Of a stretch of 64,000 bases of DNA, positions 1-64,000 are shown in pieces. Source of the DNA: Candidatus Levyibacteriota bacterium. Its GTDB lineage: Bacteria > Patescibacteriota > Microgenomatia > Levybacterales > UBA12049. The notes beneath the pieces are model-generated. The model was not told the DNA's origin, did not search any database, and saw only the letters and a list, made by a program, of their open reading frames with translations. Positions within the stretch are counted from its first letter, which is position 1. Each line of letters starts with the position of its first letter. The stretch covers positions 31,000 through 94,999 of the forward strand of contig JACQHJ010000002.1 of NCBI GenBank assembly GCA_016199085.1, in the 5' to 3' direction. Position numbers and translations under genes: made by a program.

Positions 1-8
1 AAAATAAT

Positions 9-461
9 ATGACAGTAGATGTAAAGCTAATCAAACAATTAAGAGACGAAACAGCAGCGTCAATTGCTGATTGCAGAAAGGCTTTGGAAGAAACTAAAGG
101 GGACTACGAAAAAGCTTTAGACTGGCTTAAAAAACACGGAATTGAGAAAGCCTCAGAAAAACAAGACAGAGAGACAAGTCAGGGAATAATTGAAAGCTAT
201 ATCCACCAAAACGGAAAAGTAGGAGTATTGATTGAGATTCTTTGTGAAACAGACTTTGTAGCAAGGACCGATGATTTCAAAAAGCTTGCCCATGAGGTTG
301 CAATGCAGGTTGCCGCCATGAATCCAAAAGACGTTGACAGCCTACTTAAACAGGAATATATTAGAGACAGCAAGGTAACAATAGGAGAGCTTGTAAAACA
401 AACAATAGGGAAATTAGGGGAAAACATTGTCATAAAGAAACTGGTCAGATTCGAAATATAA
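9..461 (+). CDS. tsf: Elongation factor Ts (short form, 150 aa)
   Basis: N-terminal UBA-like motif VKLIKQLRDETAASIADCRKALEE and core EILCETDFVARTDDF typical of EF-Ts; directly followed by frr as in the conserved tsf-frr synteny. Confidence 0.85.
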   Translation: MTVDVKLIKQLRDETAASIADCRKALEETKGDYEKALDWLKKHGIEKASEKQDRETSQGIIESYIHQNGKVGVLIEILCETDFVARTDDFKKLAHEVAMQVAAMNPKDVDSLLKQEYIRDSKVTIGELVKQTIGKLGENIVIKKLVRFEI

Positions 462-1021
462 TGGATCCAATAACGACATCTACAAAGGCCCAGATGGACA
501 AAGTGATAGAGATGTTAAAAGCTGATTTATCAACTGTGAGGGCAGGAAAAGCATCCCCGGCATTAGTTGAAAATCTCGTAGTCGGAGCATACGGAGGCAC
601 CCAAAAGTTAAAAGTAATAGAGCTTGCCCAAATTCAGGCAACAGATCCCCAGACAATCGTAATTACCCCTTATGACGCTTCAATAATCGGAGAAATACAC
701 AAAGCAATTTTGGAGTCAAATACTGGGCTAACTCCTGTAATTGACGGACAACTCATCAGAATCTCAATCCCGCCGCTTTCCGAGGAAAGAAGGCAGGAAT
801 TGGTTCATCTGGTAAATCAAAAACTGGAAGGAGGAAAAATCCAGATAAGACAAGTTAGGCATGAAGGAATGGCAGAAGTCAAAAAGCAATTAAATGATAA
901 AGTAATTACCCAGGATGATAATCAAAGACTTGAAAAAGAAATACAAAAATTAACAGATGACACTATTTCCCAAATTGAAACAATGGGAAAACAAAAAGAA
1001 CAAGAATTAATGGTAATCTAA
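461..1021 (+). CDS. frr: Ribosome recycling factor
   Basis: 186 aa; motifs LSTVRAGKASPALVENL, IRISIPPLSEERRQELVHLV, characteristic RRF; start ATG overlaps the tsf stop (ATAATGG). Confidence 0.85.
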   Translation: MDPITTSTKAQMDKVIEMLKADLSTVRAGKASPALVENLVVGAYGGTQKLKVIELAQIQATDPQTIVITPYDASIIGEIHKAILESNTGLTPVIDGQLIRISIPPLSEERRQELVHLVNQKLEGGKIQIRQVRHEGMAEVKKQLNDKVITQDDNQRLEKEIQKLTDDTISQIETMGKQKEQELMVI

Positions 1022-1028
1022 ACCCCCG

Positions 1029-1592
1029 ATGAAAAACGAAAATAGGGAAATCGAAGTCCGCTTTTTAAATATAAATCCTAAAGTTTTAATTAAAAAACTT
1101 CAGAAACTTAACGCAAAAGACGAAGGGGAATATAAAATAACAGAGACAATCTTTTACGATAAAGAAAAGACCTGGTTAAATATTGGTAAATTTGTCCGTA
1201 TCAGAAAAGCAAAGGATAAAATCTTAGTTTCCTATAAACATCATCAAAAACATACTGCAACAGATACGGTCGAAATTGAATTTGAGGTCAATGATTTTAA
1301 TAAAGCAAGAGATTTTATTGAAAGCTTAGGACTGGTTGCTTTTAGAATACAAGAGAAAAAGAGACACACTTTTAAGCTGGATAACGTCACTTTAGATATT
1401 GATACTTGGCCAACTATTCCAACATACGTAGAAATTGAAGGGGAGTCTGAGGAGGATTTAAAAGATATTGCTCAAAAATTAGATCTGGACTGGAAAAAGG
1501 CAGTATTTGAGAATGCCAAAATTGTTATAGAGAAATATTATAGAGTGCCGGTTTCTATATATAAATATTTTACTTTCAAGAAAATTGCATAA
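1029..1592 (+). CDS. CYTH-domain protein (CyaB/ThTPase-like triphosphate tunnel metalloenzyme)
   Basis: N-terminal EIEVRF (ExExK-type CYTH signature) and size about 187 aa. Confidence 0.55.
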   Translation: MKNENREIEVRFLNINPKVLIKKLQKLNAKDEGEYKITETIFYDKEKTWLNIGKFVRIRKAKDKILVSYKHHQKHTATDTVEIEFEVNDFNKARDFIESLGLVAFRIQEKKRHTFKLDNVTLDIDTWPTIPTYVEIEGESEEDLKDIAQKLDLDWKKAVFENAKIVIEKYYRVPVSIYKYFTFKKIA

Positions 1593-1660
1593 AATTGACC
1601 AATAGTAAAGTTGCGATTACAAGCATTTTACACTTACTTGGTGAAGAGTAAATACGAGGC

Positions 1661-2116
1661 CTAGGGTTTTAAATTATCGATCTGGGAAAGTTGTCCTAAG
1701 GTTCCAGTGGGACTCCTTTTACCGATAAGCATATCTTTTTTGTTCATTTCGCCAATTTCTTCAATAGTAAACCATCCATAATCTTGAAGCTCAGCGTCTA
1801 ATTTTATGTGATAATCTTTTACCCTGCCTTTTAGACTGACTAAGAAAATAAGTCCGAGTCGAATCTCACTATTATTATCTTTTTTCCAGGAATAACTTTG
1901 TATAAAAATGGGGGTTTTATCGATTTTTATACCAATCTCTTCTTTCACCTCACGTCTTATGGCATCCTCTACCGTTTCCCCAACCTCTATCTTTCCTCCA
2001 AGATTTTGCCATTTCCCAGGGAAAATATCATCAATTTTACTTCTTTGTACTAATAAAAATTTATCTGCGCAAAAGAGCGCTACTATAACTGACACTATTT
2101 GTAAGGGTTGATTCAT
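1661..2116 (-). CDS. NUDIX hydrolase
   Basis: Nudix box GGKIEVGETVEDAIRREVKEEIGI (GX5EX7REUXEEXGU). Confidence 0.75.
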   Translation of the reverse strand: MNQPLQIVSVIVALFCADKFLLVQRSKIDDIFPGKWQNLGGKIEVGETVEDAIRREVKEEIGIKIDKTPIFIQSYSWKKDNNSEIRLGLIFLVSLKGRVKDYHIKLDAELQDYGWFTIEEIGEMNKKDMLIGKRSPTGTLGQLSQIDNLKP

Positions 2117-2244
2117 GACTCTAATTTTGTATTAAAAAATATATGTTAGGATTTTAACACAATTGTTTTGGTATGAAAAATAAGCAACATTTTTATAATT
2201 AATACATTGAAAAATATCCTTTTATAGTGTAATCTAATAACTCA

Positions 2245-3372
2245 ATGTTAATTACCATTCTCGTTTTTCTCCTAATCCTTTCAATACTTGTTTTAATCCA
2301 TGAAGCAGGCCACTTCTTCGTTGCTAAATTTTTCAATATTAAGGTAGAAGAATTCGGATTCGGACTGCCTCCTCGTGCTTTTGGTATTAAAAGAGGGGAG
2401 ACTGTCTATTCTATCAATTGGCTTCCAATTGGAGGATTTGTAAAATTATTCGGGGAAGATGATGCTGGAGCAGGTAAGGTTTCATTACCAAAAATAACAC
2501 AAAATAAAACTACTAATAAAGACGAGAGTAGGGCATTCTATTCCCGTCCTGTTTGGCAAAGAGCTTCTGTTGTTTTTGCCGGAGTATTTATGAACTTTGT
2601 TTTGGCGGTTGCCATTGTATCAATCCTTTTCTCATTTATCGGAGTTGCGGTTGCCGGAAAAGATGTTGTAGTTGACCAGGTTATAAAAGGAGCTCCGGCA
2701 GAGCAGTCAGGTATAAAACCTAAAGACATAATAGTTAGTATCAATAATGTAAATATAACAACTCCTGACCAATTGGTTTTGTATACGAAAGATCATCTGG
2801 GAGAAAAACTGGTACTTAAGCTAAAAGATACAAAATCTAATATTAGAACCGTTGAGATAACCCCAAGAAGCCAATATCCCAAAGATCAAGGACCGATGGG
2901 GATTGCCATCTCTCAGAGTTTTACAACCAAAAAATACCCAATCTGGGAAGCACCGTTTGTAGGAACAAAAGAAGTTTTAAACCAGTCGGCAATGATAGGG
3001 CAGGGATTGGTAACAGTAGTAGTTCAGCTTATTACCCAGGGTTCGGTTCCCAAAGACGTTGCAGGACCTGTTGGAATTGCACAATTAACAGGAACGGTTG
3101 TTGAAATAGGCCTTCCTGCGGTTTTATCTTTTATTGCACTTTTATCACTAAATCTTGCAATTATTAATATTTTACCCATTCCTGCTTTGGACGGCGGAAG
3201 ACTTTTCTTTATTCTGATAGAGGGATTCACGGGTAGAAAGGTAAGTCCTAGAGTGGAAACTATGGCGCATACTATCGGTATGGCAGTATTACTTGGTCTA
3301 ATTGCCTTAATAACAATTCATGATTTGTTTAGAATAGCTAGCGGACAACCCTTGATTCCTCAGATAAAGTAG
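2245..3372 (+). CDS. rseP: RseP-like site-2 protease (M50 zinc metalloprotease with PDZ domain)
   Basis: HEAGHF (HExxH) in first TM helix, central PDZ-like segment (GSPAEQSGIKPKDIIVSING), C-terminal LDGG motif region. Confidence 0.8.
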   Translation: MLITILVFLLILSILVLIHEAGHFFVAKFFNIKVEEFGFGLPPRAFGIKRGETVYSINWLPIGGFVKLFGEDDAGAGKVSLPKITQNKTTNKDESRAFYSRPVWQRASVVFAGVFMNFVLAVAIVSILFSFIGVAVAGKDVVVDQVIKGAPAEQSGIKPKDIIVSINNVNITTPDQLVLYTKDHLGEKLVLKLKDTKSNIRTVEITPRSQYPKDQGPMGIAISQSFTTKKYPIWEAPFVGTKEVLNQSAMIGQGLVTVVVQLITQGSVPKDVAGPVGIAQLTGTVVEIGLPAVLSFIALLSLNLAIINILPIPALDGGRLFFILIEGFTGRKVSPRVETMAHTIGMAVLLGLIALITIHDLFRIASGQPLIPQIK

Positions 3373-3373
3373 G

Positions 3374-4186
3374 TTATTTTATAAATAAATTACCGTTTAA
3401 TTCAAGAAATCTTTTTGATTTTGTTTGGAGATCTGCGTTTACTATTCCATCGTATCCCAATTCAATTTGAGTAAGAAGTGCTTCTGCAATAGCCCCATCT
3501 TCCCTATGTGCTCTTTGAGCCTTAGTTGTTTGATCAACTATATACTCGACCTGTCTGACCCCTATGTCTTCTATGTCACCCGTGATTGTCTGAACATGTT
3601 CCATATTGTGCCTTATTCCTTCTACTTGTCCTGTGATCTCCAAAGCCATACCCACAAGGCCTAGTTTATATACGGAATCATCCCGTGATACTATGATTGC
3701 AAATCCGAGTCCGTCTTCGGATAATGCACCAGGTGCATACATAGGAGATTTCTCTTTGGGTAGAGAGTCCACTGGAGTTACAATAACTGTATTACTTTCA
3801 CCGTATAGCTGCAAGAAATGCACAGCGCTTTTAAAGACGGGATTTTGGCTTTCTGCCATAAATTGTAAAGTTTTATCAATTCTGTCTTTGGTTTCTCTTA
3901 CCAATTCCCTGTGATTTTGGATTTGTCCTTCTGGTAGGGGATCAAAAGCGTACTTTGCAAGCGTAGCTTGTTCATTTTCAATTTCCAAAGGACTGAAATG
4001 AATGGTTCTTGCCGCCTCTGCTATTAAACCGGGAGTTAATGTAGCCTGTACGGTGTCTCTTCTTGCCTGAGCTTCTGCATCATTATATTTTACCGCAGCA
4101 ACTCCAACGGTTGTTGCAACAATCGCTGTTGCTGCAAGCGCTTCCGCAAATTGTCTTCCTCTGTTTACTCCCTCTCTTCTTGGCAT
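3374..4186 (-). CDS. Hypothetical protein, compositionally atypical (Arg/Gln/Glu/Thr-rich)
   Basis: 270-aa ORF convergent with rseP, stop 2 nt from the rseP stop; no recognisable motif; higher local GC gives antisense shadow ORFs 3425..3664 and 3606..3914. Confidence 0.45.
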   Translation of the reverse strand: MPRREGVNRGRQFAEALAATAIVATTVGVAAVKYNDAEAQARRDTVQATLTPGLIAEAARTIHFSPLEIENEQATLAKYAFDPLPEGQIQNHRELVRETKDRIDKTLQFMAESQNPVFKSAVHFLQLYGESNTVIVTPVDSLPKEKSPMYAPGALSEDGLGFAIIVSRDDSVYKLGLVGMALEITGQVEGIRHNMEHVQTITGDIEDIGVRQVEYIVDQTTKAQRAHREDGAIAEALLTQIELGYDGIVNADLQTKSKRFLELNGNLFIK

Positions 4187-4265
4187 ATTTTGTTAATAGT
4201 TTTTTAAACGAAAATAGATTATATAAGAATACCGCATTTTAGTCAAACACAAGTGTGCTAAAATT

Positions 4266-4940
4266 ATGAAAATGAAGATAATAAAAGTAAAAGATGCTGG
4301 TGAAGGAGTAGATAAGGCGAAAAGTTTTATCTACAAATACTCCAATAGTCAAACCGCTTTATTTCTCTCAGGCGGTTTGACCCCAAAAGCCCTGTATCAA
4401 ACTCTTTCCACTGATAAAAAACTAAAGGCCGGAGCAGTTGCGGTTGTAGATGAAAGATTTGGGTTACCATTCCATGACAACTCAAATGAAAAAATGATCA
4501 AAGACTCACATCTTTTTGAATATCTTAAATCGACAAACACTTTGGTATTTACGGTTTTAAACGGAAAGGATATTGATAATACTACGAAAGATTATGAAAA
4601 AATCATCTCAAGGTTGTTTAAATCTTACAAACAAAAAATTGCTATCCTGGGAATTGGGGAGGACGGACATACGGCGGGTATTCCTAAAGGATACTACAAT
4701 TCAAATGAGTTGGTAATAAAAATAGATGATTTTCCCTCGGAGTTTAGGAAGCGTATTACTTTAACCTTTAAAGCACTAGAACAGATGGATAGGTTAATCG
4801 TTTTGGTTTTTGGTGAAAATAAAAAAAAGGTTTTAAATGAAATGTTTAAGAAGGGTTTACTTGAAGAACTTCCTGCAAGATTTTATTTACAGAAGGAAAT
4901 TTCTCAAAAGACTATTTTAATTACAGACCAGGCAGTTTAA
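4266..4940 (+). CDS. pgl: 6-phosphogluconolactonase
   Basis: Glucosamine-6-P isomerase/6PGL family motif ILGIGEDGHTAG; lies next to zwf and gnd. Confidence 0.7.
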   Translation: MKMKIIKVKDAGEGVDKAKSFIYKYSNSQTALFLSGGLTPKALYQTLSTDKKLKAGAVAVVDERFGLPFHDNSNEKMIKDSHLFEYLKSTNTLVFTVLNGKDIDNTTKDYEKIISRLFKSYKQKIAILGIGEDGHTAGIPKGYYNSNELVIKIDDFPSEFRKRITLTFKALEQMDRLIVLVFGENKKKVLNEMFKKGLLEELPARFYLQKEISQKTILITDQAV

Positions 4941-5413
4941 GTATCTCTTTGAATTTTTCTACTTAACCTTTGAATTCCTTTTTTGGACATTTTCGATCTC
5001 CAGAGCACTATTGCTCCCTCTCCTTCATAGGGGTTTGGAATTGCGGTTTGAATAGCCATTACATTAAATCCTTCTTGTGGACTATAGACTAATTCATACG
5101 ACCTATATAAATCATGTGATTGTCCATTAACCAGACTGACACCTTCTTTTCTATCAACACCTCCTAAAAGATATGTTTTGTCAACTCTATCAAGGTAAAG
5201 CCTGGGGCGTCTGTAGTAGAAAGCATGAAAAAATAATGGATTTGAGTCAGCAGTTCTAACGCTAACGCTTGCGGGGTTTCTAGGATCTTGTTGATAAATT
5301 CTATTTCTTTCAACATAAGAAACCAAATCGACCATGAAAAGAGCTATTGTAGGACTTGGTGGTCTAAAGCTTTCAGGAATTAATATACTCTGTTCTATTT
5401 CTGTTTTTAGCAT
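4937..5413 (-). CDS. Hypothetical protein, compositionally atypical
   Basis: 158-aa ORF overlapping the pgl stop by 4 nt on the opposite strand; Arg/Pro/Tyr-rich; no known motif. Confidence 0.4.
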   Translation of the reverse strand: MLKTEIEQSILIPESFRPPSPTIALFMVDLVSYVERNRIYQQDPRNPASVSVRTADSNPLFFHAFYYRRPRLYLDRVDKTYLLGGVDRKEGVSLVNGQSHDLYRSYELVYSPQEGFNVMAIQTAIPNPYEGEGAIVLWRSKMSKKGIQRLSRKIQRDT

Positions 5414-5467
5414 CTGGATATTATACCGAAAAATTGCCAGAAGTTTATAAATTCAAGGAGAAGTATT

Positions 5468-5983
5468 TTACCGTCTAGCTGGGGGAAGACTTCTGAAAAT
5501 TGTTCTATCAAATAATCCTCTTAATTTTCCCAAAGCGCTTAATCCAGTTGAAACGGGAATGACTGCGTTGGAATCTCGTGGTTCTATAAGAGTAAGCTCA
5601 GCTCTGGCAATTGGTCCAGTGCCATCTCGAAGATATCTTTCCTGTAGCCTGTGACTTGCGGCATGGATTTCTCCTAAAGTGGCAGAAGATACTCCTATCT
5701 CCGTAGGTAGTGTACCATCTGGGTACACCAGGCCTACTTGTCTGATACTTACTCTCTCGATGATGATGGTAGTTCCATTGGTTCGTGTTATGTCGATCTC
5801 AAGTGTTTCGCCGTCTTCTGGTGGCGCAATGCCCTCTGGCCCTATTAACCTAGATGTTAAATCGTCTGCAAAAGCTCTCAATTGTTCATCTTCATGTAAT
5901 TGTTCAGGGGTCAACCTCCATCTACCTGCAATGTCTTGTCTTCTTTCAGTTATGTCTCCTGGCATAGTTGCGAAAATATACAC
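5468..5983 (-). CDS. Hypothetical protein, compositionally atypical
   Basis: 171-aa ORF; Arg/Glu/Thr/Leu-rich; its antisense frame is open (the 5679..6020 extension of the zwf frame), but that extension is Ser/Cys-rich and non-protein-like. Confidence 0.4.
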   Translation of the reverse strand: MYIFATMPGDITERRQDIAGRWRLTPEQLHEDEQLRAFADDLTSRLIGPEGIAPPEDGETLEIDITRTNGTTIIIERVSIRQVGLVYPDGTLPTEIGVSSATLGEIHAASHRLQERYLRDGTGPIARAELTLIEPRDSNAVIPVSTGLSALGKLRGLFDRTIFRSLPPARR

Positions 5984-6020
5984 CTTGATATTTACTTTGT
6001 CAACACCTGACTATATAATC

Positions 6021-7445
6021 ATGTTTATGACTCCTTTTATTTTGGTAATCTTTGGAGCAACGGGAGATCTGGCACAACATAAACTAATCCCAGCCCTTTT
6101 TGCTCTTTTTAAGACAAACCATCTTCCCAAAGATTTTTATATCATCGGTTTCTCAAGAAGAGAATTTAAAGACGAAGAGTTTCATAGTTATTTTAAACCT
6201 CAATTGGAAGATCCTAAGTGGAAAGATTTTACCAGCCATCTTTTTTACCAATCGGCAAGTTTTGAAGAAAAAAACGGATATGAAAATCTCAACAAAAAGC
6301 TTTTAGAAATAGATGAGAAATTGGGAGCCTGCATAGCTAGATTTTTCTATCTTGCAACCCCGCCTGATCACTACGAAACAATTTTGGAAAAGCTTGTTGA
6401 AACAAAATTGTCTGAAGGATGCGGGCATGATAAAGGAAACTGGACAAGGCTTATTATTGAAAAGCCCTTTGGTAAAGACTTGGATACTGCAAAAGCCTTG
6501 GATAAAAAACTTGCCGAGATTTTTGAAGAAAAACAGATCTTTAGGGTAGACCACTATCTCGGCAAAGAAACCGTCCAAAACATGCTGGCATTTAGGTTTG
6601 CCAACGGAATTTTTGAGCCTGTCTGGAAAAAGGAATATATAGATCATGTCCAGATTACTTTTGCCCAGGATGAGGGAGTAGGAACCAGAGGAAAGTTCTT
6701 TGACGGAATTGGAATATTACGAGACATTGCCCAAAACCATTTATTGCAGCTGTTAGCTGCCGTAGCCATGGAAAGCCCCAAGAGTTTTACAAAAGAGGAC
6801 CTAAGAGATGCAAGAGCAGAGGTAATAAAAAATGTAAAAGTAGCTGATAATAATTCAATTATCAGGGGACAATATGAGGGGTACAAAGATGAAAAAGACG
6901 TAGAAAAAGATTCTGATACCGAAACATTTGTGGCGATGAAAATGTTTGTTAATACTAAAAGATTTAACGGCGTTCCTTTCTATGTTAGGGCAGGGAAGAA
7001 ATTAAAAAAAGAGGTAGTTGAGATATCGGTTGTCTTTATCCAAACGTGTCACATTTTGTTTAAGGAATACGGCTGTCCCGAGATCGGTAATGTAATCACA
7101 TTTCGAATCCAGCCGAATGAAGGGATAAGTTTAAGATTTATCGCAAAAACTCCCGGTGCAAAACTAGGTCTTGAGTCGGTTGACATGAAATTTAATTACA
7201 AAGAGGGTTTTGGAACAAGTGGTTTGGAAGCATACGAAAGAGTCTTGCTTGATATATTTGCAGGAGATCAGACTCTTTTTAACAGAAGCGATGAGTTGGA
7301 AAGTTCTTGGAAGTTTATTACTGAAATTTTAACTAAGTGGGAACAAAATAAAAGTGATTTATTAACCTACGAACAAGGAACGCTGGGTCCAGACAGGTCA
7401 AATGAATTAATAGAACAAGATGATAAGAAATGGCTTTTGATATGA
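6021..7445 (+). CDS. zwf: Glucose-6-phosphate 1-dehydrogenase
   Basis: N-terminal Rossmann motif LVIFGATGDLAQHKLIPALF, RVDHYLGKE active-site motif; start placed at ATG 6021 because the 5679 frame extension is non-homologous; ends TGA. Confidence 0.85.
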   Translation: MFMTPFILVIFGATGDLAQHKLIPALFALFKTNHLPKDFYIIGFSRREFKDEEFHSYFKPQLEDPKWKDFTSHLFYQSASFEEKNGYENLNKKLLEIDEKLGACIARFFYLATPPDHYETILEKLVETKLSEGCGHDKGNWTRLIIEKPFGKDLDTAKALDKKLAEIFEEKQIFRVDHYLGKETVQNMLAFRFANGIFEPVWKKEYIDHVQITFAQDEGVGTRGKFFDGIGILRDIAQNHLLQLLAAVAMESPKSFTKEDLRDARAEVIKNVKVADNNSIIRGQYEGYKDEKDVEKDSDTETFVAMKMFVNTKRFNGVPFYVRAGKKLKKEVVEISVVFIQTCHILFKEYGCPEIGNVITFRIQPNEGISLRFIAKTPGAKLGLESVDMKFNYKEGFGTSGLEAYERVLLDIFAGDQTLFNRSDELESSWKFITEILTKWEQNKSDLLTYEQGTLGPDRSNELIEQDDKKWLLI

Positions 7446-8356
7446 AAATAGGTTTTATTGGTCTTGGGAGAATGGGTAACAGAATGGTAGGGAAATTGAC
7501 TTTAGAAGGACACAATGTAGTTGTCTGGAACAGAACTTTGCAGGTTGCAAAAGATCTCCAAAAAGAAATAAATTCGATTCAGGTTTCTTCAAGTATTAAA
7601 GAGCTTATAGATTCACTCCCAAGGCCTAAAGTTATTTGGATTATGGTTTCTCACCAAGGTGTAGACGAAGTTTTAGATGAGGTTAAAAAATATTCAAAAA
7701 GTGGCGATGTGGTCGTAGATGGAGGCAATTCACATTTCCAAGATACTGAAAAAAGATTTAACGAGTTTGAAAAATTAGGAATTCACTTTTTGGGTATTGG
7801 AACAAGCGGTGGAATAGTTGCAACTAAAAACGGTTATCCTTTTATGGTCGGGGGAAGCAAAAAGGGATATGACATTATTAAGCCCATTTTGGATTCTTTA
7901 GCAAAACCACACGGAGGTCATCAGTATTTTGGAAAAGGCGGAGCAGGGCATTTTGTCAAAATGGTTCATAACGGAATTGAATACGGTATTATGCAGTCTC
8001 TTGGTGAAGGGTTCGAGGTCTTAGAAAAATCAAAATATAATTTCAATCTTTTAGATGTTGCAAAGCTTTGGCAAAAAGGCACTTTGGTTTCCGGTTTTAT
8101 GTTAGATAGGGCAAAAGACGCTTTGGAGAAAAATTCAAAGTTAGACGATATTGTCGGTGTTATTGATGCCTCAGGCGAAGCCTTATGGACAATAGAGGCA
8201 GCTAAAAAAGAAAATGTTAAAGTTGAAATAATTGAAAGATCGCTGGATTACAGGAAAAGATCAAAAACCGATAAGAAGATTCAGCAAAGCTTTACTGCCA
8301 GAATGGTTGCCGCTTTAAGAAGAGAATTCGGAGGACACGAAGTAAAGAAGCGTTAA
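7430..8356 (+). CDS. gnd: 6-phosphogluconate dehydrogenase, decarboxylating (short about 300-aa form)
   Basis: IGFIGLGRMGNRM NAD(P)-binding motif, GGNSHFQDT, GTSGG, GAGHFVKMVHNGIEYG; overlaps the zwf stop. Confidence 0.8.
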   Translation: MAFDMKIGFIGLGRMGNRMVGKLTLEGHNVVVWNRTLQVAKDLQKEINSIQVSSSIKELIDSLPRPKVIWIMVSHQGVDEVLDEVKKYSKSGDVVVDGGNSHFQDTEKRFNEFEKLGIHFLGIGTSGGIVATKNGYPFMVGGSKKGYDIIKPILDSLAKPHGGHQYFGKGGAGHFVKMVHNGIEYGIMQSLGEGFEVLEKSKYNFNLLDVAKLWQKGTLVSGFMLDRAKDALEKNSKLDDIVGVIDASGEALWTIEAAKKENVKVEIIERSLDYRKRSKTDKKIQQSFTARMVAALRREFGGHEVKKR

Positions 8357-9153
8357 ATGTTGTAGCCTTCTATATGTTCGGACCCCGGATGGTAAATACC
8401 TGAAGTTGTTCTTCCCGGACTCTCTCTGATTGTTTCCGTTAATTGAATAAGCTTTCCTGCAGGAACCTCGAGTCCAAACATTTGTAATGGTCCAATTGAT
8501 GCCCCTCCCTTAAAATGTCTTTGCCAAAGTTGATATTCCTGTACCCACACAGAGCCTAATTCAAATTTTCGCGCAGCAGCTTCCATTCTCTCTAATCTTT
8601 GGGTAAAAGCTACGGGTACATTGAGCTGGGCGTGAACAACTCTAAATAAAGCATAAGGAAGAAAGTAAGTTGGTTCTTGTTCCCATTGTCTTATACGCGT
8701 TGCTACCTTTTCGCCCTTAGGTGGATCAAAAAGGTCATCTTCTAAGGAATAGGGGGTTTGAATGAGTCCAGCTTTATTCTTTCCTCTCAAAATTATCTTT
8801 GTTCCCTCATGGTTTACTTCAATCCCGCTTCCCGAAAGAGGGAGTCTTAGAACTGGCATACCTTTTATCCCGAGGTCTTCGAGATTTCCCATAGCTGCTA
8901 CAGTATCTAGATATATCTGATCGCGTGTTATTCCCAAAAATGCTGCAAGCTTAAGTATTCGCTCTCCGTAAATATAAAACATTTCCTCTTCTATTTTTGC
9001 AAGTCGATTAGGGGGAAGTCCCAGTTCGGGACCGTTTCTTATCCTTTCTCTCCTTGTCGCATATTGTCGGATATATTTTAAATATTCTTTTCGTTTTCTT
9101 AAGGCAAAAAGCTCGAAAGCTGCCGGAGCTCCTCTTTGATCTTCAAGTGTCAA
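8353..9153 (-). CDS. Hypothetical protein, compositionally atypical
   Basis: 266-aa ORF overlapping the gnd stop by 4 nt, opposite strand; Arg/Glu/Leu/Gln-rich; no known motif. Confidence 0.4.
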   Translation of the reverse strand: MTLEDQRGAPAAFELFALRKRKEYLKYIRQYATRRERIRNGPELGLPPNRLAKIEEEMFYIYGERILKLAAFLGITRDQIYLDTVAAMGNLEDLGIKGMPVLRLPLSGSGIEVNHEGTKIILRGKNKAGLIQTPYSLEDDLFDPPKGEKVATRIRQWEQEPTYFLPYALFRVVHAQLNVPVAFTQRLERMEAAARKFELGSVWVQEYQLWQRHFKGGASIGPLQMFGLEVPAGKLIQLTETIRESPGRTTSGIYHPGSEHIEGYNI

Positions 9154-9251
9154 TTTATCCTCCCTTTATATATAAAACGAATATATACAAAAATGCCTAC
9201 ATTTTAAAAAACAGTTTTATTTATACTAGAATTAAAATATAATAATAAAAC

Positions 9252-9575
9252 ATGAATGTAAACATTGATGATTTTAAAAAGATTGAGATAAGAATTGGTA
9301 AAGTTTTAGCCTGTGAGAAAGTCGAGAATGCAGATAAACTCCTAAGACTGCAAGTTGATTTCGGAGATTTTAAACGTCAGATTATTTCTGGCATTGCGCA
9401 GTGGTACGAAGCAAAAGATCTAGAGGGAAAACTTCTTCCTTTCATTGTTAATTTAGAGCCAAGAAATTTTAGGGGAGAAGAGAGTAAGGGAATGTTAATG
9501 GCAGCTGAAGGCGAAGACGAACCGGTTCTTCTTGAGCCATCTAAAGAAATAAAGGTGGGGAGTCTGGTTGTTTAA
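9252..9575 (+). CDS. tRNA-binding domain protein (CsaA/Trbp111/EMAP-II-like OB fold)
   Basis: 107 aa; FKKIEIRIGKVLACEKVENADKLLRLQVDFGD and GMLMAAEGED closely match the tRNA-binding OB-fold domain. Confidence 0.7.
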   Translation: MNVNIDDFKKIEIRIGKVLACEKVENADKLLRLQVDFGDFKRQIISGIAQWYEAKDLEGKLLPFIVNLEPRNFRGEESKGMLMAAEGEDEPVLLEPSKEIKVGSLVV

Positions 9576-9578
9576 ACA

Positions 9579-10112
9579 TTAAAGTTTTGTGTTATCAGTT
9601 TGTTCTTCTTTAGTAAAAATTCCCAACGAATTGCCACAAAATTTGTGAAAGTGTAATTCTATTAAGGTTTTGCCTATCTTTTCTTTCCACCAGACATGAA
9701 ATCCTTTTCTCTGTTCATCAAGAGGGTCAATATCCAAATCTTGTCCGCACTCATCACAGATAAATGTTTTAAGTTTTGGTTCTTCATAATCTGGCCAGGA
9801 GGAAACAATCTCTTTAAATCTTTGTATTGTCTTTTCGGAAAATTTATATTCGTTGCCAAAAGTATTTCTGTCTACCAATTCTTTCTTTGACTGATCAATT
9901 TTAATAACCCCTTTTTTAAACTGGGTTTCACAGGCATCGTTGCATATGTGGATAGGTAATTTATAATCTCCTGAATTTAACCAGTGGTACCAGGCCTCAT
10001 TTTTATATTCCTGGCAGTTTGCACATCGAAAGCCTCTGTATTCGGGAGATTCACTGGGGCACCAAGTCCCCACTATTTCTAAAAGAAGTTGTTGCTCTTT
10101 ATTTTTATCCAT
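9579..10112 (-). CDS. Cys-rich hypothetical protein (possible zinc-ribbon protein)
   Basis: 177 aa with several CxxC pairs (CANCQ, CNDAC, CDEC); host-like Lys-rich composition. Confidence 0.45.
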   Translation of the reverse strand: MDKNKEQQLLLEIVGTWCPSESPEYRGFRCANCQEYKNEAWYHWLNSGDYKLPIHICNDACETQFKKGVIKIDQSKKELVDRNTFGNEYKFSEKTIQRFKEIVSSWPDYEEPKLKTFICDECGQDLDIDPLDEQRKGFHVWWKEKIGKTLIELHFHKFCGNSLGIFTKEEQTDNTKL

Positions 10113-10148
10113 AAGAGTACATAGATATTCTATCAGATTTTATAAAAC

Positions 10149-10442
10149 TTAATGAATAGCTCTAATTCTTCTTGCTGTTCTTAATGCGCCAGCTAATGTC
10201 CTAATGAGACTTTTTCCTTTTACGGGATCTTCTCGTCTTTTTTGTTTAACTTGATTAAGAAAGTCTCTTGTATAAATAATGCATCTATCGGGAAATTCCA
10301 ATCTATATGACATAGCAGTGTCATAAGTTACTATAAAAGCTGCCATAAACAGGGAATGGCCTCTTTTTTGTTCTTTGGGCAATATTATTTCCTCTTCGTA
10401 ATTGCTCCTTCTTGCAATTTGTTGTTTTTCATGATTTTGCAT
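10149..10442 (-). CDS. Hypothetical small protein (Arg-rich), uncertain
   Basis: 97-aa ORF divergent from proS; no motif; could be a spurious frame in the proS upstream region. Confidence 0.2.
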   Translation of the reverse strand: MQNHEKQQIARRSNYEEEIILPKEQKRGHSLFMAAFIVTYDTAMSYRLEFPDRCIIYTRDFLNQVKQKRREDPVKGKSLIRTLAGALRTARRIRAIH

Positions 10443-10490
10443 AAGAGGAGAGTATACAACAACTTAATAAAAAATGTTATACTCAAACTC

Positions 10491-11720
10491 ATGAGGTACT
10501 CGGGTCTTTTTCCAAAAACTTTAAAGACAGCTCCAAGCGGGGCAGAGTCTCTAAATCACAAATTATTAGTTAGAGCAGGATACATTGATCAGTTAATGGC
10601 AGGCTCTTTTACGTTACTTCCCTTAGGTTTTAGGGTTGTAGAAAAGATTAAAGAAATCATAAGGGAAGAATTAAATAAAACTGGAGCCCAAGAGCTTTTA
10701 ATGCCCCTACTTCATCCAAGAGATATCTGGGATCAAAGCGGAAGATGGTCCAAGCCTGAAGTAAGAAAGATAATGTATCAGTTCAAGGATATTCATGATA
10801 AAGAGTTCGGACTCTCTTTTACCCATGAAGAAATAGTTATGGACCTTCTTTCTAAGTTTATACAAAGCTATAAGGATTTACCCGTAAAGGTTTATCATTT
10901 TTCAACCAAATTCAGAAACGAACCAAGAGCCAAGTCTGGGATTTTAAGAGGCAGGGAATTTATGATGAAAGATTTATACAGCGCCCATACCACAGAAGAG
11001 GATATGTATTTGTATTACAACCAGATAAAAGATATCTATCCAAAGATTTTTAAAAGAATTGGACTTGAGGTAAAAGTCGTTGAGGCTAGTGGGGGCGTAT
11101 TTACGCCTTCCCACAGCCACGAATTCCAGGTTTTATGTAGAGTTGGAGAAGATACGATCTTTTACTGTGATAAATGTGATTTTGCCCAAAATAAAGAAAT
11201 TTTTCAAGGACAAGAGGGGAGTAAATGCCCAAACTGCGATGGAAAAATACTTACCGCAAAATCCATTGAAGTTGGCAATATCTTTCCTTTGGGTACGGAT
11301 TTTTCAATAAATCAGAAAGTTTTCTATACAGATGCCAATGGCAAACAAAACCCAATCTGGTTTGCAAGCTACGGCATCGGTCCAACAAGGGTTTTGGGTA
11401 CACTGGCTGAGGTTTTTAATGATGAAAATGGTCTTATTTTTCCCAAATCGGTCGCCCCGTTTGATGTCCACTTAATTAGTCTATCTAAAACCGAAGAAGC
11501 CAAAAAAATCGAGGAAGAACTTGAAAAAAACGGATTTGAAGTTCTATATGATGATAGGGAAGTAACGGCGGGAGAGAAATTTGCCACGGCAGATTTGATT
11601 GGAATTCCGGTAAGACTGGTTGTTAGCGAGAAAACCGGCGGGAAAATTGAATTTAAACAAAGAAATAAAAAGGAAAGCCAGCTTTTAACTTTAGAAGAAG
11701 TTTTGGAGAAATTAAAATAA
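10491..11720 (+). CDS. proS: Prolyl-tRNA synthetase (short form)
   Basis: N-terminus MRYSGLFPKTLKTAPSGAESLNHKLLVRAGYIDQLMAGSFTLLPLG aligns with the ProRS N-terminus, class II motifs FRNEPR, GILRGREFMMKD; start moved to ATG 10491 from the track's 10356. Confidence 0.8.
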   Translation: MRYSGLFPKTLKTAPSGAESLNHKLLVRAGYIDQLMAGSFTLLPLGFRVVEKIKEIIREELNKTGAQELLMPLLHPRDIWDQSGRWSKPEVRKIMYQFKDIHDKEFGLSFTHEEIVMDLLSKFIQSYKDLPVKVYHFSTKFRNEPRAKSGILRGREFMMKDLYSAHTTEEDMYLYYNQIKDIYPKIFKRIGLEVKVVEASGGVFTPSHSHEFQVLCRVGEDTIFYCDKCDFAQNKEIFQGQEGSKCPNCDGKILTAKSIEVGNIFPLGTDFSINQKVFYTDANGKQNPIWFASYGIGPTRVLGTLAEVFNDENGLIFPKSVAPFDVHLISLSKTEEAKKIEEELEKNGFEVLYDDREVTAGEKFATADLIGIPVRLVVSEKTGGKIEFKQRNKKESQLLTLEEVLEKLK

Positions 11721-12149
11721 CCCAAAGACCTTAGCCCAGATTACGATATAGGCTCCGAAGAATATCAACCCTCCGATTATAAATAAAAGCGGTAACATAT
11801 TTAATTTTTTCTTTTGTGTATTGGTAACCGAGGTAGAAGGAGATTGGGCAAAAAGACCGGAAGGGGGTTCAACGGTTGTAGTAGCAAAGCTTTGACCTAT
11901 TGGCGCAGCTTTATTAAGCGCAGGATCTGGTGCTTGGAGATTTTGACTAGGCACCTGCGATGTTTGCATAAGAGGAGTATTCGGTTGCGGAGTTGGGTTT
12001 TCCTTGGGAGGTTCACCGGCTGGTTGCGGAGCATTAGGTGCAGGTTGAGGTTGCGGGTCAGCACTTTTAGGAGTAAAATTACTTCCCATTACTCTTTCAT
12101 ATGCTTCTCTTAATTTCGGATCCAAATCATTAACGTTTTTAGGATTCAT
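11712..12149 (-). CDS. Pro/Gln-rich tail-anchored membrane protein, compositionally atypical
   Basis: 145 aa; long low-complexity PQPQPAPNAPQPAGEPPKENPTPQP stretch and a single C-terminal TM helix LPLLFIIGGLIFFGAYIVIWA; overlaps the proS 3' end by 9 nt on the opposite strand. Confidence 0.4.
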   Translation of the reverse strand: MNPKNVNDLDPKLREAYERVMGSNFTPKSADPQPQPAPNAPQPAGEPPKENPTPQPNTPLMQTSQVPSQNLQAPDPALNKAAPIGQSFATTTVEPPSGLFAQSPSTSVTNTQKKKLNMLPLLFIIGGLIFFGAYIVIWAKVFGLF

Positions 12150-12208
12150 AGGCAGTATGAGACTATTATACCGTTTTTAACTAAACTCTTGTCAAGGGGA
12201 GTATATGA

Positions 12209-12463
12209 TTAGGCGCCTGCAGGTAGGGGTCTTCCTCTGGCGGTTAATTCCTGTCTTCTTAAAAATTTTTCAACTTGTCCTAATGCTTGAGTTGTATCCT
12301 TTAATTTAGGACATGTTGACGGAGTTTGTTCCCAAACCGTCTGGGGTTGGACACCGGGACATATCCCTAAAGCATAAAAATCACAAGTTGTAAGACCGGT
12401 TGCGGATTCACCTCTTGCAGCAGCGGCTCTTGCCGCTAATTTTAATAATTCACATTCAACCAT
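12209..12463 (-). CDS. Hypothetical small protein, compositionally atypical (Ala/Arg-rich, 4 Cys)
   Basis: 84-aa ORF between the Pro-rich ORF and the VanX-like gene; no motif. Confidence 0.3.
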   Translation of the reverse strand: MVECELLKLAARAAAARGESATGLTTCDFYALGICPGVQPQTVWEQTPSTCPKLKDTTQALGQVEKFLRRQELTARGRPLPAGA

Positions 12464-12539
12464 ATATTCAAACCAAAAAATTATAGTAACTTTAACAGTG
12501 TTATGTCTGTGATAAATGTCTTAAAATTTGTTTTGGTAT

Positions 12540-13691
12540 TTAATTTGCTTGGGGTGAAATTTCTTCCGAATTGGGCAGAGAGGTTTGAGCATAATTACCA
12601 TCTCTTCGTAATGATTTTTCTACAGCTTGTCTGGCTTTCCCCAATGGATCCTTATTTCGTCCCAATGCTCGGTCTAAGAAGCTTCTTCTATGTCGAGGTC
12701 GCCAACCGTCTTGGATTCGCAATACTCCTAGCCTATGTTGTTGTCTAATTTTTTCATGTTCTAGGTTTTCGGCAGATAATGCTATCCTTCCAAAATTTGC
12801 TGTTTCAAGTCCTGCTGTTTTTGCCCCCATCTGGGATTTGGGAGAATTAAAATGCCACCATTCATCTGGATATGCTTGCAGGCCAACGTCTTTCATTATA
12901 TGATACAAAAGTCTTCTATTTCTTAAAGCCTCATTTTCCTCATCCGTAAGTGGTCTTTCTTGCGCTAATTGTTCAAAGTATGTTGAGGAAGCTTTTTCGC
13001 CGCCGTGATCAAATGGGGTCCCAAAATAAAGGTAGGCCCCATGGCTTTTAATAGTTGTCATTTCCATTTCTAGGTCATATCTATGCAAGTCTGTGTCTGG
13101 TAAATCTTTGATTTCCTCCTCAATCTCACTTATTCTTTGTGCTTGCTCATCTGGGACTCTTATGATTGCAAGATCAACCGCTCCGCCCGTATTGTGGGGA
13201 GAAGGTTTTGCTGGGTCGCTAGAGGGTAAAGAAACAAATTTTTGTGCCTCGGTCGTTAATTGTTCTTCTGTCCAATCAGGATGTAATTTTTGTAATTCTG
13301 AATAGTATTTTTCATATAAAGCTCCTTGTATTTGTAATGTTCTATATGCGTCATGGATTATTAGGAAATGGTTTCTTGGGAGGAGTGCTTGAGCTTTTTC
13401 CAGAGCCTCGGCAACACTTGGTCTTACAAACATAGTTGTCAAAGATCCAGGAAGTCTTTGCGGATCTACTAAGTTCTGGTCTTGCCTGTAGGGAGAGTTA
13501 TCTCTTTCTCCAGAGTAAATTGAATCAGTGAAGATTCTAGGATGGTTTGAAAAAGCACCTAATGGGACAAGGTAAGCATCTTCTCCTAGCTGTTCGGGTG
13601 CGATGGGGATTTCTTTCCAGCCAGCGACGCTTGGTATATTAAGAGGTATTGGAATATCTCTTCTATCAATTGAGGTTGATTTTTCAGGCAT
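12540..13691 (-). CDS. VanX/DdpX-type D-Ala-D-Ala dipeptidase homolog (LAS zinc metallopeptidase) with N- and C-terminal extensions
   Basis: SPHNTGGAVDLAII (SxHxxGxAxD zinc-ligand motif) and DEWWHF (ExxH catalytic motif) as in VanX; 383 aa versus about 200 aa for VanX; 7 nt downstream of ddl on the same strand; atypical composition. Confidence 0.5.
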   Translation of the reverse strand: MPEKSTSIDRRDIPIPLNIPSVAGWKEIPIAPEQLGEDAYLVPLGAFSNHPRIFTDSIYSGERDNSPYRQDQNLVDPQRLPGSLTTMFVRPSVAEALEKAQALLPRNHFLIIHDAYRTLQIQGALYEKYYSELQKLHPDWTEEQLTTEAQKFVSLPSSDPAKPSPHNTGGAVDLAIIRVPDEQAQRISEIEEEIKDLPDTDLHRYDLEMEMTTIKSHGAYLYFGTPFDHGGEKASSTYFEQLAQERPLTDEENEALRNRRLLYHIMKDVGLQAYPDEWWHFNSPKSQMGAKTAGLETANFGRIALSAENLEHEKIRQQHRLGVLRIQDGWRPRHRRSFLDRALGRNKDPLGKARQAVEKSLRRDGNYAQTSLPNSEEISPQAN

Positions 13692-13698
13692 AAGAAAA

Positions 13699-14631
13699 TT
13701 ATACTGCTTTTTTAATTAATATTTCTAAGAATTCATTGAAACTTAGGCCTACTGCCTTTGCTTCTTTCGGAAGAAGGCTTCCTTCGGTAAGACCTGGAAT
13801 TGTATTAACATCAATTGCGTAGGGAATATCTTTATAGACCATAAAATCGGTTCGTGAATAAGTTCCTAAATCAAATGCATTGTGAATCCTTAAAGTTAAG
13901 TCCTGTATTTTTTCCTGAAGCCCTTTATCTAAAGATGGGGCAAAGGGAATTTCCTTGGTAGTATTGTCGTATTTGACTTTATAGGAAAACCAGGTGTCTT
14001 TCGTAGGAACTATTTCGATAATCGGGAGTGCTTTCTTATTAAGTATTCCTACAGTTATATCATATCCTTTAAGATATTCTTCAACGAAAGTTGGAGTATT
14101 AAAGGAAAGTATCTTTTTAACATCGGCTCTATTTAAATCATCTTTTGTTTTTATAATAGCGACTTCTCTTGATGAACCTCCGTTTGAAGTTTTTAAAACA
14201 CAGGGAATACCAAACTTTAAAATATCATTTTTGTTTTTAACAATTTTCCATTTTGGAGTTTTAATGCCATTTTTATCGCAATACTTTTTAAAAGGAATTT
14301 TATACCAACCACCTTTAAGACCTTTATAATTTCTTGTTCCGACAATCGGTTTATTAATGCTTGCTAAAAATTTATGTAATTTTCCACCTTCTCCTTCTTC
14401 TCCGTGCAAAACAGGGAAGAGAACATCAAAATCTTTTGAAACCTTTTTAATAGGTAAATAACCGTTTCTTAGGTCGTACAACTTAACTTTATGTCCGTTT
14501 TGGATAAATGTTTTCTTAACATTTCTTGCAGAATTTAAAGAAACAGGTCTTTCCGAGGAATTGCCGCCTGTAATGATCAATATCTTCATAAAAGGTTCTT
14601 TATATGTATCATTTTGATCCTGTTTTGTCAA
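13699..14631 (-). CDS. ddl: D-alanine--D-alanine ligase
   Basis: ATP-grasp Ddl motifs: N-terminal KILIITGGNSSERPVSLNSA, VLFPVLHGEEGEGG, C-terminal EIPFAPSLD...GLSF. Confidence 0.8.
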   Translation of the reverse strand: MTKQDQNDTYKEPFMKILIITGGNSSERPVSLNSARNVKKTFIQNGHKVKLYDLRNGYLPIKKVSKDFDVLFPVLHGEEGEGGKLHKFLASINKPIVGTRNYKGLKGGWYKIPFKKYCDKNGIKTPKWKIVKNKNDILKFGIPCVLKTSNGGSSREVAIIKTKDDLNRADVKKILSFNTPTFVEEYLKGYDITVGILNKKALPIIEIVPTKDTWFSYKVKYDNTTKEIPFAPSLDKGLQEKIQDLTLRIHNAFDLGTYSRTDFMVYKDIPYAIDVNTIPGLTEGSLLPKEAKAVGLSFNEFLEILIKKAV

Positions 14632-14678
14632 AGTAGGGCTTTTAAATTGAAGCTAAAAAGCGTACAATAGTTAAATAA

Positions 14679-15578
14679 ATGAAAAGAATTGTTACCCATA
14701 CATCACCGGACATGGATGCAATCACATCCGTCTGGCTAATATTACGTTACCTCCCAGGCTGGGAGACAGCGGAGGTTAGATTTGTTCCTGCAGGAGACAG
14801 AATCGGAAACTTAACGCCTGATCAGGCAACAAAATTAACAGAGCCTATTGAAATAATCGGGGGAAACGAGGTTTTACAGGTTGATACTGGTCTTGGTCCT
14901 TTAGATCATCACCAGACATCTGACAAAAACACCTGTGGAGCATCGTTAACTTTTGATTATGTCAAAAAAACCATCAAAGATGGCGCAATAAACCCCGAGA
15001 AATTAGAGGCACTTACAAGAATTGTTAAATACGTTGTCGAAGTTGACCATTTCAAGGAAGTTTTCAGACACGACCCTTTGGCAAATTACCAAAACTTTTC
15101 CATAACGGACATCTTAGACGGCCTTAAATACCAGCATCCAAATGACGATAGATACTATGTTGAGTTTATCTCTCTTTGTTTGGACGCACTTGTCCATGAA
15201 TTGGAAAATAACTCTTTTGCTGAAAAAGAAATCAAAGAAAAAGGCATAGAATTTGAAACAAAATGGGGAAAAGGGCTTGGGGTTGAAACTATTAACGATA
15301 CTGTCGTTAAAATGGCACAGCTGATGGGTTACATAATTGTCGTAAGACGAGATCCGAGAAAAGGCTATGTCAGAATCAAGACAAAACCAGATAAAGACGG
15401 GGAAAAAGGAATTGATTTAACCCTGATTAGTGAGAAACTAAAGAAGATGGACCCAAATGCCACCTGGTTTTTACACGTTTCCAAGAAAATGCTTTTAAAC
15501 GGAACACCCAAAAACCCGAAGATGAAACCGACCAAGCTAACACTTAATGATATAATAGAAGTATTAAAAGGAGTGTAA
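14679..15578 (+). CDS. DHH-family phosphoesterase
   Basis: Motif I HTSPDMDAITS and DHHQ motif. Confidence 0.65.
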   Translation: MKRIVTHTSPDMDAITSVWLILRYLPGWETAEVRFVPAGDRIGNLTPDQATKLTEPIEIIGGNEVLQVDTGLGPLDHHQTSDKNTCGASLTFDYVKKTIKDGAINPEKLEALTRIVKYVVEVDHFKEVFRHDPLANYQNFSITDILDGLKYQHPNDDRYYVEFISLCLDALVHELENNSFAEKEIKEKGIEFETKWGKGLGVETINDTVVKMAQLMGYIIVVRRDPRKGYVRIKTKPDKDGEKGIDLTLISEKLKKMDPNATWFLHVSKKMLLNGTPKNPKMKPTKLTLNDIIEVLKGV

Positions 15579-15583
15579 TTTTT

Positions 15584-15994
15584 ATGGAAGAAAACTGTAT
15601 TTTTTGTAAATTAGTCAGAAAAGAAGTTCCTGTTAATGTGGTTTTTGAAAACGATGACGTTTTGTCATTTTTAGAACTTAACCAATCGGTTGAGGGGCAT
15701 GTTATGGTCATTTTGAAAAAACACGGCAAAAGCATTTTCGATTACGATGAAAAAGATTTAGGAAAACTGATGAGTGGGGTAAGTAAGGTAAGTAAAAAAG
15801 TCCAAAAAGCGTTAACGGCGGATTCTTTGACCATCGGAATTAACCACCTTGAGAAGCAAGGAGTGCCGCATTTGCATATTCACATTATTCCAAGACATGA
15901 AAACGATAAAGGTGGTATTATTCAGTCAATTGTTAGAGGAGAAGTTAAAAGATCAAGAGAGGAAATTACGCAAATGATTATTAATGCAAACTAA
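15584..15994 (+). CDS. HIT-family (histidine triad) protein
   Basis: CIFCKL N-terminus and HLHIHIIP histidine triad. Confidence 0.8.
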   Translation: MEENCIFCKLVRKEVPVNVVFENDDVLSFLELNQSVEGHVMVILKKHGKSIFDYDEKDLGKLMSGVSKVSKKVQKALTADSLTIGINHLEKQGVPHLHIHIIPRHENDKGGIIQSIVRGEVKRSREEITQMIINAN

Positions 15995-16014
15995 AAGGAG
16001 GTGTTTTTATTTTT

Positions 16015-16203
16015 ATGGTAGTAGTTAAAAAAATGCCCGGCGATAGCGACGAAGCATTAATCAGAAAATTTTCAAGAAAAGTAATTAACGAGGGAATTTT
16101 GCAGGAAGCAAAAAGACGCGAATTTTATCTAAAGCCCTCCCAGGCTAAAAAACAAAAAGAACAGGATGAAAGAAGGGCAAGAAGGTTGCCTAATGCCGCT
16201 TAA
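16015..16203 (+). CDS. rpsU: 30S ribosomal protein S21
   Basis: 62 aa; ALIRKFSRKV...EAKRREFYLKPS matches S21; strong SD AAGGAGGTG upstream. Confidence 0.8.
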   Translation: MVVVKKMPGDSDEALIRKFSRKVINEGILQEAKRREFYLKPSQAKKQKEQDERRARRLPNAA

Positions 16204-16211
16204 TTTTAAAA

Positions 16212-16601
16212 ATGGATAAAAACGTATCGGTCCCAATTTTTGTTGAATCTAGATACAGAATAAACAGAAAGAAAATTAAACAGGTAGTAGTTAATACTTT
16301 GGCAAAACACCAAATCATAGGACCTGTCGAAGTTTCTGTTGCAATCGTAGGAGATCGAAAAATGAGGACGTTATCCAAGAAATACAAAAATGAAGATAAG
16401 ACCAGAAATATTCTTTCATTTTCCCAAACAGAAGGGGAGTCTATTAAAACACCAAAAGACACACTAAGACTTGGTGACATAGTCCTTTCTTTCCCTGTTG
16501 TTATCCAGGATGCTTCAAGAGATGAAATGTTGGTTGACGACAAAGTAAATGAACTCGTAGAGCACGGACTTTTGCATTTGCTTGGAATAAATCACGACTA
16601 A
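16212..16601 (+). CDS. ybeY: Endoribonuclease YbeY (rRNA maturation factor)
   Basis: C-terminal HGLLHLLGINHD zinc-binding motif; follows rpsU as is common. Confidence 0.8.
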   Translation: MDKNVSVPIFVESRYRINRKKIKQVVVNTLAKHQIIGPVEVSVAIVGDRKMRTLSKKYKNEDKTRNILSFSQTEGESIKTPKDTLRLGDIVLSFPVVIQDASRDEMLVDDKVNELVEHGLLHLLGINHD

Positions 16602-16608
16602 ATAACTT

Positions 16609-17982
16609 ATGGTTTTTTACAGAAAGTACAGACCGCAAAAAATTGGAGAACTTGACAGCGAGGCTGTTAGAAACAGTTTATATTCAATTTTTAGTAAAAA
16701 GGAAACCCCCCATGCGTTTTTGTTTTCAGGACCAAAGGGACTTGGTAAGACTTCAGCGGCAAGAATTATCGCAAAAGTAATAACTTGCGAAAAACATAAA
16801 GATCTAAAAACTTTTAAGGATGAAAAAGAAATTGAACCGTGCAATAAATGCAGTCAATGCGAATCAATTAAAGAAGGCACAAACCTCGATGTTTATGAAA
16901 TAGACGGTGCATCTAACCGTGGAATTGACGAAATAAGAGACTTAAAAGAAAAGATAAATCTTTTGCCCACAAAAGCTTTTAAAAAAATTTATATTATTGA
17001 TGAAGTCCACATGTTAACGACAGAAGCCTTTAATGCTTTGCTTAAAACCTTAGAAGAGCCTCCCAGCCATGCCGTCTTTATCCTCTGTACGACCGAAAAT
17101 TATAAACTTCCAAAGACTGTTGTCTCCAGATGCTTTAGGGTTGATTTCAAAAAGGCAACTGATGGAGAAATAGTAAGATCTTTAAAAAGAATTGTTAAAG
17201 CGGAAAACATCAAAATTCAAGAGGACGTACTGCTAGAGATATCCCATCTGTCCGAGGGGAGTTTTAGGGATTCTGTCAAGATTTTGGAAGAACTTGTTTT
17301 AACTGCCGGAAGAAAAACAATAACCAAGGGCTTATTATCCAGCACCTATAACACTTTAGGCATAGAAAAAGCTTTGGATGATTTTATAAATGCATTAAGT
17401 AAAAAAGATACAAAAAAAAGTTTTGAGATAATTGCGCTACTCGTAGTAGGAGGAATGGATTTTAAGTTTTTTATAGAAAAACTAATCGACAGATTTCATT
17501 TCATGCTTTTGGTTAAAATCGGTATCGAAGAAAATCAAAGTGATGATTTTACATTGGAAGAAATAAAAAAAGCCTTGGAGCTTTTGGCAAAAGTATATAT
17601 GGACACAAAATTCTCAGTTCTCCCAAGTCTTCCTTTAGAGCTTTTGGTCGTTGAGTGGGGGCAGGAGCGTTCGTCAGATTTATCCCAAAGTGTTTCGGAA
17701 AAAACAGAAGTAAGGCAAGGCGCAGTAAATATAAAACCTAAGCAGACAGTAAATAATTTTTCAGACACTTTTATTAATGAAGTTAAAAATCATAATCATT
17801 TGGTGGCAGGAGTTTTAAGAAGTTGTGAGATAGAAAACGGAAAAGAGACTTTGGAAATTTATGCAATCTCGAAATTTCATAAAGATAAGCTTGAAGAACA
17901 AAAATCAATGGACATTTTATTGGAAGTTGCCAATAAACTGTTGCAAAAAGAGACAAAAATACATATAACTTTAAGGGGGTGA
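16609..17982 (+). CDS. dnaX: DNA polymerase III subunit gamma/tau (short)
   Basis: FRPQ-type start YRKYRPQKIGEL, Walker A GPKGLGKTSAARI, zinc module CNKCSQCESI, DEVHML box. Confidence 0.85.
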   Translation: MVFYRKYRPQKIGELDSEAVRNSLYSIFSKKETPHAFLFSGPKGLGKTSAARIIAKVITCEKHKDLKTFKDEKEIEPCNKCSQCESIKEGTNLDVYEIDGASNRGIDEIRDLKEKINLLPTKAFKKIYIIDEVHMLTTEAFNALLKTLEEPPSHAVFILCTTENYKLPKTVVSRCFRVDFKKATDGEIVRSLKRIVKAENIKIQEDVLLEISHLSEGSFRDSVKILEELVLTAGRKTITKGLLSSTYNTLGIEKALDDFINALSKKDTKKSFEIIALLVVGGMDFKFFIEKLIDRFHFMLLVKIGIEENQSDDFTLEEIKKALELLAKVYMDTKFSVLPSLPLELLVVEWGQERSSDLSQSVSEKTEVRQGAVNIKPKQTVNNFSDTFINEVKNHNHLVAGVLRSCEIENGKETLEIYAISKFHKDKLEEQKSMDILLEVANKLLQKETKIHITLRG

Positions 17983-17989
17983 ACTTTTT

Positions 17990-18274
17990 ATGATAAATCC
18001 ATTTGGACAACTTTCGGAACTTAAAAAAATGAGGGACCAGGCAATGAAAATACAAAAAGAACTTCAGGCAGAGATTCTAACTGTAGAAAAAAACGGAGTG
18101 GAAATAACGATAACGGGTGATCAAAGAATCCAGGAAATAAGAACAAACGAAAGATCAGACAACGACATCAAGGAAGCGGTTAACGAAGCAATTAAAAAAT
18201 CGCAAGAAGTTGCTGCAAGAAAACTTGCCAGCATGCAGGGAGGTCTTTCGGGGCTCTTGGGGCAAGGACAGTAA
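17990..18274 (+). CDS. ybaB: Nucleoid-associated protein YbaB/EbfC
   Basis: 94 aa immediately after dnaX (conserved synteny); LQAEILTVEKNGVEITITGDQRIQEI pattern; SD GGGGGTG. Confidence 0.75.
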   Translation: MINPFGQLSELKKMRDQAMKIQKELQAEILTVEKNGVEITITGDQRIQEIRTNERSDNDIKEAVNEAIKKSQEVAARKLASMQGGLSGLLGQGQ

Positions 18275-18278
18275 GTTT

Positions 18279-19169
18279 ATGAAGTTTTTTTCAGGAAGCC
18301 AAAGCGAAAAGTTAACGCAAAAGGTTTGTAAAAATCTTAATGTCAAACTTTCTCCCATGGAGATATTTGTTTTCGGTGACGGAGAAAAAAGAATAAAACT
18401 AAACGACAATGTTGTAGGACAAGACTGCGTCCTAATTAAATCAACCGGGATACCAACAGACGTTAACTACATGGAGCTTTTCTTTATAATAGACGCTCTT
18501 AAAAGGTCTGGTGCAAAATCAGTTACTCTAGTTATCCCATATTTAGGCTACAGCAGACAAGATCATGTTTTTAGGGAAGGAGAAGATGTTTCTTTGCAGG
18601 TTATAATAAAAACCCTGGAAACTCTTGGAACGGATAAAATAATTACGCTTGATCTTCATTCAATTAAGATTGTGGAATTTTTCAAAGTGCCAATAGTTCA
18701 TCTCTCAGCACTTGAATTATTTGCCAAAGCAATTAAGGACTTTGAAAACTATGTTTTGGTATCGCCCGACATGGGTGGAATAAGAAGAGTAAAGATACTA
18801 AGTGAGTTTTTAAACAATGCTCCTTTTGTCACTATTGAAAAAGACAGGGATCTAAAAACAGCTGATGTGACGATGAATAAATTAAACGGAGAGGTAAAAG
18901 GAAAACTTGCAATTATCGTCGATGACATACTTTCCAGCGGAAAAACACTAAAGATGGCGGCAGATCTTTTAATAGAAAACAAAGCCACTGGTGTTTATTC
19001 TTTTACAACCCACGCAGTTTTGGCTGATGGTGCAGCCGATACTTTACAAGCCTCTCAAATTAAAAAAGTTTTCGTAACAGATACTATTGAGATTCCAAGA
19101 GAAAAACATTTCCCAAAACTTGAGATAATCTCAGTAGCCAACCTTATTACTAGAGCTTTAAGGGGGTAA
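18279..19169 (+). CDS. prs: Ribose-phosphate pyrophosphokinase (PRPP synthetase)
   Basis: MKFFSGSQSEKLTQKVCKNLNV N-terminus, PYLGYSRQD, PRPP-binding loop IVDDILSSGKT; start set at ATG 18279. Confidence 0.8.
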   Translation: MKFFSGSQSEKLTQKVCKNLNVKLSPMEIFVFGDGEKRIKLNDNVVGQDCVLIKSTGIPTDVNYMELFFIIDALKRSGAKSVTLVIPYLGYSRQDHVFREGEDVSLQVIIKTLETLGTDKIITLDLHSIKIVEFFKVPIVHLSALELFAKAIKDFENYVLVSPDMGGIRRVKILSEFLNNAPFVTIEKDRDLKTADVTMNKLNGEVKGKLAIIVDDILSSGKTLKMAADLLIENKATGVYSFTTHAVLADGAADTLQASQIKKVFVTDTIEIPREKHFPKLEIISVANLITRALRG

Positions 19170-19185
19170 TTATTAGTTTACATTT

Positions 19186-19788
19186 ATGCAAATTCCAAAA
19201 ACAATACAAAAATTAATTGAATCGTTTGAAAAACTGCCGGGAGTTGGTCCAAAAACCGCCCAGCGATTAACTTTTTATCTTTTACACGTTCCTCAGACAG
19301 AACTAGATGAATTTGCTCTTTCTTTATCAAGCTTAAAGAAAAAAACAGTTATCTGTTCAATCTGTAATATGACCGATGAGGTAAACCCCTGCACTATTTG
19401 CAAAAATAGTCTTAGGGATAAAACAACAATCTGCGTAGTGGAACAACCATTGGATGTCTTGGCTTTGGAGAAAAACCAAAGATTTAAAGGCCTTTATCAT
19501 GTACTCCACGGTAAGATTGATCCTTTAAATAATATCGGGCCAGATGAAATATTTATTTCCTCACTATTACAAAGACTTAAGGGTAAAGGTGTTTCAGAGG
19601 TAATTCTGGCTACAAACCCGACAATGGAGGGAGAGGCAACTGCAATGTACATTGCAAAACAGATAAAAGCAAAAGACCTAAGAGTCAAGATCACAAGAAT
19701 TGGAAGAGGTCTTCCAGTCGGAGCTGATTTGGAGTATGCTGATGATATAACACTGCAGCGGGCAATGGAGGGAAGAAGTCAGTATTAA
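19186..19788 (+). CDS. recR: Recombination protein RecR
   Basis: HhH LPGVGPKTAQRL, C4 zinc finger CSICNMTDEVNPCTIC, Toprim region. Confidence 0.85.
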   Translation: MQIPKTIQKLIESFEKLPGVGPKTAQRLTFYLLHVPQTELDEFALSLSSLKKKTVICSICNMTDEVNPCTICKNSLRDKTTICVVEQPLDVLALEKNQRFKGLYHVLHGKIDPLNNIGPDEIFISSLLQRLKGKGVSEVILATNPTMEGEATAMYIAKQIKAKDLRVKITRIGRGLPVGADLEYADDITLQRAMEGRSQY

Positions 19789-19789
19789 T

Positions 19790-20326
19790 ATGGATAAGGT
19801 AAGTCCAATAGGAGAATTATTAGAAAAAGGACAAAGTAATCTAACACAAACAGTAACTGACGTGACAAATTCGGTAAAATCGCAGGTTATCGGCGATCAG
19901 AAAGATCCTTTATCTCAAGCGCCTCGAATTTCCTTAGGAGATGGTCCAGTTCCGGTTGAAGATCCACAAATTTCGGCTCAAAGGACAAAAGCCGTTGTGA
20001 GTGATTTTTATGCCCCTTCAAGCGAAACTGTACAGGCTCCACCCCAAACAAACGAAGGAACTGATGAACAAAAGTTGACAAAAGTAAGACAGGAACTTTT
20101 GACAGAACAGGAAAAACACCAAGCACTGCATGAAGAGGTTTATTACAACCCTTTATTTGCCTATGAACAAAGAAAAGGTCAACAAGAAGAAAGACCGGCT
20201 GAAACGGCCCAAAGACAGCAAATGGAAGACCTACAAAAGAAACACGAACAAAAAGCCAAGACAGATGCGGATATTGCAACGCAGAGAGCCCAGCATCATG
20301 TCGAAATAAGGGCATCGGCGGGATAA
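19790..20326 (+). CDS. Hypothetical low-complexity protein, compositionally atypical (Gln/Glu/Thr/Pro-rich)
   Basis: 178-aa ORF starting 2 nt after the recR stop and ending 8 nt before cysS; no SD; no motif. Confidence 0.35.
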   Translation: MDKVSPIGELLEKGQSNLTQTVTDVTNSVKSQVIGDQKDPLSQAPRISLGDGPVPVEDPQISAQRTKAVVSDFYAPSSETVQAPPQTNEGTDEQKLTKVRQELLTEQEKHQALHEEVYYNPLFAYEQRKGQQEERPAETAQRQQMEDLQKKHEQKAKTDADIATQRAQHHVEIRASAG

Positions 20327-20333
20327 TTTTCTT

Positions 20334-21671
20334 ATGTTAAAGCTCTATAACACAATGACAAAAGGACTTGAGGAATTCGTTCCTCAGGATCCTTCCAGGA
20401 TTACGATGTATACTTGTGGTCCGACGGTCTATGACCATATGCATATAGGAAATCTTCGTACTTTTGTTTTCTCGGATATTTTATTTAGGGTTTTAAGATA
20501 TAATCATTTCAGAGTATCTGCCGTTCAAAACATTACCGATATTGACGACAAAATCATCAAAAGGGCAATGCAGAGGCAAACCACAATTACTGAAATTGCA
20601 AAGGAATACACGGATTTTTTTCTCCAAGACATAAGAAAATTAAACATTAACCCCAAAAACCTTAAAGAACAGCCAAGAGCAACGGAGTATGTTGGGAAAA
20701 TGATTGATTACATTAAGGTTTTAATTGCAAAGGGCTTTGCTTACACGGAAAAAGACGGATCAGTTTATTTTGATATTTCAAAATTTGAGAAATACGGAAA
20801 GCTTTCAGGAGTTGAAAAAAGAGAATTAAAAACAGGAACAAGAATGTTGTCGGATGAATATACAAAAGAAGACGTACAGGATTTTTCTTTATGGAAATCG
20901 GTTGGAGAAAAGGAGGTTGGTTATGAAAGTCCATGGGGAAGAGGGAGACCGGGCTGGCATATTGAGTGTTCTGTTATGAGTCAGACAATTTTAGGGAACA
21001 AATTAGATATCCATGCAGGAGGAATTGATCTTATTTTTCCTCATCATGAAAATGAAATAGCCCAATCTGAGGCAATGACTGGAGAGAGCCCCTTTGTCAA
21101 ATACTGGGTTCATGGAGCGCATATTTTAGTTGACGGAAAGAAGATGAGTAAAAGCTTACATAACTTTTATACCCTTTCTGATTTAGAAGAAAAAAACTTC
21201 CACGCGCTATCCCTTCGTTACCTCTATCTACAAACCCATTATAGGCAGGAAATGAATTTTACATTTGAATCATTAACGGCGGCCCAAAACGCTTTGGAAA
21301 AACTCTGGAGTCAAGTCGCAGTTTATGAAGCCAGTTCGTCAGCTCCAATTAAGGAATATGAAGAAAAGTTTTTAAAAGCTTTAAATGATGACTTGAATAT
21401 GCCTAAAGCTCTCTCTCTTGTCTGGGAGGTAATTAAATCAAATTATAAGCCTGAGGAAAAATACGCAACTTTACTTAATTTTGACCAAATCCTGGGCCTT
21501 TCTTTAAAAGAAGCGGATCTTTTAGTAAAAGTCTTTGAAAAGGAAATGCCATTGGAAGTTAAGAAACTTCTCGAGGACAGAGAACAACTTCGAAGAGAGA
21601 AAAGATATAAGGAAGCTGATAAATTAAGAGACAAAATTATTGAAATGGGATACAAAGTAGAGGATAACTAG
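20334..21671 (+). CDS. cysS: Cysteinyl-tRNA synthetase
   Basis: HMHIGNLRT (HIGH), KMSKSLHNF (KMSKS), zinc ligands CGPTVYD. Confidence 0.85.
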   Translation: MLKLYNTMTKGLEEFVPQDPSRITMYTCGPTVYDHMHIGNLRTFVFSDILFRVLRYNHFRVSAVQNITDIDDKIIKRAMQRQTTITEIAKEYTDFFLQDIRKLNINPKNLKEQPRATEYVGKMIDYIKVLIAKGFAYTEKDGSVYFDISKFEKYGKLSGVEKRELKTGTRMLSDEYTKEDVQDFSLWKSVGEKEVGYESPWGRGRPGWHIECSVMSQTILGNKLDIHAGGIDLIFPHHENEIAQSEAMTGESPFVKYWVHGAHILVDGKKMSKSLHNFYTLSDLEEKNFHALSLRYLYLQTHYRQEMNFTFESLTAAQNALEKLWSQVAVYEASSSAPIKEYEEKFLKALNDDLNMPKALSLVWEVIKSNYKPEEKYATLLNFDQILGLSLKEADLLVKVFEKEMPLEVKKLLEDREQLRREKRYKEADKLRDKIIEMGYKVEDN

Positions 21672-21997
21672 AAATATTCTCCTGGCTAGTTTTTGTGTAA
21701 AAAATAAATTCGAAGCTTAGTTTGTTTTTGAGTTGTGGGTGATTTGAGCTTTTCTTCTGAGCAGTTCTCTTTGGTGGTTGGGGTCGTTCGTTGAGGCTAA
21801 CTGGGGTGCGGGGAGATTGGAGGAGTTCTTAATCGACTTTTCTCCCATCTTTCCAAAAATGATATTTTTGAGAATACCTACCACATTCCTTAGGGTACAG
21901 GAAAAAGCACAAATGTGTCAAGTATTAAAAATCTTATTTTATATTGACAAAGCTTATTAATATATGAGCATAATGATTGTAGGGAGGTGATTAGAGT

Positions 21998-22141
21998 ATG
22001 GCAAAGAAAAAGGCTAAAAGATCTGTATCAAGAAAAAGCAGGTCTTTTGTCGAGTATAACTCACTGACATTTATATTATTTTTAGTTTTTGTCTTATTGG
22101 TTTCAGTCCTTCTGGTTGCAAAAATGGTTGCAGCTAATTAG
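21998..22141 (+). CDS. Small membrane protein (47 aa), predicted
   Basis: ATG preceded by strong SD AGGGAGGTGA at 8 nt spacing; MAKKKAKRSVSRKSRS basic N-terminus then one hydrophobic helix FILFLVFVLLVSVLLVA; below the ORF-track size cutoff. Confidence 0.45.
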   Translation: MAKKKAKRSVSRKSRSFVEYNSLTFILFLVFVLLVSVLLVAKMVAAN

Positions 22142-22153
22142 TTGTCAAATTTT

Positions 22154-23062
22154 ATGCAAGACTTGGGTTACGATAAGCCTCTTTACATTTTGCCGTTTGA
22201 TCATCGCAGTGCTTTTGCTCCGCTTTTCAATGTTACTTCTGCAAGTGACTTAGATTCACTCCAAAGACATGCAATAAAAGAATTAAAAATGCTTATTTAT
22301 AAAGGATTCAAAAAAGCCCTGGATATGGGTATTCCAGCGGAATTTGGCGCAATACTTTGTGATGAAGAGTTTGGCCAGGAAGTTTTAATTGATGCAAAGC
22401 ACAATGGCTTTATTACAATCCTTACAACTGAAAAAAGCGGAGAAAGTGAGTTTAAATTCCAATATCCGGACAGTTTTGAAGATCATATTCTTTCCATGCG
22501 TCCTACATTTGCAAAGGCTTTGGTAAGATATAATCCAAAAGACCCCCAAAACATTAAAGATTCCCAGAAAAAGAACCTAAAGCTTTTAAGTGATTTTTCC
22601 CATCAAGAGAATTTTAAATTCCTTCTTGAGGTACTTATTGTCCCAAATACTAAACAGCTTTCGGAGTTTGCTGATAGGGAAGAATTTGACAGAAATTTAA
22701 GACCGAACTTAGCGGTTGAAGTAATAGATGAGCTGCAAAGCTTTGGTGTAGAGCCTGATGTCTGGAAGCTTGAGGGATTTGAAGAAATAAAAGATTACAA
22801 ACTTGTTTTAGAAGAAATTAAAAAAGATAATAGGGAAAGAGTAGGTCTTGTCATTTTAGGAAGGGGAGCAGCAGAGGAAAAAGTAGAGGAATGGCTAAAG
22901 ATTGGGTCGGGTATCAAAGGCGTTATCGGTTTTGCAGTTGGAAGAACAGTTTTTTGGCAAGCAATTGAAAAGTTTCATAAAGGAGAAGTTGGCAAAGCAG
23001 AAGTTATAGATACGGTTTCTTCTAATTTTTACAAGTTCTACAAAATCTTTACAGGTAAGTAG
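22154..23062 (+). CDS. Class I aldolase-like protein (LacD/tagatose-bisphosphate aldolase or DUF2090-like)
   Basis: N-terminal PLYILPFDHRSAF resembles the LacD-family ALAFDQRGAL motif; sits beside the transketolase genes; assignment tentative. Confidence 0.35.
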   Translation: MQDLGYDKPLYILPFDHRSAFAPLFNVTSASDLDSLQRHAIKELKMLIYKGFKKALDMGIPAEFGAILCDEEFGQEVLIDAKHNGFITILTTEKSGESEFKFQYPDSFEDHILSMRPTFAKALVRYNPKDPQNIKDSQKKNLKLLSDFSHQENFKFLLEVLIVPNTKQLSEFADREEFDRNLRPNLAVEVIDELQSFGVEPDVWKLEGFEEIKDYKLVLEEIKKDNRERVGLVILGRGAAEEKVEEWLKIGSGIKGVIGFAVGRTVFWQAIEKFHKGEVGKAEVIDTVSSNFYKFYKIFTGK

Positions 23063-23063
23063 C

Positions 23064-24050
23064 TTATCTTGTAATTACTTTTTCCACAGCTTCAATTATT
23101 GCGGTTTCATCCATCTTATATTTCCTAAGTAATTCCACGGGTTTTCCACTTTCTCCAAATGTATCCTGCAGTCCTACAAATTCCATAGGAGTTGGGAGGT
23201 TTTTTGCCAAAACTTCGGCTATCATCGATCCCATACCTCCCATAACCTGGTGATCTTCTACGGTTACTACACGGCCTGATTGTCTTGCTAAATCAACTAT
23301 TGTTTTTTCATCTGCCGGTTTTATTGTTGCTAAGTTTGCCACAATTGTATCTATTCCTTTTTGCTCCAAGGCTTTTGCGGAAAGTAAGGCGTAGTAAAGC
23401 ATATAGCCGGTTGCAAAAATCGTTGCCTTGGGATTTTCACTTATCCAAAAGCTTTCAATAGCCCGTTGATTAAAAGGAGTTTTTTCGGAAGTTATGACAG
23501 GTGTTTTATCCCTTGTAAACCTTAGGTAGACAGGGCCCTTGATATTTACAGATTCCAAAGTTATCTTCTTGGCTTCCCAGAAGTCGCAAGGGACGAAAAC
23601 AGTAACACCGGGTAGACTTCTTGTAATAGCAATATCTTCTGTTGCCTGATGTGTGGCTCCGTCTGCGCCAGTTGCAATGCCGCTATGGTGTCCGGCAATT
23701 TTTACGTTGGCATTGTTATAAGCAATTGTCGTTCTTATGGTTTCAAGGTTTTTCCCTGGAGAAAATACAGCGTAAGAGCAAATAAAGGGAATTTTGCCCG
23801 ATATTGCAAGGCCAGCTGCAATAGCTGCCATGTTTTGCTCTGCAACTCCTACTTCAAAAAACCTTTCCGGGAATTTTTTTGCAAATCCTTCGGCTCTTGT
23901 ACTTTCAGACAAATCTGCAGTTAAAACAACAACGTCTTTGTTTTTTTCTCCTAAAGATATAAGAGCGTCTCCAAAGCCGTCTCTTGTTGCTTTCTCATCG
24001 ATTTTGGTCTCAAATATAGCCTGATTTAAAAATAATTTTGGATTTAGCAT
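23064..24050 (-). CDS. tkt: Transketolase, C-terminal (pyrimidine-binding) subunit
   Basis: GFGDALISLGEKNKDVVVLTADLSEST, EVGVAEQNM, GATHQATEDIA motifs of the Tkt Pyr and C-terminal domains; split-gene arrangement with the upstream N-terminal subunit. Confidence 0.85.
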   Translation of the reverse strand: MLNPKLFLNQAIFETKIDEKATRDGFGDALISLGEKNKDVVVLTADLSESTRAEGFAKKFPERFFEVGVAEQNMAAIAAGLAISGKIPFICSYAVFSPGKNLETIRTTIAYNNANVKIAGHHSGIATGADGATHQATEDIAITRSLPGVTVFVPCDFWEAKKITLESVNIKGPVYLRFTRDKTPVITSEKTPFNQRAIESFWISENPKATIFATGYMLYYALLSAKALEQKGIDTIVANLATIKPADEKTIVDLARQSGRVVTVEDHQVMGGMGSMIAEVLAKNLPTPMEFVGLQDTFGESGKPVELLRKYKMDETAIIEAVEKVITR

Positions 24051-24051
24051 A

Positions 24052-24951
24052 CTATCCTTCGTTTTGTATTCTTCCTTGCAATGTTCTTAGTTCTTCGAGT
24101 GCTTTTTTTGCTTGGCTATCGTTTGGCGGTTTTCCATGCCAAGTAAAATCCTTTTCCATAAAAGAAACTCCAAAGCCGGGAATTGTATGGGCAATGATGA
24201 CGGTTGGTTTTTCAAATATACTCTTGGCTTTTGAAACTGCATCAACAAATTCTCTGATATTGTTTCCGTTGACCTCCAAGACTTCCCAGTTAAAGGCAAT
24301 GTATTTGTCCTTTAAAGGCTCCAGCGGCATGACGTTTTCCGTAAAGCCGTCAATTTGAATATTGTTTCGATCAATTATCAAAGTTAAGTTGTTTAATTTT
24401 GCTTTTCCTGCAAACATTACAGCTTCCCACGTATTTCCTTCTTCTTGTTCTCCGTCTGAGGCTATCACAAAAGTGTGATATTTTTTCTTATCCAGCTTTG
24501 CAGAAAGTGCAATTCCAATTCCTTGAGATAGTCCTTCTCCCAAAGGCCCGGAAGTTGTTTCAAGTCCTGGTAGGGAGTTTCTGTGAGGATGTCCCTGAAG
24601 TCTTGAGTTTATTTTCCTCAATGTTTTTAGTTCTTCCTTTTCGAAATATCCGCTCATTGCCATAACCGCGTATCTGATAGGGCAGATGTGTCCGTTTGAT
24701 AAAATTAACCTGTCTCTATCTCTTAAATCAGGCTTTTTTGGATCGTGGTTTAAGATGTGGAAATATAAAGCTACAAATATATCAGCCATACCCAAAGGTC
24801 CTGCGCTATGTCCAGAGCCTGCCTCCAAAAGCATTTCTATCACAAGCTTTCTTGCTTCAACAGCTTTTAGCTCTAATTCTTTGAGTTTGTCGTCTAGCAA
24901 TAGGGGAGTATCCATATATTTTATATTAGCATTAAAGTTGACTATTAACAA
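24052..24951 (-). CDS. tkt: Transketolase, N-terminal (TPP-binding) subunit
   Basis: GSGHSAGPLGMADIFVALYF, ILSNGHICPIRYAVMA, DGEQEEGNTWEA TPP-binding motifs. Confidence 0.85.
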   Translation of the reverse strand: MLIVNFNANIKYMDTPLLLDDKLKELELKAVEARKLVIEMLLEAGSGHSAGPLGMADIFVALYFHILNHDPKKPDLRDRDRLILSNGHICPIRYAVMAMSGYFEKEELKTLRKINSRLQGHPHRNSLPGLETTSGPLGEGLSQGIGIALSAKLDKKKYHTFVIASDGEQEEGNTWEAVMFAGKAKLNNLTLIIDRNNIQIDGFTENVMPLEPLKDKYIAFNWEVLEVNGNNIREFVDAVSKAKSIFEKPTVIIAHTIPGFGVSFMEKDFTWHGKPPNDSQAKKALEELRTLQGRIQNEG

Positions 24952-24974
24952 AAATAGGCCTATAATATTTAACC

Positions 24975-25343
24975 ATGACAGTTGAAATTCAAAGACAAGG
25001 TTTGGATCAATTCGGGCAAATAGATTTTACTCCTCAGTTAGTGGGACAAATGGAGCCTGGGGGAAGAAACATGGGAATTATTCATCACCGTAAAGACGGT
25101 AAAGAATCAGGATATGTACTGGTTCATGCTGAAAGAGAAGCTAGGATTTATAGACTGACTCCTGGAACATTTAGAACGGTATGGAAAGGTAAGCATATGT
25201 TGCAGCTTCTCGTCGATGAGAGGACAGTTACGGATTTTCCCATGAGACTTTTTGCAACGCTTACGCAAGATCGTCCACAAAGATGTATTTTAGTAAGGGA
25301 AGAGGATGGTCAAAAGGCCTTTTACAGATTTAGGTTTAGGTAA
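24975..25343 (+). CDS. Hypothetical protein, compositionally atypical
   Basis: 122-aa ORF, Arg/Gln/Thr-rich, no motif; first of three adjacent atypical ORFs. Confidence 0.35.
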   Translation: MTVEIQRQGLDQFGQIDFTPQLVGQMEPGGRNMGIIHHRKDGKESGYVLVHAEREARIYRLTPGTFRTVWKGKHMLQLLVDERTVTDFPMRLFATLTQDRPQRCILVREEDGQKAFYRFRFR

Positions 25344-25344
25344 T

Positions 25345-25770
25345 TTATCTCTTTGTTAATTTTGCAAACCCTTCAATTTTATCTCTGATAAGCGTTGTTG
25401 CGGGTGCAAGAGCTTCACTTATAGGATTAGGTGTTTCCATAACAGGGTGTCTTTTTATAAATGCATTCATTGCTTCTGTCCTATCAGCGCCATTAAGTAT
25501 ACTCATACGCGTTGACCAAAAATCATCCACTATCCCCATATGAGGTTTTATGTCTCTTTTAAATCTGGGCATTTTTCTTATCGAGTCATAAGTTTCTCTT
25601 TGAAGCTTATCTTTTGGAGATAAAGGTGTTGGTGGGGCAACATAAATTTCACTACCTAATTTTTTCGCAGCAGCTATCTTTCTTCGTCTTTCTATGGAAG
25701 CACCTTTTGATCTTTTACTTCTTTCTAACTGGGATCCTGCCATATTATCTGTTCCCTTTTCCGAGGCCAT
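25345..25770 (-). CDS. Hypothetical protein, compositionally atypical (basic N-terminus)
   Basis: 141-aa ORF convergent with and 2 nt from 24975..25343; KRSKGASIERRRKIAAAKK basic patch. Confidence 0.35.
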   Translation of the reverse strand: MASEKGTDNMAGSQLERSKRSKGASIERRRKIAAAKKLGSEIYVAPPTPLSPKDKLQRETYDSIRKMPRFKRDIKPHMGIVDDFWSTRMSILNGADRTEAMNAFIKRHPVMETPNPISEALAPATTLIRDKIEGFAKLTKR

Positions 25771-25808
25771 AGTAGCATAATAGATTATTGATTACAAGAA
25801 AGTTTTAT

Positions 25809-26180
25809 CTATCTATTTCTTGTAGCGGCTTTTCTTCTTCTTTCGTGTACAGCCCATCCATGAGACGGTCTTTCAGATTCGTGGGTAACAGCCTCCCTTA
25901 TTATGCGGAAGTGAGCGGAAAATGTTCTATTGCGAGGGTCATCAGAGTTGGGTTTTTCGGGTTTTTCTCCTGCCGCTACGGCTGTGTAAACAGTTTCAAA
26001 ATAACTTCTGAGAAAATCCTGGTTGTTGACAAAAAGACCGTGAAGACGGCGTTTGTTATGCGTTCGTAATTCAAGCATTCCTTTTGCTGTATCCCAAGAC
26101 GTTGTCGTTAATCTTCTTGCTCTTGCAGTAGATGTGTCAACAGTTTGTCTTGGGGAAAATCTTACTCTTTCTACAGTCAT
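25809..26180 (-). CDS. Hypothetical protein, compositionally atypical (Arg/Thr-rich)
   Basis: 123-aa ORF; no motif. Confidence 0.35.
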   Translation of the reverse strand: MTVERVRFSPRQTVDTSTARARRLTTTSWDTAKGMLELRTHNKRRLHGLFVNNQDFLRSYFETVYTAVAAGEKPEKPNSDDPRNRTFSAHFRIIREAVTHESERPSHGWAVHERRRKAATRNR

Positions 26181-26263
26181 ATTTATATTGGGGCAAGTTG
26201 AGAAATATTATCACATAGTAATTGCAAATACAATAAGATCTAAAATTTGCTAAAATAAGATTC

Positions 26264-26926
26264 ATGTCAAAGGACGGAAGAGTTTGGTTATCGCATACGT
26301 CTTTGGAAGTGTTACAAAGATGTCCCAGGTGTTTTTGGCTGCAGGTTAGAAAAGGCATAAGACAGCCCGAGGGGATTGTTTCAAGGCTTGCCAATAGGTT
26401 TGACGTTGTTGTCAAAAACTATTTCGATAATTACAGAATAGATGGCAAATTCCCTCCTATGGTTGACGGAAAACTACCAGGCATTCTCCAAAACCCGTTT
26501 GTAGAAAAGTACTTTGTGAGGATAAATGAAAAGTACGGTTTTTACGGAAAACTCGATGAATGCTTGGTCGATGAGGAGAAAAGACTAACGCCTGTTGATT
26601 TCAAGACTTCAAGCTCAGATCCTAGAGAAAAAGAAACACTTGATGCATATAAAACTCAGATTGACGATTACGTATTCTTGATTTCTCAAAACGGGAAAAA
26701 AGTCACAGGGGAAGGGTATCTTGTATATTTTTATCCGGATGTCAGCGTCGAGCTCCATAACGGTTTTCCGATGATAATCCATATTCAAAAACTTTTGGGA
26801 AACCCCGATAATACTAGAAAAAGAATTGAAAATGCGATTAAGGTGCTAGAGGGAAACGGTGTGCCTGATTCAAATCCGGAGTGTGTTTTTTGCAAGTATA
26901 TAGATCTAAGGAAAGTAGAAGAATAA
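26264..26926 (+). CDS. PD-(D/E)XK nuclease, Cas4/RecB-like with Cys cluster (DUF83-like)
   Basis: N-terminal CPRC and C-terminal CVFCKY cysteines (Cas4-type 4Fe-4S ligand layout), DFKTS D/ExK motif; no cas genes or repeats nearby. Confidence 0.45.
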   Translation: MSKDGRVWLSHTSLEVLQRCPRCFWLQVRKGIRQPEGIVSRLANRFDVVVKNYFDNYRIDGKFPPMVDGKLPGILQNPFVEKYFVRINEKYGFYGKLDECLVDEEKRLTPVDFKTSSSDPREKETLDAYKTQIDDYVFLISQNGKKVTGEGYLVYFYPDVSVELHNGFPMIIHIQKLLGNPDNTRKRIENAIKVLEGNGVPDSNPECVFCKYIDLRKVEE

Positions 26927-26940
26927 TTTGAGGATAAGAG

Positions 26941-26985
26941 CATTAAAAGTATTTAACTTCCTTTAAATCCATTAAATACTTTTAA
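26941..26985. repeat. 15-bp perfect inverted repeat ATTAAAAGTATTTAA / TTAAATACTTTTAAT separated by 15 nt
   Basis: Seen directly in the intergenic region between the Cas4-like gene and the ECF sigma gene; possible weak terminator or operator. Confidence 0.4.
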
Positions 26986-26991
26986 TTTAGG

Positions 26992-27066
26992 CTTAAATCT
27001 TAAGAAATCTACCATAGAAATGGGCCAAAAAATCTTCAATTGAGTCTAAAAATCTTACCAAGTCCA
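26992..27066 (-). CDS. Very small ORF (24 aa, MDLVRFLDSIEDFLAHFYGRFLKI) with strong RBS, speculative
   Basis: AAGGAGGTG 6 nt upstream of the ATG on the minus strand; stop abuts a 15-bp perfect inverted repeat (26941-26955 / 26971-26985); coordinates approximate. Confidence 0.2.
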
Positions 27067-27235
27067 TTTTACACCTCCTTTCCTTGTTTAGGTTAGTTTA
27101 TAACGAAACTTAAGATACTGCGTTACATCTAGTGGAACGGAATTTTAAGAATTTGGTAAGAAGAAAATAAGAGTATGTTAAGAAGAGCTATAAGTTTGGC
27201 AATAATCGATGAAAGTTATGGTAATATTTTTGTAA

Positions 27236-27742
27236 ATGTCATCACAACTTACATTCGAATCTTTATATCTCAAATACTCGGACCGGATCTACAGATATGT
27301 TTATCTCAATCTAAACGATCCGTATCTTTCAGAGGATATTACAAGCGAGGTATTTTTAAGAGTTTGGAAGAGATGGAGTAAGATCAGACAAGACTTTATA
27401 CAGGCTCTGTTATATAAGATTGCAAGAAATATAATAGTAGATCATTACAGAAAAAAGAAAAACAAGAGGCAAATATCATTGGAGGAGTCGGTCGAGAGAG
27501 GGATTGAACCTTTCTACGAACAGGAGTTTATTGAAAAAATTCATAAAGACAATAATATCCAAAGATTAAATGCTCAAATAAAGCTTTTGCCCGCCAATTT
27601 AAGAGACGTTTTAATCTTAAGATTTGTAGATGATCTTTCAGCCAAAGAAGTAGGTGAGATTATGAAAATATCAGAGGTAAACGTTAGGGTTTTACAATAT
27701 CGGGCAATAAAAAAACTTAAAGAGGTAATCAAAAATGAGTAA
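27236..27742 (+). CDS. ECF-type RNA polymerase sigma factor (sigma-70 family, regions 2 and 4)
   Basis: Region 2 ITSEVFLRVWKRW...IARNIIVDHYRK and region 4 HTH LPANLRDVLILRFVDDLSAKEVGEIMKISEVNVRVLQYRAIKKL; TGgTAATAT extended -10 about 10 nt upstream. Confidence 0.8.
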   Translation: MSSQLTFESLYLKYSDRIYRYVYLNLNDPYLSEDITSEVFLRVWKRWSKIRQDFIQALLYKIARNIIVDHYRKKKNKRQISLEESVERGIEPFYEQEFIEKIHKDNNIQRLNAQIKLLPANLRDVLILRFVDDLSAKEVGEIMKISEVNVRVLQYRAIKKLKEVIKNE

Positions 27743-28487
27743 GGACGATCTTATTGGGGAATTTATAGATCAGGGGGCATCTGAAAAAGAGGCAGAAGAG
27801 TTGTATCTTTTCTTAAAGAACTTTAAGAATCTTTTGGATATTAAAAGACCTTTAAAAACAAAGCAAAGCTTTTTAAATAAACTTAACAAAAAAAAGGTTG
27901 ATAACTATCAATTCCCAAAGTTTCCAAGAAAATTTGTCTTTGTTCTTTCTATCATACTTCTGTTTCTTATTGTAAGCGGATCTCTAGTAGGTGCACAGGC
28001 AAGTAAGCCTGGAGAGCTTTTGTATCCTCTAAAACAACTTACGAATTCTGTCTCATCCTTTATAGGACAATCAATACATAGAGAGGCATTAAAATCAGAT
28101 GGGGAGGGTCAACAGAACTCTCCTACTCCAATTGAAACCTGGGGAGATAATTCAACAGACGAGAATAAAAATGATTTAAAAGAGAATGAGAAAAAAGAAT
28201 CTAAAGATTTGGAATCAGGAAGAGATATTTTAAACAAAGATAATAAAGATGATAAAAAGGAGGTTTTGGGAGTAGAGGATAAGAATTCAGGGAAGCCTGA
28301 AGATACAATTCCAACCGTAGTTGAAGAAGTAAAGGACATAAAGGAGGAGAAAAAAGACCAATCATCTAATAATCAAAACAGTAATTCAACAACAACGATT
28401 GGACAAACAGCGGGTCAGGTAGTTGGAAATACAGGGGACACAGTCGGTAATGTTGTTAAAGACACTAGGAATATTTTGGGACTTTAA
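27735..28487 (+). CDS. Putative anti-sigma factor (single-pass membrane protein with low-complexity Lys/Asp/Glu/Asn-rich extracytoplasmic tail)
   Basis: Overlaps the sigma stop by 8 nt (translational coupling); one TM helix FVFVLSIILLFLIVSGSLVGA; position typical of anti-sigma. Confidence 0.5.
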   Translation: MSKDDLIGEFIDQGASEKEAEELYLFLKNFKNLLDIKRPLKTKQSFLNKLNKKKVDNYQFPKFPRKFVFVLSIILLFLIVSGSLVGAQASKPGELLYPLKQLTNSVSSFIGQSIHREALKSDGEGQQNSPTPIETWGDNSTDENKNDLKENEKKESKDLESGRDILNKDNKDDKKEVLGVEDKNSGKPEDTIPTVVEEVKDIKEEKKDQSSNNQNSNSTTTIGQTAGQVVGNTGDTVGNVVKDTRNILGL

Positions 28488-28604
28488 TAACGACTTAGGA
28501 ATGTAACAGATTGCCCTCAAGTTTCGTCTTCATTTTAAGAATTAAAATAAACTCTTCAATTGTTGATTCTGGCTTCAAATAGGAGTATAATTCTAACGCC
28601 CCAA

Positions 28605-29303
28605 ATGTTAAAAAAACTTAAGATTGATATTAAGAAATCTGCCAACCCCAAGAAAGCTTCTTTTTTGCAAAGATTCTTTAAAACCAGTGAGGGCGAATAT
28701 GGATTCGGAGATGTATTTATCGGATTAACTGTTCCTAAATCAAGAGAGATTGCAATTAAATATAAGGATTTGGATTTTAATGATATCTTAACTCTTCTAA
28801 AGTCCCCGGTGCATGAAGAAAGACTTATTGCTCTTTTAATTTTAGTTCATCAGTATGAAAAAGAAGAGATGCTTCAGCGAAGAATTTATGAATTTTATCT
28901 TAAGAATACAAAATATATTAACAATTGGGATTTGGTTGATTTATCTTCCGATAAAATAGTAGGAGCTTATTTAATAGACAAACCAAAAGATATTTTGGTC
29001 AAGCTTTCAAAGTCAAATAACCTCTGGGAAAGAAGAATAGCAATGATTGCTACCTACAACTTTATAAAAAACAAAATGTTTGACGAAACACTTTTAATTG
29101 CCGAAAATTTGATTGCCGACGAAAACGATCTTATCCAAAAAGCCGTCGGCTGGATGCTAAGAGAAGTGGGGAATAGGGATCTAAAAAAAGAAGAACAGTT
29201 TTTAAAAAAATATTATAAAACAATGGGAAGAACTGCGTTAAGGTATGCAATTGAGAAATTCCCGCAAAATCTAAGACAAAAATATCTTGCCGGTAAAATC
29301 TAG
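28605..29303 (+). CDS. DNA alkylation repair protein (AlkD/AlkC-like HEAT-repeat glycosylase family)
   Basis: FLQRFFKT...YGFGDVFIGLTVP, NNWDLVDLS, LWERRIAMIA, QKAVGWMLRE are hallmark motifs of the DNA_alkylation family; ATG 28605 preferred over the TTG at 28560. Confidence 0.7.
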   Translation: MLKKLKIDIKKSANPKKASFLQRFFKTSEGEYGFGDVFIGLTVPKSREIAIKYKDLDFNDILTLLKSPVHEERLIALLILVHQYEKEEMLQRRIYEFYLKNTKYINNWDLVDLSSDKIVGAYLIDKPKDILVKLSKSNNLWERRIAMIATYNFIKNKMFDETLLIAENLIADENDLIQKAVGWMLREVGNRDLKKEEQFLKKYYKTMGRTALRYAIEKFPQNLRQKYLAGKI

Positions 29304-30091
29304 ACTTCAAACTCAAGATATAAAGGGAGATGATCTGAAACCTGATCCTGCAAAACTTTAAAGTCTTTAATAATTGCGTCTCTAGATACAAATATATAAT
29401 CTGCATATTTGTCATCCCTCTCAACTCTCCATTTTGCATCATAGAGATTACTTCTCGTTGTCTTAACTTTATATTCTTTTACAAGATTTCTTAATTTTTC
29501 ATCAAACATTAAAAGAGCCTTTGTTGTAATTCTTAGATTAAGGTCTCCAGCGACAACTTTTGGAATATCATATTTTTCAATAAAGTCTAAAATTATTTGA
29601 GACTGTCTAAATCTATTTGGATTATCAACCTTAGCAGCCGGTTCCCAAAAACCATGCACGTTTAAAACCAAAAATTTTTTGCCATTTTTCTCCAAAACCG
29701 TATAAATAAAATTCCTTGGGAAATTCGGTCTTCCATTCGGATAAAGACTGAATTCATTTAATTTTTTGTGAATAAAAACATTTCCCAAGTCTAAAACTTT
29801 AATGTCATTTTTAATAAAAGTTTCCTGGCCAAAATATAAAGGAAAATCTACGTATCCGCCAAGATCTCCATTATTTGAAGTCGGATAAAAATATCCCCTA
29901 AAGCCCGGGAGCGCTTCCTCGACCTCTTTCTTAATATTGGAGTAAGCGCCTTTTGAAATAATTATTTCTTTGTCTGATTTAAATATTTCCTGGAAGCAAA
30001 AAATATCCGTGTCAAGGGATTTTTGTTTTATAAATTCTAAAACCTCGTCATGTTTTATTCCTCCCCAGATATTTAAACAAATTAACTTCAT
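29300..30091 (-). CDS. Endonuclease/exonuclease/phosphatase (EEP) family protein
   Basis: N-terminal LNIWGG...FCFQEI and C-terminal SDHLPLYLEF motifs. Confidence 0.7.
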   Translation of the reverse strand: MKLICLNIWGGIKHDEVLEFIKQKSLDTDIFCFQEIFKSDKEIIISKGAYSNIKKEVEEALPGFRGYFYPTSNNGDLGGYVDFPLYFGQETFIKNDIKVLDLGNVFIHKKLNEFSLYPNGRPNFPRNFIYTVLEKNGKKFLVLNVHGFWEPAAKVDNPNRFRQSQIILDFIEKYDIPKVVAGDLNLRITTKALLMFDEKLRNLVKEYKVKTTRSNLYDAKWRVERDDKYADYIFVSRDAIIKDFKVLQDQVSDHLPLYLEFEV

Positions 30092-30116
30092 TTACTGATT
30101 ATACCAAATCAAAAAC

Positions 30117-31175
30117 ATGTGTTATAATTTTAAAATGTCAAAAAAAGGTTTTGCCATTATAGCCTTAATTTTAATATTAGTATCTGCTTCTTTTGCATAT
30201 TCAAAAATAAGTATCCCAAAACTTAATATTCCTCTCCAGACTGATTTCAATGACAACATGGGTGGGGAAGTTGCAGAAGAACCCTACAGCCTTTCCATAG
30301 AGGCATTAAGAAAAGGTAATTATCCGGGTAGCGAGTTTGTAATAGAAGAGGCGCTTACGCCTGGGAGCAACTACTCACGCTATCTTGTTTCATACTTTTC
30401 GGAGGGCCTTAAAATCTATGCTCTCTTAACAGTTCCAAATGGGACGCCACCAGAAGGAGGATTTCCTGCAATTGTTTTTAACCACGGATATATTCCGCCA
30501 AGTGAATATAGGACAACCGAAAGATATATTGCTTATACTGATGCATTTTCGTCAAATGGCTATGTTTTACTTAGGCCTGATTATAGGGGTCACGGAAATT
30601 CCGAGGGGAATCCGACTGGCGCCTACGGATCAAATGGTTATACGATTGATGTTTTAAATGCTCTTTCGTCTCTAAGAAAATATCCTAGCGTAAATACTCA
30701 AAAAATTGGTATGTGGGGACACTCAATGGGTGGTTTTATCACTCTTCGGGCAATGGTGGTAGACAAAGATATTAAAGCAGGTGTTATCTGGGCAGGGGTT
30801 GTCGCATCTTATCAGGATCTTTTTGAGAGATGGAGAAAAAGATTTATTCCCTCAACAACTCCGTCAACAAGGGGAGGGAGTTGGAGACAGGCCTTATCCC
30901 AGCAATTTGGAAGCCCATCCCAAAATCCTACCTTTTGGAACAGCCTTTCCGCAAATTCCTATCTTACAGATATTTCTGGTCCGATTCAGCTTCATCACGG
31001 AACAGCAGATACCTCTGTTCCCGTTGAGTTTTCCGAAAAATTGGAAAAGCAAATGCAGGCAGCAGGGAAAGCAGTAGAGCTATATACATATCCTGGTGAT
31101 GATCACAATCTTTCTTCAAATTTTTCTCTGGCAGCGAATCGATCGGTTGAGTTTTTCGATAAATACCTCAAATAA
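30117..31175 (+). CDS. Secreted alpha/beta-hydrolase (S9/dienelactone-hydrolase-like), paralog 1
   Basis: N-terminal signal/TM, nucleophile elbow GHSMGG, HHGTADTSVP catalytic His region. Confidence 0.7.
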   Translation: MCYNFKMSKKGFAIIALILILVSASFAYSKISIPKLNIPLQTDFNDNMGGEVAEEPYSLSIEALRKGNYPGSEFVIEEALTPGSNYSRYLVSYFSEGLKIYALLTVPNGTPPEGGFPAIVFNHGYIPPSEYRTTERYIAYTDAFSSNGYVLLRPDYRGHGNSEGNPTGAYGSNGYTIDVLNALSSLRKYPSVNTQKIGMWGHSMGGFITLRAMVVDKDIKAGVIWAGVVASYQDLFERWRKRFIPSTTPSTRGGSWRQALSQQFGSPSQNPTFWNSLSANSYLTDISGPIQLHHGTADTSVPVEFSEKLEKQMQAAGKAVELYTYPGDDHNLSSNFSLAANRSVEFFDKYLK

Positions 31176-31244
31176 ATACTTGCCTTTTTTCCACAGAAGA
31201 ACTGCAAAACTTTCTCCGATTGAGGCATTAAGATACGAATAAAG

Positions 31245-31466
31245 TTAGCTTAATATTTCAAAAGTTTTATTTTTAGACCTCTCTCCACTTATAAGTAAGA
31301 CGTCAGATATTTTAACATTTAAATACTTTGCTAAAGAGGTTCTTATTGCATTATTTGCTTTTCCCTCAAGCGGAGGTTTATTTACGTAAACATGAATCGT
31401 CCCAAGTAAATCTTTTTCAACCCTTGGTCTTTTTGCGCTTGGATGAGCGATGATTGTAATTTTCAT
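31245..31466 (-). CDS. DUF167/YggU-family protein
   Basis: 73 aa; VKPNAKRPRV...PPLEGKANNAI...ISGERSKNK pattern of UPF0235. Confidence 0.6.
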   Translation of the reverse strand: MKITIIAHPSAKRPRVEKDLLGTIHVYVNKPPLEGKANNAIRTSLAKYLNVKISDVLLISGERSKNKTFEILS

Positions 31467-31467
31467 A

Positions 31468-32622
31468 CTAGATAGAATTTAATAAATCTTTTGCCTCTGT
31501 CAGGTTTTCATTATAAAAAACCGCTTTTTCAAATTCATTCCTTGCTGCCTCAATATTACCCTGGCTTTGGTAAATCTTTCCCCTTAAAACATACAGTTCT
31601 GAAAAAGCTCGGTTATGGTTATTTAAAACTCTATCAGTTATTTCAAAAACTTTTGTATAATTTCCCAATTCATAATATGCAAGGATAGGCTCTATCTGGT
31701 ACCAAAGTGTTCTGAAAGGAAGACCGTTTTCAACCTTCTCAAACTCTTCAGTGCTTTTTTGAAATTCTCCTATATTGTAGTATGCAACTGAAAGATTAAA
31801 CCTTGTATAGATATCGTCTGGATTTTCTCTAAGTTGCATTAGTGAGTTTTCTACCGCTTTTTGCCAGGCGACTTTTTCATTTAGATCTTCACCCAAAATC
31901 TGTTTTGCGATTTCCTGCTTTTTTACCGGAACCAAAACAAGGTATTCATAGTTAAACTTTTTCCAGATTTCATTAAAATCAGAATATGAATATTGCAAAT
32001 TTTTGTTCTGCAGGGAATCATCCTGAATTAAAACCCCTTTATTTTCATCGTATCCCTTAACAATTCTGTAGTGGCCGATATCCTCATTGGGTTTTGTCCA
32101 GGTTCTTGTAATAACGGGAATATCATAGGCAATAAAATATTTAATCAAAGTTTCGTTTCCCATAGGCCTATGATAGGGGATTAAATCATATTCTTTGGAT
32201 TTTTCTGCAAGTTCTTCAAGTGTAACTGATTTGTCATCGTTATCTCCTCCGGGAATTTGGTATGGTCTTAAGGCATTACCTAGTTCTTGTTGGGAGACAT
32301 TAATTCCGTAGTATGAAAGCGCCATGGACAATGCCGCAGGACCGCAGTTATTAAATGTCTGAAAGATATGGTAATCATTTGTAAGTATTTTTCGTTTTGT
32401 AGGAGTTTGTAAAAGAATATTTTGTGCCGGAGTAGGGGAAGCATTTTCAAAATTTGAAATACTTTGGGGAATTAAAATTTTTGTATTTTGCGATTTAATA
32501 AAAACCAAGACTATTGAAAGAATTGTAATTGCAAAAGGGAAAAGTATTCCAAGAAAAATAAAAGTTAATCTATTATTTTTTGGCTTTTCAATTGTTTCTA
32601 AATTTTTGGTAGAATACTCCAT
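31468..32622 (-). CDS. Membrane-anchored peptidase C39-like domain protein with C-terminal TPR repeats
   Basis: N-terminal TM; NNCGPAALSMALSYYG Cys motif and downstream His (IGHYRIV) as in Peptidase_C39_2; TPR-like repeats (AYYNIGEF..., AYYELGNY..., YQSQGNIEAARNEFEKA). Confidence 0.55.
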   Translation of the reverse strand: MEYSTKNLETIEKPKNNRLTFIFLGILFPFAITILSIVLVFIKSQNTKILIPQSISNFENASPTPAQNILLQTPTKRKILTNDYHIFQTFNNCGPAALSMALSYYGINVSQQELGNALRPYQIPGGDNDDKSVTLEELAEKSKEYDLIPYHRPMGNETLIKYFIAYDIPVITRTWTKPNEDIGHYRIVKGYDENKGVLIQDDSLQNKNLQYSYSDFNEIWKKFNYEYLVLVPVKKQEIAKQILGEDLNEKVAWQKAVENSLMQLRENPDDIYTRFNLSVAYYNIGEFQKSTEEFEKVENGLPFRTLWYQIEPILAYYELGNYTKVFEITDRVLNNHNRAFSELYVLRGKIYQSQGNIEAARNEFEKAVFYNENLTEAKDLLNSI

Positions 32623-33210
32623 ATGCGCAAAAAAATTATAATTCTGGTTACTTTATTTATCGCCTTAGCCATCTTTAGTTTTCTTACAACGTTGTTTGTA
32701 CAAAAACCCGTACAAAGTGAAATAAAAGAAATTGCAAAACACCACTGGTTTTTATTACACAGAAAATCAAATATTGAATATTTGTACTATGGAACTTTTG
32801 GTGATGCTAATAATAGCCAACTTTTAAAGACATTTCAAGTAAAAGTAGGACAAATCTTAAGTCCGACGCCATTGCCCCAGCTTTTGGGAAGAGGCTATTG
32901 GCTGCTTATTAAAAAAGAATCTTCAAGTGAGAACCTTGATACAGCTCCATATTTTCTAACACTTGATGTGCCATCAAACGGGGAGTGGCCATACGGTCCA
33001 ACGCCATATCTAGAATGTAACGGACAATGTGACTGGCAAATGCCCGGCTACTTTGGATTACATGGAATTAATGGAAACTTAGATAAGCTTTCAAGTGAAG
33101 ATGTGGGAAGTTTGGGATGCGTAAGACACAAAGATGAGGATATTACGTATTTGTATAACACCTTACATCCGGAGACTGAGGAGATAAGATACTATATTGT
33201 AGATATTTAA
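32623..33210 (+). CDS. L,D-transpeptidase (YkuD domain)
   Basis: Signal/TM then GLHGINGN...SLGCVRHK (His and Cys catalytic motif of LDTs). Confidence 0.7.
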   Translation: MRKKIIILVTLFIALAIFSFLTTLFVQKPVQSEIKEIAKHHWFLLHRKSNIEYLYYGTFGDANNSQLLKTFQVKVGQILSPTPLPQLLGRGYWLLIKKESSSENLDTAPYFLTLDVPSNGEWPYGPTPYLECNGQCDWQMPGYFGLHGINGNLDKLSSEDVGSLGCVRHKDEDITYLYNTLHPETEEIRYYIVDI

Positions 33211-33212
33211 AA

Positions 33213-34328
33213 ATGGAGCAACCTGAAATCCCAAAAGATTTAGAAAAACCACAAATTATCCAAAATCCACAAAGGAGAAAAAACTGGATTATTAAATCTG
33301 CGTTTTTGGTTGTGGTTTTATTTTTGGGAGTATTTATTTATGTAAAACAAAATAGTGCTGTTAGATATGAGGAGATTACACAAAATCTTCCCCAAAATAG
33401 TGGAATACTTCCAACGCCAACACCTTTCTTATTTGAAGAAATGACGGTGCCTTTTCTAAGAAGAAAAACTTATGAAAGTAATCTTTCCGCGTTAGAAAAA
33501 GTTTCAGAAAATTCTAGCTATACGTCTTATCTAACGAGCTACAAATCAGACGGATTAAATATAAATGGACTTATTACAATTCCTAAGGGAAATACTCCTA
33601 TCGGAGGTTTTCCTGCAATTGTCTTTGTTCATGGATATATCCCTCCCAAAAGTTACCAGACACTTGTTAACTATTCTTCGTATGTAGACTATCTTGCAAA
33701 AAATGGATTTGTAGTTTTCAAAATAGATTTAAGAGGACATGCAAAATCCGAGGGAGATCCGGGCGGATCATACTACTCCTCAGACTATATAGTCGATGTT
33801 CTAAGCGCATATTCTGCACTGCAAGCTTCTGATTTTGTAGATCCTAAGGCAATCGGTCTTTGGGGACATAGCATGGCAGGAAATGTTGTTGCAAGAAGTC
33901 TTGCAGCAAAACCAGATATACCAGCAGTTGTCATCTGGGCAGGCGCTGTTTATACATATAAAGATTTCCAAGACTACGGAATCTCCGACAACAGTTATCA
34001 ATCACCACCGCAAGACACCCAAAGACAAAGAAGAAGAAAACTTCTTTTTGATACATACGGGCAGTTTAGTCAAGATTCAGAATTCTGGAAACAAATTCCG
34101 ATGACAAATTATCTAACGGATATTAAAGGAGCAATTTCCTTAAACCATGCAGTTAATGATAATGTTGTCGACATTAGATATAGCAGGGGACTTAGTGAAA
34201 TATTAGATAAGACAAATATAGTTCATGAGTTAAACGAATACCCAAGCGGAGGACATAATTTATTGGGGAATACTTTTGTTTTGGCAATGGATAATACAGT
34301 TGAATTCTTTAGAGAGAATTTAAAATAG
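33213..34328 (+). CDS. Secreted alpha/beta-hydrolase, paralog 2
   Basis: Similar architecture to 30117..31175: GFPAIVFVHGYIPP, GHSMAGN nucleophile elbow. Confidence 0.7.
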   Translation: MEQPEIPKDLEKPQIIQNPQRRKNWIIKSAFLVVVLFLGVFIYVKQNSAVRYEEITQNLPQNSGILPTPTPFLFEEMTVPFLRRKTYESNLSALEKVSENSSYTSYLTSYKSDGLNINGLITIPKGNTPIGGFPAIVFVHGYIPPKSYQTLVNYSSYVDYLAKNGFVVFKIDLRGHAKSEGDPGGSYYSSDYIVDVLSAYSALQASDFVDPKAIGLWGHSMAGNVVARSLAAKPDIPAVVIWAGAVYTYKDFQDYGISDNSYQSPPQDTQRQRRRKLLFDTYGQFSQDSEFWKQIPMTNYLTDIKGAISLNHAVNDNVVDIRYSRGLSEILDKTNIVHELNEYPSGGHNLLGNTFVLAMDNTVEFFRENLK

Positions 34329-34341
34329 GAAGATATATATT

Positions 34342-35151
34342 TTACTTCCTGTTATTAAGAGGCTGATCGCTAATAGGTCCCCAACCATTATGAGAATTTC
34401 TAACAGGAGTTCCTAAGTAGCCATCAGCCATTGGATGTGCATTTGCTTCTCGAAGGTGTCTTAAGAATTCTGGTACATTTGGTGGCGTAGGGTCGGATAT
34501 AACCTGTTTCCAGATTGATCTTTCAATCATGGTAACTGGTTGGACTATTTCGGTAAAATCTAATGTTCTATCTAATATGCCAATAATTTGAGGTATTGTT
34601 AGGTCTTTATAGGATGGATACATATTTCGTATCTCGCCAATCACAGCTAAGGTACGTCTTTTCACGGCTGGTTGTTGTCCATCTAAGCTTTCTAATGTTT
34701 TAATAAAACTATTACGTGTAAGAAATGCATTTCCTCTATTGCTTTCAACTTTTTTATCCAGTGTTTTTCCCTCAGCATCTTTAACCTTATCTTGATAAGC
34801 TTCCATGACAAACCTTTTATCAGTATATCCTCGAAACTCAAATCCCGTTTGGTCTTCATTTAATCTAACTAGCGCGAGAACTACCAGTCTTTGTCTTGAG
34901 CCATATAGCTTATGCTTTCCGTCCCCTGGTTGTTCGCCATCTCTTCTCGATATAGTATCTGAGAGTAGGCCAGAAGAATCTTCCTGAGGTGTAAAAACTG
35001 CTGCTTGCTCTAAAAGCCTATGTTGAGTGCGCCTTCTTTTTCTAAGTGGAGCGGGCGCTTCTCGTCTAAACACGTCTTCGGAAACTGGCAAAAATTTCAT
35101 TCTTCGCCTAATCTCTCTTCTTGATGAAGCTTCCGATGGAGCTCTTGCCAT
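34342..35151 (-). CDS. Hypothetical protein, compositionally atypical (Arg-rich N-terminus)
   Basis: 269-aa ORF convergent with the hydrolase paralog; no motif. Confidence 0.4.
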   Translation of the reverse strand: MARAPSEASSRREIRRRMKFLPVSEDVFRREAPAPLRKRRRTQHRLLEQAAVFTPQEDSSGLLSDTISRRDGEQPGDGKHKLYGSRQRLVVLALVRLNEDQTGFEFRGYTDKRFVMEAYQDKVKDAEGKTLDKKVESNRGNAFLTRNSFIKTLESLDGQQPAVKRRTLAVIGEIRNMYPSYKDLTIPQIIGILDRTLDFTEIVQPVTMIERSIWKQVISDPTPPNVPEFLRHLREANAHPMADGYLGTPVRNSHNGWGPISDQPLNNRK

Positions 35152-35344
35152 TTAATATTCTTATACAATCTATAAGCTTATCTGTCAATATAGATCTTAT
35201 CTTTACTCCATCTGATATAATTTATTGACTAATGGTTATCCGAAAAACCTCAATAACTAAAGAAACCAAAAACCCAGAAAAAATGTCATGATTTATTCGT
35301 CATTTGCGTTATAATTACAAAGAAAACGGAATAACTAAAAACTT

Positions 35345-37666
35345 ATGGCAGTAAGTAAAAAAGTTTCCAAAAACCTTCATTCTTTTAGGGAAATTACAGA
35401 CAGTATTCCCGCCATGGTTGCAATTTATAACATCCATACTGGTAAGTATGTTTACGTAAACCGCTCTATAAAGAGGCTTTTGGGATATAGCCCGGAGGAT
35501 TTTATTAAAAAAGGAATGCCGTTTGTTTCTTCCCTTGTTCATCCAGATGATATACCGAAAGTTGCCCTGGAAAACAAAAAAGCACTAAAAATGGCAAACA
35601 AGAAAGGATATAAAAAAGACAAAGACCCGATTAGCCATTTTGAATACAGAATGATGCATAAAGATGGTAAATACAGATGGCTTCATACCGACGGAAGCGT
35701 ATTTTCAAGAGATAAAAATGGAAAAGTGGAATACGTTTTGAACGCCTCCTTAAATATTACAAAGAGAAAAGAAATGGAGGAAAAATATATTGACCTGACA
35801 AAAAATCTTGAGGAAAAAATAAAAGAAAGAACTCAAAACCTCGAAAAAGAAGAGAAAAAATTTAAAACCTTGGTTGAGAACAGTTGGGAAGCGGTTTTAC
35901 TTGTAGATGCAAAAGCGCGTCTTTTATACGCAACTCCTTCAATAGTTAAGCTTTTTGGAAGAAAATTTGATGAATTTATGGGTGTAAGCGGAATAAAGTT
36001 TGTCCATCCTTTGGATATTACTAAGGTTCTAAAAAAACTTTCTACGCTTTTACTAAAACCAAACTCAAGGGTAACCTTGGAATCCAGAATAAAGCACAAG
36101 CTTGGACATTACAGATGGGTAGAAGCCACAGCCACGAACCTTTTAAAAGACCCCGATGTTAAAGCAATAGTCGTAAATCTTAGGGATATTACCGAAAGAA
36201 AAACTTCTGAGGAAAATTTAAAAACTGCTCTTAAGGATCTGCAGGATATGAAATATGCACTTGACCAGTCATCAATAGTCTCAATTACAAATAACAAGGG
36301 AATTATTGAATATGTCAACGATAGATATACTCAGATATCAAAATATGCAAAAAAAGAACTAATTGGAAAAACCCATCATCTTTTAAGTTCGAATTATCAT
36401 CCTAAGGAGTTTTTCCATAATCTTTGGAAAACAGTGTTATCAGGTAAGGTTTGGCATGGGGAAATCAGAAACAAGGCAAAAGACGGCAGTTTCTATTGGG
36501 AAGATACGACTATTGTTCCTTTTTTGGATCACCTTGGTAGGCCCAAGCAATTTATTGAGATAAAAAAAGACATTACAAAACAGAAGAAATTTTATGAGGA
36601 TCTTCAAACAAGCGAAGAACGTTTGAGGATTGCGATTGCAGCCGGAAAAATTGGAGTATGGGAATGGGATATTATCGAAAATAAAATAATCTGGTCGGAG
36701 AGAATCTATGAAATCCATGGTGTTAAAAAAGAAGATTTTAAGGGAACTATTGAAGAATATACTAAACTAATTTATCCAGATGACAGAAAGACAGTAGAGG
36801 AGGCAATTAAACAAGCTCTTTTGGGAAAAGAAACGTATTCATTAGAGTTTAGAGCTTATGGTCCCAACCAGTCTGTAATTTGGATACACACTAGAGCAAC
36901 GGTAGTGTTTGATGGGAAAAAGCCCATTAAAATGCTTGGTGCCACTTTTGAAATTACACAAAGAAAAGAGTTGGAGCAGAGAAAGGATGATTTTATTGCT
37001 CTTGCAAGCCACGAGCTAAAGACCCCTCTTACGTCGCTTAAGATATTCACACAAGTGTTCGAGCAACGTTTTAAAAGACAGGGGGACATACAAATGACGA
37101 CATACTTTAATGCAATGGACAAACAAATCGACAAACTTACCTCCCTGGTAAACAGTCTCTTGGATTCCTCAAGAGTAAGGCAGGGTAAGCTTTCTTATAA
37201 GAAAAATAAATTCAGACTCAAAGATTTAATCTTAGAAGTAGTGCAGAGCTTGCAGTCTATAACCAAAACACATAAAATCGAAGTTGTCGGAGACGACAAT
37301 AATGAAATAGTTGCCGATAGAGATAGAATTGGACAAGTGTTAATTAATCTGATTAATAACGCTATTAAATATTCGCCAAATGCGAACAGGGTTACTGTTT
37401 CTTTTAAGAAAATGGAAGATAATATGCAAACTAGCGTACAGGATTTCGGAGTAGGAATAAGTCAGGAAGAAAAAGATAGGATTTTTGAAAGATTTTCACA
37501 GGCAAGGAGCAGCCCTTTAAAAAGAACTTTTCCCGGACTAGGTCTTGGATTATATATTTCCAAGGAAATCATAGAAAGACATAATGGAAAAATTTGGCTA
37601 AAGACTAAAGAGAATAAGGGTTCTACCTTCTACTTTACTCTGCCTATTAAAAAAAACACAAACTGA
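35345..37666 (+). CDS. Multi-PAS sensor histidine kinase
   Basis: Four PAS/PAC-like modules, HisKA H-box LASHELKTPLTS, HATPase N-box LINNAIKYSP, G-boxes DFGVGI and GLGLGL. Confidence 0.85.
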   Translation: MAVSKKVSKNLHSFREITDSIPAMVAIYNIHTGKYVYVNRSIKRLLGYSPEDFIKKGMPFVSSLVHPDDIPKVALENKKALKMANKKGYKKDKDPISHFEYRMMHKDGKYRWLHTDGSVFSRDKNGKVEYVLNASLNITKRKEMEEKYIDLTKNLEEKIKERTQNLEKEEKKFKTLVENSWEAVLLVDAKARLLYATPSIVKLFGRKFDEFMGVSGIKFVHPLDITKVLKKLSTLLLKPNSRVTLESRIKHKLGHYRWVEATATNLLKDPDVKAIVVNLRDITERKTSEENLKTALKDLQDMKYALDQSSIVSITNNKGIIEYVNDRYTQISKYAKKELIGKTHHLLSSNYHPKEFFHNLWKTVLSGKVWHGEIRNKAKDGSFYWEDTTIVPFLDHLGRPKQFIEIKKDITKQKKFYEDLQTSEERLRIAIAAGKIGVWEWDIIENKIIWSERIYEIHGVKKEDFKGTIEEYTKLIYPDDRKTVEEAIKQALLGKETYSLEFRAYGPNQSVIWIHTRATVVFDGKKPIKMLGATFEITQRKELEQRKDDFIALASHELKTPLTSLKIFTQVFEQRFKRQGDIQMTTYFNAMDKQIDKLTSLVNSLLDSSRVRQGKLSYKKNKFRLKDLILEVVQSLQSITKTHKIEVVGDDNNEIVADRDRIGQVLINLINNAIKYSPNANRVTVSFKKMEDNMQTSVQDFGVGISQEEKDRIFERFSQARSSPLKRTFPGLGLGLYISKEIIERHNGKIWLKTKENKGSTFYFTLPIKKNTN

Positions 37667-37670
37667 CTTT

Positions 37671-38048
37671 ATGAAAAAAGTAATAATTATTGATGATGAT
37701 GAGAATATTTTGGAAGCCTTAAAAATATTGCTTGAGCATTTTGGCTTTAAGGCAGAGACTTTGATTAGGGACGGAGAAAGGCTTGCAAAAGCTATTAATA
37801 AACAGATTCCTGACTTAATTATTTTAGACGTTTTACTTTCCGGTGAAGATGGCAGAGTTGTTTGTAAAACATTAAAATCAACAAAGAAAACCAAAGACAT
37901 CCCCGTTATAATGATTTCCGCCCATCCAAACGCAAAACAGAAAGCATTGGAAATGGGAGCGGATGAGTTTATCGCAAAACCTTTTGATGTAGAGCACTTA
38001 TTAGACAAAGTAGAGTACTATACCGAAACAAAGTTAATAAATAATTGA
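37671..38048 (+). CDS. Receiver-only response regulator (CheY-like)
   Basis: 125 aa; IIDDDENILEAL...DLIILDVLL phospho-acceptor Asp context, no output domain; 4 nt after the kinase. Confidence 0.8.
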   Translation: MKKVIIIDDDENILEALKILLEHFGFKAETLIRDGERLAKAINKQIPDLIILDVLLSGEDGRVVCKTLKSTKKTKDIPVIMISAHPNAKQKALEMGADEFIAKPFDVEHLLDKVEYYTETKLINN

Positions 38049-38078
38049 CAAATAAATTTAAAACTGTATCATAAAGGT

Positions 38079-38285
38079 ATGATTGAGCCAAGAGCAGAAG
38101 GATCCAATGTAGTGCCTCTCGACTCACACCCAAGATTTAGAAGACAGGAAATCCCTCACCATCAGCCAGAGCCAGAAGCCCCGCAAAGACGCGGAATAAA
38201 AGCCATATTGGGAAGCTTAGGAAGGAGAGTTTTGGCAAATCTGGATCCCAACACATCTAAAAAGCCTGAAAATTCACCCTTCTAA
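38079..38285 (+). CDS. Hypothetical small protein, compositionally atypical
   Basis: 68-aa Arg/Pro/Glu-rich ORF; weak evidence. Confidence 0.25.
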   Translation: MIEPRAEGSNVVPLDSHPRFRRQEIPHHQPEPEAPQRRGIKAILGSLGRRVLANLDPNTSKKPENSPF

Positions 38286-38698
38286 TTTTTTAATTTCAAT
38301 TTTTTTAATTTCCTTCTTTCTTTTGCAAATTCATAAGCGTTCCTAACATAGGCAAAGACCCTTTCTATATCGTTTTCTTGGGTTATTTCAGTCTGTGACC
38401 ATGTTTTTCCGAAATCAAACTTTTCAAAACCATCATCTAAAGAATTGTTAAATCCGGTTGGGGAAAGAATTAAAAATAAAAGCAAAATATTGTTATCAAT
38501 TTCTTTTATCCCTCCAAAAAGGTTGTTTTCTCTATAAATACAAATCCAGCCAAAACTATTTGAAAAACGGATTGATCCCAATTCTTCAATCTGGGAAATT
38601 AACAAATCCTTAAGATCCATATGCTTAAGCTGATTATATACCATTGTTTTTGCTATAATCTGGCCCATGGTACTTGAGATAGGTAGAGAAGTTCCCAA
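38282..38698 (-). CDS. Hypothetical protein
   Basis: 138-aa ORF with host-like composition; true start may be an internal Met (e.g. 38644), which would avoid the 32-nt overlap with 38667..39233. Confidence 0.4.
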   Translation of the reverse strand: MGTSLPISSTMGQIIAKTMVYNQLKHMDLKDLLISQIEELGSIRFSNSFGWICIYRENNLFGGIKEIDNNILLLFLILSPTGFNNSLDDGFEKFDFGKTWSQTEITQENDIERVFAYVRNAYEFAKERRKLKKLKLKN

Positions 38699-39233
38699 GA
38701 CAGCAGCATTGTTTCCCTTGGGGGAAGATGTATCAAATAGAATTTTTTCTGCAATTAGCCTAGGTGAAAAAAGCTGGGAGGATGTTGTTAATGACCAAAC
38801 GGCAATAATGATGAGGGAAAATCCTTTTGCGCTGACTCATCTAGGCATGGTTGCTTCTGGCCGTGGGGGAATTTCCCAAGAAGGCTTTATGATTGGATTT
38901 TGTCTAATGTATGCAATACTAAGGGAAAAATCGGAAGAAGGCACAGTTCCAGAGCTGGTTTTTGATTTCGTAGAGGGATATGCAAAAGATAAGTATGAGC
39001 GCGAAGAGGCGTTTTTTGATGATCCCGATCTGGAATTTAACGAAATTGAATATCAAAATACGGAATCAAATATGTTTAGACTTTTAGAACGAGGTTTATA
39101 TTCCAGCTTAGATAAACATTTAAGCGCTCGGGGAGGCTTGTTTTTTGACTCAAGGTTTATCGGCATTGTTTATTCCTATTTTCTTTTTAGACAAGGACTT
39201 TCAAATCCAGCCAACTATTCAATACCAGCATAA
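38667..39233 (+). CDS. Hypothetical protein, compositionally atypical
   Basis: 188-aa ORF upstream of the HD/MazG pair; no motif. Confidence 0.35.
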   Translation: MVLEIGREVPKTAALFPLGEDVSNRIFSAISLGEKSWEDVVNDQTAIMMRENPFALTHLGMVASGRGGISQEGFMIGFCLMYAILREKSEEGTVPELVFDFVEGYAKDKYEREEAFFDDPDLEFNEIEYQNTESNMFRLLERGLYSSLDKHLSARGGLFFDSRFIGIVYSYFLFRQGLSNPANYSIPA

Positions 39234-39270
39234 TTTAATTATCTTGTATTTTTAAAAGCTCTGGGCTACA

Positions 39271-39903
39271 ATGCGCCTTATGAGGAAAACTAAAACCGAA
39301 AAGGGAAGAAAAGCAATTATTAATTTCTTATTTGAAGTTGGAGCTCTCTCCAAAACTCCAAGATCAGCCTTCTACTTTCTCGGAAGCGGTGGCCAATCGG
39401 TATCAGAACACATTACAAGAACTGCATATATAGGTTATGTCCTTTCTATTTTAGATGGAAAAGTAGACGGCGCTAAAATAATGCAAATGTGTCTTCTGCA
39501 CGATCTTGCTGAAACAAGAACTTCTGATTTAAATTATGTCCACCAAAAATACACAATATCTGATGAGTATAAAGCAATAGAAGATTTGGCAGCTACTCTT
39601 CCTTTTGGAGAAAAAATTTTAAAAACCCTCAAAGAATATGCTGCAAGAAAATCAAGGGAGGCAATTCTTGCAAAGGAAGCAGATCGTCTGGAATGGATAT
39701 TGACCCTAAAAGAACAGGTTGATGTCGGAAATACAAGGGCAAAAACCTGGATTCCCTCTGGTGTTAAACGGCTTGAAACAAAAATAGGCAAAGAGCTTGC
39801 CAAAGTAATTGTAAAAACTAATTCGGATGACTGGTGGTTTTCAAATAAAAAAGATAGTTGGTGGGTAACAAGAAACAAAGATATCCTCAAGAAGAGATTT
39901 TAA
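39271..39903 (+). CDS. HD-domain hydrolase, YfbR-like 5'-deoxynucleotidase
   Basis: SVSEHITRTAYIG (His of HD), LLHDLAETRTSDL (HD), EYKAIE match E. coli YfbR motifs ENVSEHS / YHDASE / EYKAIE. Confidence 0.65.
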   Translation: MRLMRKTKTEKGRKAIINFLFEVGALSKTPRSAFYFLGSGGQSVSEHITRTAYIGYVLSILDGKVDGAKIMQMCLLHDLAETRTSDLNYVHQKYTISDEYKAIEDLAATLPFGEKILKTLKEYAARKSREAILAKEADRLEWILTLKEQVDVGNTRAKTWIPSGVKRLETKIGKELAKVIVKTNSDDWWFSNKKDSWWVTRNKDILKKRF

Positions 39904-39912
39904 ATTAATTTA

Positions 39913-40308
39913 ATGAATAAATATCAAAAAATAGTTAAAAAATTTGAAAAAGATAGGAATTGGGGACAGTTTCATAATCCTAAAGATTTACTCTTGGGAA
40001 TAGTTGAGGAGGTAGGAGAGCTAAGAAACATTGTTAAGTGGGAACAGGATCCTGAAGTCTTAAAGAAAACACTTATTAAAAATAAAGACGAGGTTGCCGA
40101 TGGTATAGGAGATATTTTTTTCCTTTTAGCGCATTTGGCAAACAGTAGCGGTGTCGATATAGATAAGGCTGTTGCAACAACAATTAAAGATTTAAGAAAA
40201 CGATTTCCGGTCAAGGATTTTAAAGATAATCATGGTAATCGGTATATTGAAGGTAAAGATAAGAAAGATGGAGTAAAGAAATCCAGAAACTTCAAAAAAC
40301 GCTCCTAA
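39913..40308 (+). CDS. MazG-like nucleoside triphosphate pyrophosphohydrolase
   Basis: EEVGELRN and EVADGIGDIFF metal-binding EExxE/D motifs of the MazG/NTP-PPase fold; 10 nt after the HD gene. Confidence 0.65.
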   Translation: MNKYQKIVKKFEKDRNWGQFHNPKDLLLGIVEEVGELRNIVKWEQDPEVLKKTLIKNKDEVADGIGDIFFLLAHLANSSGVDIDKAVATTIKDLRKRFPVKDFKDNHGNRYIEGKDKKDGVKKSRNFKKRS

Positions 40309-40525
40309 AATTCCTCAATTGACATTTACATTTTATTAATATCCTAGCATTATCTCTAAAAGTAGAAACCTTTACAGCTTTTTGCAATAAATACTGGGTA
40401 CCAATTATTATCCTTACTTGCAATGGGAGCGGTAATAGGAGTAATCTAAGTTTTCAAAAAAACAGAACTTATTCTTGAAATTTTTCGTGTTTCATTATGA
40501 TAGCTGGGGACATTGATTCAGTAAG

Positions 40526-41059
40526 TTATATGGTAAAACGATAACGGGTCATTTTTAATCCTGGATATTTTTCTGCTTTTCCTTCTCTTTCTAATCTTTC
40601 CCAGATAGCTAGATGTGGGGGAAGTTCCTGATAAGAACTGGATCTTAGTGGCATGCCAAAAAACATATGGGAAAGAGCGTTCATTACCAGTAGTCTTTGT
40701 CTGCCCAGGCCTTTTCTTCTAAGTTTTTTTGCAGTAGAAGAAAAGCCTATAATCGGAAGCCCAATTTCGTCGATGTGGTCGGGTTGTATATTTCCATTAC
40801 CAGTAGGCCTATCGTTTTTATCAAAATCTTCGATGTGAATTTTTCCACCAAATCCTCCTGTTACGCCAAGAGTTTTACTGCCATCCGCATAACTTATCGC
40901 AAAAGCTACACTACCTTTTTTATGCTTTATGGTTTGTATTAATGAGTCGGGTAAAACTTCCGGACTTATTTCTGTAATAGTACCACTTGGGAAATGCGCC
41001 GCAAAAACTTCCGGGTTTAGGCTTAACTCATCTATCGTTGGTCCAGGCGTTTCCAACAT
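40526..41059 (-). CDS. Putative GNAT-like protein, compositionally atypical
   Basis: LRRKGLGRQRLL resembles GNAT motif A (R/Q-x-x-G-x-G/A); otherwise no match. Confidence 0.3.
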   Translation of the reverse strand: MLETPGPTIDELSLNPEVFAAHFPSGTITEISPEVLPDSLIQTIKHKKGSVAFAISYADGSKTLGVTGGFGGKIHIEDFDKNDRPTGNGNIQPDHIDEIGLPIIGFSSTAKKLRRKGLGRQRLLVMNALSHMFFGMPLRSSSYQELPPHLAIWERLEREGKAEKYPGLKMTRYRFTI

Positions 41060-41127
41060 AATAACGGATTATATCATTATGGAATTGATATATTGACAAA
41101 ATGCCCATTTTAATGTACATTTATATT

Positions 41128-41397
41128 ATGACACAGGTAATACCAGTAACAGAAGCTAGAAGAATACTTCTTAGTCTTGTAGACGAAATAAATGAGGCAT
41201 ATACAAGAGTAGATTTAACTAAAAACGGTAAGGTTAAAGCTACTTTAGTTTCTCCTGACTATCTTGATTCTCTAGAGGAGACAATTTATAGTCTTAAAAA
41301 CTCTTACTCAGATATTAAGCTTTCTGAAAAAGAATTAAAACTAGGTAGGTTCTTAACATTAGAAGAAGTTAAAAAGAAATATAGCAATAAACAATAG
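41128..41397 (+). CDS. Phd/YefM-family antitoxin
   Basis: MTQVIPVTEARRILLSLVDEI N-terminus typical of Phd/YefM; followed by a RelE-like gene. Confidence 0.7.
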   Translation: MTQVIPVTEARRILLSLVDEINEAYTRVDLTKNGKVKATLVSPDYLDSLEETIYSLKNSYSDIKLSEKELKLGRFLTLEEVKKKYSNKQ

Positions 41398-41403
41398 CTT
41401 CAA

Positions 41404-41661
41404 ATGTCAGCCAAAAATCTACACATATCTCAAAGCGTTGATAAAAATCTATCAAAACTCCCAAAACATATACAGACAAGAATAATTTCATCCTTTGATA
41501 AAATTATTCAAAATCCAGTTTCTGGTATTAAGTTACATGGAGAGCTTAAGAATTACTATAAATTTAGAGTTGGAGATTACAGAATAATATATAGCTTTAA
41601 TGCAAAAGAAAGTTTAATACAAATAGTTAAAATCGAACATCGTCAAGGTGTATATAAATAA
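41404..41661 (+). CDS. RelE/ParE-family toxin
   Basis: 85 aa; YKFRVGDYRIIYSF...IVKIEHRQ pattern of RelE/ParE. Confidence 0.7.
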   Translation: MSAKNLHISQSVDKNLSKLPKHIQTRIISSFDKIIQNPVSGIKLHGELKNYYKFRVGDYRIIYSFNAKESLIQIVKIEHRQGVYK

Positions 41662-41912
41662 ACCCTAATGTCATCTATACCACGGAGCAAATTTTAGCCT
41701 CATGATTGACTTCTAATATAATTAGCTTTATATGAACCTATCAATCGGGACGGCAAGAGCGCAAATCAACATTTTAGCTTCCCGTTTGTTGTAAAAATTA
41801 AGCTTCCTCCTCCGAGAATTGCAAAGGAAATATCTCCTCTACGGCTATAAACTAGTATTCTTCCAGAAAATATAACCTTGACCTTCAAGAAAGAAAAAGT
41901 TAGAATTCGTGC

Positions 41913-42881
41913 ATGGGTTTTCCTTATCATGAATTAATTCCCGCTGCTGTGCTCTTGGATAATCCGGGACTGACTAAGGAAGAATTTAGTAGAAAACTGC
42001 AAGCTACTCATTATTCATTAGGCGTAGCCAGCAGGAGCGCTTCTTGGGATTCGTATACAGAAAGTGAAAGTTTTACTCCTGAAGAACTGCCAATAATTCT
42101 AGGACTTAGTTATTCAAGTGCTTTCACAGAGTTTCAAAAACCAAGACGGGATGTAAACGGAATATTTCTTCACCCACCAACCATGCGAATTGTTTTCCAA
42201 AATACAGACAAAGGTTTAGCCGCGGAAAGATATGAAGTAACAACTCATGTGGCAAACGCATTAGGAGAAATGGAACAAAAATCTATTTCAAGTCGAAGAA
42301 ATATTCGCGCAGGAGAAGCCATAACTTTCATTAATGCATATTTAGAAGACGTAGATTATCTAGTAAGTTCAGTTGCGAGAAAATCTATTCAAGGGCAAAG
42401 AATTACGCCCCAACTTCACACTGAAAGTTTTGCGACATTTGAGGACTTATACAGAGTATGGCCACAATTTAAGCCAGAGAGCATGTACGATTTCTCTACC
42501 ACTCAAGGAAAATTTAATTTTGTATTTGGCGGAGGTAATTTTATATGGAAACAAGTTGATGGGAAATTTTATTTGGATCAGTCCACATTTGATCGCATAC
42601 CTGCAGGATTTTTGGTAAATGAAGATTTAAATTTAGGATACGCTGATCTAATTTTAACAGCCGAAGCAATAAGGCAAAGTGCTTGGAAATTATTGTCTTA
42701 TAGAGGATTATTTTATTTAAGAGATTTTCTTACTGCATTTCCAGATTCAAGAGCAAGATATGAAAGAGCAGTTTGGGATTCTCATACCTCCCTGTTTGCT
42801 AAAAGAAAAGGGATGACAAACACAGAGTTTCTGAGAATGAGACTTTTCCCCCTCTCTGGTGTTAGCGTAGAAGAAAAATAG
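41913..42881 (+). CDS. Hypothetical protein, compositionally atypical
   Basis: 322-aa ORF; no SD; no motif. Confidence 0.4.
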   Translation: MGFPYHELIPAAVLLDNPGLTKEEFSRKLQATHYSLGVASRSASWDSYTESESFTPEELPIILGLSYSSAFTEFQKPRRDVNGIFLHPPTMRIVFQNTDKGLAAERYEVTTHVANALGEMEQKSISSRRNIRAGEAITFINAYLEDVDYLVSSVARKSIQGQRITPQLHTESFATFEDLYRVWPQFKPESMYDFSTTQGKFNFVFGGGNFIWKQVDGKFYLDQSTFDRIPAGFLVNEDLNLGYADLILTAEAIRQSAWKLLSYRGLFYLRDFLTAFPDSRARYERAVWDSHTSLFAKRKGMTNTEFLRMRLFPLSGVSVEEK

Positions 42882-42930
42882 TCAAACTCATCTTCTTCCA
42901 GAAGACATAGACCTCTGCTATAATTGCCTC

Positions 42931-44028
42931 ATGTTAGGGATTGGAATTGTCGGTCTTCCAAATGTTGGAAAATCAACGCTTTTTAACGCGCTTTTGAAAA
43001 AACAGCAGGCTTTGGCTGCAAACTATCCCTTTGCCACAATTGAGCCAAACATAGGAGTTGTTGCTGTCCCTGATGAAAGACTAACCAAGCTTGCCGAAAT
43101 AACAAGTAAAGAGGAGAAAATGGCAAGTCTTCCCCCCATTAAGCCGGCTACTGTTGAATTTGTCGATATTGCAGGACTTGTTAAGGGAGCCAGTGAGGGA
43201 GCAGGACTTGGCAACAAATTCCTTTCTCACATAAGAGAGGTTTCGGTCATAGCCCACGTTGTAAGAAGTTTTGAAGACGATAATGTCATAAAAGAAGGAG
43301 CAGTTGATCCAAAATCAGACTTTGAAACAATTAGAACCGAACTTCAGATTGCAGACTTACAAACTCTGCAAAATCTCAATGAAAAAGCCTTAAGAACAGA
43401 TCCTGTTAAAAAATCCGTCGTCGAAAAACTAAAGGCAGTTTTAAATGAAGGAAAAAATGCATTTGAAATAAAGCTTTCCGAGGAAGAAAGTATTTCAATT
43501 AAGGAATTAAGTCTTTTAACTGCAAAAAAAGAAATTGTTGTTTTAAATATTTCAGAAGGGGATTATAATCCCGAGTCAATTGCAAACATTGTTAGTAAAT
43601 ACTCGGACCTTCTTAAAATTGATGGTGAAAAACTTGTCGTAATCTGTGCAAAAATAGAATCTGATTTAGCATCGCTTTCCGAGGATGAACAGAAAGAATA
43701 CTTAAAAAGCTTAGGAATTGATAAGTCAGGTCTTGAAAGACTCATTCAAAAAGCATACCTAGAACTTGGTCTTATTTCTTTTTTAACAGCCGGAGTTAAG
43801 GAGGTAAGGGCATGGACAATTAAAAAAGGTTTTACAGCTTCCTTGGCAAGCGGAGAAATTCATACGGATTTTATGAAGAAATTTATAAAAGCAGAGGCCG
43901 TATCCTTTGAAAATTTTGTAGAGTATGGTGGATGGAAAGGCGCAAGGGAGAAGGGAAAAGCAAGGCTTGAGGGAAGGGATTATATTGTTAATGATGGAGA
44001 TATTATTGAGTTTAAGATAGGGACTTGA
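42931..44028 (+). CDS. ychF: Ribosome-binding ATPase YchF
   Basis: [18 protein letters not shown]-loop, TGS-type C-terminal domain, 365 aa. Confidence 0.85.
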
Positions 44029-44066
44029 TTGACTTCTGAAATTCTAAACTGTAAAATTGGCAAATT

Positions 44067-45479
44067 ATGTTAGGTGAATATCGACCAGCTACTATTCCGC
44101 GACCGGAAATTCTAAGAAGAGTTGATTTAGAAGATAGGCTGGCAAAAAGAGTTTTCATTACCGGGGCATATATGCAAACTCCATTTGGGGGATTAAGAAG
44201 CACGCTAGATGCAAGATTAAGGGGAGAATCTGCTGTAGTTTCATTTCCTGATACTGGAATTGATGATGTAAGTGTTGCTGCTCCTTTAAATTTCAATGCT
44301 AGAGAACATCTAGATTTAGGAAGAGAAGATAAATGGTATTCGGAACTTGCAGTTTTGGAACTATATGTAATTACTCAGGCTCTTGGTAGTGCTTCTATGT
44401 TGGATGAGAATGGAAGACTAGACGTAACACGATTAAATGCATATAAAGGTGGTCTTTTTGGTAATTCAGGAATAGGTCAGGCATTAGGCCTTGTAGATAT
44501 ACACGATATGATTAAGCTGAACAATGATCTAAGAAGACAGTTGGCTAGTGGAGAAATTGATAGAGCAACGTTTTTAGAACGACGAGCGGTTATTAAGGGA
44601 TCAGATGCTTTTCGGGCCTTTCCAGACCAAGGTAATTCAAGGACAGCTGAATATCATAAGCTTATGGGGAAAGGAAATTATGCTTCACAGGCTTGTGCAT
44701 CAGGTCAAGCTGCAGTAGTTGATGCATACGAAAGCATAAAAAGCGGAAAAAACCGTTGGGCAATAGCTGGAGGAATTGAAAGATCCCTAACCCATCCTGA
44801 ATTATCTTTTGCCTCATTTGATATCTTGCATTCATTGTCGCATAATCCCGATCCTCAAAGCGCAAGTAGACCGCTTGATAGAAATAGAGATGGTTTTATT
44901 ATTGGTGAAGGAGCAGGATACTTAATCTTAGAAAGTGAGGATCAGGCTTTGGAAAGAGGAGCAACGATACTTGCAGAGATCACTGGGGGAGAAAACGTAA
45001 TGGACGGATTCAAGAAAACAGAGGCAAATCCAGACAGAATTGCTATGGCCATAGGAAAGACATGTGAGGTAGGAGCAGAAGAGGCAACGGAGGAAACTCC
45101 AGAAGGAGATATTGTTTTTCCAGACGTTGCTTATTTACATTTAACGTCAACTGAGCTTGGAGATAGAGTAGAGATAGAAGCAATAAGAAAAGTTTGGGGA
45201 GAATATACCAGATATATTCCTTTAGTAGGCAATAAGTCTGCTTTTGGCCACGCACTTGGAGCAGCAGGGGCAATTAATACTATTGAGGCAGTTTATGGAA
45301 TTATTGACGGAGTTGTTGCTCCGACCATACATCTTAGGGAAAGAGGAGAAGAATTTGAGGACTTAGATGTTGTAGAAACAGCAAGAAGGATTAATCCTCA
45401 GACCGCGCTAGTTACAGCTAATGGATTTGGCGGTTGGACCTCTGCCCTTCTTTTAAAAAAGTTTGATCCAGCAGCTTAG
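44067..45479 (+). CDS. Beta-ketoacyl synthase (FabF/FabB-like KAS), compositionally atypical
   Basis: RVFITGAYMQTPFGG N-terminus, active-site Cys QACASGQAAV, His motifs LHLTSTELGD and NKSAFGHALGAAGA, C-terminal NGFGGWTSALLLKK; insertions relative to about 410-aa FabF. Confidence 0.6.
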   Translation: MLGEYRPATIPRPEILRRVDLEDRLAKRVFITGAYMQTPFGGLRSTLDARLRGESAVVSFPDTGIDDVSVAAPLNFNAREHLDLGREDKWYSELAVLELYVITQALGSASMLDENGRLDVTRLNAYKGGLFGNSGIGQALGLVDIHDMIKLNNDLRRQLASGEIDRATFLERRAVIKGSDAFRAFPDQGNSRTAEYHKLMGKGNYASQACASGQAAVVDAYESIKSGKNRWAIAGGIERSLTHPELSFASFDILHSLSHNPDPQSASRPLDRNRDGFIIGEGAGYLILESEDQALERGATILAEITGGENVMDGFKKTEANPDRIAMAIGKTCEVGAEEATEETPEGDIVFPDVAYLHLTSTELGDRVEIEAIRKVWGEYTRYIPLVGNKSAFGHALGAAGAINTIEAVYGIIDGVVAPTIHLRERGEEFEDLDVVETARRINPQTALVTANGFGGWTSALLLKKFDPAA

Positions 45480-45569
45480 TTTGTATTCGTAATGCCATTA
45501 TTTGTATAATCATTTTATGATAGAAGTGGACTACCCTAGGATGTTCTTGGAAAAGAAGAAAAGGTTGGT

Positions 45570-46307
45570 CTATTTTGTTCTAGCAGCTTCCAGAAGTGTA
45601 TTTTTCCATCCTCCGATAAATTGATCTCCTGGGCAAGTAGTTTTCGGATTAATTTCTCTATGCCCAAAGATTCTCCCTAAAGAAACAAAGGGGTAATTTT
45701 GTTTAATAATATCAACAACTGCATTTATTTGATTGTCTTGCGGACTTTTATGCTTATAATCTCCTGCTAAAACTATGGCAACGCTTCTTGTATTAATATC
45801 CCAGTCGCCGGACTGCCAACCGATATATTTGTCTTCCAAAAGTCTTTTATTCTTTCCGTTTGGAAAAACAATATGGTGATACGCAAAAAATACCATTTTT
45901 CCGTTCCTGAAATGACCCGACCAGACTGGCTGTCCTTTTACATTATTTCCGTTAACCTCTCCTTTTAGATAGTTACTTCCATATTGCCTAATAAATCCTA
46001 TTGCCGAAAGCTTATCTAATTTCATATGCGGATCTTCATCGCTATGATGAATGACAATAGTGTCAATGGGTTTTCTTTCCTTATCAAAATTAGGACCCTC
46101 TTTGGCTAGGGAAATAAGGTTTTCTTCAAGCATTTGGGTTACGAGATCATAAAATATATGCCTTTCTGTTTTAATTTCAGGATTATCTTCTATGGGGAAA
46201 ACTTTTGTGTTCAAAAAATCAGAAAGCCTTATGTACCAATTGGGATATTGAAGCTGTTTTCTAAATAAGTCCAAATCAAAGCTTGATTTATCATTTGCTA
46301 GTCCCAT
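45570..46307 (-). CDS. N-acetylmuramoyl-L-alanine amidase (Amidase_2/PGRP domain)
   Basis: IVIHHS, GWQSGDWDINTRSVAIVLAGDY, GHREI...TCPG zinc-amidase motifs; start set to internal Met at 46307 (track ORF extends to 46499 through a low-complexity frame). Confidence 0.6.
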   Translation of the reverse strand: MGLANDKSSFDLDLFRKQLQYPNWYIRLSDFLNTKVFPIEDNPEIKTERHIFYDLVTQMLEENLISLAKEGPNFDKERKPIDTIVIHHSDEDPHMKLDKLSAIGFIRQYGSNYLKGEVNGNNVKGQPVWSGHFRNGKMVFFAYHHIVFPNGKNKRLLEDKYIGWQSGDWDINTRSVAIVLAGDYKHKSPQDNQINAVVDIIKQNYPFVSLGRIFGHREINPKTTCPGDQFIGGWKNTLLEAARTK

Positions 46308-46341
46308 ATAATTACTATATCGCAAGAGAAAGATTAATGTA

Positions 46342-47340
46342 ATGGCAGAAGTAAAGCAAGTCTCAGACAATATAGAAGCCAAAATAACTGCAAGAAAAGA
46401 AAGAATAACCCAAGAAGTAGATAAGATTGATACGCTTTTTGAAGTAGAACATCTTCCTGGATTTGAGGATAGAGTGGGATATTTTCCAATTCTAGACAAT
46501 TTGGCAGGAAGGCCTGTCTTAGCCAGGTTTTCATATGGTAAAAACGCCCCAAATATGTCTGCAAAATTTTTTGATAATAATAAAGGCGAAAGCGAAGTAA
46601 CAAATGAGAGAAATAGACGTGAATTCTTAGAACAATTGGGTTTTCCAAACTACCCATTTGTTTTACAAACGGTCGGAGCATTTGAAGGAGCAGAGCCACA
46701 GATAGAAGAAGTAAATGTGGATACGTTGAAAGATAAAACAAAAGTCGTTGGAAATATAGTTTTTACAAGAGATCCCGAACTTACTCTGGACATTATTCCC
46801 GCAGATTGTCCAACGGGTGTTTTGTATTGCAAAGATAGTCAAGGTAATCCGATTGCAGCTATCCTTCACGGAGGAGCGGATGCTCTTAATGCAGGAATGA
46901 TAAGGCAAGGTTTATGGGTCTTGCGAGATGAATACGGAGTTGATTTAAGTCAAGCCGTGCTTGGTATAGCTCCAGGAGTTTTAGCAAAAAACTATTTTAT
47001 AACTAATGAGCCTGAACGAAGAGGAAACGGCATTATTGAAAGAAACTGGGGAGATTATATAACCGAGAAGACAACAGATGATCCTTCTGAAAAAAGATAC
47101 GTGGATTTAACAAGCGCTTTTGTGATGCAGGCTCTGGAAGCAGGACTTAATACTGATAATATTCAGACATACGGTGGAGTAGACACTTATCAGGACGCTT
47201 CTGACGAAAAAGCATATTCAAGAAGGTATTATAATGAACATGATAAAAAAAGACCTGGAGGCCAAATTTTAGCAGTTCGCCTAAATCCAGATGCCGTAAA
47301 TAAAAGCTCAGGGCTATATAGTTTGCCCCAAGCAGCTTGA
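46342..47340 (+). CDS. YfiH/PgeF-like (DUF152, laccase-domain purine nucleoside phosphorylase / peptidoglycan editing factor) homolog, compositionally atypical
   Basis: PADCPTGVLYC (YfiH TADCLPV), AAILHGGADAL (AAHAGWRG), C-terminal AYSRRYYNE...GGQILAVRL (FFSYRRD...GRMASFIWL); 332 aa versus about 245 aa. Confidence 0.45.
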   Translation: MAEVKQVSDNIEAKITARKERITQEVDKIDTLFEVEHLPGFEDRVGYFPILDNLAGRPVLARFSYGKNAPNMSAKFFDNNKGESEVTNERNRREFLEQLGFPNYPFVLQTVGAFEGAEPQIEEVNVDTLKDKTKVVGNIVFTRDPELTLDIIPADCPTGVLYCKDSQGNPIAAILHGGADALNAGMIRQGLWVLRDEYGVDLSQAVLGIAPGVLAKNYFITNEPERRGNGIIERNWGDYITEKTTDDPSEKRYVDLTSAFVMQALEAGLNTDNIQTYGGVDTYQDASDEKAYSRRYYNEHDKKRPGGQILAVRLNPDAVNKSSGLYSLPQAA

Positions 47341-47390
47341 GGTTTATTTCTATCTTGCTTATAACTTCATGCTTTGATAAAATTAGAGCC

Positions 47391-47660
47391 ATGAGAAATT
47401 ACCAATTGGTTTTTGTTTTGAAACCGTCACTAACGGATGCAAACAGAAAAAAGACAATAGATTTAGTCAAAGATTTTCTAAAATCTGCAAAAATTACTAA
47501 AACTGATGAAATGGGAGAAAAAGATTTAGCCTATTCCATTAAAAAAGAAGCTAAGGGAGTATATTATAATTTCCTTTTTGAAGCAGAAGATATTACAGGG
47601 CTTGATAAAAGACTTATCGGAAACGAAGACATTTTAAGATCTTTACTTATAAGAGTATAA
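47391..47660 (+). CDS. rpsF: 30S ribosomal protein S6
   Basis: MRNYQLVFVLKP...; rpsF-ssb-rpsR synteny. Confidence 0.8.
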   Translation: MRNYQLVFVLKPSLTDANRKKTIDLVKDFLKSAKITKTDEMGEKDLAYSIKKEAKGVYYNFLFEAEDITGLDKRLIGNEDILRSLLIRV

Positions 47661-47667
47661 TACAAAT

Positions 47668-48162
47668 ATGGCACGAAGTTTAAACAGAGTACAACTTATA
47701 GGAAATCTAACCAGAGATCCGGAGTTAAGATATACGCCGTCAGGGGCTGCTGTCTGCTCGTTTAGTATTGCAACAAATAGATCCTGGACAACCGATAGCG
47801 GAGAGAAAAAGGATGAGAGTGAGTTTCATCGAATCGTTGCCTGGAATAAGCTTGCCGAAATCTGTTCACAGTTTTTAACAAAAGGAAGAAAGGCATATGT
47901 TGAAGGAAGACTCTCGACCAGATCTTGGACAGGCCAAGACGGAGTCCAAAAACAGACAACCGAAATTATCATCTCAGACATGATTTTACTTGATAACAGA
48001 AGACCGGAAGGCGAGGTAACGTCTAAGCCTGCAACAGAGGAAGAAAAACCTAAAGCCAAAGAGAAGGCAAAAGAGGAAAAGAAGAAAGAATCAGCCCAAG
48101 AAACTGCAGAAGATCAAGAGCTACCTGGGGAGGATATAGCCGCAGACGATATCCCATTCTAA
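47668..48162 (+). CDS. ssb: Single-stranded DNA-binding protein
   Basis: OB fold NRVQLIGNLTRDPELRYTPSGAAV, acidic tail ending DDIPF. Confidence 0.85.
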   Translation: MARSLNRVQLIGNLTRDPELRYTPSGAAVCSFSIATNRSWTTDSGEKKDESEFHRIVAWNKLAEICSQFLTKGRKAYVEGRLSTRSWTGQDGVQKQTTEIIISDMILLDNRRPEGEVTSKPATEEEKPKAKEKAKEEKKKESAQETAEDQELPGEDIAADDIPF

Positions 48163-48174
48163 AGAAAGATATAA

Positions 48175-48426
48175 ATGGCAAAAAGAAAGAAGAAATTTTT
48201 AAAACGGTTACAAAAGACTAACGCTCCTAAGGAGTGTTATTTTTGCACTGAAAAAAAAGATCCGGATTTCCTCGATTCCCAAACTCTTAACAGATTTGTA
48301 ACAGAAAGAGGAAAGATTATCGGAAGAGTAAGAAGCGGACTTTGCACAAAACACCAGAAAAAACTTACGGTTTCTGTAAAACACGCAAGACACTTAGCCA
48401 TACTTCCTTTTGTTATAAGAGGTTAA
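48175..48426 (+). CDS. rpsR: 30S ribosomal protein S18
   Basis: CYFCTEKKDPDF...RFVTERGKIIGRVRSGLCTKHQKKL. Confidence 0.85.
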   Translation: MAKRKKKFLKRLQKTNAPKECYFCTEKKDPDFLDSQTLNRFVTERGKIIGRVRSGLCTKHQKKLTVSVKHARHLAILPFVIRG

Positions 48427-48435
48427 AAACATAAA

Positions 48436-49170
48436 ATGACTTTACTGCCAATAAGTCTAACCAAAGATTTTATCCCCATCGTAAAGATAGGTCAAAAAGT
48501 GTCAAACGGACAGACTATTGCTAGAAAAAAAGACCAAGGACAAGAAAATATTATTCACCTTAAGGATTTTTCCATTACCCCAAAAGATCTGGAAAGCTCT
48601 CTAAAAAAACATTTAGGAGACGCTGTCATGAAAGGGGAGACGGTTGCTATAAAGAAAAAACTCTTCGGAGGCAAAAAGATACTAAGTGAGGTTGACGGAA
48701 CGATCTCAAAAATTGACGACCAGACCTGCGACGTCTATATCCAAACAGCAAAAAGTGCAAAAGAGGAAACAATAATTTCTCCAGTTGAAGGAACGGTTGA
48801 TTTTTGCAATAATGGACGAATCGTCTTAAAAACAACCAAGACGGTAGTAGCTGCAAAAGATGCTTTTGGTTGGGATGCAACAGGGGAGTTGGTTTTTATA
48901 AAACCTCCCGTAAAGCTTTCCGAAGATATCGAAGGGAAAATCATTGCAGTAGATAAAGCCGACAAGCTTTTGCTTTATAAGGCAATCGGCCTTTCGGCAA
49001 TCGGAATTATCACAAGCGATTTGGAAGAAGTAGATTTTATTGATTTCGAAGAAAGAAAAATAAACGCAGCGATAATGCTTTTAGAAAGACAAGAATTTGA
49101 AAAGCTTGAGAAAATAAATGGTAAAAAAATCCTTTGTGATGTTGAGGGAAAAGCAATAATAATTTTATGA
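48436..49170 (+). CDS. Hypothetical protein
   Basis: 244-aa ORF, host-like composition, overlaps the ctpA start by 4 nt; no motif. Confidence 0.45.
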   Translation: MTLLPISLTKDFIPIVKIGQKVSNGQTIARKKDQGQENIIHLKDFSITPKDLESSLKKHLGDAVMKGETVAIKKKLFGGKKILSEVDGTISKIDDQTCDVYIQTAKSAKEETIISPVEGTVDFCNNGRIVLKTTKTVVAAKDAFGWDATGELVFIKPPVKLSEDIEGKIIAVDKADKLLLYKAIGLSAIGIITSDLEEVDFIDFEERKINAAIMLLERQEFEKLEKINGKKILCDVEGKAIIIL

Positions 49171-50450
49171 AAAGAACAAAAATACTACAAATACTTTTAG
49201 GCTTATTTATAGCTTTTATTTTTGGTTACTATTTTGGCGTCAATAAAGTAACGGTTGACTGGAAAGCGTATAAGCCAAATATCAATATCGTCAGCAAAGA
49301 GCCGCCAAGTGGGATTACAAACATCAACTTCACTCCTTTTTGGACTGTCTGGGAAAAACTTATGGTCAGCTACTATGATAAATCCAAACTTGACCAGCAG
49401 AAAATGCTAAACGGCGCAATTTCTGGAATGGTATCTAGCATAGGCGATCCTTTCACTTTGTATCTTCCACCTATACAAAATAATGATTTCAAAGAAGGTC
49501 TTGCCGGACAGTTCTCAGGCATTGGAGCAGAGCTTGGGACTAAAGATCAGGATATAATTGTCATTTCCCCCTTAGATGGAAGTCCCGCCGAGAAAGCAGG
49601 CATAAAAGCAGGGGATACTATTGTATCTGTTGACGGCCAGAGCACTTCAGGCTGGAACATCTCCCAGGCTGTTGAAAAAATAAGGGGTCCAAAGGGAACA
49701 CAAGTAGCTCTAGGGATTGTTAGAAAAGACGCGACAAAGAAAATTGACTTAAAAATAACCAGAGACATCATCAACGTTAAAAGTGTTGCTATGGAGGTAA
49801 GAACTGCCAATTGTAATGACAAGGAATGTAAGATTACTCCCAAAGCCGAAACTTGTAAGGGGCAAGGATGTACCAGTTTTGTCTATATCAGGCTTTCCCA
49901 GTTTGGCGATAATACCAATCAGGAATGGCTTGGTCTTGTGGGAAGTATTTCCTCCAAGGTTAAAAATGACAAAAATATCAAGGGAATAGTGTTTGATCTT
50001 CGTAACAACCCAGGAGGATATTTAACAGATGCAGCCTTTATTGCTTCTGAATTTTTGGATAAAGGAAAAGCAGTAGTATCCCAGGATAACGGAATAACGG
50101 ATAGATCAACGATGTATGCAACAAGAGAAGGTTTGTTTACGAAAGACAAAATAATTGTCCTAATCAACAAAGGAAGCGCTTCTGCCTCTGAAATAGTCGC
50201 AGGGGCTCTAAGAGACAATAAGAGAGCAACTCTGGTCGGTGAGACCTCATTTGGTAAAGGAACTATTCAGACGGCTGAAGATCTAGGTGACGGAGCAGGG
50301 CTTCATGTAACCATAGCAAAATGGCTTACTCCTCTTGGAACCTGGGTTAACGGCAAAGGGTTGACCCCAGACGTTGAAGTACAATTAGATGCAAAAGATC
50401 CCTCAAGGGATACCCAACTTGAAAAAGGTATACAAGAACTGCTAGAATAG
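49167..50450 (+). CDS. ctpA: Carboxyl-terminal processing protease (S41 family)
   Basis: N-terminal TM, PDZ segment, GIVFDLRNNPGGYL and catalytic Ser/Lys region (NKGSASASEIVAGAL...K). Confidence 0.8.
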   Translation: MKRTKILQILLGLFIAFIFGYYFGVNKVTVDWKAYKPNINIVSKEPPSGITNINFTPFWTVWEKLMVSYYDKSKLDQQKMLNGAISGMVSSIGDPFTLYLPPIQNNDFKEGLAGQFSGIGAELGTKDQDIIVISPLDGSPAEKAGIKAGDTIVSVDGQSTSGWNISQAVEKIRGPKGTQVALGIVRKDATKKIDLKITRDIINVKSVAMEVRTANCNDKECKITPKAETCKGQGCTSFVYIRLSQFGDNTNQEWLGLVGSISSKVKNDKNIKGIVFDLRNNPGGYLTDAAFIASEFLDKGKAVVSQDNGITDRSTMYATREGLFTKDKIIVLINKGSASASEIVAGALRDNKRATLVGETSFGKGTIQTAEDLGDGAGLHVTIAKWLTPLGTWVNGKGLTPDVEVQLDAKDPSRDTQLEKGIQELLE

Positions 50451-50504
50451 GGCCTCAATAAAAATAAAACGCAATTTAGTTCTATTTTTAGAAAGGAAAG
50501 AGAT

Positions 50505-51986
50505 ATGCCAACACCAGAGGTAAACAGGGGATCAAACTCAAGGGGACGCTCAACTGAACATGGTAGAACTGAGCTGGTAAACCAAATGTCTTTGCAGTAT
50601 AAAGTCAGACTGCTTTCAGGACAATTTGATAGCGGAATTCCCTTGGATCGAGTAGCAGCAAGAGACGGAATAAGGCGAAATAATCCAACAGAGACATACC
50701 AACGAATACATGAGAAATGGGGAGAAACAAGGCAAGCTGAATGGGCGGGAGATAGAAGAAGAGATTTCTCCGAAAGACTTACTGCTTGGGCAGGCAGCAG
50801 GGCAAGAGACTTAAAAGATCTTATAGATTCAACCAGTCCTGATGATAGCAATTTTTTCGATGGCCTGGCAACAATTAAATTTACAGGAGATCCTCAAAGT
50901 ACAACCCAAGAAGATATTGCAAGTTATTTTGCTGGAACCTTTTTCCCTGAGTTTGCGGTAAACTCTGACAGAAACGTAGAAGCTGATAAAAGCGTTGGCC
51001 ATTTAGTAGATACTTTTTATCAAGTTGCAGGACCTGATGCAGATGGAAAAATTACCCAAGCAGGAGCAGATAAGGTAATGGATCAAGTCCAGGCTCTTTA
51101 TCGGGTATTAAGGCCAATTTTTAAAGAAGAAAATTATCTAAAATTTGAGGATGTTTTACAGGCACGTTTACATGCAGGATCCGGAAGGCTTAATGAGGCT
51201 AATATAAAAAACGGAGATCCGTCGCAAAAAATGAAACAAGACCTTGGATATTTTGCACCTCAAACACTGTGGGAGGAAAGACCAAGGCCGACAGTTGCGG
51301 TAGGACGGGCTGTCAGACTTGCTGAAGCAGCCGCCGTCGCAGAGCCAACTGGACCTGCAGAAGTCGCCGCAGCGGCAGAGGTTGAGGAAGGTATTGTAGC
51401 AGTAGAGACAAACCCAGAAAATTTATTTGTAGATATAATTAAGGGTGTTGATCAAGCAAATGATGAAGCTAGTAGCGAGACAACATTAGATCTTCCGGCA
51501 GATTCTTTGCTTTCAGGCCAGGGACGTTTGCTTTCAAGGCCTGAGGGATTTATTCAGATAAAAGTAGTTGATTCAGGTGCGCTTGAGGTCGATGAAGACA
51601 ATAACATTGTAAGAACAAGACAAGCCTTACTGGATATTACCAAAGAAGGAGTGACAAGAGGGGGTATTAGGCTTGACGTTTTATTACAACAAGAAGCAGA
51701 GGGTGCACGGATACGAGGTGAGAATATTGAGGAAGATTCAACCCATCCTGACTGGAACAGGCAATTAGTTGAGGAAGTTTTTGCTACGGTTATGCCCTCA
51801 TTTAGACAAAGACTTAATCAAGACATTGTTCACATTGATCCACACTGGAGAGCAGCCAGAGTTGATCTTAACAGAGGAAGATTCAGGATAGGGTTTATTA
51901 AAGAAGATGTGGCACAAGTTCCTCCCTTGCCTTTAGAGAATGACGTTTTTCCAGGACCGGATGATGTCCCAGCAGGAACCTCTTAA
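50505..51986 (+). CDS. Hypothetical large protein, compositionally atypical, with Ala/Glu-rich linker
   Basis: 493-aa ORF between ctpA and htrA; low-complexity AVGRAVRLAEAAAVAEPTGPAEVAAAAEVEEG; weak SD GGAAAGAG; no motif. Confidence 0.4.
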   Translation: MPTPEVNRGSNSRGRSTEHGRTELVNQMSLQYKVRLLSGQFDSGIPLDRVAARDGIRRNNPTETYQRIHEKWGETRQAEWAGDRRRDFSERLTAWAGSRARDLKDLIDSTSPDDSNFFDGLATIKFTGDPQSTTQEDIASYFAGTFFPEFAVNSDRNVEADKSVGHLVDTFYQVAGPDADGKITQAGADKVMDQVQALYRVLRPIFKEENYLKFEDVLQARLHAGSGRLNEANIKNGDPSQKMKQDLGYFAPQTLWEERPRPTVAVGRAVRLAEAAAVAEPTGPAEVAAAAEVEEGIVAVETNPENLFVDIIKGVDQANDEASSETTLDLPADSLLSGQGRLLSRPEGFIQIKVVDSGALEVDEDNNIVRTRQALLDITKEGVTRGGIRLDVLLQQEAEGARIRGENIEEDSTHPDWNRQLVEEVFATVMPSFRQRLNQDIVHIDPHWRAARVDLNRGRFRIGFIKEDVAQVPPLPLENDVFPGPDDVPAGTS

Positions 51987-52021
51987 ACTCTTTTTCAGCT
52001 GTGGTATAATATTCTGACTTC

Positions 52022-53170
52022 ATGAAAAAACTTGGAATACTTTTAATCCTTCTCATTTTTGTCCTGTTTATCTGGGTTGTATTTACAAGTACTTTCCCCA
52101 AATTTCTTTCCAGTCTAAATATTCCCCAGTCTCCAATATCAAAAGAAAGCGTAAAAGTGGTAAAAGAAGAGTCCGTTGTTATAGACGTTGTCAAAAACGT
52201 CGGTCAGTCCGTTGTTACGGTTGTTAGGATTGCTCCAGCTTCAACTAGAAACACTATCGGGTTTGGTCCATTCGGATTCTTCGAAGTACCCCAAGAAAAT
52301 CAGGAAGATCAGGTATCAAGTATAGGATCAGGTTTTATCTTAACCAGTGATGGACTCGTTGCCACAAACAAACACGTCGTCTCAGATACGGGTGTTAAAT
52401 ATCAGGTTGTGACAAGCGATAATAAGACATACGACGTTGAAAAAGTATCAAAAGATCCGCTTAATGACATAGCACTTCTTAAAATAAATCCTAATCAAAA
52501 CCCAGATAAGAAGCTGGCAAGCGTAACGCTTGGCAATTCACAAAGTCTACAGGTTGGCCAGTTTGTAATAGCCATTGGAACTGCACTTGGTGAGTTTAGA
52601 AATACTGTTACAACCGGAGTAATCTCCGGACTTGGCAGGGGAATAACAGCCGGAAGCGCTTTTGAAGGCTTTGTTGAAAAACTTGATAACGTCATCCAAA
52701 CAGACGCGGCAATTAACCCTGGCAACAGCGGAGGACCTTTGGTAAACTCCCAAGGAGAAGTAATCGGGATCAATACGGCAGTATCCCAGTCTGGTCAAAA
52801 CATCGGTTTTGCTCTGCCCATAAATGTTCTAAAAGAAGCCTTATCTAATTTTAACCAAAACGGACAGTTTAACAGACCGTATCTTGGCGTATCTTACGTT
52901 ATGCTTTCAAAACAAGAGGCTGACCTAAATGATCTAGTCGAGGGAGCATATATCCAAAGCGTAGTGAAAGGCTCTCCGGCTGATCTTTCAGGTTTACAAC
53001 CGGGAGACGTAATAACAAGTTTTGACAAAAAGAAAGTAGTAATAGGAGCAAGTGAGCTATCAAGTTTAATTGCCTCTAAAAAAGTAGGGGAAAAGACAGA
53101 TATAATAGTAGTCAGGGAGCAAAAACAGGTTACGCTTTCGGCAACTATTGGTTCCGCTCCAAGTGAGTAA
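52022..53170 (+). CDS. htrA: HtrA/DegP-family serine protease with PDZ domain
   Basis: N-terminal TM, catalytic triad context (HV, DIALLKI, GNSGGPLVN), C-terminal PDZ. Confidence 0.85.
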   Translation: MKKLGILLILLIFVLFIWVVFTSTFPKFLSSLNIPQSPISKESVKVVKEESVVIDVVKNVGQSVVTVVRIAPASTRNTIGFGPFGFFEVPQENQEDQVSSIGSGFILTSDGLVATNKHVVSDTGVKYQVVTSDNKTYDVEKVSKDPLNDIALLKINPNQNPDKKLASVTLGNSQSLQVGQFVIAIGTALGEFRNTVTTGVISGLGRGITAGSAFEGFVEKLDNVIQTDAAINPGNSGGPLVNSQGEVIGINTAVSQSGQNIGFALPINVLKEALSNFNQNGQFNRPYLGVSYVMLSKQEADLNDLVEGAYIQSVVKGSPADLSGLQPGDVITSFDKKKVVIGASELSSLIASKKVGEKTDIIVVREQKQVTLSATIGSAPSE

Positions 53171-53180
53171 AAGACAATAT

Positions 53181-54131
53181 ATGTTTGTAATACAACAAAA
53201 TATCTCCCTTAAGGACTACAGTAATTTTAAAATCGGCGGAAAAGCAAGATATTTTTTGGAAGTAAAAAGCGTAAACGATATCCTAGAAGGAGTTAGAAAG
53301 TGGAGAGAAACCGATATTGAAAGCAATTTTCAAAGAAAATATTTTGTTTTAGGAGGAGGAACTAATGTTTTATTTAATGACGCAGGCTTTGACGGTTTGG
53401 TTATCAAAAATTCCATAGACGAGATTAGAATGGAAGAGGATCTTTTGGTTGTTGGAGCTGGGGTTTTAATGTCAAAGTTATTGGACTACTGTGTAGAAAA
53501 TAGTCTTTCCGGTCTTGAGTGGGCGGGAGGCCTTCCGGGTACCGTCGGAGGAGCGGTCAGAGGCAATGCGGGAGCATACAGGGGAGAAACAAAGGACAAA
53601 ATCGTAGAAGTTGACAGCGTAAACCTCGATACCTTGGAACAGAAAACAAGAACTTATGATCAGTGCCAATTTGACTACAGAACTAGTATTTTTAAAACTA
53701 CGGCCGCAAACGAAGTCATTACTTATATAAAATTCAAATTAACCAAAGGTAAAAAGGAAGAAATAGAAAGTTTAATAGAAGACAAAAAGACAAAAAGAAA
53801 GTTAAGGCATCCTTTAGAGTATCCCAATGTAGGAAGTATATTCAAAAATGTTCCCATAGGAAAGTTTACCAAAGAACAGATAAAACAATTGTCTCAATAT
53901 GTTAAAGACGATCCTTTTGCGGTTATTCCAACCGCAAAAATTAACTTCTTAGCAGGCCTTTCGGGTAAAAGGGTAGGGGACGCCAAGCTTTCAGAGAAGC
54001 ACACCAATTTTATAGTCAACCTTGGCAATGCCAAAGCAGAAGATGTCAAAAAGTTAATTGAAATAATTATAAAAGTAGTTAGGGAAAAGTTTGGAATAGA
54101 ACTGGAACCCGAAGTAATGTTTGTTGATTAG
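53181..54131 (+). CDS. murB: UDP-N-acetylenolpyruvoylglucosamine reductase
   Basis: FAD-binding [34 protein letters not shown] motif region; start at ATG 53181. Confidence 0.8.
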
Positions 54132-54808
54132 ACCTTTTTATAGCCTGAAAAATAATCCTGTCTGATATTTTCTTCTTTAACTTTCAGTAATTTCAAAATA
54201 TCAGAAATTTCATCCACCATCGGATCAGGACCCGATACATAAAAAATATGTCTTTTGTTTTTTGTAAATCTTCCCAAAGTCCTTTTGTCAATTTTTTTAG
54301 GAGATAAAAACCAATGAATTTTAAATTCTTTATGAATCTTGGCAGTCTCGTCCAAGCCATTTTTAAAAAGGAAGGATTTTGTTTTGTTTGCATATAGAAG
54401 AGTAATATTGATAGGCTTTTTCTCAAAACTAAGCTGTCTTATTATCGAGACAAAAGGTGTAATTCCTATTCCTCCGGCTATAAAGATAAGTCTTTTTTTT
54501 GGATTTTCGATGACAAAATCTCCATCCGGCCCTTTTGCTTCAATTGTGTCTCCGATTTGCAAATTGTCTAAAGATTTCTTAAAAGAACTGGCGGATTTAA
54601 AGATCCTGGTTGTAATCGTAATGTTTTTTTCAAACGGGGAAGAGGAGATGGTGAAAAATCTCATTTTTCCCCTTAAATCATCATTTTTATGCGAAAGCGA
54701 ATAGATAAGGTACTGACCTGCACTCCATTTGATGGGTCTTTGAGGCTTAAAAGTAAACGATTTAATGTTGGAAACGAGTCTTTTTTTGGAAATTAACTTT
54801 AATTTCAT
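54128..54808 (-). CDS. FAD/NAD(P)-binding oxidoreductase (ferredoxin-NADP reductase-like)
   Basis: RFFTISS (RxYS FAD motif), GGIGITP NAD(P) motif. Confidence 0.65.
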   Translation of the reverse strand: MKLKLISKKRLVSNIKSFTFKPQRPIKWSAGQYLIYSLSHKNDDLRGKMRFFTISSSPFEKNITITTRIFKSASSFKKSLDNLQIGDTIEAKGPDGDFVIENPKKRLIFIAGGIGITPFVSIIRQLSFEKKPINITLLYANKTKSFLFKNGLDETAKIHKEFKIHWFLSPKKIDKRTLGRFTKNKRHIFYVSGPDPMVDEISDILKLLKVKEENIRQDYFSGYKKV

Positions 54809-54843
54809 TTTACAAATATATCAAAGCTTGTTATAAATAAATA

Positions 54844-56544
54844 GTGGAGAATATTTTCTTTGATTTAACTGTTATTATCTGCCTTGCTGCCCTTTTTTCA
54901 ATAATTTTTAGGCTTTTAAAACAACCTGCAATACTGGCATATATCCTAACTGGAATAATTATTGCTCCATTCCACTTCTTTGACGCTTCCAATCAGCCTT
55001 TGCTTTTAGCTTTGTCCCAGGTAGGAATTACGCTCCTTTTGTTTATGGTAGGGCTTGAAATACGAATTACAGAGCTTATGTCTATGGGGAAGATGCTTTT
55101 GCTTTCGTCTGCCTGGCAAATATCTCTTTCGTTTATCCTTGGCTTTTTAATTTCAGCTACTTTAGGTTTTGACCGCCTTTCTTCATTTTATATAGCAACT
55201 GCGATAACTTTTTCAAGCACAATCATTGTCGTAAAGCTTTTGTCGGATCAGCACGAGCTCCATAGTCTTCACGGTAAATTCTCCTTAGGAATACTTCTTT
55301 CCCAAGACGTTGTAGCCATTGTCTTTTTAATGTTTCTTACGGCAGCCGCAAGGGAAAGTCCGTTTTTGGGACCGGTTGGAAATTTTGTTTCGGTTTTGAT
55401 TAAAGGAGTATTAATAATTGCCGCAATTGCGTTTTTGTCCAAAAATATCTTTCCAAAGCTTTTTGAAAGAATTGCCAGAAGCTCGGAAACTCTTTTTTTA
55501 GCAAGTCTTGGATGGGTATTTGGACTGGCAGCGTTTGTTTCTTCCAAGTTTATCGGTTTTTCAATTGAAATAGGGGGATTTTTGGCAGGCGTTGCTCTTG
55601 CAAATTCTTTGGTAAATTATCAAATTATTGCCAAAGCAAAGATTTTAAGAGATTTTTTCATAGTTATCTTTTTTGTACTCCTTGGAATTCAGATGTCGTT
55701 TGCAAACATTGCAGAGATCTTTGTCCCCGCAATTATTCTTTCCCTGTTTGTTTTAATTGCAAAACCGTTTATCGTAATGGTAATTTTAGGGCTTTTAGGA
55801 TACAAAAAAAGAACGTCTTTTTTAACAGGAGTTTCACTTTCCCAAATTTCAGAATTCTCCTTAATTTTAGCCTTTTTAGGTTTAAGCTTAGGCCATATTG
55901 ATCAAAAAACAGTTTCACTTATAACTATGGTCGGTCTTATCACTTTTGCAGTTTCTACATATATGATCACACACTGGAAAACTCTTTATAGAAAATTTGA
56001 AAAGACACTTTCCTTTTTAGAAAAGAAAGATTCACAAAATGAAAAAACACTGGATGAGAGTTCGCTTGAGAGCTTGGATGATCACGTTGTCGTAATCGGC
56101 GGAGATCAAATGGGGGCAAGCGTAATAGAGGCGTTAGAAGATCAAAAAGTCGATATAGTTCTGGTTGATTTTGATCCAACCATTGTTAAAAAGTATGAAA
56201 AAAAAGAGGTTGGGCAAAGGGTATTTTGGCTCTTTGGAGATATTTCGGATTTGGATATCCAGCAAAGAGCAAAACTTGATAATGCCCGGATGGTTATTTC
56301 TACAATTCCCGATATTGAAGACAATTTACTTTTACTTAAAGAATTAAGGCATGAAAATAGACGTGCAAAAATTGTCATGATGGCAATTGAGGGAAAGGAA
56401 GCAAGAACGCTTTATAGGGAAGGCGCGGATTATGTAGTCTTGCCTCATCTGGCAGGGGGCAGACAGATTGCAAAACTGATAGAAGAAAATGCGCTATCAA
56501 AGCTTGAAAAATTAAAGGATAAAGACAAAAAGTACTTAAAGTAA
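54844..56544 (+). CDS. Monovalent cation:proton antiporter (CPA2/Kef-type) with C-terminal TrkA-N (RCK) domain
   Basis: About 12 TM helices followed by a Rossmann-type VVVIGGDQMGASV RCK domain. Confidence 0.75.
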   Translation: MENIFFDLTVIICLAALFSIIFRLLKQPAILAYILTGIIIAPFHFFDASNQPLLLALSQVGITLLLFMVGLEIRITELMSMGKMLLLSSAWQISLSFILGFLISATLGFDRLSSFYIATAITFSSTIIVVKLLSDQHELHSLHGKFSLGILLSQDVVAIVFLMFLTAAARESPFLGPVGNFVSVLIKGVLIIAAIAFLSKNIFPKLFERIARSSETLFLASLGWVFGLAAFVSSKFIGFSIEIGGFLAGVALANSLVNYQIIAKAKILRDFFIVIFFVLLGIQMSFANIAEIFVPAIILSLFVLIAKPFIVMVILGLLGYKKRTSFLTGVSLSQISEFSLILAFLGLSLGHIDQKTVSLITMVGLITFAVSTYMITHWKTLYRKFEKTLSFLEKKDSQNEKTLDESSLESLDDHVVVIGGDQMGASVIEALEDQKVDIVLVDFDPTIVKKYEKKEVGQRVFWLFGDISDLDIQQRAKLDNARMVISTIPDIEDNLLLLKELRHENRRAKIVMMAIEGKEARTLYREGADYVVLPHLAGGRQIAKLIEENALSKLEKLKDKDKKYLK

Positions 56545-56554
56545 TCTATTGAGA

Positions 56555-57457
56555 TTATGAGAGATTAACTTCGTTTTCCTCAAGTCCTTTCATAGCAGAA
56601 GTCACCTTATCCAAGTCTCCTTCCATAATAACTTCGAGATTTGAAAAATTTTTGTTAATCCTGTGATCCGTTAGTCTGTCCTGGGGAAAGTTATATGTTC
56701 TAATCTTTTCGCTTCTCATACCTCTTCCAACCTGGGTTGCTTTAAGCCCTGCTATTTCTCCATGTTTCCTTTCAACTTCTTGTTCCCAAAGTTTGGCACG
56801 TAGCATTTCCAAAGCGATTTCTCTGTTTTGAGCCTGGAATCTTTGCGTCTGGCAGGTAACTATAATGCCTGTAGGTTTATGTTTTAGTCTCACTGCTGTT
56901 GATACCTTATTAACATTTTGCCCTCCGTGTCCACCACTTCTGAAAGCCTCAAATTCAACGTCGTCCGGGTTTACATGTAGGTCAATATCTTCAAGCTCGG
57001 GAAGAACTGAAACTGTGGCTGTAGAGGTATGGACTCTGCCTCTTTTTTCGGTTGTTGGAATTCTTTGAACCCTATGGACGCCAGCCTCAAATTTAAAGAG
57101 TTCAAAAGCGCCTTTGCCCGATACTTTAATAATATCGTCGTCTAAAGCCTCCACCTTAAACCCTTTGGTTTGGGAATATCTTGAATACATTCTCAAAAGT
57201 TCCTGACCCCAGTTGGTTGCTTCATCTCCGCCTGCAGCACCACTTGCCTGGATAATAACGTTTCTTTCATTTAAATCTTCACTAGAAGTTTCTTTACTGT
57301 TTGCCTCAAAGGTAGCCAAAATGTCCTGCTTCTGTTTTTCAAGACTTTCTATCTCTTCCTGGGCAAGTATTGACAATGAAGGATCATTTAAAAGAATCTT
57401 TGTTTCTTCAATTTTTCTGTCAATTTGGGCAATTTGTACTTGTCTGTAATCTTCCAT
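56555..57457 (-). CDS. prfA: Peptide chain release factor 1 (short, 300 aa)
   Basis: GGQ motif [14 protein letters not shown] (PxT, RF1-type) tripeptide in [14 protein letters not shown]; no frameshift site. Confidence 0.75.
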
Positions 57458-57472
57458 TGTCAGAAGGTTTAT

Positions 57473-57763
57473 CTATTGAACTTCTAAAAGCATTTCTCGA
57501 AGAGTCTTGGGGGAATTGTCTTTTTTAGCTTCTTTTTTTGCCTTCTTGGTTACATGAAGACTTGCTACTTCCTGTTTTTTCTGGAATTTCTGAATTCTTG
57601 AAGCACTGTCAACAAATCTTTGCTCACCTGTATAGAAGGGGTGGCATTTGCTACAGAGTTCCACATGAATAACTTCAACAGTTGAACCTGTCGTAAACTT
57701 ATTTCCGCATGCACAAATTACCTGCGCGTTCTCAAAATATTGTGGGTGAACTGCAGCTTTCAT
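57473..57763 (-). CDS. rpmE: 50S ribosomal protein L31
   Basis: MKAAVHPQY...CACGN...[10 protein letters not shown] zinc-ribbon L31 signature. Confidence 0.8.
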
Positions 57764-57840
57764 TAAATACAATTATACCTTAATTTGAGGGTATTTACAA
57801 GACAATTATTATAAAACCCACTCGGGTTACTATCCTATAG

Positions 57841-57868
57841 TTGACATATGTGGCAGATTTGATATAAT
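57841..57868 (+). promoter_or_regulatory. Consensus sigma-70-type promoter TTGACA-16 nt-TATAAT
   Basis: TTGACA at 57841-57846, 16-nt spacer, TATAAT at 57863-57868; perfect hexamers in an intergenic region. Confidence 0.55.
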
Positions 57869-57875
57869 CTTTTTT

Positions 57876-58079
57876 ATGAAATTAACAGCTGAGACAAGTG
57901 CAGGCAGAAGCATTCCTCATCCGGCAATAGTTGCCAATGAGACCTATTTAATAAGATTAAATAGTTTATCGCATAGAACACCAGTAAACCCTGCATTAGA
58001 AGTAGAGCAGATGGTTCGTTCTGCTAGGTCAGGAGGACCGGTAGGCCCAACCACGGACGTATTTAAATACACAAGATAA
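57876..58079 (+). CDS. Small ORF (67 aa), compositionally atypical, apparently leaderless; alternatively a small RNA
   Basis: ATG 7 nt after the -10 hexamer, so the predicted TSS coincides with the start codon; no SD; Arg/Pro/Thr-rich. Confidence 0.3.
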   Translation: MKLTAETSAGRSIPHPAIVANETYLIRLNSLSHRTPVNPALEVEQMVRSARSGGPVGPTTDVFKYTR

Positions 58080-58106
58080 ATAATCTACTGTTTCTTCTTT
58101 AATGTC

Positions 58107-59012
58107 CTAATTTAACAGTTTATGCAAGGGGTGATAATGGATTCTTCCTTGGGCAATAAAGATTCCTACAAAGACCAAAAAGGCGCCAATTAAATAGGGG
58201 ACAGTAATGTGTTCATGTAAGAGGTAATAGGCAACGACTATTGTCGCAACAGGATCAATATAACTAAAAATTCCAATTTCCGATGCCTTTATATATTTAA
58301 TTCCGAAAGTGAAAAGAGAATGGGCGATAACGGTCGCAACAACAACGGAAAACAGTAGTCCTAAAATAATCTCGTTGTTTAATTTGCTTATCCACTGCGT
58401 TTGATTTAGGTCTGTCATAAAAAAGGGAATCATAGGTAAAGAACCAATTATGAAAGACCAGAAGGCAATGCTCATCGGGTTATATTTGGGAAGAATCTTC
58501 TTAAGTAAAAGTGCATGGATTACTGAAAAAAATGTTGCAAAAACCAAAAACAAATTGCCTGTAATTGAACCGTCTAAGCCCTCTTTTAAGACAGGTAGTA
58601 AGACAATTGTCATTACACCAAGAAAGCTGACCAATGTTCCCAGGACTACTTTTGTCTTTAGTTTTTCTTTAAGGTAGAAAAAACCTCCGATAATAAGAAA
58701 AATTGGACTTGCAGAAAGAATAATTGGTGCGTTAATACTAGAAGAAAGTTTTAACCCGAAATTTAAAAATGAAATTGTCAAGGTTATTCCAAGTATTGAA
58801 AGTAAAATCAAAGTTACCCCGTCTCTTAACTTAACCTTTAAATCCTTATAGACAAAGGGGAACAAAATTAAAGCGCCCAATAAAAACCGAAGTAGTACAA
58901 AGGTAAAGGGAGGAATAACTTCAAGAGTCAGCTTATAGATAGGAAACGCCGCTCCCCAAATAATATTGGCAAGAATTAAAAAAATAATTGCAAGTTTTGC
59001 TTTAGAGTTCAT
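58107..59012 (-). CDS. EamA-like transporter (DMT superfamily)
   Basis: 10 predicted TM helices in two repeated EamA halves, 301 aa. Confidence 0.65.
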   Translation of the reverse strand: MNSKAKLAIIFLILANIIWGAAFPIYKLTLEVIPPFTFVLLRFLLGALILFPFVYKDLKVKLRDGVTLILLSILGITLTISFLNFGLKLSSSINAPIILSASPIFLIIGGFFYLKEKLKTKVVLGTLVSFLGVMTIVLLPVLKEGLDGSITGNLFLVFATFFSVIHALLLKKILPKYNPMSIAFWSFIIGSLPMIPFFMTDLNQTQWISKLNNEIILGLLFSVVVATVIAHSLFTFGIKYIKASEIGIFSYIDPVATIVVAYYLLHEHITVPYLIGAFLVFVGIFIAQGRIHYHPLHKLLN

Positions 59013-60228
59013 CGGGCAGACTGCCTAAAGTAACCGACTTTTGTTCTCCTGACTGCATGTTTTTTAAAATAAAGTCATCTTCGTTTACGATTAGAACAAA
59101 AGGAATTTGTTTTTTATCAGCATATTTTAACTGTTTTTCTAAAGTTGCATCTTCAAGAAAAATTTGTGTATTTAATCCTTTAGTTCTTAACTGATTTGCC
59201 GCCTCTAATGCTTTTTCTTCCAAATCAGAGGTTGAGAAGGCAATAAGAATGTTTTTGGAATTTAAATCTTTGGGAAATAAATCCAGAGTTTCCATTGCCT
59301 CCATTAGCCTATCAAATCCGAAAGCAAAACCAACGGCCGGAACATCAGATCCTTTAAATATACCTATTAAATTATCATATCTTCCGCCTCCCGCAATGGA
59401 ACCTACGTCATATCCGTCAATTTCCACTTCAAATATTACACCAGTATAGTAATCAAGACCTCTTGCAAGAGTAGGCAAGAATTCTACTAACTTTTCATCA
59501 ATCCCCATTTTGGAAAGAGCTGATAATATCTCTTGAATTTTAGGAGTTGGTTTTTGAGACTCAAGAGCTTCGATTAATGCTAATGCCTTTTGGTTATCTA
59601 CCCCATTATCTACAAGTTCTTCAATGACTTTTTCTTTGCCGATTTTTTTAAGTTTATCTATCGTTCTTACAACAACTGGAATATCTTTATCTGTAATTCC
59701 GCGATCAGACAGATTTTCAAAAACTTTTCTGTCATTAACTAAGACCTTGAAATTTTTAAAACCTAACTTTTCAAGACTTTTGGCAAGTACAGCAATGACT
59801 TCGGCGTCTGAAAGGGGAGAGTATACACCAACGATGTCAATATCAACCTGCAAAAATTCCCTATATCTTCCTTTTTGTGTATTTTCAGCCCTATATACAT
59901 TTTGCATCTGATACCTTTTAAAGGGGAGGGGAAGGGCGTTTTGGTATTGGGCTACCACTCTTGCCAAAGGAACTGTTTGGTCGTATTTTAAGGCTACCTT
60001 TCTTCCTCCGTTATCCGTAAACTTATACATTAATTTATCTCCTTCAGCCCCGTATTTGCCGGTTAATATTTCTTCGTATTCCAAGGCAGGGGTTTCCAAA
60101 GGCTCAAAGCCATAGGAGATAAACACTTTTCTCAAAGTGTCTAAAACAAACTGCCTCTTTAAGGAAGAAGTAGGCAGAAAATCACGAAAACCTTTTAATG
60201 TTTGAACGTTTACCATATTTTTAATCAT
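59002..60228 (-). CDS. hisS: Histidyl-tRNA synthetase
   Basis: QTLKGFRDFLP, LETPALEYEEIL, KLMYKFTDNGGRKVALKYDQTVPLAR, class II motifs; alternative start Met5 (60216). Confidence 0.85.
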   Translation of the reverse strand: MIKNMVNVQTLKGFRDFLPTSSLKRQFVLDTLRKVFISYGFEPLETPALEYEEILTGKYGAEGDKLMYKFTDNGGRKVALKYDQTVPLARVVAQYQNALPLPFKRYQMQNVYRAENTQKGRYREFLQVDIDIVGVYSPLSDAEVIAVLAKSLEKLGFKNFKVLVNDRKVFENLSDRGITDKDIPVVVRTIDKLKKIGKEKVIEELVDNGVDNQKALALIEALESQKPTPKIQEILSALSKMGIDEKLVEFLPTLARGLDYYTGVIFEVEIDGYDVGSIAGGGRYDNLIGIFKGSDVPAVGFAFGFDRLMEAMETLDLFPKDLNSKNILIAFSTSDLEEKALEAANQLRTKGLNTQIFLEDATLEKQLKYADKKQIPFVLIVNEDDFILKNMQSGEQKSVTLGSLPDEL

Positions 60229-61013
60229 AACATTTTAGACAATATTATTGAAGCATCAAGTGCGGTTTGAATGGTCCTATCTACACTTAACTTTGCTTCA
60301 TTGGTATAGATCTTTGATTTTGGAACATCAAAACGGAGCTTATTCAATATCATGTCCTTGAGTGGCTCTGGATTCGCATTTACCGCCAAAACAGCACCTG
60401 TTTTTATTCCTCTAAGTGTGCCGATTAAGAATAATGGCGCACATTCCATCTCAGAGCTTATTAATGGAAAATACCATTCTCTCATTCGTTTATTTAAATA
60501 TATCTCTCCCCATTTTTTAAGATTTTGTGATTTTCCGTAAAAAGCGTCATGTGTTCTATTTATTCCTACGAAATAATTATACTTCAAATTCAAAGCAGCA
60601 ACTTTTAGTGCCTGAACAACATCCACATCAGCAACTGCTGGGAACTCAGCTGGCATATATTCCCTAGTTGTTCCTTCTTCACGAATACTTGCCGTAGGGA
60701 TTATAATCGATCCTACTTTAATCTCTTTTTTTAAAGATCCTCCACAAGTGCCTACTCTTATTATAATATTTGCACCCAAATTTATTGCTTCCTCGACAGC
60801 GATTGACGTAGATGGACTTCCAATTCCTGTAGATGTAACAGCAATTTTGACCCCTTTGTAAAATCCGACATATGTAATAAATTCTCTATAGCTTGATAAT
60901 TTTTTACTATATGATAAAAATTTTTTAGCAATATATTCAGCTCTTGCTGGGTCTCCAGGCATTAAGACAATTCTTGAATACTGACTTTTTGTGCATTTAA
61001 TATGATTTTGCAT
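60225..61013 (-). CDS. Purine/uridine nucleoside phosphorylase (PNP_UDP_1 family)
   Basis: VLMPGDPARAEYIA, VTSTGIGSPS, RVGTCGG, EMECAPL motifs. Confidence 0.7.
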   Translation of the reverse strand: MQNHIKCTKSQYSRIVLMPGDPARAEYIAKKFLSYSKKLSSYREFITYVGFYKGVKIAVTSTGIGSPSTSIAVEEAINLGANIIIRVGTCGGSLKKEIKVGSIIIPTASIREEGTTREYMPAEFPAVADVDVVQALKVAALNLKYNYFVGINRTHDAFYGKSQNLKKWGEIYLNKRMREWYFPLISSEMECAPLFLIGTLRGIKTGAVLAVNANPEPLKDMILNKLRFDVPKSKIYTNEAKLSVDRTIQTALDASIILSKML

Positions 61014-61867
61014 TAAATTTCACCTCTCAATTCTTGCAAGGTTGCATTAAATAAATTTGCATCTTTTATATATTTTTGTAGAAAGTTATTTTTAATGGCT
61101 TCATATTTTCTCGTAGATCTCACGAAGCATGAAAGGCTATTTATGGGGGGTTGCCTAACATAATTTCCTCGTACAACACTAGAGGCGAAAACGAAATCAA
61201 CATCCTCAATTCCAGAAAGAAAACTATTTCTTGGTTCCACCATAATCCAAGTAGCAACCTTGCATTTAATTCCAGGATATCTACGTTTTAATTCCTTAGC
61301 TATTGTAGATGCAGTTTGTCCTGTTGCAACAACATCATCATAAATAATTGCTTCTTCCATTTGTGTAGGAAGAGTAGGGTAGTCAACGCTTAGATAAAAA
61401 GAACCTGGTCCTCGCATGATTCTTTGCGTTTGCAAAAAATACGTATTCTCATTTGATTGCATTCCTGAGATTTTAAACATTGCTCGCGCTCCTTCTCCGG
61501 GGAAAATTCTAGTTGTGTTGATTGTTGGTCGCTGCGAGTTTGTTAATAAATCTCCTAGATTGTTTGCTAGGGTAAATCCATCTACTACTTGAAGAGTAAT
61601 ACCAGAGGATGAGTTTAATAGTTTTGCTTTTTGGGTCAATTTTTCCAAAGGGCTTATGTCTTGAATAATTACGGCTCCATCAGCAATGCATGCTTGAGAA
61701 AAGGTGAGCGCAGGAAATCTAGCTCTAAGTTGTTCTGCCAAACCTGAGCTTGTACCAAGATCAGATAAATCTGGTCTTATTGTGGTAAAAGGAGTTTCTG
61801 ATGAATCAAAAATTACACCCCTTTTTCTATTAATTTGCAAATATTTTGTAGAATATTCTTTTTTCAT
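61013..61867 (-). CDS. Phosphoribosyltransferase-domain protein
   Basis: PRPP-binding loop IIYDDVVATGQTAS; N-terminal region unassigned. Confidence 0.45.
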   Translation of the reverse strand: MKKEYSTKYLQINRKRGVIFDSSETPFTTIRPDLSDLGTSSGLAEQLRARFPALTFSQACIADGAVIIQDISPLEKLTQKAKLLNSSSGITLQVVDGFTLANNLGDLLTNSQRPTINTTRIFPGEGARAMFKISGMQSNENTYFLQTQRIMRGPGSFYLSVDYPTLPTQMEEAIIYDDVVATGQTASTIAKELKRRYPGIKCKVATWIMVEPRNSFLSGIEDVDFVFASSVVRGNYVRQPPINSLSCFVRSTRKYEAIKNNFLQKYIKDANLFNATLQELRGEI

Positions 61868-61878
61868 ATTTTTCCACT

Positions 61879-61898
61879 AAAAAACCGCCTTTAGGCGG
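61879..61898 (-). terminator. Rho-independent terminator/attenuator hairpin (CCGCC-TAAA-GGCGG followed by T6 on the minus strand)
   Basis: GC stem 5 bp, 4-nt loop, U-run; lies downstream of the AI-2E transporter gene and only about 12 nt upstream of the PRTase start. Confidence 0.45.
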
Positions 61899-62027
61899 CT
61901 ATGATTTATTAAAACTAGTTTTTAAGCTCAACAATCACATCCGCCACCAAGACGGAAATGATGATTTAACGATATTAAGCTAATTTCCATAAAAGGAATT
62001 TTCTCATAAACTTATTTAATTGTCAAA

Positions 62028-63053
62028 TTACTTATTTTCAGAAGCTTCTTGGGGATTAATAAAATAGATTCCAAGCTGTTTTATTACAATAACGGCAATT
62101 GCCAAAAGAGGAACTACAAATACAGCTCCTATTGCGCCTGCAATTTTAAATCCAATTATGATTGAAAGAAAAACAATAATAGGATGAAGCTTAAATGCAT
62201 TTCCCATAAGTTTGGGACCTAGTACGTTAAAAGCAACCTGTTGAATACCGACCAGTATGGCAAAGACCAAAACTGCTTCCAAAGGAGCATCGGGTCTTGT
62301 CACAAGTACAACAAAAGCAGGCGGAATTGCTCCTAAGAATTGTCCCAAAACAGGAATAACGGTTAGGATTCCAGCTATTAAAGAAGCTGAGGCAGCAAAG
62401 TTTACTCCCCAGGCTGTCATTACGATCCAGGTAGAAATTGCCGCAATTATTCCAAATATTATCTGAATTCTAAAAAATGAAGAAAAAGTTGTATCAATAA
62501 CGACTTGGATAAACTTGAAATGCTTTCTAAAAGACATCGGCAAAAGACTATAGATCTCGTTATTTATTCTTTCTTTGTCTACTATTAAATAAAAAGAAAG
62601 AATTAACATTAAAATTGTGTCAATTACTATTGTTGCCAAAGAGGGCAGTAAAGTAATTAGAATATCCAAAGACCTTGCGATTGAATTATTCCAAGCTTGG
62701 GCAAAGGCAGGATAGGTAGATAGGAATTTGGGAACAACTTTTGAAAGAGACTGCAATTGTTCTATGACTATTGGGATAAAAAGAAAAATTCCGACTGCAA
62801 ACAAAATCGCAAAGAACAAATAGATAATTAAAGCTGAAAACAATTTGGAAAGTTTGGTAACTTTGGACACAAAATTGACAAGAGGTTCCAAGACAAAACT
62901 TAAAAGCCAGGCTAGGACAAGCATGACTAAAATATCTGAGAAATTCGAAAGCACCTGCCAGAAGATTTGGAATAGATAGATAGAAACCGCTATGATCGAA
63001 AGAATAACGAGGATTCTAAAAGAAGTATATTGGTTTTTGAAATTCTCAATCAC
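62028..63053 (-). CDS. AI-2E family transporter (UPF0118/PerM-like)
   Basis: 341 aa, 7-8 TM helices with the typical long first TM pair and C-terminal GAIGAVFVVPLLA region. Confidence 0.5.
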   Translation of the reverse strand: MIENFKNQYTSFRILVILSIIAVSIYLFQIFWQVLSNFSDILVMLVLAWLLSFVLEPLVNFVSKVTKLSKLFSALIIYLFFAILFAVGIFLFIPIVIEQLQSLSKVVPKFLSTYPAFAQAWNNSIARSLDILITLLPSLATIVIDTILMLILSFYLIVDKERINNEIYSLLPMSFRKHFKFIQVVIDTTFSSFFRIQIIFGIIAAISTWIVMTAWGVNFAASASLIAGILTVIPVLGQFLGAIPPAFVVLVTRPDAPLEAVLVFAILVGIQQVAFNVLGPKLMGNAFKLHPIIVFLSIIIGFKIAGAIGAVFVVPLLAIAVIVIKQLGIYFINPQEASENK

Positions 63054-63068
63054 AAATTTATTATAGAA

Positions 63069-63824
63069 CTATTTTGTAATTGGAACAAGCTTTCTTCCGC
63101 TGCCTGTTGAAGGAACAACTGTAGGCTGATTAGGGTTTAGGTTGATTTTGCTGTTTGCACTAATTTCGGGAAAGATTATTATTCTTGAAGCCAAAATCTT
63201 TGTTTTGTCATTTTTTTGGAAAAAGCCTACTACAATAATCGGCTGAGTCTCTTTAATTTTAGAAAACCCTGATTTAGTCAGTTCTCCGTTGGTAAAAGAG
63301 TAGGTTTTGGTAATACTTTCAACATCAATACTGTTTTTTGCACCGTTTTCTTTGGCAACAGTAATAATAAAGTTTTCGGCATCAATTGAGTAAACTGCTC
63401 CGTAGATAAAGTTGGGGAGCTGGCTTTCTTCTTCGACGACTCTTGCCTGAAGCCTTTGAGACTGTTTATTATAAAGTCCTACCACTCCTAAATACATTCC
63501 TTTTTCAATGTCTGAAATTCCAAACGAATCATTTTCCTCTGAAGAAAACTTTGTTAATTCGTCTACGTCAATAAATCTCGTATTTCCGCTTGTTGTTTTT
63601 AGGGTAATTTGAGTATCTGATGCATCTGCTACTTCTCCATAAACTCCACGTTTTTCAACAAGATTTAATTGCGCAACCTTTGAAGCAATTTTGCTTTTTA
63701 ACTGGTCAATCTGGTCGGATAGATCAATGGGAGTTGGAGTTTTTGTCGGGCTTTGCGCAAAAGAGCCAGCCGCTAAAAACTGTATTAAAAAAATTGATGA
63801 AATGATAAGTAATATTTTTCTCAT
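63069..63824 (-). CDS. Secreted hypothetical protein (signal peptide)
   Basis: MRKILLIISSIFLIQFLAAGSFAQS signal peptide; no other motif. Confidence 0.45.
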   Translation of the reverse strand: MRKILLIISSIFLIQFLAAGSFAQSPTKTPTPIDLSDQIDQLKSKIASKVAQLNLVEKRGVYGEVADASDTQITLKTTSGNTRFIDVDELTKFSSEENDSFGISDIEKGMYLGVVGLYNKQSQRLQARVVEEESQLPNFIYGAVYSIDAENFIITVAKENGAKNSIDVESITKTYSFTNGELTKSGFSKIKETQPIIVVGFFQKNDKTKILASRIIIFPEISANSKINLNPNQPTVVPSTGSGRKLVPITK

Positions 63825-63838
63825 AAATTAAAAATCCT

Positions 63839-64000
63839 CTGTTGTATAAGAAACGACTCTTTCCTCTGTTAGTATTTCTCCGTTTGGCAAAATTGCCTGA
63901 ATTTTAATATAGTTTGGACCGTCGTCAATTGTAATAGTCGTTGTAAAATCTCCCTGCAAAGATGGTTTGACAACCTCCTGTCCCCCTACGGTTAAGATTA
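63839..64000 (-). CDS. Partial CDS (C-terminal 53 codons; N-terminus beyond window end)
   Basis: Open minus-strand frame ...ILTVGGQEVVKPSLQGDFTTTITIDDGPNYIKIQAILPNGEILTEERVVSYTTEDF-stop; coordinates approximate. Confidence 0.3.

What the first reader, a model, noticed from the sequence alone, without database searches (positions are those of the whole stretch)
3374..58079. About 20 ORFs with a distinct amino-acid/GC signature interleaved with core housekeeping operons
The host genes in this window encode Lys/Ile/Asn-rich proteins in roughly 36-38% GC DNA. Scattered among them are ORFs encoding Arg/Gln/Glu/Asp/Thr/Pro/Ala-rich, Lys-poor proteins in visibly GC-richer DNA: 3374..4186, 4937..5413, 5468..5983, 8353..9153, 11712..12149, 12209..12463, 12540..13691, 19790..20326, 24975..25343, 25345..25770, 25809..26180, 34342..35151, 38079..38285, 38667..39233, 40526..41059, 41913..42881, 44067..45479, 46342..47340, 50505..51986, 57876..58079. 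Long antisense shadow ORFs appear almost only over them (3425..3664, 13093..13305, 44662..44865, 50303..50851), which fits the higher GC. They use CGA/CGG/CGC arginine codons that are rare in neighbouring genes, mostly lack Shine-Dalgarno sequences, and are packed within 0-15 nt of, or overlapping, neighbouring stops: 2 nt from the rseP stop; overlapping the pgl, gnd and proS ends; 2 nt after the recR stop. Most have no recognisable fold. Four have recognisable catalytic motifs (VanX-like, KAS, YfiH-like, GNAT-like). This could be a lineage-specific protein class, old horizontally acquired cargo wedged between operons, or something undescribed. It is the dominant unexplained pattern in the window.
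Basis: partly seen in the sequence, partly recalled or inferred. Interest (0 to 1): 0.75.

Follow-up and report, generated by a model that had tools for sequence, protein, structure and literature searches.

The report
Arg-rich accessory genes in a Levybacterium
The twenty odd-looking ORFs are real but mostly uncharacterised accessory genes of a Candidatus Levybacteria (CPR) genome, gained, lost or swapped between conserved operons; they differ from the core genes in amino-acid make-up, not in codon usage, so this is an instructive case of an ordinary flexible genome.

Summary
The window comes from a Candidatus Levybacteria MAG (locus tags HY344_).

**What is real**
- All 20 ORFs are annotated CDSs.
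- As a set they are Arg/Pro/Ala-rich and Lys/Ile-poor: K/(K+R) is 0.40 against 0.71 in the other genes.
- 17 of 20 lack a Pfam family, against 7 of 60 other genes.

**What is wrong in the finding**
- The extra GC sits only in codon positions 1 and 2. GC3 is lower than in the other genes.
- Synonymous codon usage is native: AGA is 63% of Arg codons against 65%.
- Shine-Dalgarno motifs are rare in all genes of the window. Many genes are leaderless, with a TATAAT box just upstream of the start codon.
- Tight packing and antisense ORFs are not specific to the set.
- The composition distribution is a heavy tail, not two clean modes.

**What the ORFs are**
- They sit at junctions of conserved synteny. 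They are absent from more distant Levybacteria and variably present in close relatives.
- They are under purifying selection (dN/dS 0.09-0.31).
- Some have been replaced by very divergent alleles: 31% identity between flanks that are 95% identical.
- Members of these families keep the same composition offset in other AT-rich CPR genomes.
- The KAS-like family is still gaining AT-type residues (28 gains, 7 losses).

**Verdict:** flexible-genome genes. This is not a chimeric assembly, not recent import from GC-rich donors, and not one new protein class.

The parts
3374..4186 (-). 270-aa hypothetical protein HY344_00940 with an N-terminal membrane anchor; K/(K+R) 0.43
   Evidence: Exact PGAP CDS. 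No Pfam, PHROG or PDB match. Present at 98.5% aa identity in L169 and L170, inside a recombination tract; dN/dS 0.09-0.13.
4937..5413 (-). 158-aa hypothetical protein HY344_00950; K/(K+R) 0.32; leaderless-type TATAAT starting at -12
   Evidence: Ortholog in L169 at 88% identity; dN/dS 0.13.
5468..5965 (-).
   Evidence: The exact CDS is the form that starts at 5965. Ortholog in L169 at only 58% identity while flanking genes are 83-94%; dN/dS 0.31.
8353..9153 (-). 266-aa hypothetical protein HY344_00970 (TTG start, has a Shine-Dalgarno motif); K/(K+R) 0.39
   Evidence: Absent from the close relative L169, where gnd and the tRNA-binding gene are adjacent. No PDB match.
11712..12149 (-). 145-aa Pro/Gln/Thr-rich protein with a C-terminal transmembrane helix, HY344_00995; not Lys-poor (K/(K+R) 0.82)
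   Evidence: Homologs in place in L083 (58%), and found in L108 (40%) and L086 (29%). Has its own TTGACA-17-TATAAT promoter.
12209..12463 (-). 84-aa hypothetical protein HY344_01000
   Evidence: Exact CDS. Absent from L083, which has the ProRS - 11712 homolog - ddl region contiguous.
12540..13691 (-). 383-aa VanX/VanY-like D-Ala-D-Ala peptidase (Peptidase_M15), 7 nt downstream of ddl; K/(K+R) 0.37 vs 0.85 for ddl
   Evidence: Pfam PF01427 at 1.2e-15. PGAP name is D-alanyl-D-alanine carboxypeptidase family protein. Absent from L083. TATAAT starting at -12.
19790..20326 (+). 178-aa hydrophilic, probably disordered protein, 1 nt after recR; HY344_01055
   Evidence: GRAVY -1.03, TOP-IDP 0.217. Ortholog in L083 at 57% identity vs 84% for RecR.
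24975..25343 (+). 122-aa hypothetical protein HY344_01085; K/(K+R) 0.25; TTGACT-17-TATAAT promoter 9 nt from the ATG
   Evidence: No Pfam or PHROG match.
25345..25770 (-). 141-aa basic hypothetical protein HY344_01090
   Evidence: No Pfam or PHROG match.
25809..26180 (-). 123-aa very Arg-rich (16% Arg, pI 11.3) hypothetical protein HY344_01095
   Evidence: No Pfam or PHROG match.
34342..35151 (-). 269-aa hypothetical protein HY344_01150 with an Arg-rich N-terminus; K/(K+R) 0.33
   Evidence: Homolog at 48% identity in L164 and L165. No Pfam, PHROG, PDB or viral-contig match.
38079..38285 (+). 68-aa hypothetical protein HY344_01165; TTGACA-17-TATCAT promoter 7 nt from the ATG
38667..39233 (+). 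188-aa acidic hypothetical protein HY344_01175; leaderless-type TATAAT starting at -13
   Evidence: The region is not present in L171.
40526..41059 (-).
   Evidence: No Pfam or PDB match. Ortholog at 90% identity in L171, dN/dS 0.18. No homolog found in L163-L165.
41913..42881 (+). 322-aa member of a widespread uncharacterised family; confidently folded; no solved-structure match
44067..45479 (+). 470-aa divergent beta-ketoacyl synthase (KAS I/II-like) with no acpP or fab neighbours
   Evidence: Pfam PF00109/PF02801. Small clade, P0005-P0011, 84% down to 34% identity. Both catalytic His conserved. Only 33% identical to the copy next to YchF in L171. FYMINK gains 28 vs losses 7.
46342..47340 (+). 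332-aa YfiH/Cu-oxidase_4 (laccase-domain) protein
   Evidence: Pfam PF02578 at 5.6e-12. PGAP name is 'laccase domain-containing protein'. Orthologs at 56-58% identity in L163 and L001.
50505..51986 (+). 493-aa orphan between the S41 (CtpB-like) and HtrA protease genes; a locus of allelic replacement
   Evidence: Only 3 proteins found among 5.8e9. Same position in L001, L002 and L163. L001 vs L163: 31% aa identity between flanks that are 95% identical, with sharp boundaries. AF2 pLDDT 43.6 with a 3-sequence alignment.
57876..58079 (+). 67-aa hypothetical protein HY344_01290 behind a perfect TTGACA-17-TATAAT promoter, 7 nt from the ATG
   Evidence: A member at >=90% identity occurs in a separate Logan sample.

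Best explanation
The flagged ORFs are genuine protein-coding genes of the flexible (accessory) genome of a Candidatus Levybacteria lineage. They belong to several unrelated, mostly uncharacterised families.

Shown:
- They occupy junctions between conserved operons.
- Most have their own sigma-70-type promoter, often placed so that the mRNA is leaderless.
- They are under purifying selection.
- They are gained, lost, or replaced by very divergent alleles through recombination among related populations.
- Their higher GC comes only from amino-acid composition: more Gly/Ala/Arg/Pro-type residues and fewer Lys/Ile/Asn-type residues. Synonymous codon usage matches the host's.
- Members of these families carry the same offset in other AT-rich CPR genomes.

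Inferred:
- These families joined the AT-rich lineage later than the vertically inherited core, or circulate among lineages. Their synonymous sites have equilibrated, but their proteins have not yet drifted to the Lys/Ile/Asn-rich composition of the core.
- Purifying selection on the proteins slows that drift.
For: - Real genes. All 20 are exact PGAP CDSs. dN/dS is 0.09-0.31 against close relatives. ORF lengths are kept among orthologs.
- Native expression signals. TANAAT starts at -20..-9 in 8/20 flagged and 13/58 other genes, against 2.8% by chance. Several flagged ORFs have consensus TTGACA-17-TATAAT.
- Native synonymous usage.
- Junction location and patchiness:
  - YchF->rpsF and S41->HtrA are adjacent in L003, L004 and L006, but hold flagged ORFs in the window, L001 and L163.
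  - RseP->ProRS is adjacent in most relatives.
  - 8353 is absent in L169; 12209 and 12540 are absent in L083; 41913 is absent in L171.
- Allelic replacement. In L001 vs L163 the orphan is 31% identical in protein between flanks at 94-98% nucleotide identity, with sharp edges. KAS-like is 33% identical in L171 next to an 87%-identical YchF.
- Family-level offset in other AT-rich genomes. In L166, L167, L174 and L175 the family member has K/(K+R) 0.28-0.46, mostly well below its neighbours; L166 neighbours are 0.60-0.91.
- The trend across 87 related loci. ORFs found in <=2 other loci have K/(K+R)<0.5 in 27-28% of cases, against 3-4% for ORFs conserved in 10 or more loci (p=4e-14).
- Non-equilibrium. 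KAS-like shows 28 FYMINK gains vs 7 losses (p=0.0005); controls show 38 vs 39.
Against: - The directional-substitution signal comes from one family. The 50505 and YfiH-like families together give 11 gains vs 9 losses. Parsimony polarisation can exaggerate mutation-driven gains.
- No donor lineage is identified for any ORF.
- 50505 is 28-55% identical among relatives yet still Arg-rich. This is awkward for simple lag and fits selection on composition better.
- In relatives only about half of the low-K/(K+R) ORFs lack Pfam hits, so the link to 'unknown' families is weaker outside this window.
- Only 64 kb of the genome was available.
Confidence: 0.6

Rival explanations
1. The composition is adaptive and kept at equilibrium by selection. 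Under this view the ORFs share a role that favours Arg over Lys and few Ile/Asn, for example proteins at the interface with a host cell or with phages. That role would also explain the hypervariability and the allele replacement.
For: - Family members keep the offset in five different AT-rich genomes.
- 50505 alleles as low as 28-31% identical keep their length, GC1 0.57-0.59 and GC2 0.43-0.45.
- Replacement with sharp boundaries is typical of loci under diversifying selection.
- The neutral expectation from 4-fold sites is K/(K+R) about 0.68 and GC1 about 0.27, so the observed composition is far from drift (my calculation).
Against: - The set has no shared domain, signal peptide or motif. Only 3374 and 11712 have a predicted membrane segment.
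- The families are functionally unrelated.
- KAS-like is demonstrably not at equilibrium.
- In absolute terms the flagged composition is close to that of an average proteome (my comparison of the values with typical proteome averages, from memory), so no special Lys avoidance is needed.
Confidence: 0.2
2. The orphan members arose de novo, or by divergence beyond recognition, within the Levybacteria lineage. Under this view their composition reflects young, more disordered proteins.
For: - 50505 has only 3 relatives among 5.8e9 proteins.
- The set is more hydrophilic and more disorder-prone: GRAVY -0.52 vs -0.26, TOP-IDP p=0.0009.
- Bacterial orphans are reported to be more disordered and to use optimal codons less often (PMC11293555).
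Against: - De novo ORFs from 37% GC DNA should be AT-type, not GC1 0.52-0.59.
- 41913 looked like an orphan to Pfam, yet it has 219 homologous clusters and a confident globular fold.
- ORFs of 270-490 aa are too long for recent de novo origin in AT-rich DNA.
Confidence: 0.08
3. The ORFs are recent horizontal transfers from GC-richer donors or from phages (moron-like insertions).
For: - They are single-gene units with their own promoters, inserted between operons.
- They are enriched on the minus strand, 11/19 vs 12/52, p=0.009.
- Some are indel-variable among close relatives.
Against: - GC3 and codon usage are native even for the indel-variable ORFs.
- No PHROG hit for 17 flagged ORFs.
- No convincing viral-contig relative for three flagged ORFs tested; the only match was 45 residues at 35% identity.
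- No viral fold match for 41913.
- No integrase, transposase or flanking repeats.
Confidence: 0.04
4. The pattern is an artefact: a chimeric assembly, bin contamination, or spurious ORF calls.
For: None found.
Against: - The same junctions appear in independent assemblies from NCBI, JGI, ENA and Logan.
- dN/dS is below 1.
- ORFs of up to 493 codons cannot arise by chance in roughly 40% GC DNA.
Confidence: 0.01

Closest known systems
Taxonomically restricted / orphan genes of bacterial pangenomes (e.g. Vakirlis & Kupczok 2024, PMC11293555)
   Same: - Mostly no known family.
- Purifying selection.
- Less 'optimal' synonymous usage (lower GC3).
- More hydrophilic and more disorder-prone.
- GC3 tracks the host.
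- Rare or variable among relatives.
   Different: - Overall GC is higher than in conserved genes because of amino-acid composition. The survey reports near-equal GC for orphan and conserved genes.
- Several ORFs are long (270-490 aa).
- Some belong to large but undescribed families rather than being true orphans.
Replacement-type flexible genomic islands or islets (divergent or non-homologous genes at one locus between conserved flanks; from my own knowledge of the marine and enterobacterial pangenome literature)
   Same: - The locus between S41 and HtrA, and the KAS-like locus next to YchF, carry alleles of 28-33% identity. Flanks are 95% identical for the S41-HtrA locus (L001 vs L163) and 87% for YchF (window vs L171). 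The S41-HtrA locus has sharp boundaries.
- An M15_4 peptidase in L163 is replaced by an Amidase_2-like gene in the window.
   Different: - These are single genes, not multi-gene glycosylation or O-antigen clusters.
- There is no evidence that the products are surface-exposed.
Amelioration of horizontally acquired genes (Lawrence & Ochman 1997 model; cited in PMC11293555)
   Same: - Third positions match the host, while first and second positions remain atypical.
- Directional gain of host-type residues in KAS-like.
   Different: - No donor is known.
- The signal is shown for one family only.
- Fast-diverging orphans keep the offset.
Phage 'morons' (autonomous transcription units inserted between genes)
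   Same: - Single ORFs with their own consensus promoter, placed between conserved genes.
- Often in the opposite orientation to their neighbours.
   Different: - The setting is a cellular chromosome, not a prophage.
- No phage homologs.

Membership tests
Orphan / taxonomically restricted genes | No detectable homolog outside a narrow clade | tested here: inconclusive
   Met for 50505, with 3 proteins in 5.8e9. Not met for 41913, with 219 clusters, nor for the KAS-, VanX- and YfiH-like ORFs. The other 14 were not searched successfully: the concatenated query failed.
Orphan / taxonomically restricted genes | Evidence of being real genes (purifying selection, conserved ORF) | tested here: met
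   dN/dS is 0.09-0.31 for 3374, 4937, 5468 and 40526. ORF length is conserved for 50505, KAS-like and YfiH-like.
Horizontally acquired genes under amelioration | Atypical synonymous-site composition or codon usage | tested here: not met
   GC3 0.278 vs 0.302. AGA is 63% vs 65% of Arg codons. GC at 4-fold third positions is 0.27 vs 0.28.
Horizontally acquired genes under amelioration | Atypical first- and second-position (amino-acid) composition with patchy phyletic distribution | tested here: met
   GC1 0.52 vs 0.45 and GC2 0.43 vs 0.32. Absent from the syntenic loci L003, L004 and L006 and from most ProRS loci.
Horizontally acquired genes under amelioration | Directional substitution toward host composition | tested here: inconclusive
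   KAS-like shows 28 FYMINK gains vs 7 losses (p=0.0005). 50505 and YfiH-like together show 11 vs 9. Controls show 38 vs 39.
Horizontally acquired genes under amelioration | Identifiable donor lineage by phylogeny | not tested
The nearest non-clade relatives of KAS-like are canonical FabF proteins at 31-40% identity from diverse bacteria.
Replacement flexible genomic islets | Same locus between conserved flanks holds highly divergent or non-homologous genes in close relatives, with sharp boundaries | tested here: met
   S41-orphan-HtrA locus, L001 vs L163: 94-98% nucleotide identity in S41 and 87-98% in HtrA, about 45-60% across the orphan, with edges at the gene ends. KAS-like is 33% identical in L171. 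M15_4 vs Amidase_2-like.
Mobile-element cargo (integron cassettes, IS/transposons, prophage morons) | Integrase or transposase, attC-like or terminal repeats, or phage-family homologs nearby | tested here: not met
   No such Pfam domains in the window. Only chance-level repeats. 0 PHROG hits. No convincing viral-contig relative.
Beta-ketoacyl-ACP synthase I/II (for 44067-45479) | Thiolase-fold KAS N- and C-domains with the Cys-His-His catalytic triad | tested here: met
   PF00109 and PF02801. Both His align with canonical FabF. The Cys in the 'QACASGQ' context was read directly from the sequence.
Beta-ketoacyl-ACP synthase I/II (for 44067-45479) | Genomic association with acpP or other fab genes | tested here: not met
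   Neighbours are YchF and peptidoglycan hydrolases. The canonical FabF P0015 sits in fabG-acpP-fabF-rnc.
VanX/VanY M15 D-Ala-D-Ala peptidase (for 12540-13691) | Peptidase_M15 domain above the Pfam threshold | tested here: met
   PF01427 scores 58.2 bits against a cutoff of 27, and the ORF lies directly downstream of ddl. Metal-ligand residues were not checked.
   No Pfam hit at E<=0.01. No PDB sequence hit.

The most novel reading that the evidence does not exclude
A subset of these ORFs (the 50505 family, the KAS-like gene, and other hyper-divergent ORFs such as 5468, 11712, 19790 and 34342) may form a strain-variable layer of Lys-poor proteins. These CPR episymbionts would use them in interactions with hosts or phages. 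In this reading, frequency-dependent selection drives the allele replacement at fixed loci, and the Arg-over-Lys composition is itself adaptive rather than a historical residue.
Probability: 0.1. Interest if true: 0.65.

Novelty: new member of a known kind. Interest (0 to 1): 0.35.

Why it matters
- **For annotation.** A GC or amino-acid 'foreign' signal in an AT-rich CPR genome can mark the flexible gene complement even when codon usage looks native. Tests based on GC3 or codon usage would miss these genes.
- **For biology.** The result points to a few concrete loci for studying how ultra-small, host-dependent bacteria diversify. Examples are the S41-HtrA orphan locus and the KAS-like gene beside YchF. 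At these loci close relatives carry alleles of about 30% identity.
- **For structure and function.** The result exposes a large uncharacterised protein family (41913-42881) with a confident predicted fold and no match among solved structures.
- **What it does not show.** There is no new kind of genetic element here.

Tried and rejected
1. A genome-contig scan with the KAS-like ORF found nothing. The second scan, with YchF, gave the loci used for synteny.
2. An exact lookup of 50505 in the contig index failed, although the protein is in the collection.
3. A concatenate of 14 orphans (2426 aa) sent to the search for homologous proteins returned nothing, not even self hits. This wasted the last search. 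It says nothing about whether homologs exist.
4. PHROGs gave 0 hits for 17 flagged and 3 other Pfam-less ORFs. Phage origin is therefore not supported.
5. Viral-contig scans for 12540, 41913 and 34342 gave only one marginal 45-residue match.
6. Rfam and tRNA scans found nothing in the window.
7. The AF2 model of 50505 with a 3-sequence alignment had pLDDT 43.6, too low for a fold search.
8. PDB sequence searches for 40526, 8353, 3374 and 34342, and for the profiles A1 and A4, found nothing significant.
9. The afdb50 fold library was not available.
10. A repeat search found no flanking repeat family.
11. Two explanations for the composition were considered and rejected:
    - GC-biased gene conversion. 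GC3 is lower in the set, not higher.
    - Neutral drift. The expectation from 4-fold sites is K/(K+R) about 0.68.
12. The literature searches found no prior description of this composition pattern in CPR.

Full report
**Source and gene inventory.** The window is from a Candidatus Levybacteria (CPR, Microgenomates) metagenome-assembled genome with locus tags HY344_. Window ORF 50505-51986 is 100% identical to 'hypothetical protein HY344_01255', which lies on a 204,621-bp contig.
- All 20 flagged ORFs are exact PGAP CDSs.
- One start needs correcting: 5468..5983 is really 5468..5965.
- The window has 36.7% GC, no tRNA gene and no Rfam match.
- Pfam identifies 53 of the 60 other ORFs as ordinary genes. 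They include EF-Ts, RRF, RseP, Pgl, Zwf, Gnd, ProRS, Ddl, RecR, CysRS, transketolase, YchF, S6-SSB-S18, an S41 protease, HtrA, MurB, a release factor, L31 and HisRS.

**Checking the composition claim.** The set differs strongly from the rest.

| Measure | Flagged | Other genes |
|---|---|---|
| GC | 0.409 | 0.356 |
| GC1 | 0.52 | 0.45 |
| GC2 | 0.43 | 0.32 |
| GC3 | 0.278 | 0.302 |
| K/(K+R) | 0.40 | 0.71 |

- GC3 is lower in the set, not higher.
- Synonymous usage is essentially native. AGA is 63% vs 65% of Arg codons, AGR 80% vs 88%, and GC at 4-fold third positions 0.27 vs 0.28.
- The 'GC-richer DNA' is therefore entirely an amino-acid effect: R x2.0, P x1.7, A x1.5, Q x1.3, K x0.47, I x0.67, C x0.36.
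- This is the classical GARP versus FYMINK axis. In absolute terms the flagged proteins look like an average mid-GC proteome (my comparison with typical values, from memory). It is the core proteins that are unusually Lys- and Ile-rich.
- PCA puts this axis first (29% of variance) and separates the set. However, a two-component mixture is no better than one by BIC, and six unflagged genes fall on the flagged side.
- The ORFs were chosen by composition, so the separation is partly circular. The independent support is the Pfam contrast: 3/20 vs 53/60, p=2.8e-9.

**Other claims in the finding.**
- Shine-Dalgarno motifs are rare everywhere: 10% vs 14% of genes.
- Instead, a TANAAT hexamer starts 9-20 nt upstream of the start codon in 8/20 flagged and 13/58 other genes, against 2.8% expected by chance.
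- Several flagged ORFs have consensus TTGACA-17-TATAAT promoters ending 7-9 nt from the ATG. They therefore look like autonomous, leaderless transcription units using the host's own signals.
- Gaps beside flagged ORFs are not tighter than elsewhere: median 36 vs 7 nt.
- Antisense ORFs of at least 60 aa are equally dense over both sets: 1.27 vs 1.23 per kb.
- Flagged ORFs are enriched on the minus strand: 11/19 vs 12/52, p=0.009.

**Comparative genomics.** More distant Levybacteria (L003, L004, L006) keep the order ychF-rpsF-ssb-rpsR-(244 aa)-S41-HtrA.
- They lack the KAS-like, YfiH-like and 493-aa ORFs. The flanking genes are only 36-540 bp apart.
- Most relatives have Tsf-RRF-RseP followed directly by ProRS. 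The whole window block 3374-10112 is therefore an insertion relative to them. That block holds flagged ORFs together with pgl-zwf-gnd.
- Closer relatives carry many of the ORFs in place:
  - L001 and L002 carry 50505.
  - L163-L165 carry KAS-like (84%), YfiH-like (58%), the orphan, and a 34342 homolog (48%).
  - L083 carries 11712 (58%) and 19790 (57%).
  - L169 and L170 carry 3374, 4937 and 5468.
  - L171 carries 40526 at 90%.
- Content still varies among close relatives:
  - 8353 is absent in L169.
  - 12209 and 12540 are absent in L083.
  - 41913 and the adjacent Phd/ParE pair are absent in L171.
  - Unflagged small genes (NUDIX, HD, MazG, a histidine kinase/response regulator pair, an IMPase) also come and go.
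- These independent assemblies exclude a chimeric assembly.

**Selection and divergence.** Against L169, L170 and L171, dN/dS for flagged genes is 0.09-0.31, compared with 0.02-0.15 for neighbours. The flagged ORFs are therefore constrained coding sequences, somewhat less constrained than the core.
- They usually diverge faster than their flanks: 57-58% vs 71-95% in L083, and 58% vs 83-94% for 5468 in L169.
- Rate alone does not explain composition. 9579-10112 is Pfam-less, 78.5% identical to its L169 ortholog, and still has K/(K+R) 0.81.
- A tract at 2551-4350 is 95-100% identical to L169, against about 85% elsewhere. This shows recent homologous recombination.
- Two loci show allelic replacement:
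  - L001 and L163 have S41 proteins 95% identical and flanks 87-98% identical in DNA. The orphan between them is 31% identical in protein and about 45-60% in DNA, with edges at the gene ends.
  - In L171, YchF is 87% identical to the window's, but the adjacent KAS-like gene is only 33% identical.
- At the neighbouring position L163 has a 478-aa M15_4 peptidase. The window has an Amidase_2-like gene on the other strand.

**What the ORFs are.**
- Three are divergent members of known enzyme families:
  - a VanX/VanY-type peptidase directly downstream of ddl;
  - a KAS I/II-like enzyme, with both catalytic His residues aligned with canonical FabF and the Cys read directly from the sequence, but without acpP or fab neighbours;
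  - a YfiH/Cu-oxidase_4 protein.
- 41913-42881 looked like an orphan but has 219 homologous representative clusters. Its AF2 model is very confident (pLDDT 94.3, pTM 0.87). It has no convincing match in the PDB or among viral models.
- 50505 has only three relatives in 5.8 billion proteins, and its model is poor.
- None of the 17 flagged ORFs scanned hits PHROGs.
- No convincing viral-contig relative, integrase or flanking repeat was found.

**Why the composition differs.**
- Recent import from GC-rich donors is excluded by the native GC3, even in the indel-variable ORFs.
- Neutral drift is excluded. Base frequencies at 4-fold sites predict K/(K+R) near 0.68 and GC1 near 0.27 (my calculation).
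- The offset is a property of the families. KAS-like members in L166 and L167, and 41913-family members in L174 and L175, sit in genomes of 34-39% GC. They are mostly Arg-rich relative to their neighbours.
- Across 87 related loci, low K/(K+R) is about eight-fold enriched among ORFs confined to at most two other loci, compared with ORFs conserved in ten or more. About half of such ORFs still have Pfam families, such as Tmk, ThyX and TatD.
- A parsimony test of substitution direction gave these counts:

| Gene set | FYMINK gains | FYMINK losses | p |
|---|---|---|---|
| Flagged families, all | 39 | 16 | 0.003 |
| KAS-like only | 28 | 7 | 0.0005 |
| 50505 + YfiH-like | 11 | 9 | 0.82 |
| Core controls | 38 | 39 | 1.0 |

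- The signal is carried by KAS-like. I therefore favour incomplete amino-acid amelioration of later-arriving or circulating families, slowed by purifying selection. Selection on composition remains the main rival, especially for the fast-diverging orphans.

**Comparison with what is known, and verdict.** The pattern fits bacterial orphan and accessory genes as surveyed in PMC11293555: host-like GC3, less optimal codons, more disorder, purifying selection. It also fits replacement-type flexible islets.
- The unusual points are the higher GC1/GC2 with lower GC3, and single-gene allele replacement at fixed loci in a CPR genome.
- The feature is real but is a member of a known kind. Interest is moderate to low.

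Noticed in passing
window-wide; e.g. 57840-57878, 24937-24977, 42915-42933, 52002-52024, 29300-30116 (minus strand): Shine-Dalgarno motifs are rare, present in about 13% of genes. 27% of genes have a TANAAT box starting 9-20 nt upstream of the start codon, against 2.8% by chance. Many of these also have TTGACA 17 nt further upstream. This suggests widespread leaderless mRNAs in this Levybacterium.
   Followed up: partly
L001:3500-5030 vs L163:10699-12198 (window 50505-51986): The locus between the S41 protease and HtrA carries alleles only 28-31% identical in protein. The flanks are 95% identical (S41 protein) in the L001 vs L163 comparison, and the boundaries are sharp. This is cassette-like allelic replacement of a 493-499-aa orphan.
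   Followed up: yes
window 41913-42881: This Pfam-less ORF belongs to a large uncharacterised family: 219 representative clusters, 93 of them at E<1e-30. The AF2 model is very confident (pLDDT 94.3). It has no PDB or viral fold match, apart from weak winged-helix-like and small beta-domain fragment hits.
   Followed up: partly
window 44067-45479; L171:3-1334: A KAS I/II-like enzyme with both catalytic His residues conserved sits in a CPR genome without acpP or fab neighbours. In the close relative L171 the gene next to YchF is a different type, 33% identical to the window's copy and 41% identical to P0011.
   Followed up: partly
window 2551-4350 vs L169: A tract of about 1.8 kb is 95-100% identical to MAG GCA_964507975.1, against a background of about 85%. 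It covers the 3' part of rseP, ORF 3374-4186 and the start of pgl. This indicates recent homologous recombination.
   Followed up: yes
window 45570-46300 (minus strand): This ORF was not flagged, and it was dropped by my greedy gene set. It looks like an N-acetylmuramoyl-L-alanine amidase (Amidase_2-type motifs, read by eye). It occupies the position where L163-L165 have a 478-482-aa M15_4 peptidase on the other strand. No Pfam scan was run on it.
   Followed up: partly
window 3374-10112: The oxidative pentose-phosphate genes pgl-zwf-gnd lie in a block inserted between RseP and ProRS. Most related Microgenomates loci have those two genes adjacent. L084 has a pgl homolog at this junction, and the close relative L169 carries pgl, zwf and gnd.
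   Followed up: partly
window 5679-7445 and 10356-11720: The longest-ORF starts are probably over-extended. zwf aligns as a 472-aa protein, with its start near 6027 (L169). ProRS homologs align only from residue 42-46 onward. The apparent 305-nt overlap between 5468-5983 and zwf disappears with the corrected starts.
   Followed up: partly
window 41101-41661: A Phd/YefM-ParE toxin-antitoxin pair lies beside ORF 41913-42881. Both are missing from L171, where the 40526 homolog abuts YchF. L163-L165 have a different pair (MazE/PIN) at this junction.
   Followed up: partly
L005, L006, L009, L013, L018, L028: Several GTDB MAGs titled 'uncultured Gammaproteobacteria bacterium' have YchF 52-62% identical to this Levybacterium. 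L006 also shares the Levybacteria-type ychF-rpsF-ssb-rpsR-S41-HtrA synteny. Their record titles are probably wrong.
   Followed up: no
window 61013-61867 (minus strand): This unflagged ORF has flagged-like composition (K/(K+R) 0.47) and no Pfam hit. PGAP names it a phosphoribosyltransferase. This shows that the boundary of the class is fuzzy.
   Followed up: partly

Follow-up and report, generated by a model that had tools for sequence, protein, structure and literature searches.

A gene for an HD-domain phosphohydrolase directly followed by a gene for a MazG-type pyrophosphohydrolase, with a toxin-antitoxin pair close by, raises the question of whether this Levybacteria (candidate phyla radiation) locus is a dedicated nucleotide-directed system lodged in a defence or accessory island, as the first-pass annotation of the window (the whole stretch of 64,000 nucleotides that was analysed) had suggested. 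We consider it likely that the locus is instead a mosaic, in which a core gene adjoins a small recombination-prone slot, and not a dedicated system. All of the ORFs listed at the outset are present where they had been placed, and the features as we now delimit them are collected in Table 1.

Table 1. Features of the locus, with coordinates on the window and the evidence for each
Feature	Coordinates	Strand	Evidence
o68, small ORF, 68 aa, coding status uncertain	38079..38285	+	positional counterparts
o138, lineage-specific hypothetical, 112 aa, re-annotated to Met27 of the longest ORF	38282..38620	-	homologue starts
o188, fast-evolving hypothetical protein	38667..39233	+	sister-locus comparison
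HD, HD_3-family (AF1432/HDDC2/YfbR-type) metal-dependent phosphohydrolase, core gene	39271..39903	+	Pfam, PDB matches, synteny
Hypervariable slot, HD stop codon to o322/YchF, content swapped among sister genomes	39904..41912	.	blastn, sister loci
MazG, single-domain MazG-type all-alpha NTP pyrophosphohydrolase, DCTPP1/RS21-C6-like	39913..40308	+	Pfam, PDB match
o177, lineage-specific hypothetical protein	40526..41059	-	homologue search
Promoter-like TTGACA-17-TACATT with overlapping palindrome (ATGTACAT core)	41093..41126	+	promoter scan
Phd/YefM-family antitoxin, probable start Met10 of the 41101 ORF	41128..41397	+	Pfam, PHROG
RelE-type toxin, ParE/RelE superfamily	41404..41661	+	Pfam, PHROG, PDB
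o322, uncharacterised family with winged-helix-like part	41913..42881	+	

The HD protein, a single domain of about 200 residues, scored 86.1 bits against Pfam HD_3, far above the cut-off, which bears out the original fold call, and 33.4 bits against YfbR-like. It had been described as matching E. coli YfbR almost motif for motif, and the motifs do align (SVSEH with NVSEH, LLHDLAE with MYHDASE, and EYKAIE with EYKAIE, at 29% identity over 127 aligned residues), but a score of 30.9 bits leaves the protein below the NCBIfam YfbR equivalog cut-off (122), and its best PDB matches are AF1432 (E 2e-12) and HDDC2 (1e-9), with YfbR weaker (1e-4). Among 30 homologues R31, H47, H77, D78, E81, D86 and D138 are all invariant, and these residues cover the equivalents of metal site A (H, HD, D), site B (E, D) and the Arg whose roles in HD enzymes are defined in PMC8065100. 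The YfbR/HDDC2-type active site of the protein is complete, but the protein falls in the HD_3 (AF1432/HDDC2) branch and is not a YfbR equivalog.

An HD_3-type two-metal phosphohydrolase of this kind, inherited vertically, would probably dephosphorylate (deoxy)nucleotides in nucleotide turnover or salvage, as a 5'-nucleotidase of the kind represented by YfbR and the T. brucei HDDC2 homologue. While (d)NMP nucleotidase activity has been measured for an HDDC2-type homologue (PMC5098729), the monophosphate substrate is one that we infer for the present protein, because the small HD phosphohydrolases also include the triphosphohydrolases DatZ and OxsA. Homologues number 1232 throughout Patescibacteria, most of them 60-75% identical, and in 19 related loci the orthologues (51-95% identity) keep their synteny with DNA_alkylation, PDDEXK, abhydrolase, YchF and KAS genes. 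With a dN/dS of 0.05, this is a core, syntenic and strongly constrained housekeeping gene rather than island cargo.

The neighbouring MazG fold had likewise been called correctly: the protein exceeds the cut-offs of both Pfam MazG (29.1 bits) and MazG-like (29.4 bits), has DCTPP1 as its best PDB match (1.2e-12), and carries the acidic motif EXXE...EXXD as E33xxE36-(23)-E60xxD63. An annotated protein of a Candidatus Levybacteria MAG is 100% identical to it. Orthologues elsewhere (55-81% identity) are solitary and lie amid housekeeping or DNA-repair genes, with neighbours such as HhH-GPD, MGMT and UvrB/D, or Pol I, HAD and RuvA, or NUDIX, GNAT and glyoxalase. The GC3 of the gene (0.27) is that of its neighbours and native-like, and the protein would be a common DCTPP1-like house-cleaning NTP pyrophosphohydrolase that came to lie downstream of HD in this genome alone.

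The HD stop codon and the start of MazG are separated by 9 nt, with no predicted terminator between the two genes. A -10-like box ends 6 nt upstream of the antitoxin start at 41128, a TTGACA-16-TATCAT box ends 6 nt upstream of the o68 ATG, and TGCTATAAT ends 7 nt upstream of the o188 ATG. Both HD and MazG lack the ATG-adjacent -10 box of neighbouring genes, which makes it probable that MazG is transcribed together with HD and o188, in one unit with o188 first; this promoter/leaderless pattern supports co-transcription, the calls being consensus matches that are no commoner than in shuffled sequence. The 9-nt spacing could also have been selected functionally rather than being accidental, which would count against the explanation that we favour.

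The operon as a conserved arrangement did not survive comparison with relatives, since HD and MazG occur together in none of the 19 HD loci and none of the 22 MazG loci sampled, many of which are short contigs. It is the HD gene that is conserved here as a housekeeping enzyme, and the pair is not. The pairing appears unique to this genome, and would be an opportunistic, lineage-specific juxtaposition and not a conserved module. A relay is nonetheless plausible on paper, with MazG converting NTP to NMP and PPi and HD then converting NMP to nucleoside and Pi.

Were such a relay directed at dNTPs, the two enzymes could form an anti-phage module in a defence island with the toxin-antitoxin pair, MazG converting dNTP to dNMP and HD stripping the last phosphate so that phage replication is starved. 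The short same-strand junction with no predicted terminator is compatible with this proposal, as is the location of the pair, which borders a variable slot where toxin-antitoxin modules accumulate. There is also a published precedent for NTP-hydrolase plus phosphatase effectors (PUA-Calcineurin/MazG + HAD), including rare MazG-containing variants (PMC12871103), and MazG domains feature among predicted, unvalidated defence domains (PMC13092281). We nevertheless regard the proposal as quite improbable, given the synteny and constraint of the core HD gene, the absence of the pair from all 41 related loci, and the repair and housekeeping surroundings of the MazG orthologues. Both proteins are moreover single-domain, with no sensor or regulatory domain and no PUA or HAD partner, and an unregulated drain from dNTP to nucleoside would be expected to be self-toxic in a salvage-dependent organism.

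When the defence-island check was run with PADLOC, no model matched any of the 10 ORFs of the locus, and 10 further neighbours gave generic HATPase and receiver-domain matches only, so that the 20 genes yielded no system-level match; the database dates from 2023 and consists mostly of non-CPR genomes, which makes this negative weak evidence. A search for viral relatives found no close ones. By these comparisons the locus would hold no recognised anti-phage system.

What does vary is the segment downstream of HD. Homology by blastn to the closest relative (L001) stops at 39907 and restarts at 41898; the intervening block has no counterpart in L001, which has 516 unrelated bp between these homology ends. 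In the same slot a second sister genome (L006) carries MazEF and an SDR-like gene, its cargo having a GC of 0.44-0.46 as against 0.35 for the locus, and a third (L007) carries MazE, a truncated MazF and a PIN/VapC toxin. With MazEF, VapBC or nothing at this place in sister genomes, the roughly 2 kb from HD to YchF form a toxin-antitoxin hot spot, which in the present genome would hold an autoregulated Phd-RelE pair together with the lineage-specific o177 and with o322, a member of an uncharacterised family. The description of the region as accessory thus stands for this small segment, but does not extend to HD.

Given that the source is a metagenome-assembled genome and that the block is unique to it, we also considered whether the HD-MazG junction is an assembly or binning chimera. 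This is highly improbable: collinearity with L001, L006 and L007 holds on either side of the block, through HD to the left and through o322 and YchF to the right; MazG and o177 have the GC and GC3 of the genome; and the slot varies in three independent assemblies.

The Phd/YefM and RelE-type module that had been recognised in the slot was confirmed by Pfam, PHROG and PDB matches, and would be a genuine type II pair, RelE acting as an mRNA-interferase toxin neutralised by the labile antitoxin Phd. The antitoxin matches Pfam PhdYeFM_antitox (36 bits against a cut-off of 29.8, from residue 12 of the long ORF) and a PHROG antitoxin; the toxin matches Pfam ParE_toxin (41.5 bits) and the PHROG RelE-like toxin (4e-20), with archaeal RelE PHS013 (1wmi), Rv2866 and RelE as its best PDB matches. 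A palindrome (I22, 41107-41126) overlaps the promoter-like element upstream, which is a candidate autoregulatory operator of the pair.

In E. coli mazEFG, MazG is encoded downstream of mazEF, and MazG, o177 and Phd-RelE might by analogy have arrived jointly as one mobile cassette in which MazG modulates the toxin-antitoxin pair. The absence of the entire 39908-41897 block from L001 and the distance of only 1.1 kb between MazG and the pair would fit such an arrival, yet we consider it improbable. The composition is mixed (GC3 0.27-0.28 for MazG and o177, 0.16-0.19 for the pair), an opposite-strand gene lies between MazG and the pair, none of the 22 MazG orthologue loci has a nearby Phd or RelE homologue, and flanking direct repeats, an integrase and relics were looked for and not found. 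The o177 orthologue, P0242, also lies near an HD gene with neither MazG nor the pair.

That orthologue (64% identical, on L042, 5 kb from the HD orthologue) is the single homologue of o177 found among 5.8 billion proteins; dN/dS is 0.16. The label of o177 as GNAT-like found no support, with no Pfam match even at E<=10, an hhalign probability of 0.4% against a small GNAT profile, and an AF2 model (pLDDT 41.6) that is unusable. For o322, whose family comprises 219 clusters, the model is confident and the PDB match is limited to the winged-helix part.

On the other side of HD, the homologues of o138 (111-113 aa; 77% identity in L001, 62% in L006, 61% in L042) all begin MDLKDLL or MELNDLL at the Met equivalent to 38620, and o138 and o188 are therefore divergent with a 46-nt spacer; the 32-nt antisense overlap previously noted is a start-codon artefact of the longest, TTG-started ORF. 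No significant Pfam family match was found for o138 (dN/dS 0.19-0.30), and o188 (50% identity in L001, 47% in L006; dN/dS 0.27-0.34) had no Pfam, PDB or PHROG match and was not found upstream of HD in L007, L002 or L004. Positional counterparts of o68 (61-65 aa, in L001, L006 and L007) share with it a C-terminal G-x-x-GKL-x-x-F-ARRVLA-like motif; its dN/dS against L006 is about 0.95, and searches of Pfam, PADLOC, NCBIfam and PHROG gave no family match. Present in sister genomes too, o138, o188 and o322 are lineage-resident and under purifying selection.

Composition did not set these ORFs apart. Those called atypical have a GC3 of 0.25-0.30, matching adjacent core genes, and the toxin-antitoxin pair alone deviates (0.16-0.19, with RelE at 0.16 against about 0.27 in its neighbours). 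The large AT-rich intergenic gaps had been overstated, as just two exceed 70 nt, of which one (217 nt) has a GC of 0.30 and the other (251 nt, 0.37) equals the window mean of 0.367. Between this DNA and L001, dS is mosaic, ranging from 0.29 to 1.51 over neighbouring genes. The locus is largely ordinary, because no test marks the variable slot as an anti-phage system.

Set beside the dNTP-depleting PUA-Calcineurin-CE (or MazG) + HAD system (PMC12871103), the locus is alike in that an NTP-directed phosphoesterase adjoins a nucleotide phosphatase, and the two-step chemistry of that system is therefore conceivable here; it differs in having neither a PUA sensor domain nor HAD, in that its phosphatase is a core HD enzyme, and in that the HD-MazG pair is unconserved and matches no defence model.

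The individual proteins have closer counterparts. Like AF1432, human HDDC2, the T. brucei HD 5'-nucleotidase and E. coli YfbR, the HD protein is a single domain, and it keeps all of the metal-site A/B residues and the Arg of small HD_3 phosphohydrolases, while its low identity to YfbR leaves it below that equivalog cut-off. It differs from the known HD_3 enzymes in belonging to an orthologue group that is tightly conserved throughout Patescibacteria and has further invariant positions (R83, N88, H91, Q92, Y94, E141, E148 and D151) as well as a C-terminal tail rich in Trp (DDWWF...WW). MazG resembles DCTPP1/RS21-C6 and the bacterial single-domain (YpjD-type) proteins in its all-alpha domain, EXXE...EXXD motif and PDB match (E 1e-12), at a level of identity too low for transfer of specificity; it differs in its length (about 120-130 aa) and in a C-terminal tail rich in Lys, and from other single-domain MazG proteins in adjoining an HD gene, in this genome only. 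The toxin-antitoxin pair follows RelBE and Phd-YefM modules in having the antitoxin gene first, a 6-nt gap before RelE, proteins of 89 and 85 aa, both Pfam families above their cut-offs and a palindrome over the promoter, the toxin being nearest to archaeal RelE and M. tuberculosis RelG/Rv2866. It departs from them in being a predicted hybrid, whose antitoxin is of the Phd family and whose toxin is a RelE; such pairings are common.

The first-pass annotation had proposed that an HD-domain gene and a MazG gene form an operon within a defence island. All of the ORFs that it named exist, and its fold-level calls were right: the HD protein matches Pfam HD_3 (PF13023; 86.1 bits, cut-off 22.5), MazG passes both of the relevant Pfam models (MazG, 29.1 bits against 22; MazG-like, 29.4 against 27), and the members of the toxin-antitoxin (TA) pair match PhdYeFM_antitox (36 bits against 29.8) and ParE_toxin (41.5 bits against 23). 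The locus itself is ordinary; what genuinely distinguishes it is a small TA hot spot beside a highly conserved HD_3 phosphohydrolase.

Coordinates of the genes and other features discussed (for promoter-like boxes, the stretch containing the box), in the window and in related loci carrying an HD orthologue (L001, closest relative; L006 and L007, sister genomes)
Feature	Sequence	Position	Strand	Remark
o269	window	34342-35151	-	hypothetical ORF
Promoter-like box	window	35152-35200
Promoter-like box	window	38045-38078
o68	window	38079-38285	+	hypothetical ORF
o138	window	38282-38620	-	112 aa, re-annotated start
Promoter-like box	window	38640-38666
o188	window	38667-39233	+	hypothetical ORF
HD	window	39271-39903	+
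Slot	window	39904-41912		from HD stop codon to o322/YchF
MazG	window	39913-40308	+
o177	window	40526-41059	-	hypothetical ORF
Promoter-like box	window	41060-41127
Phd	window	41128-41397	+	antitoxin
RelE	window	41404-41661	+	toxin
Direct repeat, copy 1	window	41849-41874
Promoter-like box	window	41878-41912
o322	window	41913-42881	+	hypothetical ORF
Direct repeat, copy 2	window	42884-42909
Promoter-like box	window	42905-42930
Segment compared for dS	window	33213-44028
Segment affected by deletion	window	35345-38048
Deletion counterpart	L001	8358-8752
o322 counterpart	L001	11170-12147
SDR-like gene	L006	11401-12390		329 aa
o269 counterpart	L007	7665-9332	-	555 aa
Protein 3' of HD	L002	8672-9196		174-175 aa
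Protein 3' of HD	L004	8666-9193		174-175 aa
Protein 3' of HD	L042	164-691		174-175 aa

The HD protein had been likened to the 5'-deoxynucleotidase YfbR of E. coli, and in part this held, since the motifs quoted for it do line up in an alignment with 29% identity. The protein fails the YfbR equivalog model, however (NCBIfam NF003009; 30.9 bits where the cut-off is 122), and the solved structures closest to it in a PDB search are A. fulgidus AF1432 (2e-12) and human HDDC2 (1e-9), YfbR being distant (1e-4). The other Pfam models that it matches are YfbR-like (33 bits) and HD (28 bits). The roles of the metal-site residues and of an intermediate-stabilising Arg in such enzymes have been defined by structural comparison of DatZ, HDDC2 and YfbR (PMC8065100). 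The equivalent residues of the HD protein, namely H47, H77, D78 and D138 for metal site A, E81 and D86 for site B, and R31 for the Arg, align with those of YfbR and do not vary among 30 aligned homologues; the two-metal HD phosphohydrolase site of the protein is complete. Further positions outside this catalytic set are also invariant in the alignment of HD homologues (R83, N88, H91, Q92, Y94, E141, E148, D151 and W188), and a Trp-rich C-terminal tail of the group falls outside the YfbR alignment.

If it behaves like YfbR and the T. brucei homologue of HDDC2, the HD protein would dephosphorylate (d)NMPs. Characterised relatives differ in substrate, YfbR acting on dNMPs and the T. brucei enzyme on (d)NMPs, whereas DatZ and OxsA act on triphosphates, and because of these last two the (d)NMP step is uncertain; the literature on nucleotide salvage in CPR bacteria, when searched, yielded nothing specific to the HD protein. 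Its identification as a defence triphosphohydrolase of the dGTPase/SAMHD1 type was rejected: those enzymes are typically multi-domain proteins of roughly 430-500 aa, and this one has 210 aa, a single HD_3 domain and no PADLOC match.

Homologues of the HD protein number 1232 at E<=1e-5, and the top 120 of them, 62-95% identical, belong by their annotations to Levybacteria, Paceibacterota, Saccharimonadia and other Patescibacteria. We compared 19 HD loci (250 kb in total), comprising five found by exact protein (L001-L005), 13 genome loci (L006-L018) and L042, and across them a gene order of transketolase, PDDEXK, DNA_alkylation, abhydrolase, HD, YchF and KAS is recognisable. Between the window and L001 the HD protein is 95% identical with a dN/dS of 0.05, similar to YchF (96% and 0.09). 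An orthologue group that spans the Patescibacteria, and is conserved about as strongly as YchF, is thus defined by the HD_3 protein, which could matter for nucleotide salvage in these reduced genomes. Identity within the group is unusually high between Patescibacteria classes (51-76%, with YchF at about 60%), and a viral scan with the single HD protein found no close viral relatives. Some taxon labels on these loci are odd: a contig labelled 'Nanoarchaeota archaeon' (L009) carries a 60% identical HD gene, and four Levybacteria- or Patescibacteria-like loci (L006, L007, L011 and L013) sit in MAG records titled 'uncultured Gammaproteobacteria bacterium'; mislabelling, mis-binning or inter-domain transfer is the likely cause of all these labels. 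Directly 3' of HD, three loci of more distant relatives (L002, L004 and L042) encode a conserved protein that has a transmembrane helix at its N-terminus, matches nothing in Pfam and is missing from the equivalent position of the window.

MazG-family proteins carry an acidic metal-binding motif of the form EXXE-(12-28)-EXXD, and the translated MazG gene supplies E33-V-G-E36, 23 residues and E60-V-A-D63. This enzyme would hydrolyse non-canonical (d)NTPs to (d)NMPs and PPi. Its nearest solved relative in a PDB search is DCTPP1/RS21-C6 (E 1.2e-12), and some JGI annotations of its homologues, as annotation only, read 'dCTP diphosphatase'; a specificity for dCTP or 5-modified dCTP might be read from this, DCTPP1 being simply the closest protein of solved structure. 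Orthologues 55-81% identical are solitary elsewhere, some lying with genes for an HhH-GPD glycosylase, for MGMT, for another MazG and for UvrB/UvrD, and others with Pol I, RuvA and a hydrolase of the HAD family, with NUDIX, GNAT and glyoxalase genes, or among unrelated genes. Such neighbours are as expected for an enzyme that sanitises the nucleotide pool. Viral relatives, from a scan with the single protein, are only 30-38% identical.

The proposed HD-MazG operon is not conserved. The window's MazG has no homologue in any of the 19 HD loci (250 kb), the HD gene is missing from all 22 MazG loci (182 kb), and the pair is unique to one genome. Within that genome, a TATAAT-like hexamer ends 6-8 nt 5' of the ATG in o68, o188, o177, Phd, o322, YchF and o269, often with a TTGACA-like -35 element 16-17 nt upstream and with no Shine-Dalgarno sequence, an arrangement which suggests that leaderless mRNAs may be widespread in this Levybacteria genome. 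No such box precedes HD or MazG, and the two are probably co-transcribed from the o188 promoter; given this probable co-transcription, the two enzymes may act in sequence in this genome.

The variable part of the locus is the slot that follows HD. In a blastn comparison of the window with L001, homology ends at 39907, 4 nt past the HD stop codon, and resumes at 41898, 15 nt before o322; the L001 counterpart is 516 unrelated bp with a 68-aa ORF. In L006, whose HD protein is 92% identical, the slot is occupied by MazE, by a toxin of the PemK/MazF type and by an SDR-like gene, at a GC of 0.44-0.46 in a locus of 0.35. The L007 slot (HD 78% identical) shares that MazE, which is followed in the list of contents by a MazF that is truncated and by a PIN-domain toxin and its putative antitoxin. 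Since the window, L006 and L007 hold different type II TA families at the same position, the stretch from HD to YchF is a hot spot at which three such families have been captured in three sister genomes. Among these close relatives (the window, L001, L006 and L007) variable content is confined to about 2 kb, and its cargo is TA modules. The SDR-like gene of L006, with a GC of 0.46 in a 0.35-GC genome, looks like a recent foreign acquisition.

The TA pair of the window has canonical organisation, with a gap of 6 nt between genes that both match their own family models. The Pfam match of Phd begins at residue 12 and its start at 41128 is probable; RelE has a PHROG RelE-like match (4e-20) and PDB matches to archaeal RelE, Rv2866 and RelE. 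Upstream of the pair lies a promoter-like TTGACA-17-TACATT with an overlapping palindrome. Phd-RelE would be an addiction module, selfish or stabilising in its effect, that has come to rest in the hot spot. The GC3 of MazG and o177 is native and that of Phd and RelE markedly AT-richer (0.16-0.19 against about 0.27), and o177 has a homologue in a locus without MazG or a TA pair; given both observations, the block was not a single cassette. The hypothetical ORFs, which had been described as atypical, are not so in composition; only the TA pair is. A search for insertion signatures, which the first-pass annotation had suggested as a check, detected no remnants of what fills the slot in L001, L006 or L007, and no flanking repeat was convincing. 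The gene o322 lies between the copies of an imperfect 26-nt direct repeat (81% identical); the repeat is absent from relatives and is probably due to chance.

Given their recurrence at the same positions in sister genomes and dN/dS values of 0.19-0.34, o138, o188 and o322 are real, lineage-resident genes; o68, with a dN/dS of about 0.95, is doubtful as a gene. The 32-nt antisense overlap described between 38282-38698 (-) and 38667-39233 (+) proved to be an artefact of taking the longest, TTG-initiated ORF: because the homologues in L001, L006 and L042 start at the Met corresponding to 38620, o138 and o188 are divergent with a 46-nt spacer. The label 'GNAT-like' for o177 likewise found no support, neither o177 nor its homologue having a Pfam match at E<=10, and hhalign against a 3-sequence GNAT profile giving a probability of 0.4%; the sole resemblance is an R-x-x-G-x-G-like string, RRKGLGR, comparable to GNAT motif A. 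The AF2 model from a 2-sequence alignment (pLDDT 41.6) is too poor for a fold search. Among 5.8 billion proteins o177 has a single homologue (64% identity, dN/dS 0.16), whose gene is 5 kb away from HD in the genome of another relative. The hypothetical ORFs had no match in NCBIfam or PHROGs, nor did o322, o177 and o188 among PDB sequences, and Rfam gave just one chance-level miRNA match across 37.9-43.1 kb. Farther upstream, o269, whose N-terminus is very rich in Arg, matches no family and is fast-diverging (43-48% identity in relatives).

Of the hypothetical ORFs, o322 tells the most. It represents an uncharacterised family that forms 219 clusters at 50% identity and in which 46 members examined have no Pfam domain. 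AlphaFold2 models o322 with confidence (pLDDT 93, pTM 0.85), and PDB and BFVD gave matches limited to a winged-helix part. Conserved features include an N-terminal MG-x-PY and a C-terminal GYTDLILTAEAIK...AWKLLS motif; because R308 is the only near-invariant polar residue, we argue against an enzyme. A viral scan with the single o322 protein was negative, and the homologue P0245 has unannotated neighbours only.

The setting is equally unremarkable. MazG and o177 are 100% identical to proteins annotated in a Candidatus Levybacteria MAG, and the window therefore comes from a bacterium of the candidate phyla radiation (Patescibacteria). GC is about 37% throughout the window, and 38-43 kb shows no compositional anomaly; large AT-rich gaps had been reported, but just two intergenic gaps are longer than 70 nt, and one of these has average GC. 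The surrounding genes are ordinary housekeeping genes (DNA-alkylation repair enzyme, Exo_endo_phos nuclease, alpha/beta hydrolases, C39 peptidase, PAS histidine kinase with response regulator, YchF, ketoacyl synthase, amidase and SSB). Values of dS against L001 form a mosaic (YchF 0.29, HD 0.50, o138 0.75, abhydrolase 1.21, o322 1.32, o188 1.51), which suggests recombination between diverged Levybacteria lineages across the region. In L001 a deletion has taken out the greater part of both the histidine kinase gene and the response regulator gene; what is left is a fusion of the initial 82 codons of the PAS histidine kinase (773 aa) with the final ~57 codons of the response regulator. The two-component pair is therefore dispensable in that lineage.

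The defence-island proposal is mostly unsupported: variable content with TA cargo is indeed present, but HD is a core gene, the pair is unconserved and PADLOC gave 0 matches for the ten ORFs of the locus; 10 further neighbours (20 genes in all) gave generic HATPase and receiver-domain matches only and nothing at system level. The main value of the analysis is this correction, in that an HD gene, a MazG gene, a TA pair and hypothetical ORFs can mimic a defence island when seen from sequence alone, and the comparative data instead reveal a core enzyme adjoining a TA hot spot.

A known system bears on the dNTP-depletion idea of the first-pass annotation. A PUA-Calcineurin-CE protein with a HAD phosphatase depletes dNTPs and aborts infection, and in rare variants MazG replaces the calcineurin domain (2026 preprint, PMC12871103). 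Such depletion requires both a sensor of the PUA type and a HAD protein dedicated to it, whereas Pfam found no PUA or HAD domain in any ORF of 38079-42881, the phosphatase here is a core gene, and the pairing occurs in one genome only. By this analogy the idea is not absurd, and it is conceivable, if very improbable, that the placement of MazG directly behind the core HD gene has made, inside a TA hot spot, a new two-step unit for degrading (d)NTPs to nucleosides, triggered possibly by o188, o177 or the winged-helix-containing o322 family and resembling the PUA-Calcineurin/MazG-HAD effector pair.

Follow-up and report, generated by a model that had tools for sequence, protein, structure and literature searches.

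A divergent ketosynthase gene downstream of ychF

The 64-kb stretch of DNA analysed here (the window) carries, at positions 44067..45479 of the forward strand, a real, intact and well-conserved gene for a condensing enzyme of the fatty-acid type. Its open reading frame begins at the first ATG downstream of an in-frame stop, and an earlier start is impossible because the stop-to-stop frame opens at 44055. NCBI lists a protein with exactly the predicted sequence, MBI3984550.1, under the name 'hypothetical protein HY344_01215 [Candidatus Levybacteria bacterium]'; it is encoded on a 204,621-bp contig. Our literature search for ketoacyl-ACP synthases, FabF-like or other, in CPR/Patescibacteria or Levybacteria returned no description of this gene or its family. 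The features of the locus are listed below by position in the window; residue numbers are those of the ketosynthase unless FabF is named.

42931..44028, forward strand: ychF (GTPase), the upstream neighbour, syntenic with the ketosynthase gene in close relatives; a functional link is not evident
44029..44057, forward strand: promoter-like site (TTGACT-17 nt-TAAAAT) within the 38 bp that separate ychF from the ketosynthase gene; it stops 10 nt short of the ATG and is conserved in relatives
44067..45479, forward strand: ketosynthase gene, encoding a 470-residue divergent KAS I/II-type (FabF-like) enzyme (ORF call, Pfam, NCBIfam, AF2)
44067..44144, forward strand: N-terminal extension of about 25 residues (residues 1-26, ending DLEDRLAK before the RVxxTG strand); conserved in the family, absent from canonical FabF, pLDDT 75-88
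44331..44345, forward strand: KWYSE motif, residues 89-93, at FabF ACP-docking region 1 (K65/R68/K69), placed by residue mapping
44481..44591, forward strand: helical insertion, approximately residues 139-175, made up of a lengthened helix (139-160) and a short helix (166-172) (alignments, AF2/DSSP)
44619..44636, forward strand: FPDQGN motif, residues 185-190, with Phe185 invariant in the family (family signature FP[DE][EQ], alignments)
44694..44696, forward strand: codon of the catalytic Cys210 (FabF Cys163), from alignments
45066..45092, forward strand: nine-residue acidic insert EVGAEEATE (residues 334-342), which the window protein shares with its 84% relative alone; model confidence is lower here
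45138..45140, forward strand: codon of His358 (FabF His303), from alignments
45234..45251, forward strand: codons of Lys390 to His395 (NKSAFGH; FabF Lys335 and His340), from alignments
45420..45437, forward strand: NGFGGW, residues 452-457, the GFGG gating loop with Phe454 (FabF Phe400) (alignments; role of the loop from PMC7138838)

Catalytic residues and predicted fold

Both ketosynthase domains of Pfam score above the 20.8-bit gathering cutoff (PF00109, 62.2 bits; PF02801, 55.1 bits), the PF00109 match being partial (residues 190-294, profile positions 154-252). Every NCBIfam model, by comparison, falls under its own cutoff. The best is fabF (TIGR03150), which reaches 210.3 bits against a cutoff of 493.75 and aligns over model positions 148-407 only. 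FabB/KAS I (NF005935) follows at 136.5 bits (cutoff 630) and type II PKS ketosynthase alpha (NF005490) at 131.9 bits (cutoff 445); KasA and PKS-type models likewise score lower than fabF. A HMMER search of solved structures gives the same picture by sequence: FabF proteins rank first (B. subtilis 4LS5, E 6e-45), matched over residues ~200-467 only.

The original prediction held that the protein has the full KAS catalytic set, and this is borne out. All three motifs on which it was based occur in the sequence: QACASGQ (residues 208-214), LHLTSTELGD (357-366) and SAFGHALGAAG (391-401). In HMMER alignments with solved FabF proteins and in MAFFT alignments, Cys210, His358, His395 and Lys390 fall on the FabF catalytic positions Cys163, His303, His340 and Lys335, and the GFGG loop aligns with that of FabF in the solved-structure alignments. 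The Cys-His-His triad and the lysine are invariant across a 66-sequence alignment, and C210, H358, K390, H395, F454 and GFGG are invariant across 17 divergent members of the family described below. Residue mapping shows that the equivalents of FabF D311, E314, T305, T307, D265, T270, I108 and F202 are also retained, as are the residues of the FabF phosphopantetheine tunnel.

An AF2 model built from the 66-sequence alignment has a pLDDT of 95.3 and a pTM of 0.94. Searched against the PDB with Foldseek, its best matches are all FabF, with a TM of 0.87 (normalised to target length), E ~1e-39 and about 450 aligned columns. Because this confident model matches FabF over its whole length, the N-terminal half is predicted still to be thiolase-folded; the model thus contains a complete two-half thiolase (KAS I/II) fold that includes the sequence-divergent half. 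The equivalents of the acyl-pocket residues Ile108 and Phe202 are kept within it.

Extra segments and the carrier-docking surface

At 470 residues against 413 for FabF, the protein has about 57 extra residues, in good agreement with the roughly 60 residues of insertions noted originally. They comprise the N-terminal extension, some 20 residues inserted downstream of the GSGIGG loop and the nine-residue acidic insert, and they are partly cancelled by two small deletions. The helical insertion at residues 139-175, which is specific to the family, lies at the site of the short FabF loop that bears the ACP-docking residues Arg127 and Lys128, and its length varies within the family.

Using published definitions of the FabF-AcpP interface and gating-loop residues (Mindrebo et al., PMC7138838), we compared the docking positions of the two proteins. 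Basic character is kept at two of them (K65 to R, R68 to K), and the other four are changed (K69 to W, R127 to A, K128 to V, R206 to H); two arginines lie just upstream of the R127 site. The tryptophan at the Lys69 position is invariant within the window's clade. Loop 2 reads DGFKKTEANP against DAYHMTSPP in FabF, and is two residues shorter and without the Pro-Pro pivot. Since part of the FabF ACP-docking surface is altered in this way, use of an ACP by the enzyme is not assured.

A rare family of long ketosynthases

Relatives of the protein are few. A search of a database of 5.8 billion protein clusters yielded eight with more than 34% identity, after which ordinary FabF proteins appear at about 32%. 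When the N-terminal 205 residues were used in an exhaustive search of 1.84 billion representatives, only 14 proteins matched with E<=1e-3. Canonical FabF is not among them, and all but three, which are fragments, have lengths of 451-505 residues. Patterns that single out the close clade identified four loci in 185,579 GTDB species genomes and two distinct loci in 241 million metagenome records, the metagenome scan adding no new clade member. Two further candidates (L016 and L017) were rejected as clade members, being ordinary FabF genes whose surroundings are GC-richer or contain an ACP.

In a neighbor-joining tree of 53 sequences (100 bootstraps, FabB as outgroup), 17 proteins that we call 'long KS' are monophyletic in 100 of 100 replicates and lie outside the canonical FabF and NodE-like groups, and the window protein is one of them. 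Within the family, the window's own clade (clade A) has a bootstrap value of 100 and its sister (clade B) one of 94. Hallmarks of the family are the N-terminal extension, an insertion that follows the SGIG loop, the FP[DE][EQ] signature with its invariant Phe185 and a remodelled loop 2. Among the 1.84 billion representatives, the N-terminal half of the protein picks out this family alone. Judged by these sequence comparisons, the protein is no ordinary FabF but a rare, deep-branching, divergent variant rather than a FabF equivalog.

The gene stands alone in the window and in its clade

The gene had been described as a stand-alone condensing enzyme amid housekeeping genes, with no acpP or fabD/G/Z/I-like gene within 64 kb, and both statements hold for this genome of the candidate phyla radiation. 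We scanned 60 ORFs of the window with Pfam, all small ones included, and also annotated the surroundings of the gene through synteny with a close relative (L003). The window contains genes for translation, replication and the cell wall, an oxidative pentose-phosphate set with a split transketolase, a two-component system, toxin-antitoxin pairs and two membrane-anchored alpha/beta hydrolases. In the Pfam scan of the window we found no ACP, PPTase, malonyl transacylase/AT, SDR-type reductase/KR, hotdog dehydratase, KAS III or other fab gene, and among the 60 ORFs no gene of phospholipid synthesis. Two ACP queries (E. coli and B. subtilis) run with phmmer against all six frames of the window gave no match, a search for a cryptic ACP among the small ORFs yielded none, and the KR, DH, AT, KAS III and PPTase proteins of relatives' gene clusters gave none in the same six frames. 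The window likewise has no second ketosynthase-like gene or chain-length factor.

The same isolation is seen in every close relative, across two different genomic locations. Relatives with 82-84% identity share the order HD - (toxin-antitoxin genes) - YchF - ketosynthase - cell-wall peptidase - Cu-oxidase_4 - S6, and in relatives with 48% identity the gene sits between that for RNase HII and a glyoxalase-like gene. A functional link to its neighbours in the window (ychF, an Amidase_2 gene, Peptidase_M15_4 and Cu-oxidase_4) was considered and rejected, the neighbours being different in the 48% relatives. No partner gene (ACP, PPTase, AT, KR, DH or other fab) lies beside any close relative in about 90 kb of flanking sequence, and neither the clade A loci nor the window contain homologues of the sister-clade partner proteins described below. 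A source of malonyl groups and a carrier protein were found neither in the window nor beside the close relatives. In one close relative (L011) the gene is split by a 1-nt deletion in an A6 run and the remaining frame is intact; this looks like an assembly error.

Gene clusters around the sister clade

The ketosynthases of clade B (P0008, P0123-P0125 and P0128-P0133) are found in very different company. In L009 the ketosynthase gene is followed by one for a 442-residue SDR fused to a hotdog domain, and it also adjoins one for an 823-residue protein without a Pfam or PDB match. A 295-residue homologue of that hotdog domain adjoins the ketosynthase of L002; it resembles FabA in Pfam (E 0.006), has ten weak PDB matches that are all FabZ, and carries FabZ-like GHF and EAAAQT motifs. 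The order in L019 and L020 is Crp regulator, Acyl_transf_1, KR, SDR fusion, ketosynthase, methyltransferase and AMP-binding enzyme. In L018, whose contig (Ga0172278_1800) measures 587,947 bp, the genes flanking the ketosynthase encode a KAS III-like protein, a methyltransferase, an acyltransferase homologue, an SDR fusion and a KR, with an Sfp-type PPTase 5 kb away. The ACP queries from E. coli and B. subtilis recognised no ACP in the sister-clade clusters; the PPTase of L018 argues for the use of a carrier protein in this system.

A profile of the dehydratase part alone retrieved only nine proteins from the database of 5.8 billion clusters. For two of the nine, Pfam domains of SDR and FabA are precomputed; none of the nine is from a named Levybacteria. 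Because the sister-clade ketosynthases lie in clusters resembling those of type II FAS or PKS, the long-KS family as a whole probably acts on phosphopantetheine-bound substrates. The family seems to be part of a rare, FAS/PKS-like system found in small genomes.

Composition, selection and a promoter-like site

The composition of the gene had been called atypical, which is correct in part. Its GC content is high (0.409, rank 9 of 68 genes, against a window average of 0.370) and its amino-acid content is odd, rich in Ala, Gly and Arg and poor in Lys; its GC3, however, is among the lowest in the window (0.229, rank 66 of 68), and the distance of its codon usage from the window pool is average. 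Low GC3 and average codon usage indicate that the oddity lies in amino-acid content and not in foreign DNA.

Compared with its syntenic relative in L003, the gene has 84% identity, a dN/dS of 0.13 and a dS comparable to those of its neighbours, which are themselves 88% (YchF), 84% (S41 peptidase) and 82% (S18) identical. The ratio indicates that the gene is under purifying selection. Upstream, relatives carry TTGACA-17-TAGAAT at the promoter-like site, so that hexamers and spacing are kept and the spacer sequence has diverged. If the site is used, the start of the gene would be nearly leaderless. Sites of this kind are not more frequent in the region than expected by chance, and the support for this one comes from its conservation. 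The dN/dS, the host-like codon usage and the conserved promoter-like site make both decay and recent acquisition unlikely. The suggestion that the gene was acquired, at least recently, is also at odds with the neighbour-like dS and with the synteny kept among the 82-84% relatives.

Discussion

We think it likely that the gene encodes a selectively maintained, active KAS I/II condensing enzyme of a rare FAS/PKS-like family, the long KS, which has become genomically isolated. In the Levybacteria clade the enzyme would have been separated from its FAS/PKS-like partners, and it now stands alone between ychF and cell-wall genes, with a conserved promoter-like site of its own. The conserved residues make it very probable that the protein still performs the ping-pong decarboxylative Claisen condensation. 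An acyl thioester would acylate Cys210; a malonyl-type thioester would lose its carboxyl group through the action of His358 and His395, with Lys390; and the carbanion so formed would attack the acyl-enzyme to give a beta-ketoacyl thioester, with the GFGG/Phe454 loop acting as a gate. What we infer for the protein is that it is enzymatically active, uses a carrier and helps to build or modify a chain of lipid or polyketide-like type. The original proposal of a polyketide-like or lipid-modifying role is plausible by analogy with the sister clade, whose ketosynthase genes are clustered with those for AT, KR, SDR-dehydratase, KAS III, PPTase, methyltransferase and AMP-ligase.

The genomic setting bears on how such an enzyme might be used. 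CPR genomes generally lack fatty-acid synthesis of type II (FAS II), and partial FAS II sets occur in a few lineages (PMC7242380, PMC4736985, PMC12455944). The original remark that genomes with genes shortened to this degree usually lack the pathway agrees with this literature (PMC7242380, PMC4736985). It is possible, if doubtful, that our protein is a functional FabF, the elongating ketosynthase of a complete type II FAS that is dispersed or divergent, with equivalents of ACP, AcpS, FabD, FabG, FabZ and FabI encoded elsewhere in the genome. The closest profile and the closest structures are those of FabF, the pocket residues I108 and F202 are kept, and the sister clade adjoins AT, KR, DH, KAS III and PPTase genes. 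The part of the genome inspected is 64 kb, and a near-complete FAS II has been reported in some CPR bacteria, the Nealsonbacteria (PMC7242380). Against this, partner genes are absent both from the 64 kb and from the ~90 kb of close-relative flanks, the nine proteins retrieved from 5.8e9 clusters by the sister-clade dehydratase profile include none from named Levybacteria, and the general lack of FAS II in CPR (PMC7242380, PMC4736985) speaks against the pathway as a whole.

We consider it rather unlikely that the enzyme works solo, outside a full elongation cycle, for example by adding one beta-keto unit to acyl chains scavenged from a host or by using CoA instead of ACP thioesters. Such a role would fit a gene that stands alone in every close relative, at two genomic locations, and yet is under strong purifying selection, and it would fit the altered docking surface and loop 2 and the new helical insertion on the carrier-binding face. 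These bacteria also depend on scavenged lipids (PMC7242380, PMC12455944). The argument is built, however, on the absence of partners from a partial genome, and no source of malonyl-CoA is seen in the window. Moreover, we know of no KAS I/II-type enzyme that is independent of a carrier.

That the gene is instead a recently acquired foreign gene, or the decaying remnant of a lost pathway, is highly improbable: its elevated GC, the frameshift in one relative and the patchiness and rarity of the family would suit such an origin, but the reading is largely refuted by the dN/dS and invariant catalytic residues, by GC3 and codon usage, by the synteny and promoter-like site kept in relatives, and by the nature of the frameshift, a single-base loss in a homopolymer with the rest of the frame intact, which is typical of assembly error.

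The reading of a maintained and active but isolated condensing enzyme matters for what is thought of these organisms. CPR bacteria are taken to have no fatty-acid synthesis and to subsist on the lipids of their hosts, and here a conserved, functional-looking ketosynthase is present in one of them without public annotation. Together, the lone conserved gene and the sister-clade clusters (a 588-kb contig carries one of these) suggest that in some such organisms acyl chains are made or remodelled along a route missed by standard annotation. One could envision, as an unlikely but far-reaching scenario, that the long KS is the mark of a type II FAS/PKS-like lipid pathway, highly divergent and not yet described, in bacteria with ultra-small genomes, and that the Levybacteria enzyme has been kept alone as a minimal acyl-chain modifier, which would work on scavenged lipids, perhaps with CoA substrates or a non-canonical carrier, and dock through its helical insertion. 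Taken alone, the protein is one divergent representative of an enzyme class that is very well known. It offers a concrete protein for assay, and the sister-clade gene set a concrete target for whole-genome searches.

Comparison with known systems

The closest known system is FabF (B. subtilis 4LS5, P. aeruginosa 8QER and E. coli). The two share the thiolase-type fold over the whole length of the model (TM 0.87), the catalytic triad, Lys335, Asp311/Glu314, Thr305/307, the GFGG/Phe400 gate and the Ile108/Phe202 acyl pocket (FabF numbering). Identity, however, is only 25-30%, and sequence alignment is limited to the C-terminal 270 residues of our protein. Unlike FabF, it extends further at the N terminus, carries a helical insertion at the ACP-docking loop and has a shorter loop 2 that lacks the Pro-Pro, and it does not conserve K69, R127, K128 and R206; nor does it have acpP or fab neighbours within the 64 kb. 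FabB (KAS I) also shares the fold and the catalytic set, and its profile scores below that of FabF.

The ketosynthases of type II PKS and PKS-like systems (actinorhodin ketosynthase 1TQY, AntD 6SMP, NodE-like proteins and the cispentacin enzyme AmcF) are KAS II-like, stand-alone proteins that are also among the matches to ours. They are encoded in clusters of their own with carrier, KR, DH and sometimes AMP-ligase genes, a content that resembles the surroundings of the sister clade. Their profile scores (132 and 124 bits) are under that of FabF, and the window gene differs from theirs in having no adjacent chain-length-factor or carrier gene. NodE-like sequences form a separate branch of the tree.

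Members of clade B have 30-34% identity to the window protein and keep Arg127-like basic residues (SRR/SRF), and they adjoin AT, KR, SDR-dehydratase, methyltransferase, KAS III, PPTase and AMP-ligase genes, which the window's clade does not. The two clades nonetheless have in common the N-terminal extension, the site of the insertion, the FP[DE][EQ] signature and the form of loop 2.

Promoter-like site and neighbors of the ketosynthase gene

A promoter-like site, TTGACT-17-TAAAAT, lies at window 44029-44057, with its 3' end 10 nt upstream of the start codon of the FabF-like ketosynthase (KS) gene. Because its hexamers and spacing are kept in two close-relative loci, L003 and L004, while the spacer sequence differs, the conservation suggests that KS has its own putative promoter and a near-leaderless mRNA.

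The gene 3' of KS is not the same among close relatives. The window carries an Amidase_2 gene, whereas L003, L004 and the related locus L005 carry a co-directional gene for a Peptidase_M15_4 protein of 478-482 aa (L003:5212-6648). The two occupy the same position and both encode cell-wall hydrolases. Elsewhere in the window (12540-14589, minus strand), a gene for a 383-aa VanX/VanY-like D-Ala-D-Ala dipeptidase immediately adjoins one for D-Ala-D-Ala ligase.

45570-46307, convergent with KS: Amidase_2 (N-acetylmuramoyl-L-alanine amidase)

A split homolog in L011

L011, from a GTDB species representative, has an 82% identical KS (L011:10001-11412) in the order HD-YchF-KS. Loss of one A from an A6 run breaks this gene into ORFs of 169 aa (P0121) and 217 aa. 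The split is probably an assembly error; alternatively, it could be a recent frameshift. GTDB record titles assign the MAGs of L010-L013 to 'uncultured Gammaproteobacteria bacterium'. However, L011 shares synteny with the Levybacteria window (YchF 87%, HD protein 78%), and its GC content is similarly low; these titles look unreliable.

Metabolic genes of the window

Two alpha/beta-hydrolase genes, with matches of the Hydrolase_4, Peptidase_S9, DLH and BAAT_C type, flank two further genes. The hydrolases may be esterases or lipases with a bearing on the scavenging of lipids.

30117-31175: alpha/beta-hydrolase, N-terminal hydrophobic segment
31468-32622: C39-like peptidase with TPR repeats
32623-33210: YkuD-like ORF, weak match
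33213-34328: alpha/beta-hydrolase, N-terminal hydrophobic segment
4266-8356 and 22154-24915: oxidative pentose-phosphate set, DUF2090, split transketolase

The oxidative pentose-phosphate set comprises 6-phosphogluconolactonase, G6PD and a short 6PGDH-like protein. In the listed G6PD ORF, ~95 additional N-terminal residues precede the Pfam domain, so translation probably begins downstream of the listed start. ARAGORN found no tRNA or tmRNA genes in window 1-64000.

Sister-clade gene clusters

Sister-clade 'long KS' genes reside in FAS/PKS-like clusters at five loci, the first on a 588-kb contig.

L018:1-21476: sister-clade KS cluster
L019:3861-10125: sister-clade KS cluster
L020:1-5203: sister-clade KS cluster
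L009:1152-6334: sister-clade KS cluster
L002:1283-3526: sister-clade KS cluster

Partners across these clusters include a Crp-family regulator, Acyl_transf_1, KR, a 442-574-aa fusion of an SDR with a FabZ-like hotdog domain, a class I methyltransferase, an AMP-binding enzyme, a KAS III-like gene and an Sfp-type PPTase. The E. coli and B. subtilis queries used recognised no ACP in the clusters. The sister-clade clusters may represent an undescribed acyl-chain pathway of small genomes.
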